A DNA stretch of 64,000 bases from Bacteroidaceae bacterium. GTDB lineage: Bacteria; Bacteroidota; Bacteroidia; Bacteroidales; Bacteroidaceae. Both the position numbers and the translations under genes were made by a program. The notes under the pieces were generated by a model. That model saw nothing but the letters and a program-made list of their open reading frames with translations. It was not told the origin of the DNA and made no database searches. The DNA lies in NCBI GenBank assembly GCA_900770705.1, contig CAAGLF010000027.1, positions 6,784 to 70,783 of the forward strand. Reading direction: 5' to 3'. This document shows positions 1 to 64,000 of this stretch, one piece after another; the stretch's first letter is position 1; every line of letters begins with the position of its first letter.

Positions 1-903
1 TTCGGAACCATCTACCACATCACCTATCAGGCCGACCAGGACCTCGGTAGGGAGATCTCCCTCGTGCTCGACAGCGTGAACAGCACTTTCTCGCTCTTCG
101 ACGGGGGCAGCCTCCTCTCGCGTATCAATCGTGGGGAGACGAACCGCCTTGATGAAAAACTGATGGAAGTCGTGCAGACCACAGAGCGCGTTGTCAGCAA
201 GACGAACGGTGCCTTCGACCCCACTGTGGCACCGCTGGTAGAGGCCTGGGGATTCGGGAAAGGAGCGCCGCAGACCCTTACGGCAGTGCAGGTGGACAGC
301 CTGCGCCGGCTTACCGGATACGGCAGGGTGTGCCGCCTCGAGGGTACTGTCATCCGCAAGGCCGTGCCGGCCGTAAAGCTCGACTTCGGGGCGATTGCCA
401 AGGGCTATGGGGTGGACTGCGTGGCCCGTATGCTCCGGACCCGCGGCTGCAGAAATTTCCTGGTAGAGATTGGAGGGGAAATTGTCTGCAACGGCAGCAA
501 TGCGGATGGACAGGACTGGAAAATTGGCGTGCAGCGTCCCGACGACGCAACGGCAGAGTTGCAGACCGTGCTCCGGCTGACAGACGCCGCGATGGCTACA
601 AGCGGAAATTACAGGAACTATTATGTGAAAGACGGCCGCCGCATCGCACATACCATTGACCCGCGGACGGGTTGGCCGGTGAGCCACTCCCTGCTCTCGG
701 CCACGGTCGTAGCGCCGACTTGTGCCGAAGCCGACGCGCTGGCCACTGCCTTTATGGTGCTGGGAACCGACAGCGCCGCAGACCTTGTGGCAGCTGACAC
801 GCTGTTGGGCGCTTATCTGATTTTTGAAGCCGGCGGCAAGTTGCAGACGAAGGCCTTGGGGCGTCTCTCCAAGCTCTTCGACGGGAATGCCGACGGGCAG
901 TAG
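1..903 (+). CDS. apbE: FAD:protein FMN transferase (ApbE family), 5'-truncated by window
   Basis: Frame open from base 1 (FGTIYHITYQ...); motifs FDPTVAPL, LDFGAIAKGYGVD, EIGGE, ATSGNY, HTIDPRTG, ADALATA. Confidence 0.93.
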   Translation, partial: FGTIYHITYQADQDLGREISLVLDSVNSTFSLFDGGSLLSRINRGETNRLDEKLMEVVQTTERVVSKTNGAFDPTVAPLVEAWGFGKGAPQTLTAVQVDSLRRLTGYGRVCRLEGTVIRKAVPAVKLDFGAIAKGYGVDCVARMLRTRGCRNFLVEIGGEIVCNGSNADGQDWKIGVQRPDDATAELQTVLRLTDAAMATSGNYRNYYVKDGRRIAHTIDPRTGWPVSHSLLSATVVAPTCAEADALATAFMVLGTDSAADLVAADTLLGAYLIFEAGGKLQTKALGRLSKLFDGNADGQ

Positions 904-914
904 CATTCCTTCTG

Positions 915-1574
915 ATGGCAGAATCGTTTTACGCAAGGGTACTTTCGTTGCCGCTGTTCCAAGGTGTGAGCAGCGGAGACCTGTTGCGCCTGGCCGGCAC
1001 GGCCAAGTTCGACTTCCGCACGGAGCGGGGCGGGAAACTCCTGACGGCACAGGATGAAACGTGTCAGAGCCTGCTCTTTCTGATAGCCGGCGAGGTGGAA
1101 GCCGAACGCCTGGAAGACGGCTGGGCGCTGTCGGAAGTGGTGCGGGCGCCTTCGGTGCTGGGAGTAGACTGCCTGTTCGGACTCTCCGTGCGGCACACCC
1201 ATTCCCTTCGGGCCCGCGGCAATGTCAGTCTGCTGGAGACCGACAAGCGTACTGTGCGCGAAGTGCTGTTGCAGAACGCGACTTTCCGCATCAACTACCT
1301 GAATCTGCTCAGCAGCCGCGTCCAGAAACTCCGTATGTGGGCGGCGCAGCCCCTTCCTGACATAGCAGCCGGGCGTCTGGCCCGCTTCCTCCGTCCGCTC
1401 TGCCTGAACGAAACGGGAGAGAAGCGCTTGTGTGTGCGTCAGGTGGACCTGGCCCGCCTGTTGGCCCTGCCTGTCGAAACGCTGGCCCATACGTTGCAGG
1501 TGATGAACCGGAAAGGCTTGCTGCAGACAGGGCGCGGCCGCTTGGTCATCCCCCAACTGGAAACTCTGGGCTGA
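915..1574 (+). CDS. Crp/Fnr-family transcriptional regulator
   Basis: LPLFQG start, cNMP-binding-like beta domain (LLFLIAGEV), C-terminal HTH-like region (QVDLARLL...ETLAHTLQVMNRKGLL). Confidence 0.82.
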   Translation: MAESFYARVLSLPLFQGVSSGDLLRLAGTAKFDFRTERGGKLLTAQDETCQSLLFLIAGEVEAERLEDGWALSEVVRAPSVLGVDCLFGLSVRHTHSLRARGNVSLLETDKRTVREVLLQNATFRINYLNLLSSRVQKLRMWAAQPLPDIAAGRLARFLRPLCLNETGEKRLCVRQVDLARLLALPVETLAHTLQVMNRKGLLQTGRGRLVIPQLETLG

Positions 1575-1630
1575 CGCCGTTGGCCGCTGACGGATGTAGA
1601 GCCCTGTTGCAGCCAGTCTGCATTTCCTAT

Positions 1631-1665
1631 CCCCCCAGAGAGCGACTCTTTGGGGGCTTTTATTT
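1631..1665 (+). terminator. Intrinsic terminator after Crp/Fnr gene
   Basis: CCCCCAGAG(A)...CTCTTTGGGGG hairpin followed by CTTTTATTT. Confidence 0.6.
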
Positions 1666-1704
1666 GTAATTTGTTTTGTCAAAAGGAAAGAAATTCCCTG
1701 TTCC

Positions 1705-1720
1705 TGTAAACTTTTTTACA
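1705..1720. promoter_or_regulatory. Palindrome TGTAA-N6-TTACA upstream of gltBD promoter (candidate Crp-family site)
   Basis: TGTAAACTTTTTTACA seen directly; geometry matches Crp (TGTGA-N6-TCACA) and NtcA (GTA-N8-TAC). Confidence 0.4.
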
Positions 1721-1760
1721 AATAAAGCGGCATTAATATATGATTTTGCCGGATTTTTAT

Positions 1761-1768
1761 TACTTTTG
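1761..1768 (+). promoter_or_regulatory. Bacteroidetes -7 promoter element for gltBD
   Basis: TACTTTTG matches TAnnTTTG in AT-rich intergenic DNA. Confidence 0.7.
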
Positions 1769-1878
1769 CGCTCAAATTAATACGTAGGCATATTGCCCGG
1801 CTGCCATCCTGCTGTTTGCGAGTAGGGCGGTCGGTTGCCATAACGGCAGGCAATGAGCGCCTTACTCATACAACACAT

Positions 1879-4800
1879 ATGGAAACGAACCATTCCGAAC
1901 AAAAACTGAACCAGGGACTCTACAGTCCGGACTATGAACACGATGCCTGTGGCGTAGGTATGATTGTCAATGTCCACGGAAACAAGAGCCACGAGCTTGT
2001 CGACGCAGCGTTGAAAGTGCTGGAGAATATGAAGCACCGCGGAGCGGAAGGCGCCGACAACAAGACGGGCGACGGAGCCGGCATTATGCTCCAGATACCC
2101 CACGAGTTTATCCTCTTGCAGGGCATTCCTGTACCCGAAAAGGGCAAATACGGCACCGGACTGGTGTTCCTGCCGAAAGATGAAGCCCGCCAGCAGCACA
2201 TCCTGAGCATTATGATCGAAGAGATCGAGCGTGAGGGCCTCTCGCTGATGCACTTGCGCTCCGTTCCGGTCAACTCCGACATTTTGGGTAGTGCGGCCCG
2301 CGCCACAGAGCCTGACATCAAGCAGATTTTCGTCACTTCCGGCGGTACGCTGCCCGACAATCTGGAGCGCACATTATATATAATAAGGAAAAAGATCGAA
2401 CGTCGCGTCGACGACAGCGACTTCTATATCGTTTCCCTCTCTTCCAGAAATATCGTTTACAAAGGTATGCTTTCGTCCGTGCAGGTCAGGGAGTATTTTC
2501 CCGACCTGACACAGCCCTATTTCACCAGCGGGCTGGCCGTAGTGCATTCCCGGTTTTCCACCAACACCTTCCCGACGTGGTCGCTGGCCCAGCCGTTCCG
2601 CTTGCTCGCACATAATGGCGAGATCAACACCATCCGAGGCAACAGAGGCTGGATGGAGGCACGCGAGGCCGTGCTTTCTACACCCGAACTCGGCGATGTG
2701 AAGCACATCCGACCCATCGTGCAGCCCGGTATGAGCGATTCGGCCTCGTTGGACAATGTGCTGGAGTTTTTAGTGATGTCTGGTTTGAGCTTGCCCCACG
2801 CCATTGCGATGTTGGTGCCCGAGTCGTTCAACGACAAGAACCCTATTAGCGAGGAACTCAAGGCTTTCTATGAGTACCACTCCATCTTGATGGAGCCCTG
2901 GGATGGTCCGGCTGCCTTGCTCTTCAGCGATGGACGCTATGCCGGCGGTATGCTCGACCGGAACGGTCTCCGTCCGGCCCGCTACCTTATCACGAAGGGC
3001 GATATGATGGTTGTTGCTTCCGAAGCCGGCGTCATCAACTTCGAAGCCGGCGACATCAAGGAAAAGGGGCGCCTGCAGCCCGGCAAGATACTGCTGGTAG
3101 ATACGCAGGAAGGGCGTATTTTCTACGATGGGGAGCTGAAGGAACAACTGGCGCACGCCCTGCCTTATCGCGAATGGCTTTCCAAGGGGCGTATAGAGCT
3201 ACATACGCTCAAGAGTGGACGCAAGGTGGACAACTCCATCGAACAGTTCGAGGAAAAGCTTCGCGTGTTCGACTTTACGCGCGAGGACATAGAGAGAACA
3301 ATCATCCCGATGTGTGTCAATGCCTCCGAGCCAGTTGCCTCAATGGGCAACGACACGCCGTTGGCAGTGCTCTCCGATCGCCCCCAACTGCTGTTCAACT
3401 ATTTCCGGCAGCAGTTTGCGCAGGTTACTAACCCTGCCATCGACCCGATTCGTGAGGAGCTGGTGATGTCGCTCACCGAGTATGTCGGCGCTGTCGGCAT
3501 GAATATCCTTGTTCCCGACGAGGGCCATTGTAAAATGGTGCGTCTGCCTCATCCCGTGCTCACCAATACGCAGCTCGACATCCTCTGTAATATCCGCTAC
3601 AAGGGCTTCAAGACGGTCAAGTTGCCTATGCTCTTCCCCGTAGCTAAGGGGCGCGCCGGCCTGCAGCAGGCTCTGTCGGATTTGTGTAAGCAGGCAGAGC
3701 AGTCGGTGACCGACGGCGTGAACTATATCGTGCTTTCCGACCGTGGAGTCAGCGATGAATATGCCGCTATCCCCTCGTTGTTGGCCGTCAGCGCCGTCCA
3801 TCATCATCTTATCTCCGTGCAAAAACGTGTGGAGACGGCGTTGATAGTGGAAAGCGGCGAGATACGCGAGGTCATGCACGTGGCGCTCCTACTGGGCTAT
3901 GGTGCCAGTGCAATCAACCCCTATATGGCGTTTGCCGTGTTGGACGACCTGGTGCGGCGCGAAGAGGTGCAAACCAATTACGAAACGGCTGAGAAAAATT
4001 ATATCAAGGCTCTCTGTAAAGGACTCTATAAGGTAATGTCGAAAATGGGCATATCTACCATCCGTAGCTATCGGGGTGCCAAAATTTTCGAGGCCGTCGG
4101 CCTTTCCGAAGAGTTGCTGAAGACCTATTTCGGCACAGAAATATCCACCATCGGCGGCATTCGTCTCGACGAAATAGCCCGCGACTATACCGCTTTCCAT
4201 CATCAGGGATTCTCCGGCCGCAAGGACAATATCGACTACGGCGTTTCGCCGCTTTGGAGGGGACGACGCGGCGAACTCTTGCCTTATGTCGGCCAATTTT
4301 CATATCGCAAGGACGGCATTCAACACGCCTGGAATCCCGATACCATTGCCACGCTTCAGCTGGCCACGCGCCTGGGTTCTTACAAGAAGTTCAAGGAGTT
4401 CACTCACCTTGTCGATGAGAAGGAGTCCCCCATCTTCTTGCGCGATTTCTTCGACTTCAGGCGCAACCCCATACCGTTGGAGGAGGTAGAACCCGTGGCG
4501 TCCATCGTGCGTCACTTCGTCACCGGCGCGATGTCCTTCGGCGCAATCAGCAAGGAAGCCCACGAAGCGTTGGCTTTGGCGATGAACAAGCTCGGCGCCC
4601 GGTCCAATACGGGAGAGGGCGGCGAAGACTCCGAGCGCTTCCATACCGACTTCGAAGGCATTCCATTGGGCAGTAAGACGAAGCAGATAGCCTCGGGGCG
4701 CTTCGGCGTCACCACAGAGTATCTCGTCAATGCCGAGGAGATACAGATTAAGGTGGCCCAGGGCGCCAAGCCAGGTGAGGGCGGTCAGCTTCCTGGCTAC

Positions 4801-6420
4801 AAAGTGAACGAAATCATTGCCCGAACCCGTCATTCCATCCCCGGAATTTCCCTGATCAGCCCGCCGCCTCATCACGACATCTATTCTATCGAGGATTTGG
4901 CGCAGCTGATTTTCGATTTGAAGAACGTAAATCCGCGTGCCGCCGTCAGTGTCAAGCTGGTGGCCGAGTCTGGAATCGGAACCATCGCGGCCGGTGTGGC
5001 TAAGGCCAAGGCCGATCTCATTGTCATATCCGGAGCCGAAGGTGGCACCGGCGCCTCGCCTGCTTCTTCTATGCGTTATGCGGGCATTTCTCCCGAAATC
5101 GGTCTCTCGGAGACGCAGCAGACGCTTGTTCGGGGCGGGCTGCGCGGACAGGTGCGCCTGCAGACCGACGGACAGCTCAAGACCGGCCACGACATCATCG
5201 CGATGGCCCTGCTGGGTGCCGAGGAATTTGCTTTTGGCACGACGGCACTCATTGTTTTGGGCTGTGTAATGATGCGCAAGTGCCATGCCAATACCTGCCC
5301 AGTGGGCGTTGCTACGCAGGATCCCAAGCTTAGGGAGCATTTCCGCGGCCATTATGAGTATTTGGTCAACTATTTTCGCTTCTTGGCCGAAGAAGTGCGC
5401 GAATACCTGGCCGATATGGGATTCCGCCGGCTCGACGACATCGTCGGCCGCACCGATCTGATTACCTTGAAGCCCGCTCCGAAGGACTCCAAGGCGGCCT
5501 TGCTCGATTTCTCCCGTCTTCTCTATCGTCATCCCGACACTTCTATCGCCATTCACCACGTTACGGAGCAGCTCCACGCTCTCGGGGGCGTGAAGGACCG
5601 TGCCATTCTCTCCGCTGCCCGCGAAGCTATCGACGAGGGGCGCGAAGTGTCGCTCGAGTACGCCATTGGGAATACCGACCGCTCAGTAGGGGCTATGCTC
5701 AGCGGAGCTGTGGCAGCCAAGTACGGCCAGGCCGGACTTCCCGACGAAACTATCAATGTCAAGTTCAAAGGTTCGGCTGGTCAGAGCTTCGGTGCTTTCC
5801 TTGTCCGCGGCATTACCTTCAAGCTTGAGGGCGAGGCCAACGACTATCTCGGCAAGGCGCTCAGTGGAGGCCGTATCAGTGTGATGCCTCCCATCCGTTC
5901 GAATTTCGAAGCGGACCGGAACACGATTGCCGGCAACACTTTGCTCTACGGAGCCACCGGAGGAGAGGTCTATATCAACGGTCGCGTGGGCGAACGCTTC
6001 GCTGTGCGCAACTCCGGAGCCATTGCCGTCGTCGAGGGAGCCGGCGATCACTGCTGTGAGTATATGACGGGTGGCCGCGTGGTCGTGCTCGGAGCTACGG
6101 GCCGCAACTTTGCAGCCGGTATGTCGGGCGGAGTGGCCTATGTGTGGGACAAAGACCACACTTTCGACTACTTCTGCAATATGGAGATGGTGGAACTCTC
6201 GCTTTTGGAGGACTCCACGTCGCGCAAGGAGCTCCACGAACTCATCCGCCAGCACTATCTCTACACTGGCAGCCGTCTGGCGCGCACCATGCTCGACGAC
6301 TGGAATCGCTACGTCGACGACTTCATACAAGTGACACCTATTGAATACAAGCGTGTGCTGGCTGAAGAGCAAATGCGCAAGCTCCAGCAGAAGATTGCCG
6401 AGGTGCAGCGCGATTATTGA
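1879..6420 (+). CDS. gltB: Glutamate synthase large subunit
   Basis: EHDACGVG amidotransferase start, HSRFSTNT, FMN domain IKVAQGAKPGEGGQLPG, [3Fe-4S] CVMMRKCHANTCP, GXGXG C-terminus; ATG at 1879 preferred to 1816. Confidence 0.98.
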   Translation: METNHSEQKLNQGLYSPDYEHDACGVGMIVNVHGNKSHELVDAALKVLENMKHRGAEGADNKTGDGAGIMLQIPHEFILLQGIPVPEKGKYGTGLVFLPKDEARQQHILSIMIEEIEREGLSLMHLRSVPVNSDILGSAARATEPDIKQIFVTSGGTLPDNLERTLYIIRKKIERRVDDSDFYIVSLSSRNIVYKGMLSSVQVREYFPDLTQPYFTSGLAVVHSRFSTNTFPTWSLAQPFRLLAHNGEINTIRGNRGWMEAREAVLSTPELGDVKHIRPIVQPGMSDSASLDNVLEFLVMSGLSLPHAIAMLVPESFNDKNPISEELKAFYEYHSILMEPWDGPAALLFSDGRYAGGMLDRNGLRPARYLITKGDMMVVASEAGVINFEAGDIKEKGRLQPGKILLVDTQEGRIFYDGELKEQLAHALPYREWLSKGRIELHTLKSGRKVDNSIEQFEEKLRVFDFTREDIERTIIPMCVNASEPVASMGNDTPLAVLSDRPQLLFNYFRQQFAQVTNPAIDPIREELVMSLTEYVGAVGMNILVPDEGHCKMVRLPHPVLTNTQLDILCNIRYKGFKTVKLPMLFPVAKGRAGLQQALSDLCKQAEQSVTDGVNYIVLSDRGVSDEYAAIPSLLAVSAVHHHLISVQKRVETALIVESGEIREVMHVALLLGYGASAINPYMAFAVLDDLVRREEVQTNYETAEKNYIKALCKGLYKVMSKMGISTIRSYRGAKIFEAVGLSEELLKTYFGTEISTIGGIRLDEIARDYTAFHHQGFSGRKDNIDYGVSPLWRGRRGELLPYVGQFSYRKDGIQHAWNPDTIATLQLATRLGSYKKFKEFTHLVDEKESPIFLRDFFDFRRNPIPLEEVEPVASIVRHFVTGAMSFGAISKEAHEALALAMNKLGARSNTGEGGEDSERFHTDFEGIPLGSKTKQIASGRFGVTTEYLVNAEEIQIKVAQGAKPGEGGQLPGYKVNEIIARTRHSIPGISLISPPPHHDIYSIEDLAQLIFDLKNVNPRAAVSVKLVAESGIGTIAAGVAKAKADLIVISGAEGGTGASPASSMRYAGISPEIGLSETQQTLVRGGLRGQVRLQTDGQLKTGHDIIAMALLGAEEFAFGTTALIVLGCVMMRKCHANTCPVGVATQDPKLREHFRGHYEYLVNYFRFLAEEVREYLADMGFRRLDDIVGRTDLITLKPAPKDSKAALLDFSRLLYRHPDTSIAIHHVTEQLHALGGVKDRAILSAAREAIDEGREVSLEYAIGNTDRSVGAMLSGAVAAKYGQAGLPDETINVKFKGSAGQSFGAFLVRGITFKLEGEANDYLGKALSGGRISVMPPIRSNFEADRNTIAGNTLLYGATGGEVYINGRVGERFAVRNSGAIAVVEGAGDHCCEYMTGGRVVVLGATGRNFAAGMSGGVAYVWDKDHTFDYFCNMEMVELSLLEDSTSRKELHELIRQHYLYTGSRLARTMLDDWNRYVDDFIQVTPIEYKRVLAEEQMRKLQQKIAEVQRDY

Positions 6421-6463
6421 TTAATACACAAGTTTATATTTGTCCTAATTCCTGATCAAGAAA

Positions 6464-7816
6464 ATGGGAAATCCGAAATCTTTCCTTACTGTTCCGCGCC
6501 AGGAGGCCGGCTATCGTCCCGTCCACGAGCGCGTGGCCGACTACGGCGAGGTGGAACAGACACTCAATACCAGTCAACGCAAACAGCAGGCCGGACGTTG
6601 TATGGACTGCGGCGTGCCTTTCTGTCACTATGCCTGCCCGCTGGGCAACCGCCCGCCCGAGTTTCAGGACGCGATGTACAAGGGAAAGTGGCGCGAGGCC
6701 TATGCCATTCTTTCTGCCACCAACGACTTTCCCGAGTTCACCGGACGTATCTGCCCCGCACTCTGTGAGAAGAGCTGCGTGCTCAACCTTACGTTCGACC
6801 AGCCCGTTACCATTCGCGAAGACGAGTGCGCCGTAGTAGAGCGAGCCTTCCGCGAGGGCTATATCGAGGCCCGTACATATCCCCGCAACGGCCGCAGCGT
6901 GGCCGTTGTCGGCAGTGGACCTGCGGGACTGGCTGCCGCCAACCGCCTCAACCAGCTTGGCTATTCCGTCACCGTCTTCGAGAAGGCCGAACTGCCCGGC
7001 GGATTGCTGCGCTACGGCATTCCGAACTTCAAGCTCCAGAAGACGGTTATCGACCGCCGTCTCCGTATTATGCAGGACGAGGGTATCGTGTTCCAGACAG
7101 ACACGGAGGTCGACCTCTCCCGGCTTCCCGAGGGCTTTGAAGCCTATGCCGTCTGCACCGGAGCCCCCGAGGCACGCGACCTGCCTGTGCCCGGCCGCGA
7201 ATTGCGGGGCATACACTTCGCACTGGACATGTTGGCGCAGCAGAACCGCGTGCTGGCAGGCCAGACCTTCAAGAAAGACGAACTGGTCACGGCCAAGGGC
7301 AAGCGTGTGCTCGTGGTCGGTGGCGGAGATACGGGCAGCGACTGCATAGGCACCAGTCACAGGCAGGGCTGCCGCAGCGTCACGCAGATCGAGATTATGC
7401 CGCAGCCTCCCGTGGGACACAACCCCGCCACGCCTTGGCCGCAGTGGCCGCAAGTCTTGAAGACCACCAGTAGCCACGAAGAGGGCTGTACGCGCCGCTG
7501 GAGCCTGGCCACGAACCGCTTTCTCGGCACGCCCGACGGAAAAGTGTGCGGGGCCGAAGTAGAGGTAGTGGAGTGGCGCCCCAATCCCGAGGGGGGACGG
7601 CCGCTGATGTGCCCTACCGGGAAGAAGGAAGTCATCGAATGCGACCTCGTACTGCTCGCGATGGGTTTTCTCCGGCCCGTCCAACCTGAAGTTCCGGCCA
7701 ACGTATTCTTTGCCGGCGACGCAGCCACGGGCGCCAGTCTCGTAGTGAAGTGCATTGCCGGAGGTCGCAAGGTGGCCGCCGACATCGATAGCTATCTCTC
7801 CGGCCACACCGCCTGA
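6464..7816 (+). CDS. gltD: Glutamate synthase small subunit
   Basis: RCMDCGVPFC, GRICPALCE, GSGPAG, GGGDTGSDC; follows gltB. Confidence 0.97.
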   Translation: MGNPKSFLTVPRQEAGYRPVHERVADYGEVEQTLNTSQRKQQAGRCMDCGVPFCHYACPLGNRPPEFQDAMYKGKWREAYAILSATNDFPEFTGRICPALCEKSCVLNLTFDQPVTIREDECAVVERAFREGYIEARTYPRNGRSVAVVGSGPAGLAAANRLNQLGYSVTVFEKAELPGGLLRYGIPNFKLQKTVIDRRLRIMQDEGIVFQTDTEVDLSRLPEGFEAYAVCTGAPEARDLPVPGRELRGIHFALDMLAQQNRVLAGQTFKKDELVTAKGKRVLVVGGGDTGSDCIGTSHRQGCRSVTQIEIMPQPPVGHNPATPWPQWPQVLKTTSSHEEGCTRRWSLATNRFLGTPDGKVCGAEVEVVEWRPNPEGGRPLMCPTGKKEVIECDLVLLAMGFLRPVQPEVPANVFFAGDAATGASLVVKCIAGGRKVAADIDSYLSGHTA

Positions 7817-7842
7817 TTCTATCTGCGATCACCGCGAAACAA

Positions 7843-7920
7843 CAAAGGCGGAAAATCGAATTATCTCCGAGGAAATTCAAATTTTCTCGGAGATAATTTT
7901 TTCTGTCTCCGCACTTCTCC
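7843..7920. repeat. 21-bp-periodic array, copy 1 (gltD/TolC intergenic)
   Basis: Units at 7843 CAAAGGCGGAAAATCGAATTA, 7864 TCTCCGAGGAAATTCAAATTT, 7885 TCTCGGAGATAATTTTTTCTG, 7906 TCTCCGCACTTCTCC; perfect 13-bp IR 7859-7871/7886-7898. Confidence 0.8.
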
Positions 7921-8091
7921 GCGCTGCCGCGCCGTTCTTGCGTCCGGGCAGCGCGGGGAAGGCTCCGATGAGGCGGAAATGCGTAGGTCCCACGCCGGCT
8001 GTCCGTGCTCCCTGCGTCCCTATCCGCGGAAACATTGTCCCACTTTTTGGTTTTTAACGGGAATTATGGCACACTCCCCGCGAAAACTATG

Positions 8092-8099
8092 TAATTTTG
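8092..8099 (+). promoter_or_regulatory. -7 promoter element for TolC/HlyD/permease operon
   Basis: TAATTTTG matches TAnnTTTG. Confidence 0.6.
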
Positions 8100-8185
8100 C
8101 GACCTGCACGCCCCGAATCCGCATAGTTCGCAGAAGCAGGAGAGTAGGAGGGGAGACGGGAAACGTGTGTAAAAAAAGAGATGGT

Positions 8186-9661
8186 ATGAAACGAATACTT
8201 TTTCCGACAATACTGTTGCTGTTCGGCCTGATACAGAGCAGCCGGGCGCAGACAGTGCTTACGCTCGACAGCGTAAAGCGGCTGGCCCTCAGCGAAAGTA
8301 AAACGCTCGCCACCGCACGGCTTTCTATCGACAAGGCCGACAATGTACACCGCGCTGCCCGCACGCAATACCTGCCCAAAATTTCTGTCGTGGGCGGATA
8401 TATGCACACGGGCGACGAGCTCCACCTGCTCTCGTCGGCACAGCGCAATTCCCTTTCCGGGATGGGCACCACCTTCAGCCAGCAGATAGCCGGCGAACTG
8501 CAGCAGGCCGCTGGCGAAATCCTGACCCGCTATCCCGACCTGGCCCCCCTCCTTCAGCAGGCGCAGGACAAGCTGCCCGCGCTGGCGGCAGGAATGAATG
8601 CTGTGGGCAAAGACATTTCCGACGCTTTCCGCACAGATACGCGCAACCTCACCGCCGCGGCCATCATTCTGGCCCAGCCGCTCTATATGGGAGGAAAAAT
8701 CAGAGCCTACGACCGCCTGACCGAACACTCGCGCCGTCTGGCTGCCGAGCAGCTCCGCGAGGCGGAACACAATGTGCTGCTCGAGGCCGAACAGGCGTAT
8801 TGGCAGGTCGTATCACTGGCAGCCAAGAAGCGCCTGGCGCAGAGCTACAGGGAAGTGCTGGCGGAACTCTATGACGACGTGCAGAAGATGGTGGAACAGG
8901 GACTGGCCACGCGTGCGAATGCCTTGAGCGTAAGCGTCAAACTGGGCGAGGCCGAAATGACGCTCACCAAGGTCGATGACGGGCTCACCCTGTCCCGAAT
9001 GCTGCTCTGCCGACTATGCGGATTTCCGCTCGACACAGACTTGCGGCCGGCCGAGGAAGCCAGTGGAGACATCACCACGGAAGGCGAAAGACCCGTGCCC
9101 GACATCGCCGCTGCCCTGACACGCCGTCCGGAACTGCAGCAGCTCGAAGCAGTCGAGGCCATCTGTCGCGACAAAGTGCGCATAGAGCGCTCCGCCCTGC
9201 TGCCCCAGCTGTCGCTGACGGGCGGATACCTGGTGTCAAATCCCAATGTCCTGAACGGATTTCAGAAGAACTTCCGCGGAACATGGTCAGTAGGCCTCGT
9301 CCTGCAATTGCCCGTGTGGCACTGGGGCGAAACGCGCTACAAGGTGCGCGCCGCCGAGGCCGAAGCCCGCATGACGGGGCTCCGTCGGCTCGACGCGCAG
9401 GAGAAGGTGGAACTGCAGCTACGCCAGGAGACCCTGCGCCTGAAGGAAGCCGACCGGAAACTGGCCTTGAGCCGCGACAATCTCGCCGAAGCCGACGAGA
9501 ATTTGCGCGTAGCCCGCATCGGATTCCGCGAGGGAGTCATCTCAACGTCCGATGTGCTGGCTGCCACCGCCTCCTGGCTCCGGGCGCATTCCGATCTGAC
9601 CGACGCGCAGATCGATGTGCGGCTCTCGCAAGCCACCCTGCGCAAGGCAATGGGACTATAG
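8186..9661 (+). CDS. TolC-family outer membrane efflux protein
   Basis: Signal peptide MKRILFPTILLLFG...RAQ, helical OEP pattern (QPLYMGGK, AYWQV, RPEL); start moved to ATG 8186. Confidence 0.9.
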   Translation: MKRILFPTILLLFGLIQSSRAQTVLTLDSVKRLALSESKTLATARLSIDKADNVHRAARTQYLPKISVVGGYMHTGDELHLLSSAQRNSLSGMGTTFSQQIAGELQQAAGEILTRYPDLAPLLQQAQDKLPALAAGMNAVGKDISDAFRTDTRNLTAAAIILAQPLYMGGKIRAYDRLTEHSRRLAAEQLREAEHNVLLEAEQAYWQVVSLAAKKRLAQSYREVLAELYDDVQKMVEQGLATRANALSVSVKLGEAEMTLTKVDDGLTLSRMLLCRLCGFPLDTDLRPAEEASGDITTEGERPVPDIAAALTRRPELQQLEAVEAICRDKVRIERSALLPQLSLTGGYLVSNPNVLNGFQKNFRGTWSVGLVLQLPVWHWGETRYKVRAAEAEARMTGLRRLDAQEKVELQLRQETLRLKEADRKLALSRDNLAEADENLRVARIGFREGVISTSDVLAATASWLRAHSDLTDAQIDVRLSQATLRKAMGL

Positions 9662-9713
9662 CCCCGGCTTTGGCGTCAGAAACAGAAGTAAGAAACTATA
9701 ATTGCAGAGAGAT

Positions 9714-10703
9714 ATGAACAGACTCGAACGCCCCAATCTCTTGCCGGGGCTACTGATTGTTTTAGGAGTGATATCGCTTTTCGCCATAGGCGGATGGTAC
9801 GCCTGGCAGCCGCAGGAGGACCTTCTGCAGGGCCAGGCCGAAGTGGCGGAGTACCGCGTGTCGGGCAAAGTGCCGGGCAGAGTGCTGAAAATCTACGTCG
9901 AAGAAGGGCAGACCGTGCATGCCGGCGATACACTGGCCGTGCTCGAGGCCCCCGATGTACAGGCCAAGTTGCAGCAGGCCGAGGCCGCTGAGCAGATGGC
10001 CGCTGCCGGCAGCCGCAAGGCCGAGGCCGGAGCACGCAGGGAGCAGATAGCCGCCGCTTACGAGATGTGGCAGAAAGCCAAGGCCGGCGCCGAGATTTCC
10101 GAGAAGTCATATAAGCGCGTGAAGAACCTTTTCGAGGAAGGCGTGGTCACCGCCCAGAAGCTTGATGAGGCCCTGGCGCAGCGCGATGCCGCCCTCGCTA
10201 CCGAGCGGGCCGCCCGGGCACAGTATGAGCAGGCCGAAAACGGCGCCCGTCAGGAAGACAGGGACGCCGCCCGGGCCGGCGTGGCTCGCGCCAGGGGAGC
10301 CGTGGCCGAGGTAGACAGCTATATGAAGGAGACAGTGCTCGTCGCGCCGGAAGATGGCGAAGTGACGGATATCTATCCCGAACCCGGAGAGCTGGTCGGC
10401 ACCGGTGCGCCCATTATGAGCGTCGGCAAGATGCAGCAGCTCTGGATAAGTTTCAACGTGCGCGAAGACAAGCTCTCCCGGCTGCCTATGAATGCCACGG
10501 TGGAGGTCAGTGTGCCGGCTCTCGGCGGCCGTCGCGTGAAGTGTCGGGTCTACTCCGTGAAAGATCGCGGCGCCTATGCCGCCTGGAAGGCCACGAAGAG
10601 TACGGGCCAGTACGATATGAAGACCTTCGAGGTGAAGGTCCGCCCCCTGCAGCCCGTTGAGGGCCTGCGGCCGGGTATGAGCGTCTTGTCGGTAAGCAAA
10701 TAA
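9714..10703 (+). CDS. HlyD-family membrane fusion protein
   Basis: N-terminal TM, VSGKVPGRV..EEGQTV..GD biotinyl-like half, coiled coil, APEDGEV, GLRPGMS. Confidence 0.92.
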   Translation: MNRLERPNLLPGLLIVLGVISLFAIGGWYAWQPQEDLLQGQAEVAEYRVSGKVPGRVLKIYVEEGQTVHAGDTLAVLEAPDVQAKLQQAEAAEQMAAAGSRKAEAGARREQIAAAYEMWQKAKAGAEISEKSYKRVKNLFEEGVVTAQKLDEALAQRDAALATERAARAQYEQAENGARQEDRDAARAGVARARGAVAEVDSYMKETVLVAPEDGEVTDIYPEPGELVGTGAPIMSVGKMQQLWISFNVREDKLSRLPMNATVEVSVPALGGRRVKCRVYSVKDRGAYAAWKATKSTGQYDMKTFEVKVRPLQPVEGLRPGMSVLSVSK

Positions 10704-10752
10704 AGGAATTGCAGTGGCCCCGCTGTGGCTGCTGCCGGTCAAGATACAGGCA

Positions 10753-11895
10753 ATGATCAAGGAGAAATGGAAAAATAGCTTGCGGAGTCCGCTCTTTTGG
10801 TTCGCGACAGTGGTGGCGCCCCTGGCTTGCTGTCTGTTTTTCACCTCGTTGATGAAGAGTGGACTGCCGGCCGAAATGCCTATCGGTCTTGTCGACGAAG
10901 ACGCCACGGCTACCTCGCGCGAGATTGGCCGCAATCTCGACGCCTTTCAGCACGTCCGCCTGGCCGGCCGCTACGCCACCGTGGCGGAAGCCCGCAAGGC
11001 GATGCAGCAGGGCGACATCTATGGTTTCTATCTCATTCCCCGGCAGACCGCCCGTCGGGCACAGCGCGGCGAAGTGCCCACCGTGTCTTTCTACACCAGC
11101 TATTCCTATCTCGTGGCAGGCTCGCTGATCTACAAAGATATGCGCACGATGGCCGAACTGTCGTCCGGAGCCGCCGCGCGCAGCGTGCTGTATGCCCGCG
11201 GAGCCACCGAACGGCAGGCTATGGCCTATCTGCAACCGATTGTCATCGATGTAAATCCCATTGGCAACCCATGGCTGAATTATAGTGTCTACCTGTCGAA
11301 TACGCTGGTGCCGGGCGTGCTCTGTCTCTTCGTTCTGCTGCTGACGGGCTACACCCTCGGTGCCGACTTCAAGGCGGGAAGGGCGCGTACAGCCCTCGAA
11401 AGGTGTGGCGGCAGCGTGTTCCGCCTGCTTTTCGCGCAGCTGCTTCCGCAGACGGTGGCTTTTCTGCTGACCGGCGGTCTGATAGTGCTTATTCTCTACG
11501 GCGTACTGCGCTATCCCTGCTTCTGTGGCATTCCGACGATGCTGCTTGTCGTTTCGCTCTTGGTACTGGCGGCGCAGGGCTTGGGCATAGCCATCTTTTC
11601 CCTGCTTCCCACGCAGCGTATGGCGATGAGCGGCGGTGCGCTGTTGGGCGTTGTGTCGTTCAGTATATGCGGAATGTCTTTCCCCGTGATGGCTATGCAC
11701 CCCGCCTTGCAGGGACTCGCGCTGCTTTCGCCCCTGCGCCATTACTTTCTGCTGTATGTCAACTGCGCTCTCGATGGTTACTCCCTGCTGAATGCCTGGC
11801 CCTACGTCGTGGCACTGCTGCTGATGGCGCTGTTGCCGCTGCCGGTGGCCCCGCTGCTGAGGAAGGCATTCCTGCGCTATGGCTACGAACCCTGA
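10753..11895 (+). CDS. ABC-2 type transporter permease (YbhS/YhhJ-like)
   Basis: TM + periplasmic PIGLVDED domain, NPWLNYSVYL, multiple TMs, FSICGMSFP. Confidence 0.88.
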   Translation: MIKEKWKNSLRSPLFWFATVVAPLACCLFFTSLMKSGLPAEMPIGLVDEDATATSREIGRNLDAFQHVRLAGRYATVAEARKAMQQGDIYGFYLIPRQTARRAQRGEVPTVSFYTSYSYLVAGSLIYKDMRTMAELSSGAAARSVLYARGATERQAMAYLQPIVIDVNPIGNPWLNYSVYLSNTLVPGVLCLFVLLLTGYTLGADFKAGRARTALERCGGSVFRLLFAQLLPQTVAFLLTGGLIVLILYGVLRYPCFCGIPTMLLVVSLLVLAAQGLGIAIFSLLPTQRMAMSGGALLGVVSFSICGMSFPVMAMHPALQGLALLSPLRHYFLLYVNCALDGYSLLNAWPYVVALLLMALLPLPVAPLLRKAFLRYGYEP

Positions 11896-11910
11896 ACAAC
11901 GCTCCGAAAA

Positions 11911-13128
11911 ATGCTTTCAGTCACTCCTTATATATATAATACCGCAGAATGGTTCCGCACGGCCGCCCGCGAGATGTGGCGGGCGCTGCGGGAGGCCTTG
12001 ACGGACCAGGGACAGCTGATGTTCCTCGTGATCGTGCCGCTTTTCTACCCCCTGCTTTACAGTTTTATCTACACTGGCGAGGTAGTCCGCGAGGTTCCCG
12101 TTGCCGTTGTCGACCAAAGCCATACGGCCGCCTCGCGGGAATTCCTCCGCCGCCTCGACGCCACGGCCGACGTGGAGATAGTAGCCCGTGTGGCCGACCT
12201 GGCGGAGGCCAAGTCGCTGGTACGCAGCCGCGATGCCTACGGAGTGGTCGTTGTGCCCGAAGCCTTTGCCTCTGATATAGCCCGTGGGGAGCAGACCCAC
12301 GTCGAGGCTTACGTTGATATGAGCGGAATGCTCTACTACAAGGCCATCCTCGCCTCCTGCACCAACGTGTCGCTCACGATGAACGCCGAAATCAAGGTGG
12401 CACGTGCCGGAGGAATGACGCGCCGGCAGGAAGAGGTGACGGTGCAGCCCATTGCTTACGAGGAAGTATCGCTCTTCAATCCGCAGGGCGGCTTTGCCTC
12501 TTTCCTCATACCTGCCGTGCTGATACTCGTGTTGCAGCAGACCCTGCTTCTGGGCATTACGATGGGGCTGGGCACGCGGCGTGACCGCCTTCCGGCCGGC
12601 CGCGTCAGCCTGTCAGCCCCCTCCGTCGTCTTTACTGCGGCCCGCCTTGTCGGCAGGGCTTCCGCCTATTTCCTGCTGTACCTCCCGGTCTCGGTGTATG
12701 TGCTGGGCGTAGTACCGAAGTGGTTCTCCCTGCCCCAGATCGGCGGGGGGGGGGACATTGCGGCCCTGACAGTACCGCTGCTGCTGGCCACGATCTTCCT
12801 CGCCTTCACCCTCGGCGTGGCGGTCAGGCAGCGGGAGACGGGCCTCCTGCTGATTGTCTTCACCAGCGTGCCGCTGCTTTTCCTGAGCGGCATATCCTGG
12901 CCGGGCAGTGCCGTTGCCGAAGGCTGGAAAGCCCTGGGCTACCTCTTTCCCTCCACGTTCGGAATCAATGGCTTCGTGCGGGTGAACACGATGGGGGCCA
13001 GCCTCCCCGACGTGTCCCACGAATGCCGTATGCTGTGGCTGCAAACCGCCGTTTACTTCGTTACCGCTCTGGCTGCCACCTATGTAGTCGGTCGAAAAAA
13101 CGCCATTTCCGCCAAAAAAGCCTTGTAG
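11911..13128 (+). CDS. ABC-2 type transporter permease (YbhR-like)
   Basis: VPVAVVDQS, LFNPQGGFASF, FLSGISWP, multiple TMs. Confidence 0.88.
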   Translation: MLSVTPYIYNTAEWFRTAAREMWRALREALTDQGQLMFLVIVPLFYPLLYSFIYTGEVVREVPVAVVDQSHTAASREFLRRLDATADVEIVARVADLAEAKSLVRSRDAYGVVVVPEAFASDIARGEQTHVEAYVDMSGMLYYKAILASCTNVSLTMNAEIKVARAGGMTRRQEEVTVQPIAYEEVSLFNPQGGFASFLIPAVLILVLQQTLLLGITMGLGTRRDRLPAGRVSLSAPSVVFTAARLVGRASAYFLLYLPVSVYVLGVVPKWFSLPQIGGGGDIAALTVPLLLATIFLAFTLGVAVRQRETGLLLIVFTSVPLLFLSGISWPGSAVAEGWKALGYLFPSTFGINGFVRVNTMGASLPDVSHECRMLWLQTAVYFVTALAATYVVGRKNAISAKKAL

Positions 13129-13154
13129 AATTGCAGTAGTTCAAAAATAATCCG

Positions 13155-13162
13155 TATTTTTG
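13155..13162 (+). promoter_or_regulatory. -7 promoter element for frr
   Basis: TATTTTTG matches TAnnTTTG. Confidence 0.65.
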
Positions 13163-13179
13163 TTTCGCAAAAAAACAAT

Positions 13180-13290
13180 GACATCGGAGTTCCCGAAAAG
13201 TTCTGCGGAGATAGTTTTCCGTACAGCGGCGAAAGTTTTTCGTAGCTCGGAGCTAATTTTTTTTTCAGGCCTTGAAGTTGCGCCGATGTC
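13180..13290. repeat. 21-bp-periodic array, copy 2 (putative frr 5' leader)
   Basis: Units at 13182 CATCGGAGTTCCCGAAAAGTT, 13203 CTGCGGAGATAGTTTTCCGTA, 13224 CAGCGGCGAAAGTTTTTCGTA, 13245 GCTCGGAGCTAATTTTTTTTT, 13266 CAGGCCTTGAAGTTG; bounded by 8-bp IR GACATCGG/CCGATGTC. Confidence 0.8.
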
Positions 13291-13321
13291 TGGTACTAAT
13301 TTCTAATACCCCGAACGTAAA

Positions 13322-13882
13322 ATGTTAGACGTCAAACAAACGCTTGCCGACTGCGAAGAAAGAATGGAGATGAGTGTGCTCCACTTGGAAGAAACGCTCT
13401 CGCACATCCGCGCAGGAAAGGCCAACGCCCACATCCTCGACGAAGTAAGGGTGAATAGTTACGGCTCGATGGTGCCTATCAACAACGTGGCGGCCATCAC
13501 CACCCCCGATCCCCGCACGATAGCCATCAAGCCTTGGGACAAGTCGATGTTCCGCCCCATCGAGAAGGCCATTATCGACTCCAATGTAGGCATTATGCCT
13601 GAAAACAACGGCGAAGTCATCCGCCTGGGCATTCCCCCGCTTACCGAAGAGCGTCGGCGCGACCTCACCAAGCAGTGCAGCCGCGAGGCCGAGGAAAGTA
13701 AGGTGGCCATCCGGGCCGCCCGCCGCGACGGAATCGAAAAGCTGAAGAAGTCTGTCAAGGACGGAGTGCCCGAAGACGTGGAAAAGGACGCCGAAGCCGA
13801 CCTGCAGAAGATTCACGACCGTATGGTCAAGAAAATCGAGGACCTGCTGGCAGCCAAGAGCAAGGAGATAATGACGGTATAG
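13322..13882 (+). CDS. frr: Ribosome recycling factor
   Basis: IRAGKA, IKPWDKS, IPPLTEERR, KEIMTV. Confidence 0.98.
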   Translation: MLDVKQTLADCEERMEMSVLHLEETLSHIRAGKANAHILDEVRVNSYGSMVPINNVAAITTPDPRTIAIKPWDKSMFRPIEKAIIDSNVGIMPENNGEVIRLGIPPLTEERRRDLTKQCSREAEESKVAIRAARRDGIEKLKKSVKDGVPEDVEKDAEADLQKIHDRMVKKIEDLLAAKSKEIMTV

Positions 13883-13974
13883 CCGTCGGAAGAACCGGCA
13901 GTTTGGGAGTTCGGAGCGAATGGCGGGCTTTCCCGCCGCCGTCCGGACTCCCAAAGTCGCTTTTCTCCCGTTGT

Positions 13975-14910
13975 ATGCAAGGAATAGTAGTCAGAAATAC
14001 CGGTAGCTGGTACATCGTGCAGACCACCGACGGACGCAGGATAGAATGCAAGGTCAAGGGCAACTTTCGCCTCCGTGGCATTCGCTCCACCAACCCCGTC
14101 GCCGTGGGCGACTGCGTCACCGTGCGCCAGGAAGCCGGCGCTGCGGCAGCCTTCATCACCGAAATTGCCGAGCGCCGCAACTATATCGTGCGCAAAGCCT
14201 CCAACTTGTCGAAGCAGAGCCACATCCTGGCGGCGAACATCGACCTTACCGTCCTTCTGGTCACTACAAAGCGTCCCGAAACCACCACTACATTCATCGA
14301 CCGCTTCCTGGCAAGCGCCGAAGCGTACCGCGTGCCGGCCGTGGTGGCCTTCAACAAAATAGACGAGCTGCAGAACGACGAAAAGGAGAGGCTGCGCTAC
14401 CTGCAGACAGTTTACGAAGCGGCCCGCTATCCCTGCCACTTCATCTCGGCCCTCTCCGGCGAAGGCGTACCGGCCCTGCTGGAGGAAATGCAGGGCAAGA
14501 CCACCCTGCTGGCCGGGCACTCCGGAGTGGGTAAGTCCACACTCCTCAACCGCCTCGTGCCCGAAGCCCACGCCAAGACGGCCGAAATCTCCACAGCCCA
14601 CCAGTCCGGAATGCACACCACCACGTTCAGCGAACTCTTCGCCCTGCCCGGCGGCGGAGGCGTCATAGATATTCCCGGCATCAAGGGCTTCGGCACCTTT
14701 GATATGGAGCAAGAGGAGATTTCCCACTACTTCCGCGACATCTTCGCCCTCTCCGGAGACTGCAGGTTCCACAACTGTACCCACACCCACGAGCCCGGGT
14801 GCGCCGTGCTCGACGCTTTGGAGAACCATCGCCTCGCGCCGACGCGCTATGCCTCGTACCTCTCTATGCTGGACGACGAGAACGACGGCAAGTACCGCGC
14901 GGCATTTTAG
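13975..14910 (+). CDS. rsgA: Ribosome small subunit-dependent GTPase A
   Basis: AVGD, ANID, NKID, GHSGVGKST, GMHTTT, DIPG, CRFHNCTHTHEPGC. Confidence 0.97.
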   Translation: MQGIVVRNTGSWYIVQTTDGRRIECKVKGNFRLRGIRSTNPVAVGDCVTVRQEAGAAAAFITEIAERRNYIVRKASNLSKQSHILAANIDLTVLLVTTKRPETTTTFIDRFLASAEAYRVPAVVAFNKIDELQNDEKERLRYLQTVYEAARYPCHFISALSGEGVPALLEEMQGKTTLLAGHSGVGKSTLLNRLVPEAHAKTAEISTAHQSGMHTTTFSELFALPGGGGVIDIPGIKGFGTFDMEQEEISHYFRDIFALSGDCRFHNCTHTHEPGCAVLDALENHRLAPTRYASYLSMLDDENDGKYRAAF

Positions 14911-14988
14911 CCGCAGACGCCCATACGTCCGCCTCGCGGAGCGTCTTCCATCCCTGATTCCTCACCGAAACGAACGTTATCCCACCTT

Positions 14989-15465
14989 ATGTCAACTTCC
15001 CTACTCATTATTCTGCTCGCAGCCCTGTCGCTGCTGCTCTTTGCCGTCGAGGCGCTGCTGGTGCCCGGCTTCGGACTGCCCGGCATCGCGGCTGCAGCTT
15101 GTGCCATCGCGGCCGACGTGCTGGTCTATACGGAGTATGGCACGTTGCCCGCCCTGCTGCTTTTTCTGGCGGCCACGGCAGTCGTGCTGTTCTTCCTCTG
15201 GTGGTTCTCCCGCTCCAAGGCACTGCACGCCATGTCCCTGCAAGCCTCCATCGACAGCACGAACGCCACTTCCGCCCAGCTTTCCGTGCGTCCGGGCGAC
15301 CGCGGCGTAGCTACCACCCGCCTGGCACTCATCGGCAATGCCGCGATTGAAGGCAAGAGCGTGGAGGTAAAGTCCACCGGCGCCTTCGTCGATCCCGGCA
15401 CGCCCGTGATAGTGGTGTCGGTCAGCGAGGCGCAGATACTTGTCGAGCCGGAGCACAGGGCCTGA
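14989..15465 (+). CDS. NfeD-like membrane protein (C-terminal OB fold)
   Basis: Hydrophobic N-terminus with EALLVPGFG, then GDRGVATTRLALIG...EVKS..FVDPGT. Confidence 0.8.
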   Translation: MSTSLLIILLAALSLLLFAVEALLVPGFGLPGIAAAACAIAADVLVYTEYGTLPALLLFLAATAVVLFFLWWFSRSKALHAMSLQASIDSTNATSAQLSVRPGDRGVATTRLALIGNAAIEGKSVEVKSTGAFVDPGTPVIVVSVSEAQILVEPEHRA

Positions 15466-15505
15466 GGCATCCTCGCCGCCGCTGCCCCGCACTCCGCCTT
15501 GCGTA

Positions 15506-15589
15506 CAAAGGAGGTAGTTGAAACTATCGCGGCGAAAGTTCGTTTTTCTGCGGCGGAAGTTTTTTCTTTCGGCCCGGTTCTTCGGCGTA
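15506..15589. repeat. 21-bp-periodic array, copy 3
   Basis: Units at 15506 CAAAGGAGGTAGTTGAAACTA, 15527 TCGCGGCGAAAGTTCGTTTTT, 15548 CTGCGGCGGAAGTTTTTTCTT, 15569 TCGGCCCGGTTCTTC. Confidence 0.8.
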
Positions 15590-15700
15590 GCTCGCAGCCG
15601 CAGTGTCCTCTGCGTGGGCGGAACGTCCGCTTTTCTGGCATATTCCGCGTTCGGAGCCGGGTTTACGCCCTTCGATGACCGTCGGTTTGCATATAATTGT

Positions 15701-15708
15701 TAACTTTG
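15701..15708 (+). promoter_or_regulatory. -7 promoter element for LysE operon
   Basis: TAACTTTG, 9 nt before ATG 15717. Confidence 0.7.
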
Positions 15709-15716
15709 CACCCCGT

Positions 15717-16394
15717 ATGAACCACATCGCGCAATTTTGGTTGGAATACAGCAGCCCTTTCCTGCTTCTGGTGAAAGGTTTGCTGATAGGAGTCATCGCT
15801 TCCGCACCGATGGGGCCCGTGGGCGTGCTCTGTATCCAGCGCACCATGCTGAAAGGCCGTTCCTACGGCCTGGCCACCGGAGCCGGGGCGGCCTTGAGCG
15901 ATATTATCTACGCCTTGATTACCGGTTTGGGCATGTCTTTTGTGATGGACTTCGTGGAACAGGGACAAACCCTCTTCATACTGAAACTTCTGGGCAGTGC
16001 CATGCTGTTTGTCTTTGGGATATATATGCTTCGCATTGACCCGCGCAAATGTATCCGCCGTCCGTCGGGAAACAAGGGCACGTTGGTGCACAATTTCGTC
16101 ACGGCATTTTTCGTTACCTTCTCCAATCCGCTGATTATCTTCCTCTTCATCGCGCTTTTCAATATGTTCACGTTCGTTATCCCCGACAATCTTTTCGGTC
16201 AGTGCGTGGGATACATCAGTATCGTGGCCGGCGCGATGCTTTGGTGGGCGGGACTTACTTATGTCTTGACGAGAATGACGCGCAACTTCGGCCTGCGTGG
16301 CATTTTCCGCCTCAACCACACCATCGGCGTGGTCGTAGTGGCCGTTTCCGTGATATATGCGCTGATGACATTGCTGCATCTGTCGCTCTACTGA
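15717..16394 (+). CDS. LysE-family translocator
   Basis: SAPMGPVGVLCIQRT, GAALSD, TFSNPL; six hydrophobic segments. Confidence 0.9.
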   Translation: MNHIAQFWLEYSSPFLLLVKGLLIGVIASAPMGPVGVLCIQRTMLKGRSYGLATGAGAALSDIIYALITGLGMSFVMDFVEQGQTLFILKLLGSAMLFVFGIYMLRIDPRKCIRRPSGNKGTLVHNFVTAFFVTFSNPLIIFLFIALFNMFTFVIPDNLFGQCVGYISIVAGAMLWWAGLTYVLTRMTRNFGLRGIFRLNHTIGVVVVAVSVIYALMTLLHLSLY

Positions 16395-16443
16395 AGCCGC
16401 TGGCAGCTCCCGTCGCCGACTCCCGATTTACGAAAGCCTGCTT

Positions 16444-16989
16444 ATGCTGATAGCCAACCGACTGAAAGAAACCAACCGCGCAGAATATCTCCTCTATATG
16501 TGGCAAGTGGAGGATTTGCTCCGTGCCTATGACTGCGACGCCGACCGTCTGCAGCGCGAATACCTCTCCCGCTTCGACTGCAGCGACGGGGAGCGCGCCG
16601 AGGCCGCCCGTTGGTATGCCGACCTCTGCGATATGCTGCTCTCTGAAGGCAAGCGGCAGAAGGGGCACCTGCAGATTTGCCACAACATACTCGACGGGCT
16701 CACCGAACTCCACGAAAAGCTGCTCCGCGACCCCCGTTTCTCCCAGTACAGTGCCGCCTACTACAAGGCGTTGCCCCACATCGTCGAACTCAGGGCGCGG
16801 CAGGGAGAAGAGGTACTGCCCGAACTCGAAACTTGCTTCGACGCTATGTACGGTATCTGGCTCCTGAAAATGCAGCAGAAGGAGATTTCTCCGGACACGG
16901 CCGCGGCCGTCGGCCATATTGCCGACCTGCTTGCCCGCCTCTCCGCTTACTGGAAGAAGGACAAGGCCGGAGAAATCGACTGGGACTGA
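16444..16989 (+). CDS. Conserved Bacteroidetes protein (DUF4924-like)
   Basis: NRAEYLLYMWQVEDLLRA, WY..L..M..EG...GHL. Confidence 0.8.
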   Translation: MLIANRLKETNRAEYLLYMWQVEDLLRAYDCDADRLQREYLSRFDCSDGERAEAARWYADLCDMLLSEGKRQKGHLQICHNILDGLTELHEKLLRDPRFSQYSAAYYKALPHIVELRARQGEEVLPELETCFDAMYGIWLLKMQQKEISPDTAAAVGHIADLLARLSAYWKKDKAGEIDWD

Positions 16990-17055
16990 ACCACGGCCGC
17001 CCGACACGGCGGAAAGCAGCTCGTACAACGCCAAATACAAACCCACATCCCTATA

Positions 17056-17913
17056 ATGAAGAATATCCTCGTCACCGGTTGCCGCGGTCAGCTTGGAAAC
17101 GAAATCCAGCGCCTTGCCGGTGAATACCGCGACCGCTTCCACTTCCTCTTTACCGACGTGGCCGAACTGGACATCACGGACAGAAAGGCCGTTACCGACT
17201 TCATCGAACGACATTCCGTGGCCATCGTCATCAATTGCGCCGCATTCACGGCCGTCGACAAGGCCGAGTCGGAGCCCGAACGCTGCGACCTGCTGAACCG
17301 CGTGGCCCCCGGCTATCTCGCTGAAGCCGTGGCAGCCGTCGGAGGCACGATGGTTCAGATTTCCACCGACTATGTATTCGACGGTACCGCCCACCTGCCT
17401 TATCGTGAGGACGACCCCACCAGTCCTGCCAGCGTCTACGGGCGCACGAAGCTGGCCGGCGAGGAAGCCGTCATCCGCAGTTGTGCCGGCTCTATGGTCG
17501 TCCGTACGGCCTGGCTCTACTCCACGTTTGGCAACAACTTCGTAAAGACGATGATCCGCCTTGGCCGGGAGCGCGACAGCCTGGGTGTGGTGGCCGATCA
17601 GATAGGTACACCGACGTATGCCCGCGACCTGGCCGCCGCTATCCTTTGTGCGGTCGACCGCGGCATAGTTCCGGGCGTCTACCACTATACCAACGAGGGC
17701 GTATGTTCGTGGTACGACTTCGCACAGGCCATCCACCGCCTCGCAGGGGTGGGAAGCTGCCGCCTACGTCCGCTTCACACGGAAGAATATCCCGTGCCCG
17801 CTCCGCGGCCGCACTACTCCGTGCTCGACAAGACCAAGATAAAGGAAACCTTCGGCCTCGAAATCCCCTGGTGGGAGGACAGTCTGCGCGATTGTATCAA
17901 GGCGCTCGACTGA
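17056..17913 (+). CDS. rfbD: dTDP-4-dehydrorhamnose reductase
   Basis: GCRGQLG, NCAAFTAVDKAE, ISTDYVFDG, YGRTK, DQIGTPT. Confidence 0.96.
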   Translation: MKNILVTGCRGQLGNEIQRLAGEYRDRFHFLFTDVAELDITDRKAVTDFIERHSVAIVINCAAFTAVDKAESEPERCDLLNRVAPGYLAEAVAAVGGTMVQISTDYVFDGTAHLPYREDDPTSPASVYGRTKLAGEEAVIRSCAGSMVVRTAWLYSTFGNNFVKTMIRLGRERDSLGVVADQIGTPTYARDLAAAILCAVDRGIVPGVYHYTNEGVCSWYDFAQAIHRLAGVGSCRLRPLHTEEYPVPAPRPHYSVLDKTKIKETFGLEIPWWEDSLRDCIKALD

Positions 17914-17935
17914 CGCGCGCCCACTTGCTTCATAC

Positions 17936-17978
17936 AGCCGCCCCGTCCGCTTCTCTTCCGAGTGCGGGCGGGGCGGCT
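17936..17978. terminator. Hairpin between convergent rfbD and DUF2812 gene
   Basis: AGCCGCCCCGTCCGC...GCGGGCGGGGCGGCT inverted repeat. Confidence 0.55.
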
Positions 17979-18029
17979 TCCAGTACACAAAGGCGTTGTT
18001 CAACGGGTGTTTATTGTTTTTCCTCCCTG

Positions 18030-18617
18030 CTATCCGCCGATGGTGAGGCGGTCGATGAGGCTTGTGGTGCGTTTGCGAAGACGGGTGATGATAGGTACGT
18101 AGAGCACGGTCAGTGCCACGATGACGCTGATGCTTATGCCGAGCTGCATGCCGTGCAGAAAGTCGGAGAGCGGCGTTCCTTCGTTGGCGAAGAGCAGTGC
18201 CAGCAGCGTGAGTCCCACGCAGGCGCAGGAAATACAGAGCAGCAGACACAGCATTCGGGTGGCAAAGCTGTACGCCTTGTTGCTCATCCGCAGTTTTACG
18301 CCCAGATCGTCTGCATTGCCGAAGCCGCCCTTCTGGCGGGGAGCGCGCAAGTATCTCCACTCCTTGAATCTCCCCACGGTCTCTACGCCGCATTCAGCCT
18401 GGAAGCGGTAGTAATTCTCCGTGTCGTGGTCGTCCATCTGCTCGTCGGGCAGGTCTAGCCGGTATTCGTACTCTCCGGGCTTGCCTTCGACGAAGGTAAA
18501 GAGCAGTCCGTTGGTATGTTGGAAATTCCATCCCTGTGCCGCCATTTTGTTGAGCCATTCTTCTTCCTTTTCATAGTCGGCAATGGTGAAGAAGCGCAGA
18601 CATCTTTTTTTCTTCAT
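18030..18617 (-). CDS. DUF2812-family membrane protein
   Basis: EKEEEWLNKMAAQGW, YEYRLD, WRYLR, two C-terminal TMs; downstream of PadR gene. Confidence 0.85.
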   Translation of the reverse strand: MKKKRCLRFFTIADYEKEEEWLNKMAAQGWNFQHTNGLLFTFVEGKPGEYEYRLDLPDEQMDDHDTENYYRFQAECGVETVGRFKEWRYLRAPRQKGGFGNADDLGVKLRMSNKAYSFATRMLCLLLCISCACVGLTLLALLFANEGTPLSDFLHGMQLGISISVIVALTVLYVPIITRLRKRTTSLIDRLTIGG

Positions 18618-18645
18618 AGTCCGAAATCGTTGAATGTTAGTAGTT

Positions 18646-18954
18646 CTACAATAGTTCCTCGCCGTTTCGCACAAGTTCGCGCAGACGTTCCAGTTCCTGC
18701 AGCAGTACTTCCTTTCCTGCCGGCGTGAGGGCGTATTCCTTTTTCCGGCTGTCGGCCTCTGTTTCGAGGGCCTCGATCCACGCCTTGCCCATCAGGTTCG
18801 ACAGGGCACCGTAGAGCGTGCCGGCCGACAGCCTCACACGTCCGTTGCTGAGCTTTTCCGTCTCCTTTATCACGCCGTAGCCGTGCAGGGGCCGGCGCAG
18901 CGAAAGCAGTATGTAGTACACCGCTTCCGATAGAACGTTGTTCGTGGTGTGCAT
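18646..18954 (-). CDS. PadR-family transcriptional regulator
   Basis: YYILLSL..PLHGYG, LSAGTLYGAL, RKKEYALT..GK. Confidence 0.93.
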   Translation of the reverse strand: MHTTNNVLSEAVYYILLSLRRPLHGYGVIKETEKLSNGRVRLSAGTLYGALSNLMGKAWIEALETEADSRKKEYALTPAGKEVLLQELERLRELVRNGEELL

Positions 18955-18959
18955 TTCGA

Positions 18960-18984
18960 TATATCGTTTGACGATACAAAGTTA
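18960..18984 (-). promoter_or_regulatory. padR promoter -7 box with overlapping palindromic operator candidate
   Basis: TAACTTTG on minus strand (18977-18984); TATATCG-N5-CGATACA palindrome at 18960-18978. Confidence 0.6.
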
Positions 18985-19074
18985 TACGATATATTTTGTC
19001 CGGCCAAATTTTTTCTTGCTTTTTTGAAATTTTTCCGCGTGGCGTGGCCGTAGTGCGCTGCCACTTCCTCCGCC

Positions 19075-19164
19075 GAAATACCTCCGAGGAAATTTCGATT
19101 TGTGCCGCAGTACTTTTTCTTTTCTCGGCGGAAGTTTTTTCTTTCGCGGCAGAAATCAGACGGG
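19075..19164. repeat. 21-bp-periodic array, copy 4 (padR/ATPase divergent region)
   Basis: Units at 19081 CCTCCGAGGAAATTTCGATTT, 19102 GTGCCGCAGTACTTTTTCTTT, 19123 TCTCGGCGGAAGTTTTTTCTT, 19144 TCGCGGCAGAAATCAG. Confidence 0.85.
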
Positions 19165-19215
19165 TTGTCGCGAAAGCCTGCATAGCTGGGTCTGCCCGGC
19201 GGGGCGCAGGCCTTT

Positions 19216-19250
19216 TGCAACCCGGTTGCAGGTGTAAAGGCGTATCTTTG
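19216..19250 (+). promoter_or_regulatory. Metal-ATPase promoter with palindrome TGCAAC-N3-GTTGCA
   Basis: TGCAACCCGGTTGCA at 19216-19230; TATCTTTG -7 box at 19243-19250. Confidence 0.6.
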
Positions 19251-19277
19251 TCCCATCAACGATAACGATTCTGGCAG

Positions 19278-21215
19278 ATGAGTGCACATTCCCACGCTTC
19301 CGGAACTTCCTGTTCCACCTCGGGCTGCGGTTGCGGCTGCGGCTGTGGCCATTCCCACGGCGGCGCCTCCCCCTGGCGTCCCATCCTCTTTTCCGCCCTG
19401 CTGCTGGCCATCGGTCTGGCGGCCGACTGCTGCCGCCTGTGGGGCCCGGGCCACGTGGCCCGGCCGCTGTTCTACCTCGTGGCCTACCTGCCCGTGGCCC
19501 TACCGGTGTGGCGCGGAATGTGGGCGGCCTTGCGGCGTGGTGAATGGTTCTCGGAATTCCTGCTGATGGCCGTGGCATCGGCCTGTGCCTATGCCCTGAG
19601 GGATTATCCCGAGGCGGTAGCCGTCGTTTTCCTCTATCAAATCGGCGAGACCTTGCAGGAAGGCGCTGTTGACAGGGCGAAAGGCAATATCCGCAGGCTC
19701 GGCGGTCTGCGTCCCACGGCGATACAGGTAGAGACGGAGGCGGGCTTGCGCACGAAGTCGGCGGCCGAAGTACGGCCGGGCGACATCGTATGCGTTCCGG
19801 CCGGTGGACGTGTGCCGGTCGACGGCGTACTGCTCGACAGCGCGTCGGAATTCGGCACGGCGGCCCTCACCGGCGAGCCTTTGCCCCGGCTGGTAGCGGC
19901 GGGAGGCGAGGTGGAGGCGGGAATGACCGTCGTGAGCAGGCCGGTGCGCCTCCGTACGCTGCGCAGTGAGGAGGAAAGCGCCCTGGGCCGCATTGCCCGG
20001 CTGGTGGAAGAGGCGGCAGGCCGGAAAGCGCCTGCCGAACGCTTCATCCGCAGCTTTGCCCGCGTCTATACCCCTGTGGTGGTGCTGGCGGCCGCCCTGC
20101 TGTTTCTGACGGCCACGGCTCTGGGCGGCGATTGGACCGTCTGGGCGCATCGTTCGCTGACCTTTCTCGTCGTTTCCTGTCCCTGTGCGCTGGTCATCAG
20201 CGTACCGTTGGCCTACTTCCGCGGTATCGGCGTCGCCGCTTCGCGCGGCATACTCTTCAAGGGCAGCGGCTTTGTCGACACGCTGGCCGTGGTCGACGCC
20301 TTTGTCTTCGACAAGACGGGCACGCTCACCGAGGGCGTTCCTGTCTGTACGGGTTTCGAAGTGACGGCCACGACGCTGGGAGCGGCGGAAGTCCTGCAAA
20401 TGGCCCTTTCCGTCGAGCAGCGTAGCGCACATCCGCTGGCACGCGCCATTGCGGCCTATGCCACTGCGCAGGGTGTGCGTCCACTGCCTGCCACCGACGT
20501 CTGCGAGGAGGCGGGTCGCGGAATCTCGGGCACGGTGGACGGCCGCAGGGTTGTCCTGCAGGCCGCCTCGTCCGCTCCCGGCGCCTGCGAGGCCGCTGCG
20601 ACGGCCATTGCCTGCTGTGTGGACGGCCGGGAGGCAGGCGTGTTCCGCGTGGAAGACACCCTGAGGGCCGAGGCCGCCAGCGCCTTGTCCGAACTACGCG
20701 CCGCAGGCATTGCCGAACTGGCTATCCTCTCGGGCGATACGACGGAGAATGTGGCCCGGCTGGCCCGGCAGCTGGGAATTACGGCCTACGAGGGCGGACT
20801 CCTGCCGGCCGAAAAGCTCTACAGGCTTGACCGTCTGCGCCGCAGGTACCCGAAGGTGGCCTACGTGGGCGATGGTATCAACGATACGCCCGTACTGGCT
20901 GCCGCCGATGTGGGCTTTGCCATAGGCACGGGCAGCGACACGGCCCTGGAGACGGCCGACGTGGTGGTGCAGGGCAACGAGCTGCACCGGCTGGCCGACG
21001 CCCTGCGCATAGCCCGCCGCACGCGGGTCGTGGCCCGGCTGAATATCGCGCTGGCACTTGCAGTCAAGGCCGTGGTGCTGGTGCTCGGCGCCTTGGGACT
21101 GGCAGGTATGTGGGCCGCCATCCTTGCGGATACGGGCGTAGCCCTGCTCTGCGTGGCTGTCACCTTCGGCGTGCGCCCCCCGCAGACCCGCCGGCAGCCA
21201 CATCCGGCAGCCTGA
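19278..21215 (+). CDS. Heavy-metal translocating P1B-type ATPase (Zn/Cd-type)
   Basis: Cys/His-rich N-tail, LTGEP, SCPCAL, DKTGT, HP, GDGIND, TM Lys and ADTG. Confidence 0.93.
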   Translation: MSAHSHASGTSCSTSGCGCGCGCGHSHGGASPWRPILFSALLLAIGLAADCCRLWGPGHVARPLFYLVAYLPVALPVWRGMWAALRRGEWFSEFLLMAVASACAYALRDYPEAVAVVFLYQIGETLQEGAVDRAKGNIRRLGGLRPTAIQVETEAGLRTKSAAEVRPGDIVCVPAGGRVPVDGVLLDSASEFGTAALTGEPLPRLVAAGGEVEAGMTVVSRPVRLRTLRSEEESALGRIARLVEEAAGRKAPAERFIRSFARVYTPVVVLAAALLFLTATALGGDWTVWAHRSLTFLVVSCPCALVISVPLAYFRGIGVAASRGILFKGSGFVDTLAVVDAFVFDKTGTLTEGVPVCTGFEVTATTLGAAEVLQMALSVEQRSAHPLARAIAAYATAQGVRPLPATDVCEEAGRGISGTVDGRRVVLQAASSAPGACEAAATAIACCVDGREAGVFRVEDTLRAEAASALSELRAAGIAELAILSGDTTENVARLARQLGITAYEGGLLPAEKLYRLDRLRRRYPKVAYVGDGINDTPVLAAADVGFAIGTGSDTALETADVVVQGNELHRLADALRIARRTRVVARLNIALALAVKAVVLVLGALGLAGMWAAILADTGVALLCVAVTFGVRPPQTRRQPHPAA

Positions 21216-21249
21216 GAGGAGGCGGAGCAGAGCGGGCCGGCGGCCCATC

Positions 21250-21341
21250 AGAAAATACCTCGGCGACAGGAAAAACTGTCGCCGAGGTATTTTCTTTTTT
21301 TGCGGCGGAAAAAAACTTTATCGCCGCAGAAGTTTCGCCTT
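21250..21341. repeat. 21-bp-periodic array, copy 5, containing perfect 20-bp IR (probable bidirectional terminator)
   Basis: Units at 21258, 21279, 21300, 21321; IR AGAAAATACCTCGGCGACAG (21250-21269)/CTGTCGCCGAGGTATTTTCT (21276-21295), loop GAAAAA; between convergent genes. Confidence 0.85.
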
Positions 21342-22436
21342 CCCCTTTGTGAGCCATTTCCCTGCCGTCCGGAAGGGGAGGGCCGCCCACAGAATGTCGA
21401 AAAGCCGCGTAGCCAGCGGGCTCAACAGCGCCGACAGCAGCAGCGAGCAGCCGAACACGCCGACGCTGACGCCTGTCAGGCAGGCCAGCAGCCACGGGGA
21501 GTCCGCCATGCTCCTCAGGTCGAACACCTGGTGCCACAGCCAGTGGCGCACCACGGGGTGGTCGTGCAGCAGATAGACGCCGAAGGTGAATGGAGCCGCC
21601 CGGCAGATCCATTGCGCGAGCCGGCCCGAGGGCAGGGTAAGCCCCTGTGCCCACCGAAAGAGCAGCAGGGCGGAAATGAAGTGGGTGCCGTTGTACGCAC
21701 CAACGATGAGCGAAGTGGCCGTGCCCCCGCTCCTCCATAGTCCGACGCTCCAGGCCGCTACGGCCGTGGCCAGACAGAAGCCGAGGTAGGCCGTGCCGAA
21801 ATGCCTCCACCGCGGACGGCCCGCCCACAGGCGCAGAAAGCCGCCCGTCAGATAGAGGAAGATGAAGAACAGCAGAGAGTTGTTGCCGCTGAACAGCTCG
21901 CCGTACAGGAAACGCCCGAACTTCAGGTTCAGCAGGGCCAGTATGCCCAGCAACAGGGCATATTCCTTCCGCGACAGCCCCTGGGCGAGGCGCGACAGGA
22001 ACGGGGCGAGCGCCAGCAGGGCCACGTAGCGCGTCACAAACCAATACACGTCGTTGCGGAGCGGCAGCAGGAAGCCCCACTGCCATTCGCTGCCCGCCAC
22101 CTGGCCCGGAAGCACGAGCAGAAGCGGAGCCACGAGGGCGAACAGCAGCGTCTGCCACCAAATCCGGCAGAGCTTGCGCCACTTACCGCTGCCTGTAATG
22201 AGAAAATAGCCCGTGATAAGAATGTATATATTCACACCTACGGAGCATAAGTTCAGCCACACTTGCACCAGCAGGCCATTTACGAGGCCGCACTGCGGCG
22301 GTGCGGAAAACGAGGGCGGATGATAGAAAACGTCGAGGCCATGCGTGGAAGTGTGCAGCGCCACGATGAAGAACATAGCCAGCAGTCGGAGCAATTCATA
22401 CTGCGGAAGGCGAGGGGAGGAGGTCTCTAATTTCAT
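21318..22436 (-). CDS. Acyltransferase-3 family membrane protein
   Basis: ELLRLLAMFFIVALH, VNIYILITGYF, YWFVTRY, TFGVYLLH; TACATTTG -7 box at 22499-22506 (minus). Confidence 0.85.
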   Translation of the reverse strand: MKLETSSPRLPQYELLRLLAMFFIVALHTSTHGLDVFYHPPSFSAPPQCGLVNGLLVQVWLNLCSVGVNIYILITGYFLITGSGKWRKLCRIWWQTLLFALVAPLLLVLPGQVAGSEWQWGFLLPLRNDVYWFVTRYVALLALAPFLSRLAQGLSRKEYALLLGILALLNLKFGRFLYGELFSGNNSLLFFIFLYLTGGFLRLWAGRPRWRHFGTAYLGFCLATAVAAWSVGLWRSGGTATSLIVGAYNGTHFISALLLFRWAQGLTLPSGRLAQWICRAAPFTFGVYLLHDHPVVRHWLWHQVFDLRSMADSPWLLACLTGVSVGVFGCSLLLSALLSPLATRLFDILWAALPFRTAGKWLTKGKAKLLRR

Positions 22437-22632
22437 AATCAGTGCGTTATGCGGGAAATGCCGGCCCCGGAAGGTTCGCCGTCCGGCTTTTCCGGCTGCA
22501 AATGTAGGCATTAAAACCGTCACGCGGCGTCCTCTACACCCGTTTTCACCGAATAATGTTCATATTCCGACTTTCCGTAACGGCGAAATGTCGAAAAACA
22601 TATTTTTTTTTGGCCTAACCACCATTTTACGT

Positions 22633-22640
22633 TACCTTTG
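22633..22640 (+). promoter_or_regulatory. -7 promoter element for first T9SS cargo gene
   Basis: TACCTTTG. Confidence 0.65.
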
Positions 22641-22712
22641 TGGCCGACTATCAGCACGGAGTTGCCGTTTTTCTCCGTTGTGATTACAAATTGTCGGCAA
22701 ATACACATACTT

Positions 22713-25700
22713 ATGAAGCATATTTATACAATAGTCGGCCTCTGTATTGGCCTTTCCGCCATTTCTACGGAAACGATGGCGCAGCAAGAAAAGAAAATCT
22801 TGCATTCCTATTCGTATGGTGACCTCTATAACGGCACGCACAACACCTCTACCGTCACGGGCGCCAAGCATTATTTCTATGCCGCCGACGGACGCCTGAT
22901 GAGAAGCGTGGAAAGCGACGTTTACCTGGGGGACGCCGTGGAAACCGCCGAGAAAGAAGAAGCAGGGCAGGAGATACCGCGCGTTTACTACACATATATA
23001 TATAATGAGGCGGGCCTGCTCACCGAAGTGACCGCACGAAAATACGGTGTCTACGATGTCTACGACCGTGCCTGGGAGGCAGCTTCCACTGTCGAGGAAT
23101 ATACCTACACTCCCGAGGGGAAAGTCAGCACGAAGACCGACCAGAGCTCCACATATACCTATACCTGGGACGGCGACAACTGCGTAAGGCTCACTGTACG
23201 TAGCAAGTCGACAGGCAAGGTCAGCTATACGGCCACCTACAGCGACTTCGTGGAAGGGAAAGTCAACCTTCCGCAGACCGAACTCTACGGCTCGGCCTAC
23301 CAGTATGCCAGCAAGAAATACAAGCACGAATACGATGCCGCCGGACACCGCGTGAAGACCACCGAGTACAAGGTGGTGGAAGACGCCAGCCTCGTGAAGG
23401 ACGAGGAAATGGCCATCCTGGAATACACCGAGGGCAACGTGTATGCCCAGCAGGAATGGACGTACGACGCCGAGGGCGACCTGACGCTCGTCCTCAAGAG
23501 CTATGCTTCCGCCGACGGCTTCACGCCCTCGACCAAGAGCGAATATGAAAAGCAGGACGACGGCGGCATACTCTACACCGGCTATTCCTACAGCAACGGC
23601 AAGTGGGTGTACTATGGCTCGTCCAAGAAAGAATACTACGGAACCCCCGACGCCGAACTCGCACCCGTAGCCGTCAGTCTTGTGGCCTCCGACAGCCAGC
23701 CCAACACGCTGGCCGTCAGTGCTGAAGTGCCCCAGACGGCAGACGTAAGCGCCTGGAAGATTTACCGCAACGGAATGCTGCTGGCCGAAGTGCCCGCTAC
23801 TGCAGGCCAGGTGGCCTATACGGACGCCTGGGTGCACAATGGAGATTGGGAATACTACGTGCAGGGAGCCGACGGAAGCATCTCCGATGTCCTTACGGCC
23901 TCATTCGCCACAGAGCTGGCTCTGCCCGTCAACATCCGGGTGGTTGCCAATGGCAAGAACACGGCTGGAAAATACGAAGTCCGCCTGGTATGGGAGCGTC
24001 CCGACACGCAACTCGAGATTCTGGGCTACAACGTGTACAGCGGCTACGCAAAAACCAGCACGAACCCCAGTCCCGTCAACGGTCAGACCCTCGTGACAGC
24101 CACCAACTACACCCTGACGTGGGACAGCAGCAGCGAAACCGCACAGTACTACAACGTCGAGGCTGTCTACCGCATTGGAAAGGCACGCTCCGAGACCTTC
24201 GATGTCACCTTGTCCAGCGCCCCGATCGTCGTGGTCAAGGATACGCGCCGCCTGGAGCACATCACGTACTCCCTGGGCGACGCCATGGGCACGGGAAACG
24301 CTGAAAGCCCCTCTTCCTACAGGGAGAATTTCTACGACAAGGACTATCGCCTCACGCGCAGCATTCAGTATCAGTGCAGCAGTGCCGGTAGTGACCCCGA
24401 ACCCTACTATTATTATAAATATGTCTACGACGTAGCCGGCAACCTCGTAGAAACCAGCTACAGACAGCGTGGCGTGTACGACGGCAACGAACTTGCCTGG
24501 GGCGATGTCCGCGTGACGGAGACAAACGAGTACGACACCGACAGCCACCTCGTCCGCAAGAGCTCGTACGACGGCTCCGTCATCGACTACACCTACGACG
24601 GAGACCACTTGGTGGGCGAAACGAAGTACATCGGCGACAAGTGGAGCTACACCCTCGCATATAGCGACTTCCTCGAAGGCTTCGACAATCTCCCGCAGCG
24701 CGCACTGAAAGACGGTACCTATACCAGTTCGCAGCGCATCATCGAATATACGTACGACGACGGCGGCCGTATGACCTCCGCCACCACGTATAAGTTGGGT
24801 GAGATGAGCCGTGACGAGAACAATGTGCTCCTCGACGCCGAAAAAGGCACGCCCGACCTCTACGAGACGTGGACCTACAACGACGAAGGGACCCTGACAC
24901 AGTATGTGAAGCAGCGCTGGAACACGACAGACGAGGCCTGGAGAAACTATCTCCGCACGGAATACACGATTTCCGGCGACACCATCACGAAGAACAGCTT
25001 CAGTTGCAGCATAGTCAAGGGCGAAGAGAAGTGGACCGTTGCTTCCGGAACGGATTCCCGCACGATAATGGGCGAATATGATGGTGTAGCACCGCTTAAC
25101 ACCACGGTAGCGATTGTCAGCGGCGAAGTAAATACCGTCAGAGTGTCGGCAGACGCACCTGCGGCTGACGAAGGCACCCTTTGGAACGTCTTCCGCAACG
25201 GAGTGGTCGTGGGACAGGCCGAATTGTCGGGTGGAAAACTTATTTACACCGACGCGATGGTGCCTAACGGCGACTACGACTACTTTATCCAGGCGGCAGC
25301 CACGGAGGAGAAGCCCGTAGCCAACATTTCCACTGCCGTCGCAAAGAGTTTCAGCTATGAATTCCCCGTTGTCGAGAACCTGCGCATTGTCAGCAACGCC
25401 ATGCGTGAGCTTACTCCCGCTGAAATCGCACAACTGGGCGACCCCGGAGATTCCGACGCCGTGATACCCACCGGCAAGTACCTGCTCTCGGTAGAGTGGG
25501 ACGCCCCCGAGGCGAACTTGCCCATACTTGGATACAACATCTACGTGGATATCAATCCCGATCTGGACAATCCGATGTTCGACAACCCCTCCATTATCGA
25601 GGAATGTGCCTACAGTTTCTCCTGGTACAACGATACGAACCCGCAGAAGACACTTACGGTTGAGACTGTCTTCCCGATTGGAAAATCCCGCAGCGAAGCC

Positions 25701-25955
25701 TTCCCCGTCACCCTCAGTACGACGCCTGTCGGCATAGAGAAGGTGGAGAACCACGGTGGCATTTCCATCTCGGACGGCAGCGTTTCGTTCGGCAGCGTCC
25801 CGAGCGACGTGCAGGTCTGCAATGCAGCCGGCCAGGTCGTTGCCCGGTATTCGCAGGTGCTCACGGCGCCGCTCTCCGGCCTTGAAAAAGGTTGTTATGT
25901 GCTCAAAATCAGCAACTCCTGTGGCGTAAAGACGTTGAAGTTGCTCAGAAAGTAA
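22713..25955 (+). CDS. Secreted T9SS cargo protein with two tandem [YD-like repeat + 2 Fn3-like] modules
   Basis: Signal peptide; YxYD-type repeats; internal duplication; C-terminal GCYVLKI...KTLKLLRK CTD. Confidence 0.8.
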   Translation: MKHIYTIVGLCIGLSAISTETMAQQEKKILHSYSYGDLYNGTHNTSTVTGAKHYFYAADGRLMRSVESDVYLGDAVETAEKEEAGQEIPRVYYTYIYNEAGLLTEVTARKYGVYDVYDRAWEAASTVEEYTYTPEGKVSTKTDQSSTYTYTWDGDNCVRLTVRSKSTGKVSYTATYSDFVEGKVNLPQTELYGSAYQYASKKYKHEYDAAGHRVKTTEYKVVEDASLVKDEEMAILEYTEGNVYAQQEWTYDAEGDLTLVLKSYASADGFTPSTKSEYEKQDDGGILYTGYSYSNGKWVYYGSSKKEYYGTPDAELAPVAVSLVASDSQPNTLAVSAEVPQTADVSAWKIYRNGMLLAEVPATAGQVAYTDAWVHNGDWEYYVQGADGSISDVLTASFATELALPVNIRVVANGKNTAGKYEVRLVWERPDTQLEILGYNVYSGYAKTSTNPSPVNGQTLVTATNYTLTWDSSSETAQYYNVEAVYRIGKARSETFDVTLSSAPIVVVKDTRRLEHITYSLGDAMGTGNAESPSSYRENFYDKDYRLTRSIQYQCSSAGSDPEPYYYYKYVYDVAGNLVETSYRQRGVYDGNELAWGDVRVTETNEYDTDSHLVRKSSYDGSVIDYTYDGDHLVGETKYIGDKWSYTLAYSDFLEGFDNLPQRALKDGTYTSSQRIIEYTYDDGGRMTSATTYKLGEMSRDENNVLLDAEKGTPDLYETWTYNDEGTLTQYVKQRWNTTDEAWRNYLRTEYTISGDTITKNSFSCSIVKGEEKWTVASGTDSRTIMGEYDGVAPLNTTVAIVSGEVNTVRVSADAPAADEGTLWNVFRNGVVVGQAELSGGKLIYTDAMVPNGDYDYFIQAAATEEKPVANISTAVAKSFSYEFPVVENLRIVSNAMRELTPAEIAQLGDPGDSDAVIPTGKYLLSVEWDAPEANLPILGYNIYVDINPDLDNPMFDNPSIIEECAYSFSWYNDTNPQKTLTVETVFPIGKSRSEAFPVTLSTTPVGIEKVENHGGISISDGSVSFGSVPSDVQVCNAAGQVVARYSQVLTAPLSGLEKGCYVLKISNSCGVKTLKLLRK

Positions 25956-26079
25956 ACCGATAGCGGAAGTGAGGAAATGTCCCGCGGCGCAGGTCTGTCG
26001 GCAGGGCATTTCCTTTCTTCCTTTTGGGTTGGGAAGCATACATTATTCTTCTGCAACTATTTCCATACCCTGATTAATA

Positions 26080-26087
26080 TAGCTTTG
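26080..26087 (+). promoter_or_regulatory. -7 promoter element for second T9SS cargo gene
   Basis: TAGCTTTG 20 nt before ATG; preceded by hairpin at ~25972-26013. Confidence 0.55.
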
Positions 26088-26106
26088 CAGCTGACTCCTC
26101 AAATCT

Positions 26107-29100
26107 ATGAAGAAGTTTTTTACCCTTATTGCCGCCTGCGCGTTTACGTCTGTGCTGTCTGCGCAGAAACCCTTGGTTCTGATGGCCCCCGACGTGCAGG
26201 TGGAATATCAGATTTCGGCTATATCGCCCAATGGGATGTGGGTCTGTGGCAACGTCAACGACGGTGAGCCGCGCGGTTTCCGTTGGAATTTGTCGACCAA
26301 CGACTTTATGCAGCTCTCTGCCATCGGTGATCATTCGACTGCCATGGGTATTTCAAACGACGGCACTGTGGTGGGCTCCTTCTACGACGCCGAGGCCACG
26401 AGCAACGGCACTCAGGCCATCGCTGCCGGCTATTGGAAAGACGGCACGTGGCATCATCTTGATTTGGGCGGCTATGTGAACGACATCGATGCCGGAAGCT
26501 GGGCCTACTGCATTAGTCCGAACGGCCGGAACATAGGTGGCATTGCCTGTCTCGACGGAAAGTTCCTTCCCGTCAGCTGGACGGACGGCCGCTTCAACGT
26601 CTATGAATCGCAGGAGGGCGCCGTGTACGCCATCAGCGATGATGGGGAAATGGCTGCCGGCTGGACGCTTCACCCCACCGCCCGCAATCGCACCGCCTGC
26701 CTTTGGACGCCCGACTCCCTGCTGCTCAATCCCTCGGAGTGGGGCCCTTGGAGCGTGGCCGGCAGCATCTCGGCCAACAAGCGTATGGTGCTGGCCGGCA
26801 CGGTGCTGTACGACATTGAAGCGCAGCAGCTGACCCGTCTGCCGCAGGACATCGGAATGGGCTGCGAGTTCGCACAAGTGGCCAATTCGGGCAATGTCGT
26901 GGGATATTACCTCGACTCTCTGCGCCAATTCCGCGGCGTATACTATAAAGACGGCGAGCTGCTTGATATGCAGACCTATCTGGAAGCGCAGGGCGCCGAC
27001 CTAAGCAACTTCACCGTGCTGCAATGCAACGGTGTCTCGGCCGACGAGCGCACTTTCGCCCTGATGGTCTACGACACGCTGGAGATACCGCATCCGCTCG
27101 TCGTGAAATTCGATGCCGAGACGGAGTTTCCCGCTCCTGTGGGCCTGCAGGCTGTGCAGATGCCGGGGCTTTCTACGTGCAAGCTGTCCTGGAAGGCGCC
27201 TTTGGTACGCGCCGAGGCCGTCACCGGCTATAGCATTTTCCGCGATGGTGCACATTTGGCCGACGTCGGCGCCGACACTTTCGTCTACTACGACGCCCTG
27301 CTCGCCGAGGGCAGCTATGCCTATGCTGTGGTGGCGAACTACGGCGAAACTTCCTCGGAGAAAATTGAAATTTCCACCGCAGAAATTGCTCTTTCCGCCG
27401 CAGAACTTCCGCGTAACGCCGCAGTCGTACAAGCTAACTGTACCGACGTGCGCCTTTTCTGGGATGCACCGGCTCCCAACCTGCCCACACTTTCCTATAT
27501 GGAGCCGACCGACAAGATATTCTCGTTTGGCGGAGGCGAGAACTCCTTTGAATTTGCTGTTCGCTTCGACAAACGCGACCTGGCCTGCTACGAAGGCTAT
27601 ACGATACAGGACATACAGTTCATTCCGATGTCTGAGCAGAAGAGTTGGACGGTCAATATCTATGAAGAAGGTAACGCCACGCCGATTTATTCCGAGGAAG
27701 TCAGCTCTGCCGGCTTTGTATACGGCGCGCTCAACGCCGTACACCTCACGGAAGCCGTGTCTGTCCCTGCGGGCAAGGACGTCATCGTCTCTGTGGCCGT
27801 CGACGTCACCGGTTTCGGCGGTTATGATGTGGTTGGCGTGGTCTTCAACCGCAAGACGGCGGGCTTCACCGATCTGCTCAGGCAGGTAGGCGAAGAAAAC
27901 TTCTTCTCTCTTTACGAACAGGCCCTCGTATCCGAAACGGGCGCCTACGAATACGCTGTCACCTGGCCGCTCTGCCTCAGCCTGCGCAACGCTTCGCTGA
28001 AGAATGCCGCCACGCTGGATCATTACAATGTATATGCCGACGGCCGCCTGCTCACCACGACGAAGGAATGCCGCCACACGCTGGTCGGCGAGGCTGAAGG
28101 CTTGCACGAATACGGCGTTTCGGCCACGTACAAGGATGGCTCAACCTCCCCGCTGGCCACCGTGCAGTTCGACCTCCGGGAAAATCCTGCCTACTATGCG
28201 CCGGCCGAGCCCCTTCTGACCACGGAGGGCCTGCAGGTGCAGGCTGCCTGGGAAGCACCGGTGGCCAACGACCGTCAGACGGTGAGCTATGCGCTTGGCG
28301 AGTACTACAGCGCAGTCTCCTCGTCCGACAACAGCTATATGGCAAAGACCATCTACTCCCGCGAGCGCCTGAAGTATCTCGAGGGGTACCAGATCGACGC
28401 CCTGCGGTTCTATCCCGTGGCCGATGCAGACTACACGCTCTATCTTTATAAGGACGGAGAAGAGATTTTCTGCGAGTCCCTCGACCGGGAGACGGGTTAC
28501 GCGCTGGAGGACTGGAACGAAGTGAAGCTCCCCGTGCCTGTCACCATCGAGCAGAACGCTACCTATGAATACATTATCGACTGTTACGACATCGCCGACG
28601 GCGAGGGTGCGCTCGGTATCGACGACAAGCTGGCCTTTGTCGGCATTTCCGACCTGTACTCCACCGACGATGGCGCCTCCTTCCTCTCTATGGCGCAGAA
28701 CGGCGGCTCCAACCACAACTGGATGATGGATCTGCAAGTCTCTAGCCCCGACTCGCAGCCCATCGACGTCGTGGGTTACGACGTGCTCATCGACAACGTG
28801 AAGGACAACGCCGAGCCGCTCAGCGAAACTGCCTATACGAAGACCTTCCCCCAAGCCGGCACCTACCAGCTGGCTGTGCGCACCCTCTACGACGAAGCCC
28901 ACACCGCGCAGAGCCGCTCCCTCTGGTTCTCGCTCAAGGCCACGGGCATTGACCGCCTTGATACGCAGACCTTCCGGCTCGACCGCAGTGCCGACGGAGC
29001 CTACTTACGTGTCGAGGGCGGCGTGTCGCAGCTCGACCTCTACGACGCATCGGGACGAAAGGCCGCTTCGGCTGCGGCCGACGTGCTCCGTCTGACCCAT

Positions 29101-29178
29101 CTGCCCGAGGGCGTCTACGTGCTTCGTGTCCGCACGGCCGATGGTGTGAAGAGTGTGAAAATCAACTTGACAAAATAA
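26107..29178 (+). CDS. Secreted T9SS cargo protein: beta-propeller-like N-terminus + Fn3-like domains
   Basis: Signal peptide; seven IS[PND]xG..V.G repeats; W.AP...GY..Y/F Fn3 patterns; LYDASGR...LPEGVYVLRV...KSVKI CTD. Confidence 0.8.
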   Translation: MKKFFTLIAACAFTSVLSAQKPLVLMAPDVQVEYQISAISPNGMWVCGNVNDGEPRGFRWNLSTNDFMQLSAIGDHSTAMGISNDGTVVGSFYDAEATSNGTQAIAAGYWKDGTWHHLDLGGYVNDIDAGSWAYCISPNGRNIGGIACLDGKFLPVSWTDGRFNVYESQEGAVYAISDDGEMAAGWTLHPTARNRTACLWTPDSLLLNPSEWGPWSVAGSISANKRMVLAGTVLYDIEAQQLTRLPQDIGMGCEFAQVANSGNVVGYYLDSLRQFRGVYYKDGELLDMQTYLEAQGADLSNFTVLQCNGVSADERTFALMVYDTLEIPHPLVVKFDAETEFPAPVGLQAVQMPGLSTCKLSWKAPLVRAEAVTGYSIFRDGAHLADVGADTFVYYDALLAEGSYAYAVVANYGETSSEKIEISTAEIALSAAELPRNAAVVQANCTDVRLFWDAPAPNLPTLSYMEPTDKIFSFGGGENSFEFAVRFDKRDLACYEGYTIQDIQFIPMSEQKSWTVNIYEEGNATPIYSEEVSSAGFVYGALNAVHLTEAVSVPAGKDVIVSVAVDVTGFGGYDVVGVVFNRKTAGFTDLLRQVGEENFFSLYEQALVSETGAYEYAVTWPLCLSLRNASLKNAATLDHYNVYADGRLLTTTKECRHTLVGEAEGLHEYGVSATYKDGSTSPLATVQFDLRENPAYYAPAEPLLTTEGLQVQAAWEAPVANDRQTVSYALGEYYSAVSSSDNSYMAKTIYSRERLKYLEGYQIDALRFYPVADADYTLYLYKDGEEIFCESLDRETGYALEDWNEVKLPVPVTIEQNATYEYIIDCYDIADGEGALGIDDKLAFVGISDLYSTDDGASFLSMAQNGGSNHNWMMDLQVSSPDSQPIDVVGYDVLIDNVKDNAEPLSETAYTKTFPQAGTYQLAVRTLYDEAHTAQSRSLWFSLKATGIDRLDTQTFRLDRSADGAYLRVEGGVSQLDLYDASGRKAASAAADVLRLTHLPEGVYVLRVRTADGVKSVKINLTK
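27353..27415. repeat. 21-bp-periodic array, copy 6 (in-frame inside CDS)
   Basis: 27353 CCTCGGAGAAAATTGAAATTT, 27374 CCACCGCAGAAATTGCTCTTT, 27395 CCGCCGCAGAACTTCCGCGTA; encodes SSEKIEI-STAEIAL-SAAELPR. Confidence 0.7.
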
Positions 29179-29191
29179 TACGACAACGAAT

Positions 29192-31078
29192 ATGAAAAGT
29201 TTTTTGAAGGCTGTCATAGCACTCTGTCTGCTGGGCAGTGCATCCGGTCTCGGCGCCCAGACTTACTACGGGTACAGCAATGGCAACGTAGTGCGCAAGA
29301 GCGGTTACCGGTTCAACACAACGGGCGAGACACAGGGACTTGCCATCTACATCCCCGCCGAGAAGGCAGTCCTGCTCCGCGGAGCGAAAATCACCGGGAT
29401 ACGTACGGCGCTCGGCACGTCGCAGATTTCCAACTTCCGCGGCTTCGTGACGAAGAGTCTTGGCAGCGAGGATGTCCTGTCGTGTGACTTGCAGACCGTG
29501 TCGGGTATGACAAGCCTGAAAGACTATGCATTCTCCGAGGCCTACACCGTCGATGGCGAGGCTTTCTACGTAGGTATGACGTTCGAGGCCGCCGCATCGA
29601 CTGCCGCCCCGCTGCTCTTCGACTTCAGCAACGACCTGACCGGCGGACTTTCCTACGCCTTCACGGGTACGGACTGGAAGGACGTATCGTCCATCGGCCT
29701 GGGAGCCCCCAATCTGTACCTCGTGCTGGAGAGTGCGGCCGAGTTTGCCGACCTGATGACCAAGCCTGTGGCCACCGGCGGCTATTATAAGACGGGCGAA
29801 GACGTCGTGTTCAACGGCCAGGTGCTCAACTGCGGCACGCAGGTCATCGACAGTTTCGACCTCCTCTGCCGTGTGGGTGCCGCCGAGCCCGAGACGACGC
29901 ACGTCAGCGGCCTTGCACTGCAGCCTGGAGCCACCTACGACTTCTCCACGCCCGCCATTTCCGTGGCGCAGGCCGGCAACCTGCCCGTGCGCATAGAAAT
30001 CAGCCAGGTCAACGGCTCCACAGACGCCGAGCCCGGCGACAATGCTTTCGAAGGCACTGCTTACGTCTACCCCCAGGGCACTGTGAAGAAGGTGCTCCTC
30101 GAGTCTTTCACGGGGCAGGCCTGCAGCAACTGTCCCTCCGGCCACCAGTATGTCGAGTCGGCCATTGCCGGCAATGCCGACAGCTATGTGCAGATAGCCC
30201 ATCATTCCGGTTATCAGCCCGATGTCTTCACTACGGAGGAGGACTACGACTATATGTACTTCTTCTACGAAGGAAACCAGTTCTTTGCCCCTGCCGCAAT
30301 GTTCGACCGCCGTCCCGTATCGCCCGACGACGCCTCTGCCGTTTTCGCCACTACCGATGCCGAGAAGACGCGCCTGGCGGCCGCCAACTCCATCTTGGAG
30401 CAACCCTATGTTTCCATAGCTCTGGAGAACGACTACGACGCCGAAGCGCGCACGGGCAGCCTGCGTGTGGAAGTCTATACGCACACCACGGCCCCTGGCA
30501 GCGTACATAACCTGAACGTGGTGCTGACCCAGAGCAACTTCCTGGCCGCCGACGGCTATTCGCAGAGCGGAGCAGGCGGAAATTGGAGCCACGACCATGC
30601 GATGCGTACGGCCCTGACGGGAAGTTGGGGCGAGCAAATCGAGCTGGTGCCCGGACAAACGCTCACGAAGATCTACGACTATACCATCGGCGACAGCATT
30701 TCGTCGTCCTACTACGGTGAAGGCGTCGTGAATCTTGAGGCTATTCCCGAGAATATGGACTTCGTGGTCTTCGTCGGTGCCCTGTCGAACGACAAACTGG
30801 CCTGTCCTGTCTTCAATGCCGAGACTCTGGGCGTCACCGACCGCTATCCGGCCGCCATCGAGGGCATCACGTCCGACTTCCCCGCAGCAGCGTTCCGCTT
30901 CGACGGTCGCAGTCTCTCGGTGCAGGGCGGCTCGACGGCCGACGTGCTCGATATGAGCGGCAAGTGCATAGGCCGTCTGACTCCGGGCAGCAGTATGCGG
31001 CTCGACCGCGGCCTCTACGTGGTGCGCGTTTGCGACGGGCGTGGCAATCGGGCCGTCCGCAAGATCAGCGTGCGCTAA
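29192..31078 (+). CDS. Omp28-related T9SS cargo protein
   Basis: KVLLESFTGQACSNCP, IAHH.G, PAAMFDR, HDHAMR; CTD GLYVVRV...RKISVR. Confidence 0.82.
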   Translation: MKSFLKAVIALCLLGSASGLGAQTYYGYSNGNVVRKSGYRFNTTGETQGLAIYIPAEKAVLLRGAKITGIRTALGTSQISNFRGFVTKSLGSEDVLSCDLQTVSGMTSLKDYAFSEAYTVDGEAFYVGMTFEAAASTAAPLLFDFSNDLTGGLSYAFTGTDWKDVSSIGLGAPNLYLVLESAAEFADLMTKPVATGGYYKTGEDVVFNGQVLNCGTQVIDSFDLLCRVGAAEPETTHVSGLALQPGATYDFSTPAISVAQAGNLPVRIEISQVNGSTDAEPGDNAFEGTAYVYPQGTVKKVLLESFTGQACSNCPSGHQYVESAIAGNADSYVQIAHHSGYQPDVFTTEEDYDYMYFFYEGNQFFAPAAMFDRRPVSPDDASAVFATTDAEKTRLAAANSILEQPYVSIALENDYDAEARTGSLRVEVYTHTTAPGSVHNLNVVLTQSNFLAADGYSQSGAGGNWSHDHAMRTALTGSWGEQIELVPGQTLTKIYDYTIGDSISSSYYGEGVVNLEAIPENMDFVVFVGALSNDKLACPVFNAETLGVTDRYPAAIEGITSDFPAAAFRFDGRSLSVQGGSTADVLDMSGKCIGRLTPGSSMRLDRGLYVVRVCDGRGNRAVRKISVR

Positions 31079-31109
31079 GTCTGCTTTCCCACTATCTCCT
31101 GTTTCTACC

Positions 31110-31150
31110 GACCGCCCCTTTCGGGCAGATTTCTGCCGATGGGGGCGGTC
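31110..31150 (+). terminator. Hairpin after Omp28-related gene
   Basis: GACCGCCCC...GGGGCGGTC inverted repeat. Confidence 0.45.
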
Positions 31151-31282
31151 CGTTTCATACGTCTGCTGAGACTCCGTGCGCCATCGGGAAAATGCCTGCG
31201 GCGCATAGACAGAAGTCCATAGGGCGTGAAGATTCCTCCGTAGCTTCCGGCCTTCCGCCGCAGCCGTCTGAGCGCAGAACTA

Positions 31283-31380
31283 CAGGGCCGCCCCGCCAAA
31301 CTGCAAGGCCCGAAAAAATCGCTTTCTCCGTGGAAATCCGCACATTCTCCGAACTAATATCTCCTATCTACGGCAGCGCC
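31283..31380. repeat. 21-bp-periodic array, copy 7
   Basis: 31304 CAAGGCCCGAAAAAATCGCTT, 31325 TCTCCGTGGAAATCCGCACAT, 31346 TCTCCGAACTAATATCTCCTA, 31367 TCTACGGCAG; weaker in-phase unit at 31283. Confidence 0.7.
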
Positions 31381-31409
31381 GAAGCGGCTGCCGACATTGC
31401 TTAAACGAT

Positions 31410-33587
31410 ATGCGCAAAACGTTACTCCTACTCTGTCTGACGACGCTCCAGCTGTCGGCCCAGACACGCTTTTCGCCTGCCACGCGCCAACTCCTGCGTG
31501 CAGTGCAGACCGTTGTCCCCGCGCGCGACGCCACTTCCGCCCCCTTGCGGGCAAACAGCGCGGTAGAACGCCTCGTTCCTGCCTACCTGCAAGTGACACC
31601 GACTGCCTCCCGCAGCCAGCTTGCCGAGCTGGGCGTGCGCGTCAACCTTGATCTCGATACGCTCCTCACGGTACAGTTGCCGCTCTCAGCCTTCGAGCGC
31701 CTGTCCGAGGTAGAGGGCGTGCGCTATGTGCAGACCGGTACCACGGTCTACCCGCAGCTCGACCGCGCCAAGGCAGAAACCGGCGTCGACCGCCTGCAGG
31801 GCGGAACGGATGCCGTGCTTGGCCGCGCCTATACGGGGCAAGGCGTCGTCATCGGCGTGGTAGACGCCGGTTTCGACTACACCCATCCCGCTTTCTATAC
31901 GGCCGATGGCACTATTTTGCGCCTGCGCCGCGTTTGGGAGCAGGCCACTACAATCGGCACGCCGCCCGAGGGATTCACCTACGGTTCCGAGTTTACTACC
32001 CCCGAGGAACTGCTGAGATATATGGGCGACGTCACCGGCAACTCCCACGGAACGCACGTTGCCGCGATGGCTGCCGGCGCCTACTCGGCCGAAGACGCCC
32101 CTTACGCCGGCGTGGCCCCCGAGGCCGACCTCGTATTTGTCAGCAAGGGCGACGTGACGGAAAACAACGTGAACATATCCGACGCCATCGCCTACATATT
32201 CCGCTATGCCGACGAGGTGGGCAAGCCCTGCGTGGTCAACCTCAGTCTGGGCAACCACCTCGGTCCCCACGACGGCACGTCCGCTTTCGATATCGTGGCC
32301 GACGGCCTGCAGAGCGAGGGGCATCTGCTCGTTGGCTCCGTGGGGAATTTCCGCAGGTATCCGCTCCACGTGTCCAAGGTCTTTGCAGGAGCCACGGATG
32401 AGCCGTTGCGCACGCTGGCCGACTACTTCGCATCGCCTTCCTACAGCAACTGCGGCGGCGACGTCGACGTCTGGGGCGAGAAGGGTATGGAGTACGATGT
32501 GCAGGTAGTGGTGCAGAATCTCTCGGCCGACACCACTGTCATCGCTTCCGAGGCGATACACGTGGGAGAAGGGGAGGGAACCTCCTATACCTTCAGCCTG
32601 AACAAGTCTTCCAAGGGAAAAGTCTACATCGACACCGAGATCAACCCCCTCAACGGCAAGCCCCACGCGCAGATAGCCCTGCGCGCCACCACGCTCAAGG
32701 CCGGGCATACGCTGGGGCTGGTCATCACGCCGCGTACGGCCGGCCGCGTCGACGCTTGGGCGGACGGCGCGTATCTGGCCTTGGGCGACGGCGGACTTTC
32801 CACGTGGACACCCGGCGATACAGACCGCACACTGGCTGAAATCGGCGGCACCGGCAAGCGTATCATCTCGGTAGGTGCCTATACCACCCGCGACCGCTTC
32901 CTCGCCGAGGGCACCGCGGGCGACTCCGTGGCCACGGGCGAGACGCTTCACGCCCTGGCGAGTTTCTCCAGCGGCGGACCCGCCCTCGACGGACGTATGA
33001 AGCCCGAAGTATGCGCCCCGGGCTCCTACATTATCTCCGCCCTGTCGTCCCACGACGGCTATGTGGGCACGTATTACCCCGTGGCCCGCACCGTGACCTT
33101 CGGGGAAAAGAATTATACCTATGGCTATATGCAGGGTACCTCGATGGCCGCGCCGTTTGTCACGGGCGTGGTAGCCACCTGGCTGGAGGCCAATCCGCGG
33201 CTTACGCCCGAACTGCTGCGTACCGTCCTGTCTGAAACGTCGCGTACCGACACGTTCACAGCGGTCGGGCAGGAAGGTGCAGACTGGGGCTTCGGAAAAA
33301 TCGATGCCTACGCCGGACTATGCAGAAGTCTGGAGCTGGTGGGTATCGACACGCCGCAAGTGTCTGCTGATGCCGCCGTGCGTTACGACGCCGGCCGCGG
33401 CACGCTGCTCTTCGCCGCTGCCGTGCCTTCGGCCGACCTCTGTGTCTACCACTCCGACGGCCGCCTGCTCTTCCGCCGTGCGCTCACCGATGTTCGTGCC
33501 GGCTCGGAAGTGGCGCTGCCCCTGTCCGCACGCGGCCTCTACATCGTGAGAGTGGGCAACGGCACGAGCCTGAAAATCCTGAAGTGA
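31410..33587 (+). CDS. S8 (subtilisin-like) peptidase with inserted domain and T9SS CTD
   Basis: Triad VVDAGFD / HGTHVA / QGTSMAAP; signal peptide; CTD GLYIVRV...KILK. Confidence 0.92.
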   Translation: MRKTLLLLCLTTLQLSAQTRFSPATRQLLRAVQTVVPARDATSAPLRANSAVERLVPAYLQVTPTASRSQLAELGVRVNLDLDTLLTVQLPLSAFERLSEVEGVRYVQTGTTVYPQLDRAKAETGVDRLQGGTDAVLGRAYTGQGVVIGVVDAGFDYTHPAFYTADGTILRLRRVWEQATTIGTPPEGFTYGSEFTTPEELLRYMGDVTGNSHGTHVAAMAAGAYSAEDAPYAGVAPEADLVFVSKGDVTENNVNISDAIAYIFRYADEVGKPCVVNLSLGNHLGPHDGTSAFDIVADGLQSEGHLLVGSVGNFRRYPLHVSKVFAGATDEPLRTLADYFASPSYSNCGGDVDVWGEKGMEYDVQVVVQNLSADTTVIASEAIHVGEGEGTSYTFSLNKSSKGKVYIDTEINPLNGKPHAQIALRATTLKAGHTLGLVITPRTAGRVDAWADGAYLALGDGGLSTWTPGDTDRTLAEIGGTGKRIISVGAYTTRDRFLAEGTAGDSVATGETLHALASFSSGGPALDGRMKPEVCAPGSYIISALSSHDGYVGTYYPVARTVTFGEKNYTYGYMQGTSMAAPFVTGVVATWLEANPRLTPELLRTVLSETSRTDTFTAVGQEGADWGFGKIDAYAGLCRSLELVGIDTPQVSADAAVRYDAGRGTLLFAAAVPSADLCVYHSDGRLLFRRALTDVRAGSEVALPLSARGLYIVRVGNGTSLKILK

Positions 33588-33604
33588 CTTCCTCCGCAGA
33601 ACGG

Positions 33605-33683
33605 CTGCGGACATACGGAAAATTATAAGGGCGAAAGGAAAAACTTTCGCCGCGAAAATCAAAATTATCTCCGAGGTTCTGCC
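33605..33683. repeat. 21-bp-periodic array, copy 8
   Basis: 33605 CTGCGGACATACGGAAAATTA, 33626 TAAGGGCGAAAGGAAAAACTT, 33647 TCGCCGCGAAAATCAAAATTA, 33668 TCTCCGAGGTTCTGCC. Confidence 0.8.
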
Positions 33684-33719
33684 CGCGGCAGCCTGCTCGG
33701 GCCGGCCTCTTCCACAGAA

Positions 33720-34934
33720 ATGAAAGACTCTCTCCTCTCCCGCAACGGCAGGAACTACCTTGCGCCGTTCGTTCTCATCACTTCGCTCTTCTTCCTGTGG
33801 GGTTTTGCCCACAGTATCCTCGATGTGCTGAACAAGCACTTCCAGGTGGTGCTCGACATCGGTAAGGCGCAGTCCGCGCTGGTGCAGGCCGCCGTCTACG
33901 GAGGCTACTTCCTGATGGCACTGCCTGCCGGCGAAATCATACGTCGGCGTGGTTATCGATTCGGGGTGCTGACCGGCCTGGCTCTCTATGGCTTCGGCGC
34001 GCTGATGTTCGTGCCCGGCTCATATCTGATGTCCTTCCCCTTCTTCATCGCCTCGCTTTTCGTCATTGGCTGCGGCCTGACGTGTCTGGAGACGGCGGCC
34101 AATCCGTATGTCACGGAGCTGGGTGCCCCGTCCGCGGCCGAACGCCGCATTAATCTGGCACAATCCTTCAATGGCTTGGGCTGGATGGTCGGTCCCTTGG
34201 TGGGAGGCCTGCTTCTCTTCGACGGAAGCGACACGGGGGGCAACATCGCCCTGCCTTACGTCATCATCGGTGTGGCTGTGTGGGTGGTGGCCGGCCTTTT
34301 CTACCGTGTGGAGCTGCCTGAACCCGCGGAAGCGCAGCCCGCAGCGGCTGCGGATGAACCGGCGGCCGCGGGAGGCCTGTGGAGCCGGCCGCATTTTGCG
34401 TTGGGCGTGGTGGCCCTGCTGCTTTATGTGGCGGCGCAGACCGGTATCAACAGCTTCTTTATCAATTTTGCCGAGGAAAATTCGCCGCTCACGGCGCGCG
34501 ATGCCTCGCTGGTGCTCTCTTTCGGCTGTATGGGCCTGTTCCTCGTGGGAAGAATGGCCGGCAGCTGGCTGATGAAGTACGTCCGGCCCGTGCGCCTCGT
34601 TCTGGTGCTTGCGCTTGGGGCTATGGCGACGATGTTGGGCGTTACGTTCGTGGGCGGATGGGCCGGCTTGGCCCTCTTCCTGCTGTGCTACCTGTGCGAG
34701 AGCGTGATGTTCCCCACGCTGTTTGCCTTGAGCATTGCCGGGCTGGGGCAGCAGACCAAGCGGGCGTCGTCCTTCCTGATTATGAGTATCGTGGGAGGCG
34801 CCATTGCCCCTGTGGGAATGGGACTGGTGGCCGACTGTTTCGGCTGTATGCAGCCTGCATTCTTCATTCCCGCCCTCTGCTTCTTCGGCATTGCCGCCTA
34901 TTGCTCCGCTTATGGCCGGCTGAAGCGGGCGTAG
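33720..34934 (+). CDS. FucP/GluP-family MFS sugar:H+ symporter
   Basis: SLFFLWGF, LETAANPY, RINLAQSFNGLG, SVMFPTLF, MSIVGGA. Confidence 0.9.
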   Translation: MKDSLLSRNGRNYLAPFVLITSLFFLWGFAHSILDVLNKHFQVVLDIGKAQSALVQAAVYGGYFLMALPAGEIIRRRGYRFGVLTGLALYGFGALMFVPGSYLMSFPFFIASLFVIGCGLTCLETAANPYVTELGAPSAAERRINLAQSFNGLGWMVGPLVGGLLLFDGSDTGGNIALPYVIIGVAVWVVAGLFYRVELPEPAEAQPAAAADEPAAAGGLWSRPHFALGVVALLLYVAAQTGINSFFINFAEENSPLTARDASLVLSFGCMGLFLVGRMAGSWLMKYVRPVRLVLVLALGAMATMLGVTFVGGWAGLALFLLCYLCESVMFPTLFALSIAGLGQQTKRASSFLIMSIVGGAIAPVGMGLVADCFGCMQPAFFIPALCFFGIAAYCSAYGRLKRA

Positions 34935-34956
34935 TGCCGCCGCTTCCGAGCGTCAT

Positions 34957-35032
34957 ACGGCAGAAGCCGGGAATGGCAGCCCCGATTTTCAGCGTGGATA
35001 CGCTTCGGGCAACCATTCCCGGCTTCTGCCGT
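34957..35032. terminator. Long hairpin between convergent MFS and Fur-family genes
   Basis: Perfect 20-bp IR ACGGCAGAAGCCGGGAATGG (34957-34976)/CCATTCCCGGCTTCTGCCGT (35013-35032). Confidence 0.6.
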
Positions 35033-35121
35033 TCTGGTGGTGGGTATGGAGGTGGATGTGGAGGGGCGCCAGCCGGAGCGGGGACGTATGGGCAAAGGCA
35101 GGGGGTAGCGGCTTCGGCGCT

Positions 35122-35607
35122 TCATTCCCCGGACTCCGCTTCCCCTTCCGGCCGGGGAGCACGGAGGTTCGCCCCCCGTCGGGCGCAGTCGGCGCAGATG
35201 CCTTTCAGCACGTAGCCAGCCGAGCGGATCCGGAAGCCTTCGGGCAGTGGTACCTGCGGTACCGGCAACGACTTCAGGCAGAGCGTGCGGCGGCAGTGCT
35301 CGCAATAGAAATGCGTATGCAGGTCGAGCATGGCCTCGTCGCTCTCTTCGCCGCAGTGGCACGTGTCCTCGCAGCGTGCATATTTGCTTTGGCCCGTTCC
35401 GTCTTCGACTTCGTGTACCAGATGGTGTTGCAGGAAGAGCGTGAGCGTGCGGAAAATGCTGCTCTTGTCCACGGTCTGCAACCTGCCTTCGAGGGCCGAG
35501 AGCGAGAGGGCCTCGCCGTCGGCCTTGTCGAGGGCCTTGAGTACCAGTAGGCGGATGGCCGTGGGGCGGATGCCGCGTTCGGTGAGAGTATGTTCGTAGG
35601 AAGTCAT
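35122..35607 (-). CDS. Fur-family transcriptional regulator
   Basis: GIRPTAIR, DKSSIFRTL..F, HTHFYCEHC, GICADC; TATTTTTG -7 box at 35641-35648 (minus). Confidence 0.9.
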   Translation of the reverse strand: MTSYEHTLTERGIRPTAIRLLVLKALDKADGEALSLSALEGRLQTVDKSSIFRTLTLFLQHHLVHEVEDGTGQSKYARCEDTCHCGEESDEAMLDLHTHFYCEHCRRTLCLKSLPVPQVPLPEGFRIRSAGYVLKGICADCARRGANLRAPRPEGEAESGE

Positions 35608-35756
35608 TTGTCTGCGGGCGTTGTGAAGTGCTGCCGGCTGCAAAAATAGCGATTTTCCGGTGTCGGCGCAAGCGTCGGGGCGGATGTTGCGCTGCCGGCT
35701 CCGTTTTTCCGCCCTCGGGGCGCGCCCGTTTTCCGGCAGGCAGGACAACGGCGCAA

Positions 35757-35838
35757 CTTCCGGCCCCGCAGGAAAAACTGTGGGGCCGGAAGGAAAAATT
35801 TCTGCCGCAGTAGGAAAAAGTGGGGGCGCGGTTCTTCC
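35757..35838. repeat. 21-bp-periodic array, copy 9
   Basis: 35760 CCGGCCCCGCAGGAAAAACTG, 35781 TGGGGCCGGAAGGAAAAATTT, 35802 CTGCCGCAGTAGGAAAAAGTG; 15-bp IR (1 mismatch) with loop GAAAAA. Confidence 0.75.
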
Positions 35839-36087
35839 GCCTTACTCCGCGGCCGTGTCTTCCCGCCCCCTGCCGGGTCAGCCGCGTGCGGCCCCTGCCG
35901 GTGTTTCGTCGCAGGGAAGAGGGCGGAGGGGCGACTGTAACGCCCCATTTCTATATCCTTATGACAAAAAAAAGGGCTTTCGCGTGGTCGTTTCGGTCAA
36001 AATGGCTAATTTTGCGCGCAATTACAAAAGCCGGATTAGGCACGACTAAAAATTATTTTATCCATTTACATCCAAAAAAGATTTGTT

Positions 36088-36801
36088 ATGAAGAAAATGA
36101 AGTTCACTGCACTGCTGATGAGTGCAGCCCTGTTGCTGAGCAGCTGTGGCTCGACGTCCAACACGGCCAAGGGTGGCATTATCGGCGGCGCTAGCGGCGC
36201 TGCCATCGGCGCTTTGGTAGGCCAGCTCATAGGCAAGGGTAAAGGTGCTGCCATCGGTGCTGGCGTAGGTGCCGCAGTAGGCGCCGGAGCCGGCGTGCTG
36301 ATCGGCAACAAGATGGACAAAGCCAAGAAAGAGGCTGAGAAGATACAGGGCGCGCAGGCCGAACTGCTCACCGACGGTCAGGGCGTTTCGTATGTCAAGG
36401 TGACTTTCGACTCCGGCATACTCTTCTCGTCGGGCAAGGCGGCCCTGACGGCTACCGCCCAGCAGTCTCTGGCCCAGTTTGCCCAAAATGTGTTGACCTC
36501 TGATATGGATCTCGCCATCGTGGGCTTCTCCGACAACGATCCCTGGAAGGGTTGCACCGCCGAGCAGAGCCAGCAGAAGAACAAGGAGCTTTCCCTGCAG
36601 CGCGCACAGAGCGTGAGCACCTATCTCCAGCAGAAGGGCGCTACCGCCAGTCAGATTAAGTACGTGGAAGGTTTGGGCGAGGAAAAACCCGTGGCCGACA
36701 ACTCCACCGCTGAGGGCAAGAAGCAGAACCGTCGAGTAGAGGCTTACATCATTCCTTCGCAGGAAATGATTCAGAGCGCGAACAACGGCACGCTCAAGTA
36801 A
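36088..36801 (+). CDS. OmpA-family lipoprotein with glycine zipper
   Basis: Lipobox LLSSC, glycine zipper, NKELSLQRAQSV, QNRRVE; TAATTTTG -7 box at 36007-36014. Confidence 0.93.
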   Translation: MKKMKFTALLMSAALLLSSCGSTSNTAKGGIIGGASGAAIGALVGQLIGKGKGAAIGAGVGAAVGAGAGVLIGNKMDKAKKEAEKIQGAQAELLTDGQGVSYVKVTFDSGILFSSGKAALTATAQQSLAQFAQNVLTSDMDLAIVGFSDNDPWKGCTAEQSQQKNKELSLQRAQSVSTYLQQKGATASQIKYVEGLGEEKPVADNSTAEGKKQNRRVEAYIIPSQEMIQSANNGTLK

Positions 36802-36836
36802 GCGCCTGCCGCTCCTGACGGCACGCCTGTCGAAAA

Positions 36837-36881
36837 AAGAGGCGCGGCCCGGCATCCTTCGATGTCGGGCCGCGCTTTCTT
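36837..36881. terminator. Bidirectional terminator after OmpA gene
   Basis: GCGCGGCCCGGCATC-CTTC-GATGTCGGGCCGCGC hairpin flanked by A-rich and T-rich runs. Confidence 0.7.
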
Positions 36882-36944
36882 GTGGGCAGCGGGGGGGAAA
36901 TCTGCGGGGGGCAGGGAGGCTGAGGGCCCTGGCCGACAGGGCTT

Positions 36945-37862
36945 TCAGCTTGCTCCGTCCACCTGTAACTCCAGTCCGTCGTAGGCAAAGTGCACGTGGG
37001 CGGGCAGTCGTGCCGCACTGTCGGCATACAGGCCTGCTCCGTGCGACAGGTGTGTGAGGTAGACTTCCCTGGCACCTATCTGCTCCGCCATGGCGATGGC
37101 CTCGCCGATGGTCTGGTGCGAGTGGTGCGGACGGAAGCGCAGTGCCCCGACGATGAGTGTGTGCACTCCGTGCAGCTGCTGCAGGTCGAAGTCGTCCATA
37201 CGTTTGACATCGGTGATGTAGGCGGCCTGTCCGAAGCGATAGCCGAGGATGGGCATTCTCCCGTGCCATACCCGCAGCGGCGTGACGCGGAGACTGCCTG
37301 CCTCAACGTGCTCGTAGGGCGCAATGGCGTGGAGCTGCAGGGCCGGCACGCCGGGGTATTTCTGTTCGGCAAAGCAGTAGGGAATGCGCTGGCGCAAGTC
37401 GTCAAGCACATCGGCCTCGGCGTAGATGTCGACGTCGCCGAAGACGGCAAAAGGCCGCAGGTCGTCGAGCCCGGCCACGTGGTCGAAATGCTTGTGGGTG
37501 AGGAAAAGTCGATGGATGGGCATTAACGCCATCGGAGGCTGCTCTGCCAGTTCCCTGCGTACGGCCTGCACGTCTGTTCCGGGCGGAAGGGGCATTTTCG
37601 TGAGGTCGGCGGGCTGCAGGAGTCCGGGGTGTGCGTGCAGCAGGCGGCACATCTGTTGCCGGAAGTCGGGTCCGCAGTCGAAAAGCAGGTTCTTCCCCTC
37701 CGTTGTGCAGACGAAGAGAGAACTGCGCAGGCGGTTGTCGCGCTTATCGGCGGAGCAGCATACCGCGCAGCGGCAACCCAGTTGCGGGACGCCTGTGCTT
37801 GTGCCGGTGCCGAGGAAGAAAATCCGCAGTCCGGGCTGCTTCGGAGGCGGGGTGGATGGCAT
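36945..37862 (-). CDS. MBL-fold metallo-hydrolase (PhnP-like)
   Basis: LGTGTSTGVP..GC.C..C, DCGPDFRQQ, THKHFDHVAGLDDLR, THLSH. Confidence 0.9.
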   Translation of the reverse strand: MPSTPPPKQPGLRIFFLGTGTSTGVPQLGCRCAVCCSADKRDNRLRSSLFVCTTEGKNLLFDCGPDFRQQMCRLLHAHPGLLQPADLTKMPLPPGTDVQAVRRELAEQPPMALMPIHRLFLTHKHFDHVAGLDDLRPFAVFGDVDIYAEADVLDDLRQRIPYCFAEQKYPGVPALQLHAIAPYEHVEAGSLRVTPLRVWHGRMPILGYRFGQAAYITDVKRMDDFDLQQLHGVHTLIVGALRFRPHHSHQTIGEAIAMAEQIGAREVYLTHLSHGAGLYADSAARLPAHVHFAYDGLELQVDGAS

Positions 37863-37994
37863 GGGAAAAGGGGGTGGGGATGTAAGGAAAAGTCCGGAGG
37901 CGGAAAAAAAAGGATTTCTGCTGGGGCCAGGCTGCTTGCTGCAGCGGTCTGGCTGTTCTTCCGCCCTGGTCATAAAACGATGCGGGGCGGTGCG

Positions 37995-39005
37995 TCAGAT
38001 ATAGTTGGCCTCCGGCGTGATGTCTACGCCGAAACGTGCTTTTACATCGGCTTGTACGCGCTCTGCGAGCTGCACTACTTCGCTCCCGGTGGCTCCGCCG
38101 AGATTGACAAGTACCAGGGCCTGCTTGCTGTAGACGCCGGCTCTTCCGAGCGAGCGGCCTTTCCAGCCGCATTGTTCTATCATCCATCCGGCAGAGAGCT
38201 TGATGCCGCCTTCTACGTCGTAGTGTGGTGCGTCGGGGTAGGCTGCTTGAATGCGCAGCCACGTGGCAGTGTCGACCACGGGGTTCATAAAGAAGGAGCC
38301 CGCGCTGCCTGTTTCGGCGGGGTCGGGGAGTTTGCGTCGTCGCACGTCGATGATGACGTCGCGCAGGGCTGCAGCGGTGAGTCTGCCGCCGCCGCGTTCT
38401 TCCCACTCCTTGCGGAGGCCTCCGTAGTGCAGCTGTGGCTCGAAGTGGCGGGCCAGGCGGAACACGACTGCCGTCACGGCGTATTGTCCGCGCAGTTCGT
38501 GCTTGAATATGCTGCTGCGGTAGGCGTATCTGCATTCGTCGTGACGGAAGGTGCGGGCCTCGCCTGTCTGCATACATACGGTCTCCACCTGCACGATGCG
38601 GTCGGCGGCCTCTACTCCGTAGGCGCCGATGTTCTGCACGGCGCTGGCTCCGACTTCTCCGGGTATGAGCGAGAGGTTTTCGAGGCCGTAGAGTCCCTGT
38701 TCGACGCACCAGGCCACGAGTTCGTCCCACACTTCGCCGGCGCCTACCCACAGGAGTGTTTCTTCCGGCGATGGCTGTCCGATGATCTTGCGTCCATAAA
38801 TGGCGCTGTGGAGCACGGTGCCGGCGTAGTCGCCCGTGAATAGCAGGTTGCTTCCGCCGCCAATGTGCAGCAGGGGGCCTGCCGGGTTGCTTTGCAGGAA
38901 TGCCTGCAGTTCTTCGACCGAGGCGTATTCTGCGAAGCGGCTGCACCGGGTGTCTATGCCGAAGGTGTTGTGGTGCAGGAGGGAGTAGTTTTCGAGTATC
39001 TTCAT
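37995..39005 (-). CDS. murB: UDP-N-acetylmuramate dehydrogenase
   Basis: NTFGI, GGGSNLL, LENLSLIPG..GA..VQNIGAYG, GSFFMNP, QALVLVN. Confidence 0.97.
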   Translation of the reverse strand: MKILENYSLLHHNTFGIDTRCSRFAEYASVEELQAFLQSNPAGPLLHIGGGSNLLFTGDYAGTVLHSAIYGRKIIGQPSPEETLLWVGAGEVWDELVAWCVEQGLYGLENLSLIPGEVGASAVQNIGAYGVEAADRIVQVETVCMQTGEARTFRHDECRYAYRSSIFKHELRGQYAVTAVVFRLARHFEPQLHYGGLRKEWEERGGGRLTAAALRDVIIDVRRRKLPDPAETGSAGSFFMNPVVDTATWLRIQAAYPDAPHYDVEGGIKLSAGWMIEQCGWKGRSLGRAGVYSKQALVLVNLGGATGSEVVQLAERVQADVKARFGVDITPEANYI

Positions 39006-39045
39006 AAGCGGGAGGGTGCTGGGGCCGCAGGGTTGTCGGGGCGGC

Positions 39046-39867
39046 TTAGTTGTCGAGGCTGGTGAGGAGCCACATTCCCTTTATCTTCTTGAAGGTGAGC
39101 GTACAGCTCATTCCGCCCGACATGCTGCTGAGTACGAGCACGCGGGTGTGGGTGTTTTCGTACGACTGTCCGTAGTTGATGTTGGTGATGACGCCTTGCG
39201 GCAGTTCGGGCCGATAGTCTGGCCACTGGTCTGCGGTGACGGTGCCTTCTATCTCCTGGAAATTGTCGTAATCGTAGGTTTTGAAGTGGAATGTCTCGGC
39301 GATATGTGCCTGCTGGTAGGCTTCATCGTTGACGAAGCGGTTGAGAAAATCGTAGAAGTCGGCGTTGGCGTTGTGGTGGAAGGCGTGTTCCACGATTTTC
39401 TCCAGTCTCCATTGTCCTCTGTGCTTCAGAAAGTCGTATTCCTTCACCCTTTTCTGCCGCAGGTACACCCATTCGACGACTACGTGGCTGAGGGATGTGT
39501 CTTTCTCGCAGCCCACGGAGCGTTCGTCGGCGAAAATCATTGTGTAGTAGTCCTTTCGTGCGTAGAGGCGGTCGAAGGTCCATTCTTCGGGCCTGATGTG
39601 CTTCACTGTCCCGTCGACTGCTACTTCGAGGGGGAACTTGATGCGTTCTTGCTGGAACTTGCGGTTGCGCATGAAGTTGTAGATGAAGTCGTCGAACAAG
39701 CCATCGGCCACTGCGGGCGGTTCGGGCTCGCTGACTGCGGTGGTGTCGGCGGCGGTGTCGGCAGCCAGCGTGTCGGGCTGCGTCTTGGCCGGTTCTTCCG
39801 GCTTGCTCTGCCGGCAAGCCAGAGGGATTGTCATCAGCAGGATGAACAAAAGCAAAGAGTGTCTCAT
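39046..39867 (-). CDS. Lipoprotein (DUF4348-like)
   Basis: Lipobox PLAC; LFDDFIYNF...FQQERIKFPL, duplicated FxxF..RF..D..YQ motif; -7 box at 39953-39960 (minus). Confidence 0.75.
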   Translation of the reverse strand: MRHSLLLFILLMTIPLACRQSKPEEPAKTQPDTLAADTAADTTAVSEPEPPAVADGLFDDFIYNFMRNRKFQQERIKFPLEVAVDGTVKHIRPEEWTFDRLYARKDYYTMIFADERSVGCEKDTSLSHVVVEWVYLRQKRVKEYDFLKHRGQWRLEKIVEHAFHHNANADFYDFLNRFVNDEAYQQAHIAETFHFKTYDYDNFQEIEGTVTADQWPDYRPELPQGVITNINYGQSYENTHTRVLVLSSMSGGMSCTLTFKKIKGMWLLTSLDN

Positions 39868-40003
39868 CTGAACGTTTCCTAAATGCCGTGTGCGAAAAGC
39901 CGGCTGCTCCCGGAAGAGCGGCTGGCGGTGCGCCCGGCCTTGTTCTGACGGGCAAAAATACGGCTTTTCCGCTGAAGAAAGGGCGTATTTCATAATAATT
40001 TTT

Positions 40004-40011
40004 TACCTTTG
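40004..40011 (+). promoter_or_regulatory. -7 promoter element for pheS
   Basis: TACCTTTG, back-to-back with divergent box at 39953-39960. Confidence 0.65.
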
Positions 40012-40050
40012 CAGAGCAAAAAAAGGGAATGCCGTAGCCGGCCTTTCGTA

Positions 40051-40129
40051 TCGCGGCGGAAATTTTTCTAACCGGCCTTGGAAATTTTTTTTCCGGCCTT
40101 GCAGTTTTTCCGTTCTCCGAGGTTCTGCC
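40051..40129. repeat. 21-bp-periodic array, copy 10 (putative pheS 5' leader)
   Basis: 40051 TCGCGGCGGAAATTTTTCTAA, 40072 CCGGCCTTGGAAATTTTTTTT, 40093 CCGGCCTTGCAGTTTTTCCGT, 40114 TCTCCGAGGTTCTGCC. Confidence 0.85.
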
Positions 40130-40213
40130 GGCGCCCTATGGGGGAAGGTGAGGCCGCAGCCGTGTGCCGGCGTTTTCCCAGGTCGAGAATTGAAAATACA
40201 TCCTCAAAACACT

Positions 40214-41233
40214 ATGATAGCAAAGATAGAAAACCTGCTGAAAGAGGTGGCAGGACTTACCGCCTCCGACGAAAAAGAAGTGGAAGCCCTCCGCATTAAA
40301 TATCTCTCGAAGAAAGGTGTGCTGAACGACCTGATGGCCGAATTCCGCACCGTGGCTCCCGAGCAGAAGAGGGAGCTGGGTATGCGTCTGAATGAGCTGA
40401 AGACTGCCATACAGGACAAGCTGGGCGCGCTCAGGGCCGAGACGGCCACGAAGGAGGAGGACCATAGCGGTATTGACCTCACGCGCACTGCCTATCCCGT
40501 ACGCCTGGGTACGCGCCACCCCCTGAGTATCGTGAAGAACGAGATTATCGACATCTTCAGCCGCCTCGGCTTCTCGCTGGCTGATGGTCCGGAGGTGGAG
40601 GACGACTGGCACGTGTTCTCTTCGATGAATTTTGCCGAAGACCATCCGGCTCGCGATATGCAGGATACCTTCTTCATCGAGCAACATCCCGACATCATTC
40701 TCCGCACGCACACCTCGAGCGTGCAGAGCCGTGTGATGGAGACGCAGCAGCCTCCCATCCGCGTGATTTGTCCGGGCCGCGTGTATCGCAACGAGGCTAT
40801 CTCGGCCCGCGCCCACTGCTTTTTCCACCAGGTGGAGGGGCTCTACATCGACAAGGACGTGTCGTTCACGGACCTGAAGCAGGTGTTGCTCACCTTTGCC
40901 CGCGAGATGTTCGGCGCCGACACCAAGATACGCCTGCGTCCCTCCTATTTCCCGTTCACCGAGCCCAGCGCAGAGATGGACATCAGCTGCAACATCTGCG
41001 GCGGCGAGGGCTGCGCGTTCTGCAAGCACACCGGCTGGGTGGAGATTCTGGGCTGCGGAATGGTGGATCCCAATGTGCTCGAGGCCAACGGCATTGACCC
41101 GAAGATCTACAAGGGCTACGCCTTCGGAATGGGCGTGGAGCGTATCACGAACTTGAAGTATCAGGTGAAGGACCTACGCCTCTTCTCCGAAAACGACGTG
41201 CGCTTTCTGGAAGAATTTACGTCGGCCAATTAG
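40214..41233 (+). CDS. pheS: Phenylalanine--tRNA ligase alpha subunit
   Basis: HPARDMQDTF, LRTHTS, FHQVEGL, YFPFTEPS, GFAFGMGVERI-like. Confidence 0.98.
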   Translation: MIAKIENLLKEVAGLTASDEKEVEALRIKYLSKKGVLNDLMAEFRTVAPEQKRELGMRLNELKTAIQDKLGALRAETATKEEDHSGIDLTRTAYPVRLGTRHPLSIVKNEIIDIFSRLGFSLADGPEVEDDWHVFSSMNFAEDHPARDMQDTFFIEQHPDIILRTHTSSVQSRVMETQQPPIRVICPGRVYRNEAISARAHCFFHQVEGLYIDKDVSFTDLKQVLLTFAREMFGADTKIRLRPSYFPFTEPSAEMDISCNICGGEGCAFCKHTGWVEILGCGMVDPNVLEANGIDPKIYKGYAFGMGVERITNLKYQVKDLRLFSENDVRFLEEFTSAN

Positions 41234-41251
41234 TGCCGCCGGCGTTTCTGC

Positions 41252-41298
41252 TGCGGACGGGCGGGCAAACAGCACTTTGCCCGCCCGTCCGCACTTTT
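41252..41298 (+). terminator. Intrinsic terminator after pheS
   Basis: Perfect 18-bp IR TGCGGACGGGCGGGCAAA/TTTGCCCGCCCGTCCGCA followed by CTTTT. Confidence 0.7.
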
Positions 41299-41317
41299 AT
41301 CCGCCTATATATAAATA

Positions 41318-42679
41318 ATGTCTGCCCCCGTCCGTCTCTTCCGGCGCAGCTATGTCTGCATCCTGGCGGCCAACTTCCTGCTTTTCTTCGGATTCTGGCT
41401 GCTTATTCCCGTGCTGCCTTTTTATCTGAAGGAGCAATTCGGTTGTGCCGAGGCCACCATCGGCGCTATCTTGAGCTGCTATACGATTTCCGCGCTCTGC
41501 GTGCGGCCTTTCTCGGGGGCCCTGCTCGATACCTTTCCCCGGCGTCCGCTCTACCTGCTGGCCTATCTGGTTTTCACCCTGCTTTTTGCCGGTTACATCG
41601 TGGCCGGCACGCTCCTCGTGTTTGTGGCACTACGTATGGCGCACGGCCTGGCTTTCGGTACGGTGACGGTGGGCGGCAATACGCTGGTGGTCGACATCAT
41701 GCCGGCCCAGCGACGGGGCGAGGGCCTGGGATATTATGGTCTGACGAACAATCTGGCTATGAGTCTCGGCCCGATGGTCGGCCTGTTGTTGCACGGCGTA
41801 GTGTCGTTCGACGTGATATTCTGCATTTCCCTGGCAGCCTGTACGGCGGGCCTGCTGTTTGCCTCGCAAGCCAGGCCGCCCCAGAAGCGGCCGGCGGCCG
41901 TGGAGGAGTCCGCCCCGCACGCAGCGGTCGCTCCCCTCGTGCCATCGGCGCGGAACGACTGCGGCAATAGTAAAAACTTCTGCGGCGTAAATCGCGATTA
42001 TCGCCGCGAAAAGAGGGAGGACCGCCGCGAAACTTCCGCCTTCGAACGTGTGTTGCAGCGCAAGCTCGACCGCTTCATCCTCTTGCGTGGTCTGCCGGCC
42101 GGCTTCGCCCTTATGCTGCTCTCCATCCCGTATGGGGCGACCACCAACTTCGTGGCAATGTATGTCGAGCAGATAGGGCTGCCTGTCGAGCCCGGCTATT
42201 TCTTTACCCTGCTGGCCTGCGGAATGGGCGTGTCGCGGCTCTTCGCCGGCAAATATGTGGACAAGGGCTACGTGACGGAGTGCATACACTATGGTTTCTA
42301 CCTCGTGATCCTCGCTTTTATGCTGCTGGGCGCGTGTCCCTGGGTGGCAGAGCGGGCCGCTGCAGCGGCTGTGGCTGCTTTCTTTGCCGTACCCCTGCTG
42401 CAGGGCGTGGGCTTCGGCATTATGTTTCCTGCCTACAATTCTCTCTACATCAATCTGGCGCGTCACGACCAGCGAGCTACGGCCACCAGTACGTATCTCA
42501 CCTCCTGGGACCTGGGCATCGGGCTCGGAATGGTGCTGAGCGGACTTATTGCCGAGTGCTTCTCCTTCTCCGCCGTCTATCTCACCGGCGGCGTGCTCTG
42601 TATGATAGCTATGGCCTTCTTCGACTACATCGTCACGCCCCACTATCACCATTACGTCGTGTCCGGACGCCGCAGCTGA
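41318..42679 (+). CDS. MFS transporter with enlarged central loop
   Basis: 12-TM pattern, RPFSG.LLD..PRR, RRGEGLGYYG; long hydrophilic central loop. Confidence 0.9.
   Translation: MSAPVRLFRRSYVCILAANFLLFFGFWLLIPVLPFYLKEQFGCAEATIGAILSCYTISALCVRPFSGALLDTFPRRPLYLLAYLVFTLLFAGYIVAGTLLVFVALRMAHGLAFGTVTVGGNTLVVDIMPAQRRGEGLGYYGLTNNLAMSLGPMVGLLLHGVVSFDVIFCISLAACTAGLLFASQARPPQKRPAAVEESAPHAAVAPLVPSARNDCGNSKNFCGVNRDYRREKREDRRETSAFERVLQRKLDRFILLRGLPAGFALMLLSIPYGATTNFVAMYVEQIGLPVEPGYFFTLLACGMGVSRLFAGKYVDKGYVTECIHYGFYLVILAFMLLGACPWVAERAAAAAVAAFFAVPLLQGVGFGIMFPAYNSLYINLARHDQRATATSTYLTSWDLGIGLGMVLSGLIAECFSFSAVYLTGGVLCMIAMAFFDYIVTPHYHHYVVSGRRS
41959..42040. repeat. 21-bp-periodic array, copy 11 (in-frame inside MFS gene)
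   Basis: 41959 CTGCGGCAATAGTAAAAACTT, 41980 CTGCGGCGTAAATCGCGATTA, 42001 TCGCCGCGAAAAGAGGGAGGA, 42022 CCGCCGCGAAACTTCCGCC. Confidence 0.8.
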
Positions 42680-42899
42680 GCCGCCCTGCCGCCTATGGGC
42701 GTGGCCAGCGGCAGCAAAAGGGTAAAAACGGCACATTTCAGGCCCGAAGTGCGCAAAGAAGCCGGAAGTTTCGCCCCGGAAACGGAAAAAAGTTGTATTT
42801 TTGCAGCCGGTTTTTGCACGCTGACGCCGCTCGTTGTGCAAAAAAGCGTGCCCGATGAACGCACAAATGCAATAATCTCATCCATAAGCTTTCGAAACA

Positions 42900-43847
42900 A
42901 TGGCTACAAACGACAACCTTTCCACACAGAAGCCTTCCGGTGCCGCTTGCTCCGACAGACCTTCCCGTCAGAGCAAGGCCGGCTGGATAGTAGCCGCCAT
43001 CCTGCTCCTTCTGCTCGTCGGCGGAGGACTGGGCGTGTACTTCTATTTCAACTCCATGCATACCAATCAGGCCGAAGAGACCGCCTACGCCATTCTGGAG
43101 GACAACTGCGACACCGCCGACTACGAGGCATTTCTGGCTGCCTACCCCGAAAGCCGGTATACGGCCGAGGTGAAGGCACGGCTGGAGGACCTGCGACGCG
43201 AAGAGAGCGCCTGGGACAATCTCCGCCTGTCGGACAACGTGCTCCTGCTGCGCCGATTCCTCGACGAACATGCCGGCAACAAGCGCCTGGCACTGCTCTG
43301 CGGACAGCGTATCGACTCGCTCGACTGGGTGGCCGCACGGAAGGAGGGCACGCCCGAAGCCTACCAGCGCTACCGTGAGCAGCACCCCGACGGACGATAT
43401 CTTGCGGAAGCCTCCGTGGCAGAGGACAACGCCATCGAGATGCAGCTCACCGATGAAGAGCGCGTGGTAGTGGAGGCCACTGTCGAGAACTTCTTCAACG
43501 CCTTCGCCGCCAACGACGACGCTACCTACTGTTCGCTCATCACGCCGACGATGAAACACTTTCTTGGCAAGAAAAACGCCACCAAAGCCGACGTCATAGC
43601 CAGCATCAGCAGGATGTTCAACGAACACATAGAGCGCTGCACGTTCACCATCAACGACGACTACGAAATCGAGAAACTGCAGGAGGAAGGACAGACTGCC
43701 TTCCGCGCCGCCTTCAGCGTAGACCAGCGGATTACCCGCGACAACGAGGGGAAAACCTTCGGCTCCTACAAGGCCGAAGTACGGCTGAACAGCCAGTTCA
43801 AACTTACCGCCTTGCAGATGACGGAGATATCTGCCAAGCGCGACTAG
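42900..43847 (+). CDS. Membrane-anchored hypothetical protein with helical repeats and NTF2-like C-terminus
   Basis: Single TM; YEAFLAAYPESRY / YQRYREQHPDGRY repeats; VENFFNAF domain; TATTTTTG -7 box at 42796-42803. Confidence 0.6.
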   Translation: MATNDNLSTQKPSGAACSDRPSRQSKAGWIVAAILLLLLVGGGLGVYFYFNSMHTNQAEETAYAILEDNCDTADYEAFLAAYPESRYTAEVKARLEDLRREESAWDNLRLSDNVLLLRRFLDEHAGNKRLALLCGQRIDSLDWVAARKEGTPEAYQRYREQHPDGRYLAEASVAEDNAIEMQLTDEERVVVEATVENFFNAFAANDDATYCSLITPTMKHFLGKKNATKADVIASISRMFNEHIERCTFTINDDYEIEKLQEEGQTAFRAAFSVDQRITRDNEGKTFGSYKAEVRLNSQFKLTALQMTEISAKRD

Positions 43848-43872
43848 AGAGCCCAAACACATCCCGAACACT

Positions 43873-44334
43873 ATGATAACGATTCACAATTACGAAGAAT
43901 TCGCCTCCTATCTCGGCAAGGAAATAGGCGTGTCCGACTGGTTGGAAGTTCCCCAGTCGCGTATCAATCAGTTTGCCGACGCCACCCTCGATCACCAGTG
44001 GATACACGTTGACGAAGAGAGGGCCCGGCAGGAAAGTCCTTTTGGCCAGACCATCGTACACGGCTACCTGACGCTCTCGCTCTTGCCCTATCTGTGGCAG
44101 CAGTTGATACAGGTGGAAAACCTGAAGCTGATGGTGAACTACGGTATGGACAAAATGAAGTTCGGCCAGGCCGTACTCTCGGGCCAGTCCGTGCGCCTTG
44201 TGGCCTCGCTGCACAGCCTGGTCAATCTCAGAGGTATAGCCAAGGCTGAAATCAAGTTTGCCATCGAGATCAAGGACCAGAAGAAGCACGCCATCGACGG
44301 CATAGCCACCTTCCTCTACCACTTCAACGACTGA
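43873..44334 (+). CDS. MaoC-family dehydratase
   Basis: FADATLDHQWIHVD.ERA, TIVHGYLTLS, VNYGMDK. Confidence 0.92.
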   Translation: MITIHNYEEFASYLGKEIGVSDWLEVPQSRINQFADATLDHQWIHVDEERARQESPFGQTIVHGYLTLSLLPYLWQQLIQVENLKLMVNYGMDKMKFGQAVLSGQSVRLVASLHSLVNLRGIAKAEIKFAIEIKDQKKHAIDGIATFLYHFND

Positions 44335-44372
44335 CGGCAGCCGCCGAAAGAGAGAGTAGCAGCAGCCCGACA

Positions 44373-44969
44373 ATGGACACTTACCGCACTTTGGCTTCGT
44401 CTGGCGAGGCACAGTTCACCGAGAAACGCAGCAGGTTCCTCGCCTTTGCCTGCCATGTGGCCGACGAAGCCGAGGCCCGCGGGCGGGTGGCCGAGTTGCG
44501 CAAGCGTTACTACGACGCCCGCCATGTATGCTGGGCCTATGCCATCGGTTTCAACGGCGAAAGCACCCGTGCCAACGACGACGGCGAGCCTTCCGGCTCT
44601 GCCGGCAAGCCCATCCTGGGCAGAATCGTCTCTGCCGGCCTCACCTTCACGCTCGTCTGCGTGGTGCGCTACTTTGGCGGCGTGAAGCTCGGTACGGGCG
44701 GTCTGGCCGTGGCCTACAAGACGGCTGCCGCCCTGGCGCTGGAAGCCGCCACGGCCGAGGAGCGCATTCAGACACAGCGTCTGCAGGCCGACTGTCCCTA
44801 CGCCGACGTGGACCAAGCTATGCGCAAGGTGCGCGACTGCGGCGCCGACATCGTGGCACGCGAATATACCGCCGTCTCCACCGTGCTTACCATAGAGGTG
44901 CGGCTCGACGAGGCTGCCCGCCTGCGAGCATCGCTCGGCACTATGCTCGGTGTGCAGCTGCTATCGTAG
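44373..44969 (+). CDS. YigZ/IMPACT family protein
   Basis: EKRSRF, ARHVCWAY, DDGEPSGSAG.P, VRYFGGVKLG.GGL..AY. Confidence 0.95.
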   Translation: MDTYRTLASSGEAQFTEKRSRFLAFACHVADEAEARGRVAELRKRYYDARHVCWAYAIGFNGESTRANDDGEPSGSAGKPILGRIVSAGLTFTLVCVVRYFGGVKLGTGGLAVAYKTAAALALEAATAEERIQTQRLQADCPYADVDQAMRKVRDCGADIVAREYTAVSTVLTIEVRLDEAARLRASLGTMLGVQLLS

Positions 44970-45031
44970 GATTCCCTGCAGCCGTCTGCCATCGCGACTG
45001 TGGCGGCTGACCACCCAATCACAGAAAGAAG

Positions 45032-45556
45032 ATGAAAATACTCCCCCTTGCCGCCTGCCCCGACTGGCTCGATGCCTGCGTGCGGCTGTACGAAGAAGCC
45101 TTTCCACCCGCCGAACGCCGTACGGCCACGGGCTGGAAGCTGCAGATTGCCACACGTCCGCGCTTCGATGTGCACGTGCTGGAGGACGAAGCTGGCTTTG
45201 CCGGTTTCATCAGCAGCTGGCAGTTGAGCCGCTGCCGCTATGTGGAACATTTCGCCGTGCTGCCCGAGCGGCGTTCTGGCGGCATAGGAACGCAGGCGCT
45301 GGCTGCCTTTCTGCGTATGTGCGGCGATACGCCCGTCGTGCTCGAGGTGGAGTTGCCCGAGAGTGAGCTGGCCGTGCGCCGTATCGGCTTCTACCGTCGC
45401 AATGGCTTCGTGCTGAGCGAGCTGGACTACCTGCAACCACCCTATGAAGCCGGCGGAGAGCTGCTCCCCCTACGCCTGATGACGTACGGCGAGGTGGAAA
45501 GGCTCGACCAGGTGGCCCGCGAAATCCACCGCGTGGTCTACCAGTACGAGGACTGA
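45032..45556 (+). CDS. GNAT-family N-acetyltransferase
   Basis: LYEEAFP..ERR, EHFAV....RSGGIG, LEVE.P, RRIGFY.RNGF. Confidence 0.9.
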   Translation: MKILPLAACPDWLDACVRLYEEAFPPAERRTATGWKLQIATRPRFDVHVLEDEAGFAGFISSWQLSRCRYVEHFAVLPERRSGGIGTQALAAFLRMCGDTPVVLEVELPESELAVRRIGFYRRNGFVLSELDYLQPPYEAGGELLPLRLMTYGEVERLDQVAREIHRVVYQYED

Positions 45557-45590
45557 GCACGCCGCCGGTTCGCTGTGGCGGATGTCGGCA

Positions 45591-45675
45591 GAAATACTTC
45601 CGAGTTGCCTTTCCCTAAGTGGCCTGTAAGAAAAATTTCGGGCCACTAATTTTTTTCTGTCTCCGTACTTCTCCC
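45591..45675. repeat. 21-bp-periodic array, copy 12
   Basis: 45597 CTTCCGAGTTGCCTTTCCCTA, 45618 AGTGGCCTGTAAGAAAAATTT, 45639 CGGGCCACTAATTTTTTTCTG, 45660 TCTCCGTACTTCTCC. Confidence 0.75.
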
Positions 45676-45898
45676 TGCTGTCGTGGCAAAGAGGGGGGCG
45701 CGCCTTGGCGTTTCCGGCCGTTCGCCCCCTTTTCGGTGTCGCTGGCAGCATTTTTCGGCAGGGTAGGGCGGCCGTACTCGAAAATTATTGTACTTTTGCG
45801 GACATCTTATGACAGGAACGTCCGCCGGCATTGCCCCCGCGGCTGCGTCCGGCCCTTGTGCACTGCGTGCTCCCTGTCGGCAAACACATTTGACGGCT

Positions 45899-46450
45899 AT
45901 GATATTCGGAGAATACGTGGAACTGGAAATCGAAGGACTCTCTGAGGGAACTTCCCTGCGGGGCATCTACATCGTGGTGCTTCGGGAGAAGGGCGGGAAG
46001 AGGCTGCTGCCGCTTCTCGTGAGCCACGAGGAGTACGGACAGCTCTACGAGGCCATGCGCCATCCGCACCGGGGAGTGGGAGGCGTGTTTGCCGAATGCT
46101 TCCGGCGCCTCGATGTGCAGGCGGACGCCATCTACCTCAATCAGGATGCGCAGGGGAATCAGCGGGCGCTCTTCTCGTTCACACAGCAGGGACATCGCGT
46201 GTCTGTGGAGGGCACGCCGGTAGCGCTCCTGCTGACAGCCATCGAACTGCAGGTGCCCATCGTCTATCCCCGGCGCCTGTTTGAAATGCAGTATCGGCAG
46301 CCCGAAGGCGAAGGACTGCTGGCCGTGCCCATCCGAAATATGTCGCGCGAACTTCTGGAGGCGGCGTTGGCCGACGCTGTGGCGAAGGAGAATTTCGAGC
46401 TGGCTTCCGCCCTGCGCGACGAGCTGAAGCGGCGCACGCAGGCGCAGTGA
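45899..46450 (+). CDS. Divergent bifunctional-nuclease (DUF151)-like protein with C-terminal UVR domain
   Basis: YIVVLRE..G.RLLP; LEAALADAVAKENFELASALRDELK UVR motif; next to rsmE; TACTTTTG -7 box at 45791-45798. Confidence 0.65.
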   Translation: MIFGEYVELEIEGLSEGTSLRGIYIVVLREKGGKRLLPLLVSHEEYGQLYEAMRHPHRGVGGVFAECFRRLDVQADAIYLNQDAQGNQRALFSFTQQGHRVSVEGTPVALLLTAIELQVPIVYPRRLFEMQYRQPEGEGLLAVPIRNMSRELLEAALADAVAKENFELASALRDELKRRTQAQ

Positions 46451-46491
46451 CGCTCCGTCTGTGGCCGCCGAACACCCTCTGTTGACCTGCT

Positions 46492-47256
46492 ATGAAAGAA
46501 ATCCACCTGTTCTACGCCCCCGACATTGCCACGGAAGCACAACTTCCGGACGACGAGGCAGCCCACGCCGTGCGTGTGCTGCGGATGAAGGAGGGCGACA
46601 CGCTGCTTGCCACCGACGGCAAGGGCACATTCTACGACTGCCGGCTCACGCTGGCCACCCCCAAGCGCTGCCTGCTCCGCATTGAGCGCACCGAACGTCC
46701 CGCCCCGCTCTGGCAGGGACGCATAGAGCTGGCCGTAGCCCCCACCAAGAACATCGACCGCATAGAATGGCTGGCGGAGAAGGCCACCGAGATTGGCTGG
46801 GACCGCCTCTGCTTCCTCGACTGCGCCAACTCCGAGCGCCGCGTGGTAAAGACCGAGCGCATACGCCGCGTCGTGGTGGCCGCAATGAAGCAGAGCCGCA
46901 AGCCAGCCGTGCCCGAAGTGGACGAAATGACGGACTTCGACGCCCTGCTGGCGCAGCCCTTCGACGGGCAGCGCTACATAGCCCACTGCCACGACGCCGC
47001 CACACTGCGTGCCGCCGGCCTTGCACTGCCGGAGCATGCCACGGAGGAGGACGTGAAGCCCTTCCTGGCCGACGTGTTGCGGCCGGAACGCGACGCACAG
47101 GTGCTCATAGGCCCCGAGGGCGACTTTTCGGCCGAAGAAGTGAGGCGCGCTGCCGAAGCAGGATGCCAGCCCGTCAGCCTCGGACGCAGCCGGCTGCGCA
47201 CGGAGACGGCAGCCCTGGTGGCCGTTCACCTGATGAATCTCTCCAAACGCCTCTGA
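46492..47256 (+). CDS. rsmE: 16S rRNA m3U1498 methyltransferase
   Basis: HAVRVLR, EKATEIG, AMKQS, IGPEGDF, LG.SRLRTETA. Confidence 0.96.
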   Translation: MKEIHLFYAPDIATEAQLPDDEAAHAVRVLRMKEGDTLLATDGKGTFYDCRLTLATPKRCLLRIERTERPAPLWQGRIELAVAPTKNIDRIEWLAEKATEIGWDRLCFLDCANSERRVVKTERIRRVVVAAMKQSRKPAVPEVDEMTDFDALLAQPFDGQRYIAHCHDAATLRAAGLALPEHATEEDVKPFLADVLRPERDAQVLIGPEGDFSAEEVRRAAEAGCQPVSLGRSRLRTETAALVAVHLMNLSKRL

Positions 47257-47282
47257 ACGAATTCCGATAGCCCTATCCCGAT

Positions 47283-48803
47283 ATGCAGCAACTCATACAA
47301 CTCTATCGCAACCTGTGCGGTGCGCCGCCCGAACGGGTGGAAGCGCTGGCCAAGGCCGGCAGCAACCGCGAATACGTACGCTTCCACGGCCGCGATGGTC
47401 GCACGATGATCGGTGTCATCGGCCCCTCGACCGACGAAAACCGCTGTTTCATCCACTTGAGCCGACATTTCCGGAAGAATGGCCTGCCTGTGCCAGAGAT
47501 ACTGGCCGTGGCCGACGACGACAGCCGCTATCTGCAGACCGACCTCGGCACCCTGTCGCTCTACCAGGCCCTGCAGCGTGGCAGGGACAACGGCGCCTGC
47601 TACGACGAGCGGGAGACGGCACTCCTGGTGCGCACCATCCGCCTGCTGCCGCACGTGCAGGTGGAGGGCGCCCGTGGCCTGGACTTCAGCAAGTGCCTGC
47701 CTCCCGTGGCCTTCGACACGCAGGCGGCGATGTTCGACCTCAACTACTTCAAATACTGCTTTCTGCGCACCACCGACCTGCCGCACGATGAGGTGCGCCT
47801 GGAGCAGGACTTCCGCCAGCTGGCGGCCGACCTCGTGGCCGACGGCTCCGACACCTTCCTCTACCGCGACTTTCAGGCGCGCAACGTGATGCTGGTGAAG
47901 CCGGAAAGCCCGGGCGGCGAGTGGCAGCCCTATTTCATCGACTTTCAGGGCGGGCAGCGCGGCCCTATGCAGTACGACGTGGCCAGTTTCCTCTGGCAGG
48001 CTTCGGCCCGCTACCCGCAGACACTGCGCGAACGCCTCATCGACGAATACCTCGACGAGCTCCTGACCCTCCACTCGCTCGATACGGACAGCTTCCGCCG
48101 CCGGCTGCATCTCTTCGTGCTTTTCCGCATATTGCAGGTGCTGGGCGCCTATGGCCTGAGGGGCTACTTCGAGCGCAAGAAGTACTTCATCGACAGCATT
48201 CCGCCCGCCATACAGAATCTGCGGCGCATGCTGCTCGAAGGGGTGGCGGACAACTATCCCTATCTTGGCGACGTGCTGCGGCGTATGGTGGAGCTTCCGC
48301 AGTTCAACCCGCCCGTATCTGCTCCGAAGAACGCCGCGGAAGCACCGGCCGGCACTCCTGCCGCAGCTCCCGCGCCGGCCGCCTCGCCGCTGGTGGTGAG
48401 GGTCTTCAGCTTCTCCTACAAACGTGGCATTCCCGATGATCCCAGCGGTAACGGAGGCGGCTACGTGTTCGACTGCCGCGCCACCCACAACCCCGGACGC
48501 TACGAGGCGTACAAGCAGCTCACCGGGCTGGACGCGCCGGTCATACAGTTTCTGGAGGACGATGGCGAGATACTGACCTTCCTCGGTAGCGTGTACAAGT
48601 TGGCCGACACCCACGTGCGCCGGTATATCGAGCGGGGATTTACCAGCCTGCAGTTCGCCTTCGGTTGTACGGGCGGACAACACCGCAGCGTCTACTGTGC
48701 GCAGCATTTGGCCGAATATATCCATCGGCAATACGGCGTGGAGGTGCAGCTGACGCACCGCGAGCAGCAGTTGACGGAACACTTTCCTGCCCGCGGACGC
48801 TGA
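47283..48803 (+). CDS. APH/AmgK-like phosphotransferase fused to RapZ C-terminal-like domain
   Basis: GSNREY.R, YRDFQARNVM, IDFQG, YDVAS; C-terminal SFSYKRG, VFDCR...NPG, FGCTGGQHRSV. Confidence 0.85.
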   Translation: MQQLIQLYRNLCGAPPERVEALAKAGSNREYVRFHGRDGRTMIGVIGPSTDENRCFIHLSRHFRKNGLPVPEILAVADDDSRYLQTDLGTLSLYQALQRGRDNGACYDERETALLVRTIRLLPHVQVEGARGLDFSKCLPPVAFDTQAAMFDLNYFKYCFLRTTDLPHDEVRLEQDFRQLAADLVADGSDTFLYRDFQARNVMLVKPESPGGEWQPYFIDFQGGQRGPMQYDVASFLWQASARYPQTLRERLIDEYLDELLTLHSLDTDSFRRRLHLFVLFRILQVLGAYGLRGYFERKKYFIDSIPPAIQNLRRMLLEGVADNYPYLGDVLRRMVELPQFNPPVSAPKNAAEAPAGTPAAAPAPAASPLVVRVFSFSYKRGIPDDPSGNGGGYVFDCRATHNPGRYEAYKQLTGLDAPVIQFLEDDGEILTFLGSVYKLADTHVRRYIERGFTSLQFAFGCTGGQHRSVYCAQHLAEYIHRQYGVEVQLTHREQQLTEHFPARGR

Positions 48804-48834
48804 GAGGCAGGCCTCTGGCCGCCCCCGGGAAAAA

Positions 48835-48885
48835 CGACAGCGTGTGAAACGATACCCTCCGGAAGGGACGTTTCACACGCTGTCG
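48835..48885. terminator. Hairpin between convergent phosphotransferase gene and queE
   Basis: Perfect 17-bp IR CGACAGCGTGTGAAACG/CGTTTCACACGCTGTCG. Confidence 0.6.
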
Positions 48886-48918
48886 GCTATGTGTAAATGC
48901 TATGTGCGGCGGAAGGGG

Positions 48919-49494
48919 CTACCGAATGCCCAGCAGTTTGTGCGTCTGCAGCGACAGGCGCCACTGCGGATGGTGCAGGCAGTAGTCGATGGCCTCCTGG
49001 ATGAGCCGGCGGCTTTCCTCGCGGTCGCCGGTGTCGCAAGGCTGCAGAAAACGGTGGGTGGCTGGAAACGCCTCGTAGCAGTCGGGCACCGCTCCCGTGT
49101 AGACCACCTTGATTTCGTCGGCTCTGGAGAGTACGATCCGGGCGTCCGGCACAAAAAGGTCCTTGGGCGAGAGCGTTACCCAGTCGACCGCAGCGGGCAG
49201 AGGGTGGGTGCCGTTGGTCTCGACCGCGACAAATTTTCCGGCTGCGTGAAGACGCTCCACGAGCTCCCCGGTGAGGAAGAGGGATGGCTCGCCGCCCGTC
49301 AGTACGACGTGGGTGGCTGGATATGCCGCCACGCCGCGCACAATCTCCTCCGGCGTCATCTCGCGTCCTCCGCGGTGGTCGGTGTCGCAGAACGGGCAGC
49401 GGAGATTGCAGCCAGCAAAGCGCACGAACACCGAGGGCGTCCCGGTGAAGAAGCCCTCGCCTTGCAGCGAATAGAAGAGCTCATTGATCAGCAT
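48919..49494 (-). CDS. queE: 7-carboxy-7-deazaguanine synthase (radical SAM)
   Basis: FYSLQGEG, CNLRCPFCDT, LTGGEP, ETNGT, LSLQTHK. Confidence 0.95.
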   Translation of the reverse strand: MLINELFYSLQGEGFFTGTPSVFVRFAGCNLRCPFCDTDHRGGREMTPEEIVRGVAAYPATHVVLTGGEPSLFLTGELVERLHAAGKFVAVETNGTHPLPAAVDWVTLSPKDLFVPDARIVLSRADEIKVVYTGAVPDCYEAFPATHRFLQPCDTGDREESRRLIQEAIDYCLHHPQWRLSLQTHKLLGIR

Positions 49495-49538
49495 GGAGTG
49501 GGGAGTGGGGGATAGGGCGGTGCGGCCGGCGGGGGCGT

Positions 49539-49871
49539 TCAGTCCTTTTCGTAGACGGCAACGTTGCCTTCCGATTCCTGAAAGGCCACCTTGTAACAAT
49601 GGGGCACGTGGTCGCAAATCCACTTGGCAAGGTTCTCGGCCGTGGGATTGAAGGGGAAAAGATCGTTGAGGCATTGGTGGTCCATCTTGTCGAGCACCAT
49701 CTCCTTGATGTGGGTGAAGTCGGCCACCATACCGTTCTTGTCCAGCTCTGCGGCCTTGCAGTAGACCGTGACAATGGCGTTGTGCCCGTGGAGCCGCGTA
49801 CACTTCGAGGAATAATCCAGTGTCAGCCGATGGGCAAAGGATATTTCGATTCTTTTTTCAACGTAATACAT
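49539..49871 (-). CDS. queD: 6-carboxytetrahydropterin synthase
   Basis: AH.L, C.RLHGHN, GMV.DF, NPTAENLA; adjacent to queE. Confidence 0.95.
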   Translation of the reverse strand: MYYVEKRIEISFAHRLTLDYSSKCTRLHGHNAIVTVYCKAAELDKNGMVADFTHIKEMVLDKMDHQCLNDLFPFNPTAENLAKWICDHVPHCYKVAFQESEGNVAVYEKD

Positions 49872-49940
49872 AAGTAGAAAGGCTTTCGCGCTGTCAGATT
49901 CTGTGAACGTGTTGCATCTCTGGTGCCGGAGGGGGAAGTA

Positions 49941-50342
49941 TCAGCGCAGGCGCCACTGCTCGCCGTCGTGTACGAGGTGGAGCAGCAGCTCTTCGTGCTC
50001 GCCGTTGGCGTAGGAAACGACCAGATAGGCCTTCAGGGTTCTCCCGTTGCGGCAGGGCTCCGTGCGGTTGACGCGGATACTGTCGATTTTCCCCTTGTCG
50101 GCCGCCACCTTTCGGGCCCGCTGCTTGAAGAGGAGTGCCAGCTCCTGCCGGTAGTCCTCCGGAAGGCTGTCGCAGGAGTGCATGGCGTCGACACAGGCGG
50201 CGTATTCGCCATTGGCCTGCTGTGCGAAAAGCGCTTCAATCTCCGCGTCCTTGGGCAGTGCCGGCGCCTTGCCGTCTCCGTGGTGGGAGCAGGCAGCGAG
50301 TAGCCACGGCATCAAGAGTCCGGACAGTGTGGTTGTTTTCAT
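49941..50342 (-). CDS. Hypothetical lipoprotein
   Basis: Lipobox LLAAC; abuts der stop codon; ends ...DGEQWRLR. Confidence 0.7.
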   Translation of the reverse strand: MKTTTLSGLLMPWLLAACSHHGDGKAPALPKDAEIEALFAQQANGEYAACVDAMHSCDSLPEDYRQELALLFKQRARKVAADKGKIDSIRVNRTEPCRNGRTLKAYLVVSYANGEHEELLLHLVHDGEQWRLR

Positions 50343-51662
50343 TTATTTCTGACGGATGAAGATGTTGATGGGAGTTCCCGTGAAGTTCCAGCGCTCACGG
50401 ATTTTGTTTTCGAGGAAACGCTTGTACGGCTCCTTGATGTATTGCGGCAGGTTGGCGTAGAACACGAACGAGGGAATGCGCGTGTCGGGCAGTTGGGAGC
50501 AGTACTTGATCTTGATGTACTTGCCCTTGAGCGAGGGGGGCGGATAGGCTTCGATGAGCGGCAGCATCTCTTCGTTGAGCCTTGAGGTGGAAATGCGTGC
50601 CTTGCGGTTGAGGTAGACTTCCTTGGCCGTCTCGAGCACCTTGAATATACGCTGTTTCGTCAGGGCCGAGGCAAAGATGATGGGGAAGTCCGTGAAGGGC
50701 GCCATCCGCTGACGTATGGCCGACTCGAAGTGGTCTATGGCTTTCTGCGACTTGTCTTCGACGAGATCCCACTTGTTGACGACGACGACGAGGCTCTTGC
50801 TGTTCTTCTGAATCAGCTGGAAGATGTTCAGGTCCTGCCCCTCAATGCCGCGTGTGGCGTCGATAAGCAGCAGGCAGACGTCGGCATATTCTATCGCCCG
50901 TATGGAGCGCATCACGCTATAGAACTCCAAGTCTTCCGTGACTTTGTTCTTTTTTCGAATCCCTGCCGTGTCTACCAGATAGAAGTCGAATCCAAATTTA
51001 TCGTATCGTGTCAGAATGGAATCGCGTGTGGTACCGGCGATGTCCGTAACTATATGGCGGTCTTCGCCGATGAAGGCGTTGATGAGCGAGCTCTTGCCCA
51101 CATTCGGACGTCCGACGATGGCAAACCGCGGTATGCCGTCTTCGCTGTCGTCGTTGGCCGCGTCCTTGCCCAGTTTCTCGAGTATTATATCCAGCAGGTC
51201 GCCCGTACCGCTGCCTGTAGCGGCACTCACGCAGTAGGGATCGCCCAGCCCGAGCGCGTAGAAGTCGGCGGAGCCGTACTGGTCTTCGGTGTTGTCCGTC
51301 TTGTTGGCGCAGAGGATGACGGGTACCGTCTTGTTGCGTCGCAGCACCTCGGCCACTTGCATATCCAGGTCGGTCACTCCGTTCTTTACGTCGACGAGGA
51401 AGAGGATGAGGTCGCTCTCCTCGGTGGCGATGAGCACCTGCTTGCGGATTTCCTCCTCGAAGATGTCGTCAGAGTTGACCACCCAGCCGCCTGTGTCGAC
51501 AAGGGAGAACTCTCTGTTACCCCATTGGCATTTGCCATATTGGCGGTCGCGCGTCGTGCCGGCCTCGTCGGAGACAATGGCAGAGCGTGTGCCCGTCAGG
51601 CGATTGAATAAAGTGGATTTCCCTACGTTGGGGCGTCCTACGATGGCTACTAATTGGGACAT
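50343..51662 (-). CDS. der: Ribosome biogenesis GTPase Der
   Basis: Two GRPNVGKS G domains, DTGG/DTAG, KH-like C-terminus. Confidence 0.98.
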
Positions 51663-51720
51663 ATTTTTGCTGAATTTGAAAGTTGGGGGGTGAAGTGTTG
51701 GGGAAAGTGGGAGCTACGGC

Positions 51721-52605
51721 TTAGTCGGTCTTGTATCCGTAGACTTCCAGACGCTTGGCCGATTGCCTCCAGTCCTTGTCGACTTTCACGAATATCTCCA
51801 GATAGATGTTTTTGCCGAAGAAGCGCTCCAAAGTCTTGCGGGCCTCGGTCGATACTTTTTTCAGCGCAACGCCTTTGTGGCCGATGATAATGCCTTTCTG
51901 GCTGTCGCGCTCCACGAAGATGACGGCATTGATGTGTATGGTGCGTTCCGACTCCTTGAATTGCTCCACCACCACCTCCACCGAGTAGGGAATTTCCTTG
52001 TCGTAGTACAGCAGGATTTTCTCCCGGATGATTTCGGTGACGAAGAAGCGTGCCGGCTTGTCCGTCCACTGGTTCTTGTCGAAATAGGGTGGCGACTCCG
52101 GCAGCAGTTCCTTGATTCTCCGCAGTACGTTGTCAACGTTGAATCGTGCTTGTGCCGAGACGGGGAAGATTTCTGCCCCGGGAAGTTTCTCGTGCCACTC
52201 CGCCACAAGTTTTTCGAGGTCGCCCTGATTGGACAGGTCTATCTTATTGATGAGCACGAGTACGGGAACATTCATTTTCGCCACCTTGCTGATGAAGTCC
52301 TCGTTCTTTTCTCCTTTTTCCACGACGTCTGTCACGTAGAGCAGTATGTCAGCGTCTTTCAGTGCGGACTCCGAGAAGGCGAGCATGCTCTCCTGCAGTT
52401 TGTAGTTGGGCTTCAGCACGCCGGGCGTGTCGGAAAATACGATTTGTGCGTCGTCGGAGTTGATAATGCCCATTATGCGGTGGCGTGTGGTCTGCGCCTT
52501 GAAAGTCGCGATGCTTATCCGCTCGCCGACGAAGAGGTTCATCAGCGTGCTTTTGCCCACGTTGGGGTTGCCGACGATGTTGACAAAACCGGATTTGTGG
52601 CTCAT
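51721..52605 (-). CDS. era: GTPase Era
   Basis: GNPNVGKST, QTTR, DTPG, NKID, EIPYS, KH GIIIG. Confidence 0.98.
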   Translation of the reverse strand: MSHKSGFVNIVGNPNVGKSTLMNLFVGERISIATFKAQTTRHRIMGIINSDDAQIVFSDTPGVLKPNYKLQESMLAFSESALKDADILLYVTDVVEKGEKNEDFISKVAKMNVPVLVLINKIDLSNQGDLEKLVAEWHEKLPGAEIFPVSAQARFNVDNVLRRIKELLPESPPYFDKNQWTDKPARFFVTEIIREKILLYYDKEIPYSVEVVVEQFKESERTIHINAVIFVERDSQKGIIIGHKGVALKKVSTEARKTLERFFGKNIYLEIFVKVDKDWRQSAKRLEVYGYKTD

Positions 52606-52716
52606 AGGAGTGATGGTGTGCTTGGAAGGGTTTTCAGGGTAATGGCTATTTTGTCAGCCAAGGCCGGGCAGACAAATTTCCACCCGGCCCGTCGGCTGCT
52701 ATCTGTATAGAAGGGT

Positions 52717-53715
52717 TTACTGTCCGTCGTATCCCCATTTCATATAGGCGGCGCCCCACGTGAATCCGGCTCCGAAGGCGGTGAGTATCAGGTTGTCGCC
52801 TTTCTTGAGTTGCTTTTCGTAATCCCAGAGTGCCAGTGGAAGCGTTCCGGCCGAGGTGTTGCCGTAGCGTTGGATATTGAGCATTACCTTCTCCATAGGC
52901 AGGGAGAGGCGATGGGCTACTGCCTCGATGATGCGTACATTGGCCTGATGGGGGATCACCCACGCTATGTTTTCGTGCGACAGGCCATTGCGTTCGGCGA
53001 TGAGTGCGCTGGCGTCGCTCATGTTGGTTACGGCAAACTTGAATACGGTGCGTCCCTCTTGGTGCAGATAGTGCATGCGGTGGTCGATGGTGAAGTGGCT
53101 CGGGGAGCAGACGGAGCCGCCGGCCTTCATACAGAGGAAAGGCAGGCCCAAACCGTCGGTTCTGAGATAAGAGTCCTTCCATCCGAGATCTTCTGTCGTG
53201 GGTTCCACGAGTACGGCTGCCGCGCCGTCGCCGAAGATGGGACACGTGGCGCGGTCGGTGTAGTCGACCATAGAGGACATTTTGTCGGCGCCGCAAACGA
53301 TAATCTTTTTGTAGCGTCCGCTTTGCACCATACCTGCAGCTGCGTCCATTGCGAAGAGGAAACCACAGCAGGCTGCCTGCATATCGATTGCAAAGGCGTT
53401 TTTCATGCCTAAGCGGCCGATAACGATGCTGGACGTGGAGGGAAAGTGGAAGTCTGGTGTGGTAGTTGCCACTATCAGGCAGTCTATTTCCTGCGGATCG
53501 GTATTGGTCTTTTCGAGGAGTTGCTTGACGGCTTTTCTGGCGAGGTAGCTGGTTCCGAGTCCTTCTTCGTTGAGAATGCGGCGTTCCTTGATACCGATTC
53601 GTGTCATTATCCACTCGTCGTTGGTGTCCACCATTTTGGAGAGCTCGTCGTTGCTCAAGACGTACTCAGGCACGTATCCGCCTACGCCTGTGATGACGGC
53701 ATTTATATTGTTCAT
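52717..53715 (-). CDS. fabH: 3-oxoacyl-ACP synthase III
   Basis: AACCGF, FGDGAAA, PHQAN.RI, YGNTS, GAGFTWG. Confidence 0.96.
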
Positions 53716-53878
53716 TACGGTAGGTCTGATTTAGTTGTCAATACTACAAAGTCCGACCTTCTCAAGCGGGCTCAATCGGGTCGTGCAATGTTTCTCACAA
53801 AGAAAGTGAGAGTTGAAAGCGGAAAGTTGTCTTTTCTCTCCGCCCTCAACTCTCTTGTGCTTCATTCGTAGTGTGGCA

Positions 53879-54067
53879 TTACTCGGCCGTTTCTTCCTTT
53901 ACGACAGCGAGTTTTCCGCGATAGTAGCCGCAGGTGGGGCATACGGTGTGATAAATGTGCCATCCTCCGCAGTTGGGGCAGATTGCCATAGTGGGCATAG
54001 TTGCCTTGTCGTGGGTTCTACGTTTGAGTGTACGGGTTTTGGATTGTCTTCTTTTAGGATGTGCCAT
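53879..54067 (-). CDS. rpmF: 50S ribosomal protein L32
   Basis: MAHPKRRQSK, CPNC...CPTCGYYRG. Confidence 0.97.
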   Translation of the reverse strand: MAHPKRRQSKTRTLKRRTHDKATMPTMAICPNCGGWHIYHTVCPTCGYYRGKLAVVKEETAE

Positions 54068-54122
54068 GGTTCTTTGGTCTATTTGATTGTTTCTGATTTG
54101 TCGGATGGTGTATGGCGCGGGT

Positions 54123-54578
54123 TCATTCGTCCGGGCCGGCTATGTATTTTGCCACGTCTTCGTTGCATTCTCCGTGGCGGTGTTTCCGCTGGAGGGGCAG
54201 CGCGAGCAGGATGGTTTCGTAGATGTCCCACGACAGGTCGTAGGCCACTTGTGAGGCCGGTATGGCTGTCACCTCGTCGGTCGGCTCCGGGAGTTCGTCT
54301 TCGTAGGCCACCTGAAGGGTGTCTTCGGCTTCCACCGGGATTTCCAGGTCGTCAAGGCAGCAGTCGCAGGGTACGATGACGCTGCCTTCGGCCTTGATGT
54401 GTATCCGAAACAGGCTTCCGGCGCTTTCTCTGACGCTGATGCTGGCAGTCACGTGTCCGTCGGTGATTTCCTGCTGGTCGAGATGGCGGAAAAAGCTGCC
54501 GTTGAGCGTGGTCTCCACGTTCAGTCCCTCCCGGGGGAGGCTGCGTAAGTTTATGTTCAGCGGCTCGTTGCTCGACAT
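54123..54578 (-). CDS. YceD/DUF177 family protein
   Basis: VPCD.CLD, YE.ILLALP...H..GEC; upstream of rpmF; TAACTTTG -7 box at 54587-54594 (minus). Confidence 0.88.
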   Translation of the reverse strand: MSSNEPLNINLRSLPREGLNVETTLNGSFFRHLDQQEITDGHVTASISVRESAGSLFRIHIKAEGSVIVPCDCCLDDLEIPVEAEDTLQVAYEDELPEPTDEVTAIPASQVAYDLSWDIYETILLALPLQRKHRHGECNEDVAKYIAGPDE

Positions 54579-54747
54579 AGCGGCTGCAAAGTTAGCAATT
54601 TTTTTTTGGATAGGAAGCATATTTGCCGCTATTTTTTATCCGCAGCCGCCGTTTGTCTGGCCAGCCTGGCCGGTTGGGGGGCGGGTAGGGCGGCGGGTGG
54701 CCTTGGGATGGCTATATAAATAATGTACGCGCGCGCGATGTCTGGCG

Positions 54748-55917
54748 TCAGAAGCGGGCGGTGATTTGCGCGTCCCACGTGTTGTAATAGCGGTCGCCCT
54801 TGGTGGCGCGGTCGTCGGTGAAGGTGTAGTTCAGCTGGAAGAGCAGGTTTTTCCCGAGCCAGTAGTTGGCGGCGAGTCCCCAGTTGGTTTTCAGCGTGTT
54901 CCAGTGTGCGTTGTCGCGATAGCAGTCCCAGCGTCCGTAGAGCTTGAAGTTTTTGAATGCGGGCCATCCCACGGTGGCGTACCAGGCGTCGGAGTGGCGT
55001 GCTGAGGCGGCGTTGGTGACGATGGCGCCGTGCGACCACATATACTCGCCGCGCACGGTCCATTTGCTTTCGTACTTCACGCCGGCTCCCCAGCGCTGGC
55101 GCTGCGCGGAGCGGAGGTCGGTGCCGTCGCCCTTGTAGCTCTCGTTGGTATATTTGCCGTTCCAGCCGAAGCCGCCGATTTCGAGGTCCTTCATGGGGCG
55201 GAACCAGAGTCCGCCTATGAGGTCTTTGTGGTGGTCTTTGTCAGCGTGGTTGATTCCTTGTCCGTTGAAGAAGCCCACCTGGTAGTGCAGCCACTTGTGT
55301 CCGTCGCCGGCGCTGGGGAAGAGGTCGCCCTGCAGCTGTATGCCGACGTCGCGTCCCGAGCTTTTGTGCTCGCCGATACGGTCGTTGATGGAGGCGAGTT
55401 TCAGGGTGGCCTGCGAGTAGCTGCCGAGGCCCACGTTGAGCGGGCTGTAGGGGTTTTCGAAACCGAAGGAGCGCTTGAACTGTCCCAGCTTCACCCTGAG
55501 GAAGTCGAAGTGCTGCCATTCTATGAAGGCGTCCACGATGCGCGGCCCTTTGTCGTTGCCGGGTGCGCCGTTCACCTCCATCTGCAGGCGGTAGTAGAAG
55601 TCCTTGAAGCAGTAGCCGTTCATATAGAGGCGTACGAAGCGCAGATCGAAGCCGCCGTTGGTGGCAGTGCCGCTCTGGTCGGAAATGGAGTACTTTCCGA
55701 TGATGTATCCGCCGAATTTCAGCTTCATATCGATTTTTTCGGCCATCTTCCGGATGGTCTGCAGGCTGCTTCCCTCTGCGCGGAGTGTGCTGTCGGCCTG
55801 TGTGGCGGCAGCGGCCGCGAAGGGCTGCGGCGTTCCCGCTTCTTCCTTCTCCCCGGCTTGCAGAACATTCACGCTAGCAATGGTCAATATCGCGGGGAAA
55901 ATCAACTTTTTCATCAT
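54748..55917 (-). CDS. Outer-membrane porin (OprO/OprP-like)
   Basis: Signal peptide, DAFIEW, GQFKRSF..E, GRDVG.QL.G, C-terminal Phe; start could be 55941. Confidence 0.8.
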   Translation of the reverse strand: MMKKLIFPAILTIASVNVLQAGEKEEAGTPQPFAAAAATQADSTLRAEGSSLQTIRKMAEKIDMKLKFGGYIIGKYSISDQSGTATNGGFDLRFVRLYMNGYCFKDFYYRLQMEVNGAPGNDKGPRIVDAFIEWQHFDFLRVKLGQFKRSFGFENPYSPLNVGLGSYSQATLKLASINDRIGEHKSSGRDVGIQLQGDLFPSAGDGHKWLHYQVGFFNGQGINHADKDHHKDLIGGLWFRPMKDLEIGGFGWNGKYTNESYKGDGTDLRSAQRQRWGAGVKYESKWTVRGEYMWSHGAIVTNAASARHSDAWYATVGWPAFKNFKLYGRWDCYRDNAHWNTLKTNWGLAANYWLGKNLLFQLNYTFTDDRATKGDRYYNTWDAQITARF

Positions 55918-55948
55918 TGTTTCTGAATTTTTATTATACAAATTGGTG

Positions 55949-55976
55949 CAAAGATACGGCTTTTGAGGTAACTTTG
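55949..55976. promoter_or_regulatory. Back-to-back divergent -7 promoter elements
   Basis: CAAAGATA (TATCTTTG on minus) at 55949-55956 and TAACTTTG at 55969-55976. Confidence 0.65.
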
Positions 55977-55984
55977 CAGCCGTT

Positions 55985-57334
55985 ATGCAGAAAAAAATCG
56001 CAAACAGGCCTTATTCTACCGGCTCCGGAGTCGTTCGTTTCACGGCGAAAATTTTTCTTTTCGCCGCGATAATTCTGCTTTCGGAGCTTCTCGTTTCTCC
56101 CTCCTTCGCAAGAGCTGGCGCGCTGTGTGGCGCGGGCGGTCCTGCCGCTGCGGGCGACACGCTTTCCCGCCTGAACGTTCTTCCATCGGCGACTGCAGGG
56201 GCCGATACGGCCGTAGCGGCCCTCTCTGCGCCGGCCCTGGCCTATCTGGCGGAGCAGAAGCGCGCGGACAGCGCCGGCTTCTTTCGCCGTGTAGTCAACT
56301 ATTTCCGCAATGCCAACAAGCCCGACACCACCAGGAACTTCCATTTCGCCTTTCTCCCCGGCCCCCACTATTCTTCGACCACGGGTTTCGGTATCGGGAT
56401 GGCTGCCACGGGCACTTACTTGATGGACTTTCAGGACAAGTCGCTGCCCAAGTCGAATGTGGCCATCTACGGCGACGTCACGTCCAAGAAATTCTTCATG
56501 GTCGGCGTCAAGGGCACCAATATCTTCCCACAGGAGCGCTACAGGCTGGACTACCGCCTCTATGCCTACACGTTTACCACGCATTACTGGGGCATAGGCT
56601 ACGATGAGGGCCGTGTGGACAGTCTGGAGACCGACTACCGCCGCATTCGCTACGACGCCCAGGCCTCCTTCCTCTTCCGCGTGGCGCCCAAGATGTACAT
56701 AGGACCCAGCGCCGCCTTCCATTACATCCGGGCCACGGACATCGAGCAGCATCCCCCGTACGTGTTCGCAGGACTGCCCCTGTCTGTGCGCAGTGCCTCG
56801 CTCGGCATCAGTTTTGTCTACGACACCCGCGATTTTATCCTGAACGCAGCGCGCGGTTGGTTCGTGCAGTTCGACCAGAACTTCACACCCCGCTTCCTCG
56901 GCAACGGCGACCACTGTTACTCCACGTCCGAGCTCACCGTTTCGACCTATCGCCGCGTGTGGCAGGGAGCCATCCTGGCCGGCGAGCTTCACGGCAAGTT
57001 CAACTACGACGGCACGCCGGCGTGGTGTCTGCTCGCCGACGCGGGTTCCCAGGGCAGAATGCGCGGCTACTACGAAGGCCGCTACCGCGACCGCAGCATC
57101 ATCGAGGCGCAAGTGGAGCTCCGCCAGTACATCAGCGGTCGCTCGGGCGCCGTGGTGTGGCTGGGAGCTGCCGAAGTCTTCCCCAAGTTCTCCGCGCTGC
57201 GCTTCCGCAAGATATTGCCCAACGCCGGTGTGGGCTACCGCTGGGAGTTTATGCCCAGGGTCAACGTCCGTCTCGATTTAGGCTTCACGCGCGACGGCGC
57301 CGGCTTTATGTTCAATCTCAACGAAGCCTTCTGA
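55985..57334 (+). CDS. Omp85 (BamA/TamA-like) beta-barrel protein without obvious POTRA domains
   Basis: LPGPHYS, YDTRD, MRGYYEGRYRD, G.GYRW, NVRLD.G, C-terminal NEAF. Confidence 0.82.
   Translation: MQKKIANRPYSTGSGVVRFTAKIFLFAAIILLSELLVSPSFARAGALCGAGGPAAAGDTLSRLNVLPSATAGADTAVAALSAPALAYLAEQKRADSAGFFRRVVNYFRNANKPDTTRNFHFAFLPGPHYSSTTGFGIGMAATGTYLMDFQDKSLPKSNVAIYGDVTSKKFFMVGVKGTNIFPQERYRLDYRLYAYTFTTHYWGIGYDEGRVDSLETDYRRIRYDAQASFLFRVAPKMYIGPSAAFHYIRATDIEQHPPYVFAGLPLSVRSASLGISFVYDTRDFILNAARGWFVQFDQNFTPRFLGNGDHCYSTSELTVSTYRRVWQGAILAGELHGKFNYDGTPAWCLLADAGSQGRMRGYYEGRYRDRSIIEAQVELRQYISGRSGAVVWLGAAEVFPKFSALRFRKILPNAGVGYRWEFMPRVNVRLDLGFTRDGAGFMFNLNEAF
56040..56090. repeat. 21-bp-periodic array, copy 13 (in-frame in N-terminal hydrophobic region)
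   Basis: 56040 TCACGGCGAAAATTTTTCTTT, 56061 TCGCCGCGATAATTCTGCTTT, then CGGAGCTTC (3 nt out of phase). Confidence 0.6.
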
Positions 57335-57376
57335 CGGCACTCCCCCGTGCCCGAACGAAAATCTACCACGACAGTT

Positions 57377-58375
57377 ATGAAAAAAACAGCACTGATTTCG
57401 CTTCTTTTCCTGGCCATCGGCCGCCCGATGACGGCGCTGCCCTATGCGCCGGAGTACCTCCAGGAGACAGCCGCCGGCAAGGAAGAACTGATAGCCTTCG
57501 GCGATTTCAACAAGTGGCTGGTGCGCAACATCAAGGAGAGCGCCATCCTCGGAGGCAATACGAAAACGCTCTGCACCCCCGCACCCGCCCAGACTTGGAA
57601 CGACGACCGCCCCTACAACGGCCTTGGAGGCTCGCCCTGGGCCACGTCGAACGTGCTGGCCAAGGTGTCCGGCATTACCAAGACCAACGTCTCCGTCTAC
57701 CGCGAAGCCCGGCCCGGCCACGGCTACTGCGCCAAGCTCTACACCCACACCGAAGAGTGCAAGGTGCTCGGCATCGTGAACATCAAGGTGCTCGCCGCCG
57801 GCTCCATCTACCTCGGAAAGACGCAGGAACCCATCACCGGCACGAAGAACCCGATGGCCAAGCTCGACGCCGGCATACGTTTTACGAAGCGTCCCAAGGC
57901 TATCCGCTTCGACTACAAGGTGAAGCTCTCCGGCAAGCCCTCCCGTATACGCCAGACCGGCTTCAGCAAGGTAGAGACCGTACATGGCATCGACATGCCC
58001 GACTGTATCCTCTACTTGCAGAAACGCTGGGAAGACGCCAAGGGCAACATCCACGCCAAGCGCGTAGGCACGATGGTCAAGCGCTTCGTCAAGAATACCG
58101 ACGGCTGGGTGAACAACGCCACCTTCCCCATCCACTACGGCAACATCGTGGGCAAGGACTGCTACGCAGGCTATATGGCCCTCACCAAGGGCGACCAGAC
58201 GAAATATGCCCGCAACAGCAAGGGCAAGATGGTCCCCGTGATCGAGGAAGGCTGGGCTGCGGAGGACGAAGTACCCACCCATCTCGTCCTGCAGTTCGAC
58301 TCGAGCCACGGCGGCGCCTATGTGGGCTCCGTGGGCAACACCCTGTGGGTCGACAACGTACGCCTCGTCTACTGA
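57377..58375 (+). CDS. PCMD (putative carbohydrate metabolism domain)-type exported protein
   Basis: Signal peptide; SPWATSN, LAAGSIYLG, F..RP.A..FDYK, PTHLVLQF.SS.GGAY.G..G.TLWVDN. Confidence 0.75.
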   Translation: MKKTALISLLFLAIGRPMTALPYAPEYLQETAAGKEELIAFGDFNKWLVRNIKESAILGGNTKTLCTPAPAQTWNDDRPYNGLGGSPWATSNVLAKVSGITKTNVSVYREARPGHGYCAKLYTHTEECKVLGIVNIKVLAAGSIYLGKTQEPITGTKNPMAKLDAGIRFTKRPKAIRFDYKVKLSGKPSRIRQTGFSKVETVHGIDMPDCILYLQKRWEDAKGNIHAKRVGTMVKRFVKNTDGWVNNATFPIHYGNIVGKDCYAGYMALTKGDQTKYARNSKGKMVPVIEEGWAAEDEVPTHLVLQFDSSHGGAYVGSVGNTLWVDNVRLVY

Positions 58376-58427
58376 GGCGCAGACGTGCGGCCCCCTAACG
58401 CATTACAACCCAAACAATCCAACCGAT

Positions 58428-59276
58428 ATGCTTACTCCTGAAGAACTCAACGAAAAGTTGATCGACCTGGCCTTTGCCGAAGACATCGGCGACGGCGACC
58501 ATACCACCCTCTGCTGCATTCCCCGCGAGGCGATGGGCAAGTCTAAGCTCCTGATCAAGGAAGAGGGAATACTGGCCGGTATACGCGTGGCCAAGGAAGT
58601 GTTCCGTCGTTTCGACCCCGACATGCAAGTCGAGGTGCTCATCGAAGACGGCGCCCACGTACGCCCCGGCGACGTGGCGATGGTCGTCAGCGGCCGCGTG
58701 CAAAGCCTGCTCCAGACCGAGCGCCTGATGCTCAACATCGCGCAGCGTATGAGCGGCATTGCCACAATGACGCATACCTACGTGGAACGCCTGGCCGGTA
58801 CCAAGACCCGCGTGCTCGACACGCGGAAAACCACGCCTGGAATGCGCATTCTCGAGAAGGAAGCCGTGAAAATCGGCGGTGGCTGCAACCACCGCATAGG
58901 CCTCTTCGACATGATTCTGCTCAAGGACAACCATGTGGACTTCTGCGGCGGCATCAGCAATGCCCTGACGCGTTGCCAGGAGTACCAGAAGGCCCGGGGG
59001 CTGAACCTGAAGGTCGAGATAGAATGCCGTAGCTTCGAGGAAATCCGACAGGTGATGGAGCACGGCGGCGCCGACCGCATTATGCTCGACAACTTCTCCG
59101 TGGAAGACACGCGCAAGGCTGTGGAAATGATAGGCGGACGCTTCGAGACGGAGTCGAGCGGCGGCATTACGCTCGACACGCTCCGCGACTATGCGCTCTG
59201 CGGCGTAGACTACATCTCCGTAGGGGCCCTGACGCACTCCGTCAAAGGGCTGGACATGTCCTTCAAAGCCTGCTGA
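58428..59276 (+). CDS. nadC: Nicotinate-nucleotide diphosphorylase (carboxylating)
   Basis: EDIGDGDHT, ER..LN, LDTRKTTPG, HR.GLFD..LLKDNH, MLDN, ISVGALTHS. Confidence 0.97.
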   Translation: MLTPEELNEKLIDLAFAEDIGDGDHTTLCCIPREAMGKSKLLIKEEGILAGIRVAKEVFRRFDPDMQVEVLIEDGAHVRPGDVAMVVSGRVQSLLQTERLMLNIAQRMSGIATMTHTYVERLAGTKTRVLDTRKTTPGMRILEKEAVKIGGGCNHRIGLFDMILLKDNHVDFCGGISNALTRCQEYQKARGLNLKVEIECRSFEEIRQVMEHGGADRIMLDNFSVEDTRKAVEMIGGRFETESSGGITLDTLRDYALCGVDYISVGALTHSVKGLDMSFKAC

Positions 59277-59322
59277 CGGTGGCCTCCTGCTGAACTTCTC
59301 ACCCCTAAATACCCCGACTCCC

Positions 59323-60978
59323 ATGCATTTCTCCAAAAAGGGGCTGCTCACGGCCGCCGCACTGCTGCTGACAGCCCCGTTGATAGCCTGTACCAATTTC
59401 CTCGTCGGCAAGAAAGCCTCGGCCGACGGAGCTTGCTACATCTCCTATAGCGCCGACTCCTACGGCATGTTCGGTTCCCTCGAATATCTGCCTGCCGCCC
59501 GGCACGCGCCGGGCTCCCTGAGGCGCATTGTAGACCGCGACACCCACCATTTTCAGGGCTACATCGCCGAAGCGGCCGAGACGTACGCCGTGATGGGACA
59601 CATCAACGAACACCAGGTGGCCGTGATGGAAACTACTTTCGGCGGACGCGAAGAACTGGTGGACCCCCACGGCATCATTGATTATCCCAGCCTGATGACG
59701 CTCGCCCTGCAGCGTGCCCGCACGGCGCGCGAAGCCATCGGCGTGATGACCAGCCTCGTGCAGGAATACGGATACGCCAGCGAGGGCGAGAGCTTCAGTG
59801 TGGCGGACCCCAACGAGGCCTGGATACTCGAGATGATCGGCAAGGGGCCCGACGAGAAGGGCGCCGTGTGGGTGGCCGTACGCATCCCCGACGACTGCAT
59901 AGCCGCCCATGCCAACCATAGCCGCATCCACCGCTTCAACCTCAAGGACAGGCAGAACGTGCTCTACGCCAAGGACGTCATCAGCTTCGCCCGGAAAAAG
60001 GGATACTTCTCCGGGAAGGACGAGGACTTCTCCTTTTCCGCCGCCTATGCCCCCGAGGACTTCTCCGCCCTGCGTTTCTGCGAGGCCCGCGTCTGGAGTT
60101 TCTACAACCGCTTCTGCAGCGGGATGGACAAGTACCTGGCGTATGCCCGTGGCCTTGAGCCGGGCCGCCACGAGCCCCTGCCGCTCTACCTGAAGCCCGA
60201 CCGCAGGCTCTCGCTCCGCGATGTGCGCGAGGCTATGCGCGACCACTACGAAGGCACGCCCTTCGACGTGACGCGCGACGCCGGTGCCGGCGTCTGGACG
60301 GCTCCCTACCGCCCCACGCCGCTGATGTGGGAACACGAGGGACGCAAGTATTTCAACGAGCGGCCCATCTCCACGCAGCAGTCGGCCTACTGCGTCATCG
60401 CACAACTGCGATCCCAGCTGCCCGACGCCGTGGGAGGCGTGCTCTGGTTTGCCAACGACGACGCACACACCACGCCATTCTCGCCTGTCTACTGCTGCGC
60501 CACCACCGTGCCCGAACCTTTCAGCGAGGACGTGGCCGACGACCACACCTTTTCCGACCGTTCGGCTTTCTGGGTGTGCAACTGGGTGGCCAATATGACC
60601 TATCCGCGCTACTCCCAGCTCTTCCCGAGCCTCAAGGAGGCCCGCGACGAAGTGGACAGCCTCTTCGCCACGCGCCAGCCCGTCGTGGAGCAGGAGGCCG
60701 AAGCCCTCATACGCGGCGGACACGCCACGGAGGCGCGCCGCCTGCTTGATACCTACACCACACGCTGCGCGCGTGAAATGCTCGAACGCTGGAAGCAGCT
60801 GGCCTACTACCTCATCGTGAAGTACAACGACCAGGCCGTGAAGGTGGAAGAGGACGGACGCTACAAGCTGACGCCCGACAGCCTCATCGTGGCCCCCCAG
60901 CGCCCCGGCTTCGACCCTGCGTTCCGCTCTGTCATCGTGCGTGAAACAGGCGACAGGTTCCTGGTGCCGGCCCAGTAG
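59323..60978 (+). CDS. C69-family dipeptidase
   Basis: Signal peptide then N-terminal nucleophile CTNFLVGK.AS.DG, NEHQV...ETTFGG, ERPIS. Confidence 0.9.
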   Translation: MHFSKKGLLTAAALLLTAPLIACTNFLVGKKASADGACYISYSADSYGMFGSLEYLPAARHAPGSLRRIVDRDTHHFQGYIAEAAETYAVMGHINEHQVAVMETTFGGREELVDPHGIIDYPSLMTLALQRARTAREAIGVMTSLVQEYGYASEGESFSVADPNEAWILEMIGKGPDEKGAVWVAVRIPDDCIAAHANHSRIHRFNLKDRQNVLYAKDVISFARKKGYFSGKDEDFSFSAAYAPEDFSALRFCEARVWSFYNRFCSGMDKYLAYARGLEPGRHEPLPLYLKPDRRLSLRDVREAMRDHYEGTPFDVTRDAGAGVWTAPYRPTPLMWEHEGRKYFNERPISTQQSAYCVIAQLRSQLPDAVGGVLWFANDDAHTTPFSPVYCCATTVPEPFSEDVADDHTFSDRSAFWVCNWVANMTYPRYSQLFPSLKEARDEVDSLFATRQPVVEQEAEALIRGGHATEARRLLDTYTTRCAREMLERWKQLAYYLIVKYNDQAVKVEEDGRYKLTPDSLIVAPQRPGFDPAFRSVIVRETGDRFLVPAQ

Positions 60979-61001
60979 GCCCCTCCCTTCCCCTCGTCTG
61001 C

Positions 61002-61065
61002 CACGTAGGACGGACTCTCCGCCAAGGCCGCACCAGCGGTTGTGACGGGAAGTCCGTCCTACGTG
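61002..61065. terminator. Hairpin after C69 peptidase gene
   Basis: Perfect 15-bp IR CACGTAGGACGGACT/AGTCCGTCCTACGTG; no U-tract. Confidence 0.45.
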
Positions 61066-61083
61066 CGTACAACGGAGCTACTT

Positions 61084-61167
61084 CCGCCGTTGTCGGAAAA
61101 AATAGCGGCGCGGAAATCCGGATTTCCAGGGCGGAAGAAAAAAGTGACGCCCCGCCTCTTCCGCGGC
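61084..61167. repeat. 21-bp-periodic array, copy 14
   Basis: 61084 CCGCCGTTGTCGGAAAAAATA, 61105 GCGGCGCGGAAATCCGGATTT, 61126 CCAGGGCGGAAGAAAAAAGTG, 61147 ACGCCCCGCCTCTTCC. Confidence 0.7.
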
Positions 61168-61239
61168 GTGAAGCGAAATGCCCGCTTTCTCCACCGGCCG
61201 GGGCAATAAATGGGCCTCACCGCCGTTTACTTACTTAAG

Positions 61240-63642
61240 ATGAATACGCTACACACACACCTCCGCCACCTGCTGGCCCTGCTGCTTGTGCTGACGCTCG
61301 GCACAGGCGCCCTTTCCGCCCAGCGGCGCACCCGCATCTTCGGCACCGTGAAGGACGAGACGGGCAGCCCGATTGAGCTGGCCAACGTCAGGGCGCAGAA
61401 GGGCGGCCTGGGCACCGTCTGCAACCTGCAGGGCGAATACTCGCTGACGGTCACGCGCGAAGACACCGTGCAGCTGGTGTACTCGATGATAGGCTACGAG
61501 ACGCGCAAGCGCACCCTGCAGCCCGTCTCCGACTCAATCCGGGTGGACGTGGTGCTGCCCTCGCTCGGGGCCACCCTGGGCGAAGCCGTCGTCAAGGGGC
61601 AGCAGCGACAGACGGGAACGACACAGAAGCTGAAGCCCGTGGACAGCCGCTTCGCCCCCAGCGCCACGGGCAACGCCGTGGAAGAGCTGGTGGCCACGCA
61701 GGCCGGCGTCAGTACGCACAGCGAGCTCAGCAGCCAGTACAACGTGCGCGGCGGCTCGTTCGACGAGAACGTGGTCTACCTCAACGGCCTCGAAGTCTAC
61801 CGCCCTATGCTCGTGCGCTCGGGACAGCAGGAGGGACTCTCGGTCATCAACAGCGATATGGTGGAGAGCATCGGCTTCAGCAGTGGCGGCTTCGAAGCCC
61901 GCTATGGCGACAAGATGTCCTCCGTGCTCGACATCACCTACCGGAAGCCGACGTCGCTCGAAGCCAAGGCCAACGCCAGCCTGCTGGGAGGCGGCGTCTA
62001 CGTGGGGTGGGGCAGCAAGCGCGTCAGTATGATGACCTCCGTGCGCTACAAGACCACGGGCTACCTGCTCAATTCGCTCGACACCGAAGGGGAGTACGCG
62101 CCCAAGTTCCTCGACTACCAGGCATACCTCAGTTGGTCGCCCAGCCGCCGCTGGACCTTCGACTTCCTCGGCAACATCTCCGACAATACCTACGACTTCG
62201 AGCCCGAGGACCGCGAGACACGCTTCGGCACTATGCAGGAAGCCAAGACTTTCAAGGTATATTTCGACGGCAGGGAGCACGACTATTTCCGTACCTACTT
62301 CGGCGCGGCCACCGTGACGCGGCATTTCACGCCGGAGACCTATCTGGCGCTCTCCTTTTCCGCCTTCAAGACCAAGGAGCAGGAAACTTACGACATCCAG
62401 GGCGAGTATTGGCTCAACGAAGCCACCGGCCAGGAGCAGCTCGGCGTGGGAACGTATATGGAGCACGCCCGCAACCGGATGAACGCAACCGTGGAAAACG
62501 TGGGGCTGCGCTTCCGCACGAAGTGGACCGGCCATACACTGCAGGCCGGCCTCAACTGGCAGCACCAGAAGCTCCGCGAGCACTCCCGCGAATGGGAAAT
62601 GCGCGACTCGATGGGCTACTCGCTACCCTACGACCCTGAGCGCCTGATGTTGATATACAGCCTGAAGTCGGAGAACGAAATCTCCACCTCCAGATGGGAA
62701 GCCTATGCGCAGGATGCCTGGCGCTTCCGCTCCGGAATCGGACTCTTCAACCTCACCTACGGACTCCGCCTCTCCCACTGGAGCTGGAACAAGGAGACCA
62801 TCCTCTCGCCGCGCCTCTCGCTGGGACTCCTGCCGAAAAACGACCACTGGACGCTGCGCTTTGCCACCGGATTCTACTACCAGGCGCCCTTCTACAAGGA
62901 ACTCCGCGACACTACGCTCACCAGCGGCATATCGACCGTGCGCCTCAACCGCGACATACGCTCGCAGCGCTCCATACATTTCGTGCTCGGAGGCGACTAC
63001 ACGTTCCGCTTGGCCGACCGCCCCTTCCGCTTCACCACGGAAGTCTACTACAAGGCACTCAGCAACCTGATTCCCTACAGCGTGGACAACGTGCGCGTGG
63101 TGTACTACGGAAAAAACATGACGTCGGGCTACGCCGCAGGTATCGACTTCAAACTGTTCGGAGAGTTCGTGCCGGGCACGGACTCCTGGCTGACATTCTC
63201 GCTGATGAGCACCAAGGAGAAATGGAACGGCCGATGGATACCCCGACCCACCGACCAGCGATACAACCTGTCGCTCTACTTCACCGACTACTTCCCCGGA
63301 ACCGACCGCTGGAAGCTCACGCTCAAGGCGGCCGTGGCCGACGGACTGCCCTTCGGCCCGCCACGCAGCGACAGGGAGGCTCAGACTTTCCGCGCACCGG
63401 CCTACAAGCGCGTGGACGTCGGCATGAGCTACCGCCTGGTGGGCACGGATGAATGGGACAAGCGCTACGGACGGAAGAAGGCGGTCAGGAACGCCTGGCT
63501 CGGCCTCGATGCTTTCAACCTGCTCGGTATCAAGAACGTCAACTCCTACTACTGGGTGACCGATATCAACGATACGCAATACGCCGTGCCCAACTATCTG
63601 ACCGGCCGGCAGATCAACGTGCGCCTGAGCCTGGAGTTCTGA
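61240..63642 (+). CDS. TonB-dependent receptor with N-terminal carboxypeptidase-regulatory-like domain
   Basis: Signal peptide, G.V.DE.G.PI..ANV, plug YNVRGGSFDEN, GGFEARYGDKMSSVLDI, C-terminal Phe. Confidence 0.9.
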   Translation: MNTLHTHLRHLLALLLVLTLGTGALSAQRRTRIFGTVKDETGSPIELANVRAQKGGLGTVCNLQGEYSLTVTREDTVQLVYSMIGYETRKRTLQPVSDSIRVDVVLPSLGATLGEAVVKGQQRQTGTTQKLKPVDSRFAPSATGNAVEELVATQAGVSTHSELSSQYNVRGGSFDENVVYLNGLEVYRPMLVRSGQQEGLSVINSDMVESIGFSSGGFEARYGDKMSSVLDITYRKPTSLEAKANASLLGGGVYVGWGSKRVSMMTSVRYKTTGYLLNSLDTEGEYAPKFLDYQAYLSWSPSRRWTFDFLGNISDNTYDFEPEDRETRFGTMQEAKTFKVYFDGREHDYFRTYFGAATVTRHFTPETYLALSFSAFKTKEQETYDIQGEYWLNEATGQEQLGVGTYMEHARNRMNATVENVGLRFRTKWTGHTLQAGLNWQHQKLREHSREWEMRDSMGYSLPYDPERLMLIYSLKSENEISTSRWEAYAQDAWRFRSGIGLFNLTYGLRLSHWSWNKETILSPRLSLGLLPKNDHWTLRFATGFYYQAPFYKELRDTTLTSGISTVRLNRDIRSQRSIHFVLGGDYTFRLADRPFRFTTEVYYKALSNLIPYSVDNVRVVYYGKNMTSGYAAGIDFKLFGEFVPGTDSWLTFSLMSTKEKWNGRWIPRPTDQRYNLSLYFTDYFPGTDRWKLTLKAAVADGLPFGPPRSDREAQTFRAPAYKRVDVGMSYRLVGTDEWDKRYGRKKAVRNAWLGLDAFNLLGIKNVNSYYWVTDINDTQYAVPNYLTGRQINVRLSLEF

Positions 63643-63816
63643 AGCCGGCGGCGTAGTGCGGATTCCGGGCGGCAGGCCGCTGCCACATTGCGGCGGGCAT
63701 ACAGGGAGAGCCGGCTGCCCGATGGGGAAATACAATGGGGGCTGCAAATGGCATTTTCGTGCCGCTTGCAGCCCCCGGCGTATATCCTGTTTGAGCCTGC
63801 GTCGCCAGAAAAGCGT

Positions 63817-63855
63817 GGCGGCAGGGTGCTCCGGATGTCGGGAGCCCCTGCCGCC
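63817..63855 (-). terminator. Hairpin downstream of partial minus-strand gene
   Basis: GGCGGCAGGG...CCCTGCCGCC inverted repeat. Confidence 0.55.
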
Positions 63856-63873
63856 CTGTGGACGAAGGCCTTG

Positions 63874-64000
63874 TCACTTCGTAAGGAGGAGCTTGCGTGT
63901 GGTGCCGTCGCTCATACGGCGGATCACCAGCCCCTTGTCCGGCCTGACGCGGCGGCCGCTCAGGTCGTAGTCGGCCACGGGGACGGGTGCTGCAGCCGAA
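63874..64000 (-). CDS. C-terminal end of a probable T9SS cargo protein (not in ORF track; truncated by window)
   Basis: Manual translation SAAAPVPVADYDLSGRRVRPDKGLVIRRMSDGTTRKLLLTK*, typical short Prevotella-type CTD. Confidence 0.75.
   Translation of the reverse strand, partial: SAAAPVPVADYDLSGRRVRPDKGLVIRRMSDGTTRKLLLTK

Follow-up and report, generated by a model that had tools for sequence, protein, structure and literature searches.

The main finding of this study is that the genome of a Bacteroidaceae bacterium (G000, probably Alloprevotella-like) carries hundreds of short arrays of 21-bp units, each of which anchors a ~21.07-bp GC/AT lattice that stays in phase through coding DNA for ~2-4 kb. 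There are 343 arrays, 238 of them with exactly four units (84 bp), and the units, which have polarity, abut without spacers. The unit pattern is a GC-rich centre between A/T-rich arms, position -6 being T and position +6 being A. A preliminary description had listed 14 arrays in the window (the 64-kb stretch of DNA analysed here), and all are present in 21-bp phase: a matrix seeded on them recovers exactly those 14 in the window, and an 84-bp profile trained genome-wide finds the same 14 and none further (Table 1). The contexts claimed for them are borne out, with copies between tandem, divergent and convergent genes and two in coding sequences (CDSs), at gaps of 1.9-6.1 kb and one of 10.4 kb; the claim of two to five units per array was right about the 21-bp unit and is replaced by a typical number of four. 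The proposed periodicity also withstood its controls. On the 110 other contigs, which were not part of matrix seeding, 307 arrays score at least 30 at period 21, compared with 0, 3, 12, 0 and 0 at periods of 19, 20, 22, 23 and 24, respectively, and with none in each of three local shuffles or in an order-5 Markov control. No published description of the arrays or the lattice was found in the literature, in line with the earlier impression that they belong to no named family.

Table 1. Array elements and lattice in the 64-kb window. The lattice was tested from 150 to 1500 bp to either side of an element; the claim does not extend to the central part of the 45.7-56.0 kb gap.
Feature	Position	Strand	Context	Profile score
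Four-unit 84-bp element	7837..7920		tandem gap, gltD / TolC-family gene	66
Element	13197..13280		upstream of frr	51
Element	15500..15583		tandem gap, NfeD-like / LysE-family genes	68
Element	19075..19158		divergent gap, PadR-family gene / heavy-metal P-type ATPase	64
Element	21252..21335		convergent gap, P-type ATPase / acyltransferase; overlaps last codons of acyltransferase ORF	71
Element	27347..27430		in frame within ORF 26107-29178	65
Weak element	31277..31360		before subtilase-like gene	21
Element	33599..33682		tandem gap, before FucP-like permease	54
Element	35754..35837		divergent gap, Fur-like / OmpA-family genes	50
Element	40045..40128		divergent gap, DUF4348 / pheS	48
Element	41953..42036		in frame within MFS transporter 41318-42679	45
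Weak element	45591..45674		tandem gap, after GNAT gene	23
Element	56013..56096		divergent gap, porin / Omp85-family genes	32
Element	61078..61161		tandem gap, C69 dipeptidase / SusC-like gene	32
~21.07-bp GC/AT lattice	6300..62700		coding DNA around the 14 elements, to which it is phase-locked	

The lattice is carried mostly by synonymous sites. Measured in coding DNA only, its period-21 amplitude declines from 0.60 at 100-200 bp from an array to 0.15 at 2-3 kb, exceeds each of 200 random-phase nulls in every one of 10 distance bins and has a best period of 21.06. At two-fold synonymous sites, the A/T fraction is 0.227 at lattice centres versus ~0.345 in the arms (p~1e-165), and at four-fold sites it is 0.178 versus ~0.25. 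Within the window alone, the lattice projection of 0.407 (null sd 0.088) exceeds all 2000 random-phase trials. Heptad protein repeats were rejected as the source of a 21-bp signal because it sits at synonymous sites and locks to intergenic anchors. The flanking lattice grows with array strength (0.33, 0.37, 0.48). In the flank profile, the component that differs between strands shows no significant correlation (r=0.23, p=0.33) with the unit matrix. Arrays keep register with one another as well: gaps shorter than 3 kb (n=112) give R=0.34 at 21.08-21.10 with a near-zero phase, an unconstrained scan of array gaps over periods 15-30 peaks at 21.11, and 84 of 202 array pairs are in register and 47 out, with ~67 expected for each (p=0.002). 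The projection holds at 0.39-0.57 across the gap between in-register pairs; between out-of-register pairs, projection on the lattice of one array goes from 0.55 to -0.43, the phase following the nearer array and flipping midway at a seam. Altogether, 63% of the assembly, which is 81% complete with 0.17% contamination, is no more than 4 kb away from an array.

By analogy with p6 of phage phi29, we think it probable that the arrays are nucleation sites for a shape-reading protein filament with one dimer per two helical turns. An abundant DNA-binding protein would bind arrays with high affinity and polymerise along the duplex, setting down one dyad-symmetric unit (probably a dimer) every two turns (~21.1 bp) and recognising shape more than an exact word. 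The filament would spread ~4 kb both ways from each array, and filaments from neighbouring arrays would merge where a whole number of steps separates these arrays and otherwise meet at a seam. Long occupancy would imprint the pattern on synonymous and some amino-acid positions, promoters would be placed on one face of the filament, and new arrays would arise by insertion or unit copying and then diverge. We infer here not only the protein, its filament and its dimer but also that arrays preceded the lattice and that selection, rather than mutation bias, maintains it.

That such a mechanism exists is clear from phi29 p6, whose dimers are described as binding in a regular repeat, nucleated by bendability rather than sequence, with a multimer that spreads and affects promoters (PMC10899789). 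The sequence imprint seen here would fit a multimer nucleated at shape-defined sites. However, p6 as described there occupies 24 bp per dimer, wraps DNA in a right-handed manner and nucleates at the ends of a 19-kb phage genome (PMC10899789), whereas the arrays have a step of ~21.1 bp, occur at ~340 internal positions of a bacterial chromosome and are accompanied by an imprint on codon usage. Because the array step is a whole two turns, it suggests that there would be little wrapping. BldC reportedly forms cooperative multimers on direct repeats, and we know of no fixed kilobase-long phase described for it or for H-NS-type filaments. In the latter, strong sites seed cooperative spreading along DNA (PMC11894785). 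Unlike in these systems, array units are dyads, and the zones presumed to be coated are GC-rich core genes instead of AT-rich foreign DNA.

No DNA-coating protein was found by any route tried. The neighbours of the 24 longest arrays have no gene in common, nor do those of arrays in relatives (55 ORFs), and when small ORFs were ranked by codon bias, AT-rich foreign DNA overwhelmed the list and no candidate emerged. HU-HIG looked promising in five genomes, failed across 148 genomes of the genus and does not track arrays: its genes occur in 130 of the 148, arrays are found in 25 of these 130 and in 1 of the 18 genomes lacking it (p=0.20), and the array-rich G079 (79% complete) has no match. Neither histone PF00808 nor an SMC hinge was detected in the five genomes searched. 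The earlier proposal of dyad sites for a cooperative nucleoid protein finds support and is carried further by the phase-locked lattice in flanking genes but, because no protein was identified, a nucleoid protein is something that we infer.

It is unlikely that the arrays are selfish REP/MITE-like repeats spread by some enzyme, the lattice being a neutral by-product, for instance of repair, mutation or short-patch conversion that begins at the repeat and proceeds in phase. Copies probably do insert, as judged from one conserved SpoU-family gene with an in-frame array insertion of ~25-27 codons relative to four of four homologues (the one clean in-frame insertion in three genes aligned). Near-identical dispersed copies are present in G016, G020 and G078, and half-sites recur as discrete words much more often than independence would give (e.g., 79 versus 2 expected), which indicates copying and which binding alone leaves unexplained. 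Units are also more alike within a copy than between copies (1-3: 0.640 versus 0.601), and real copies fold ~5 kcal/mol better than unit-recombined ones. Since arrays appear to have been inserted and copied, some dispersal mechanism must exist. The REP/MITE-like reading offered in the preliminary description nevertheless lacks its hallmarks. The dyad symmetry is a property of the array consensus and is absent from individual copies, so that the units described earlier as pseudo-palindromic form no copy-level stem: arm complementarity is 0.517 versus 0.515 and 0.544 versus 0.545 expected, and whole-element dyad pairing equals that of recombined copies (9.21 versus 9.07 pairs). Target-site duplications show no clear excess over permuted pairs (285 copies; k=3, 4, 5 and 8; all offset pairs), although old copies could have lost them. 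There are no conserved ends or terminal inverted repeats, the 30-bp flanks of 238 copies carrying at most 0.42 bit per position and merely continuing the unit pattern. Y1/RAYT transposase (PF01797) was not found in the four array-bearing genomes searched (G000, G025, G078 and G016); among genomes searched, it occurs only in G013. Furthermore, array spacing is even beyond chance and in register, and kilobase-long phased bias itself requires something bound in phase. In the G076 clade, arrays are kept at orthologous sites, among which no empty site was seen; indels of 21, 42 or 84 bp there account for only 3 of 333, which are non-independent, a point against the filament.

REP, BIME and REPIN elements are hundreds of intergenic, species-specific, palindrome-based units; the arrays differ in having no copy-level hairpin, no RAYT found, a strict 21-bp phase and a flanking lattice. 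BrickBuilt and MITEPgRS of Porphyromonas gingivalis resemble them in being dispersed, internally repetitive and from Bacteroidales, BrickBuilt also in its 23-nt repeats of about two helical turns, but they are described as having IS5-family terminal inverted repeats, ~20 copies and, in BrickBuilt, leader and tail segments (PMC4596501, PMC2575886), none of which applies to the arrays, MITEPgRS having been compared without its repeat consensuses. CRISPR was rejected because units abut without spacers and no cas family occurs among the window ORFs scanned, in agreement with what had been noted at first sight. Hairpin or structured RNA was rejected because there is no Rfam match at gathering score, no covariation and no copy-level stem. 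Centromeres (parS/parC) and iterons are few loci adjoining a cognate par or rep gene, and were rejected in view of 343 loci with no common neighbour gene.

We regard as quite unlikely the idea that a global regulator uses the arrays as architectural sites upstream of promoters, in the manner of UP elements or IHF, with chromosome organisation secondary. Outward -7 boxes (n=209) are phased at 10.5 bp (R=0.45, p~1e-18), i.e., on one helix face, which is not seen with seven control motifs. Such a box lies beside 155 of 323 arrays, an array lies just upstream of 179 of 500 gene-proximal -7 boxes, and gaps with arrays are richer in boxes (119/157 versus 105/168, p=0.012). While 73 of the 343 arrays occupy divergent gaps, another 39 are flanked by convergent genes and 21 fall within CDSs. 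The lattice reaches 2-4 kb and is indifferent to transcription direction (0.357 in genes pointing away from the array, 0.361 towards it), and highly expressed housekeeping operons lie in array-free zones. These zones, whose gene content comes from 138 of 186 listed ORFs scanned, include dnaA, the r-protein operon, atp, nqr, lysS, his and ilv, and show an ordinary ~10.9-bp signal. Bin contamination was rejected as the origin of array-free contigs in view of its low level, the core genes present and the many array/array-free transitions within contigs, as was a shortage of intergenic gaps (2.7 versus 3.1 gaps of at least 150 bp per 10 kb).

A protein-free DNA code, in which the 21-bp pattern would set where supercoil branches form or promote the pairing of duplexes side by side, is very unlikely. 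At 10.53-10.57 bp per turn, the period does match two turns of relaxed DNA, only coarse GC/AT architecture is common to arrays of different species, and a 10-11 bp A-tract periodicity is known genome-wide in prokaryotes, in which, as in nucleosome phasing, coding DNA carries a periodic A/T signal (PMC3940949, PMC7537859). However, compared with that signal as described, the lattice has twice the period, is anchored to discrete elements and is confined to domains. A two-turn instead of a one-turn period requires a dyad object, and the fixed four-unit size, unit polarity and midway seam fit a bound polymer more easily. By a simple AA/TT vector sum, arrays give 13.8 at 21 bp and 3.4 at 10.5 bp, the latter identical to shuffled DNA (3.4); with no net phasing at one turn, intrinsic bending was rejected, and the suggestion that phased A-tracts bend the DNA finds no support here.

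The lattice is replicated in a second species. The complete genome G025 (99%) has arrays with a different core, 101 in 800 kb against none at four control periods, and a lattice in 4 of 5 bins with a period of 21.14, a gap R of 0.43 (n=50) and a masked amplitude of at least 5 in 13 of 40 windows. There, both replichores bear arrays and lattice in patches, as do the regions around the two skew switches. Macrodomain sites of the NBS, SBS or matS type, which are confined to or excluded from one ori/ter domain, were therefore rejected. In the complete genome G013, no lattice was detected and no arrays were seen in the 200 kb sampled. Single samples of array-bearing genomes had a masked amplitude of at most 3, i.e., no lattice in the sequence sampled, in 15 of 20; in G062 no lattice was detected, the signal being nominal in 1 of 5 bins, and the array matrices of G033 and G062 also scored at control periods. 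The nearest relatives of G000 examined have a best RsgA identity of 73-75%.

These findings touch on two open questions, how a chromosome is organised without evident condensin or histone and what purpose periodic signals serve in bacterial coding DNA, and the periodic signal in question starts from anchors, proceeds in constant steps over a limited distance, breaks at seams and stands in a definite relation to promoters. It also reveals a positional force on synonymous codons, of ~12 points of A/T at two-fold sites, which codon-bias and selection analyses omit. Complete genomes of the genus include one with a lattice (G025) and one where none was detected (G013). Returning to the nucleated filament, we give an even chance to its boldest form, in which most of the chromosome would be packaged in a phased chromatin-like filament whose register is set by 84-bp insertable seeds every ~3 kb. 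If true, this filament would dictate which codons are used, how far apart the seeds lie and in which rotational setting promoters are placed, and would divide the chromosome into coated and uncoated domains. It would amount to a sequence-encoded bacterial chromatin in a Bacteroidales lineage that yielded neither an SMC hinge nor a histone in the genomes searched.

The arrays are real, and the family extends far beyond the window. All 14 arrays of the preliminary description were recovered with their 21-bp phase kept, and the genome-wide matrix scan that it proposed showed a strong enrichment of period 21: the seed matrix found 307 arrays (score at least 30) on the 110 contigs outside the window's own, against 0, 3, 12, 0 and 0 at control periods of 19, 20, 22, 23 and 24 and 0 in three local shuffles and Markov-5 sequence. 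A refined model gave 343 arrays in the source assembly, G000 (four units in 238), and an 84-bp profile 323 matches at 20 or above; comparison with Rfam gave zero matches. This assembly (1.99 Mb, 111 contigs, 57% GC, 81% complete, 0.17% contaminated) yielded 1451 genes, with approximate starts, from a purpose-built dicodon finder. The window carries ordinary housekeeping, transport and surface genes, and because its ribosome recycling factor has named matches in "Bacteroidaceae bacterium" (up to 88%) and in "Alloprevotella sp." (85%), we infer that the source is probably an Alloprevotella-like Bacteroidaceae.

The settings first described for the window hold genome-wide: 188 arrays lie in tandem gaps, 73 in divergent and 39 in convergent ones; a further 21 fall within CDSs and 22 at the edges of contigs. 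Inter-array gaps (n = 266, median 3.1 kb) are more even than random choice of intergenic regions would give (CV 0.73 vs 0.89), with 6% under 1.5 kb vs 18%. On a larger scale arrays cluster—42 of 147 10-kb bins have none, vs 16% expected—and 35% of the assembly is in array-free stretches of at least 10 kb, which share contigs with dense ones, with long intergenic gaps equally many, and contain core genes. Alignment of three in-gene copies with homologues shows a clean 25–27-residue insertion in a SpoU-family linker in one case; the other two lie where UvrA and a sigma-54 activator have variable loops.

Selected loci in the window, the source assembly (G000) and extracted loci (L) from other genomes
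Sequence	Position	Observation
Window	45675-56012	Array-free; conserved housekeeping run rsmE, queE, PTPS-family gene, der, era, fabH, yceD
Window	13197	Array upstream of frr
L099 (G168)	8638	21-bp array of other sequence upstream of frr
G000:C82	about 18-30 kb	AT-rich, array-free; many small ORFs with foreign codon usage; probably acquired DNA
L207 (G000:C77 uvrA)		In-frame array inside length-variable loop of UvrA
L199 (G095), with orthologous arrays L185-L204	10190-10442	~250-bp composite element
L098, L155-L158 (G062)		21-bp arrays of reversed polarity, A-tract before core, T-tract after
L033	1326	Intergenic short-period tandem repeat near rsgA
L027	1387	Same
L050	2449	Same
L048	851	Same

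Each unit is a pseudo-palindrome around a C/G centre. T occupies −6 and A occupies +6 (0.90 each), the middle is GC-rich and the arms are A/T-rich. The four-unit element is polarised, with a central G in unit 1 of 188/238 copies, a central C in unit 4 of 199/238, an A-tract at the first junction and a T-tract at the last. Half-sites are discrete words, one occurring 79 times vs 2 expected among 1904. Dyad symmetry belongs to the consensus only, not to single copies: complementarity between arms of the same copy is at the expected level (0.517 vs 0.515; 0.544 vs 0.545), and predicted pairing over the whole element is 9.21 in real vs 9.07 in unit-recombined copies. One result runs counter to this: folding is about 5 kcal/mol more favourable for real than for recombined copies, a gain that we attribute to raised likeness of unit pairs 1–3, 2–4 and 2–3 within a copy, as would be expected from origin by internal duplication. 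The earlier option of a REP/MITE-like element fares poorly, since there is no copy-level arm pairing, no target duplication across 285 copies and no conserved terminus. The last point distinguishes the arrays from Porphyromonas gingivalis BrickBuilt and MITEPgRS, whose available descriptions give them IS terminal repeats; the MITEPgRS unit consensus could bear on unit similarity. The accessible part of PMC5771137 adds nothing further on either. Bending by phased A-tracts, also proposed, is not supported: the arrays show no net AA/TT phasing at 10.5 bp.

A further finding is that arrays anchor a lattice, a ~21-bp rhythm of GC-rich centres and A/T-rich arms in flanking DNA. The lag-21 autocorrelation suggested at the outset, computed on A/T-tracts, peaks at multiples of 21 in genes near arrays (n = 797; 1.23, 1.23, 1.28, 1.20 and 1.17 at lags 21, 42, 63, 84 and 105), whereas free-zone genes (n = 351) show the ordinary ~11-bp signal instead. 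Coding DNA aligned on arrays is phase-locked, its amplitude falling from 0.60 at 100–200 bp to 0.15 at 2–3 kb and exceeding all 200 random-phase nulls in 10/10 distance bins, while the phase drifts smoothly from +2 to +7.7 bp (best period 21.06). Phase-free amplitude is 5.7–8.0 up to 4 kb and 2.7 at 4–8 kb, and it vanishes past 8 kb, giving way to a 10.9-bp signal. The lattice is visible in the window alone (0.407, null sd 0.088) and is independent of transcription direction. The signal is mostly at synonymous sites, with a smaller shift at first and second codon positions: A/T frequency is 0.227 at centres vs about 0.345 in arms at two-fold sites, and 0.178 vs about 0.25 at four-fold sites. 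Lone good units within coding sequences occur in phase about three to four times as often as expected out of it (59 vs about 16).

Neighbouring arrays tend to share this register. Inter-array distances below 3 kb (n = 112) concentrate at integer multiples of about 21.1 bp (R = 0.34), those of 3–6 kb weakly so (R = 0.17, p about 0.05), and a free scan of periods 15–30 peaks at 21.11. Among 202 neighbouring pairs, 84 are in register, with phase unbroken across the gap (0.39–0.57), and 47 out, where the phase tracks the nearer array and flips beyond the midpoint (projection 0.55, 0.28, 0.17, 0.13, −0.10, −0.14, −0.24, −0.43). Promoter −7 boxes matching the sigma-ABfr consensus given in PMC7366714 point away from arrays in 209 cases vs 37 towards and are phased at 10.5 bp (R = 0.45), whereas seven control motifs (n = 9–52) are unphased at 10.5 bp, some being weakly phased at 21.

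We consider it probable that a putative protein filament nucleated at arrays underlies the pattern. Its source would be a DNA-coating polymer of dimers, because the unit is dyadic, the step is fixed at two turns, spread is two-way, domains merge or meet at seams and promoters are rotationally set. Relaxed B-DNA has about 10.5 bp per turn, and the step of 2 × 10.53–10.57 bp is so near this that it points to a straight coat or bridge more than to tight wrapping. The cooperative dyad-binding protein of the preliminary description thus gains from the dyad consensus, fixed step and anchored lattice, but no such protein was found. Histone, SMC hinge and Y1 transposase were not found in the array-bearing genomes searched, nor the SMC hinge domain in any of the five searched (complete G025 and G013; G000, G155, G033). 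The G000 gene set includes two HU/IHF-like proteins and two or three of the HU-HIG family (family background in the part of PMC5499826 available); HU-HIG was rejected as the array-binding protein since its presence does not track arrays. HU-HIG matches number 24 in G168 and 19 in G023, vs 1–3 in most genus genomes. The best-described analogue, from the accessible portions of PMC10899789 and the review PMC11894785, is phi29 p6, whose dimers recur every 24 bp and nucleate at bendable sites, as compared with a ~21.1-bp step in the sequence here.

The G000-type pattern matched 7/36 genus genomes vs 0/24 from other families; a looser one, which overlooks some real arrays (G025, G033, G088), matched 51/148 genus genomes (at least three matches in 26), with a common 13+8 architecture and species-specific cores. 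Across the order it matched 78/401 genomes, with controls often equally high; by eye, genuine 21-bp arrays, mostly longer, occur in G344, G219, G239, G361, G298, G365, G544, G241 and G188, with no clear lattice in short loci from eight of these nine. The reversed control pattern scores in several genomes (G070, G085, G146, G215). In complete G025 (2.67 Mb, 800 kb sampled) there are 101 arrays, 48 four-unit, vs 0 at control periods; the lattice is phase-locked in 4/5 bins (period 21.14), and gaps are in register (R = 0.43, n = 50, the period picked from three). Its density map against origin and terminus, proposed earlier, showed patchy arrays and lattice on both replichores. Single samples of 20 genomes showed the lattice in 5 (G155, G079, G102, G076, G033) and none in 15; 200 kb of G013 had neither arrays nor lattice. 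Small samples of G016, G020, G078 and G062, which have near-identical copies, lacked the lattice, which would fit arrays coming first and the imprint building up later. G062 has an unusually strong 10.5–10.7-bp signal and no 21-bp lattice. In the clade G076/G094/G095/G072 (87–98% DNA identity), arrays are retained at orthologous sites and differ by 21 or 42 bp, and indels outside them are not multiples of 21. The composite element of this clade runs from T-tract units through a middle block made of a different 21-bp palindromic unit to A-tract units. Twenty-nine other rsgA loci are mostly without an array; the tabulated repeats near rsgA (best periods 16–19 bp), which belong to other members of the genus, are a separate class.

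We found no account of such arrays or of a 21-bp lattice in the literature searched, which largely excludes subscription journals; PMC7537859 and PMC3940949, in their accessible parts, treat periods of 10–11 bp. Taken alone, the arrays would form a new family of dispersed repeats. No family testable here accommodates the lattice, which is anchored, spans kilobases and was replicated, and it yields a direct experimental prediction.
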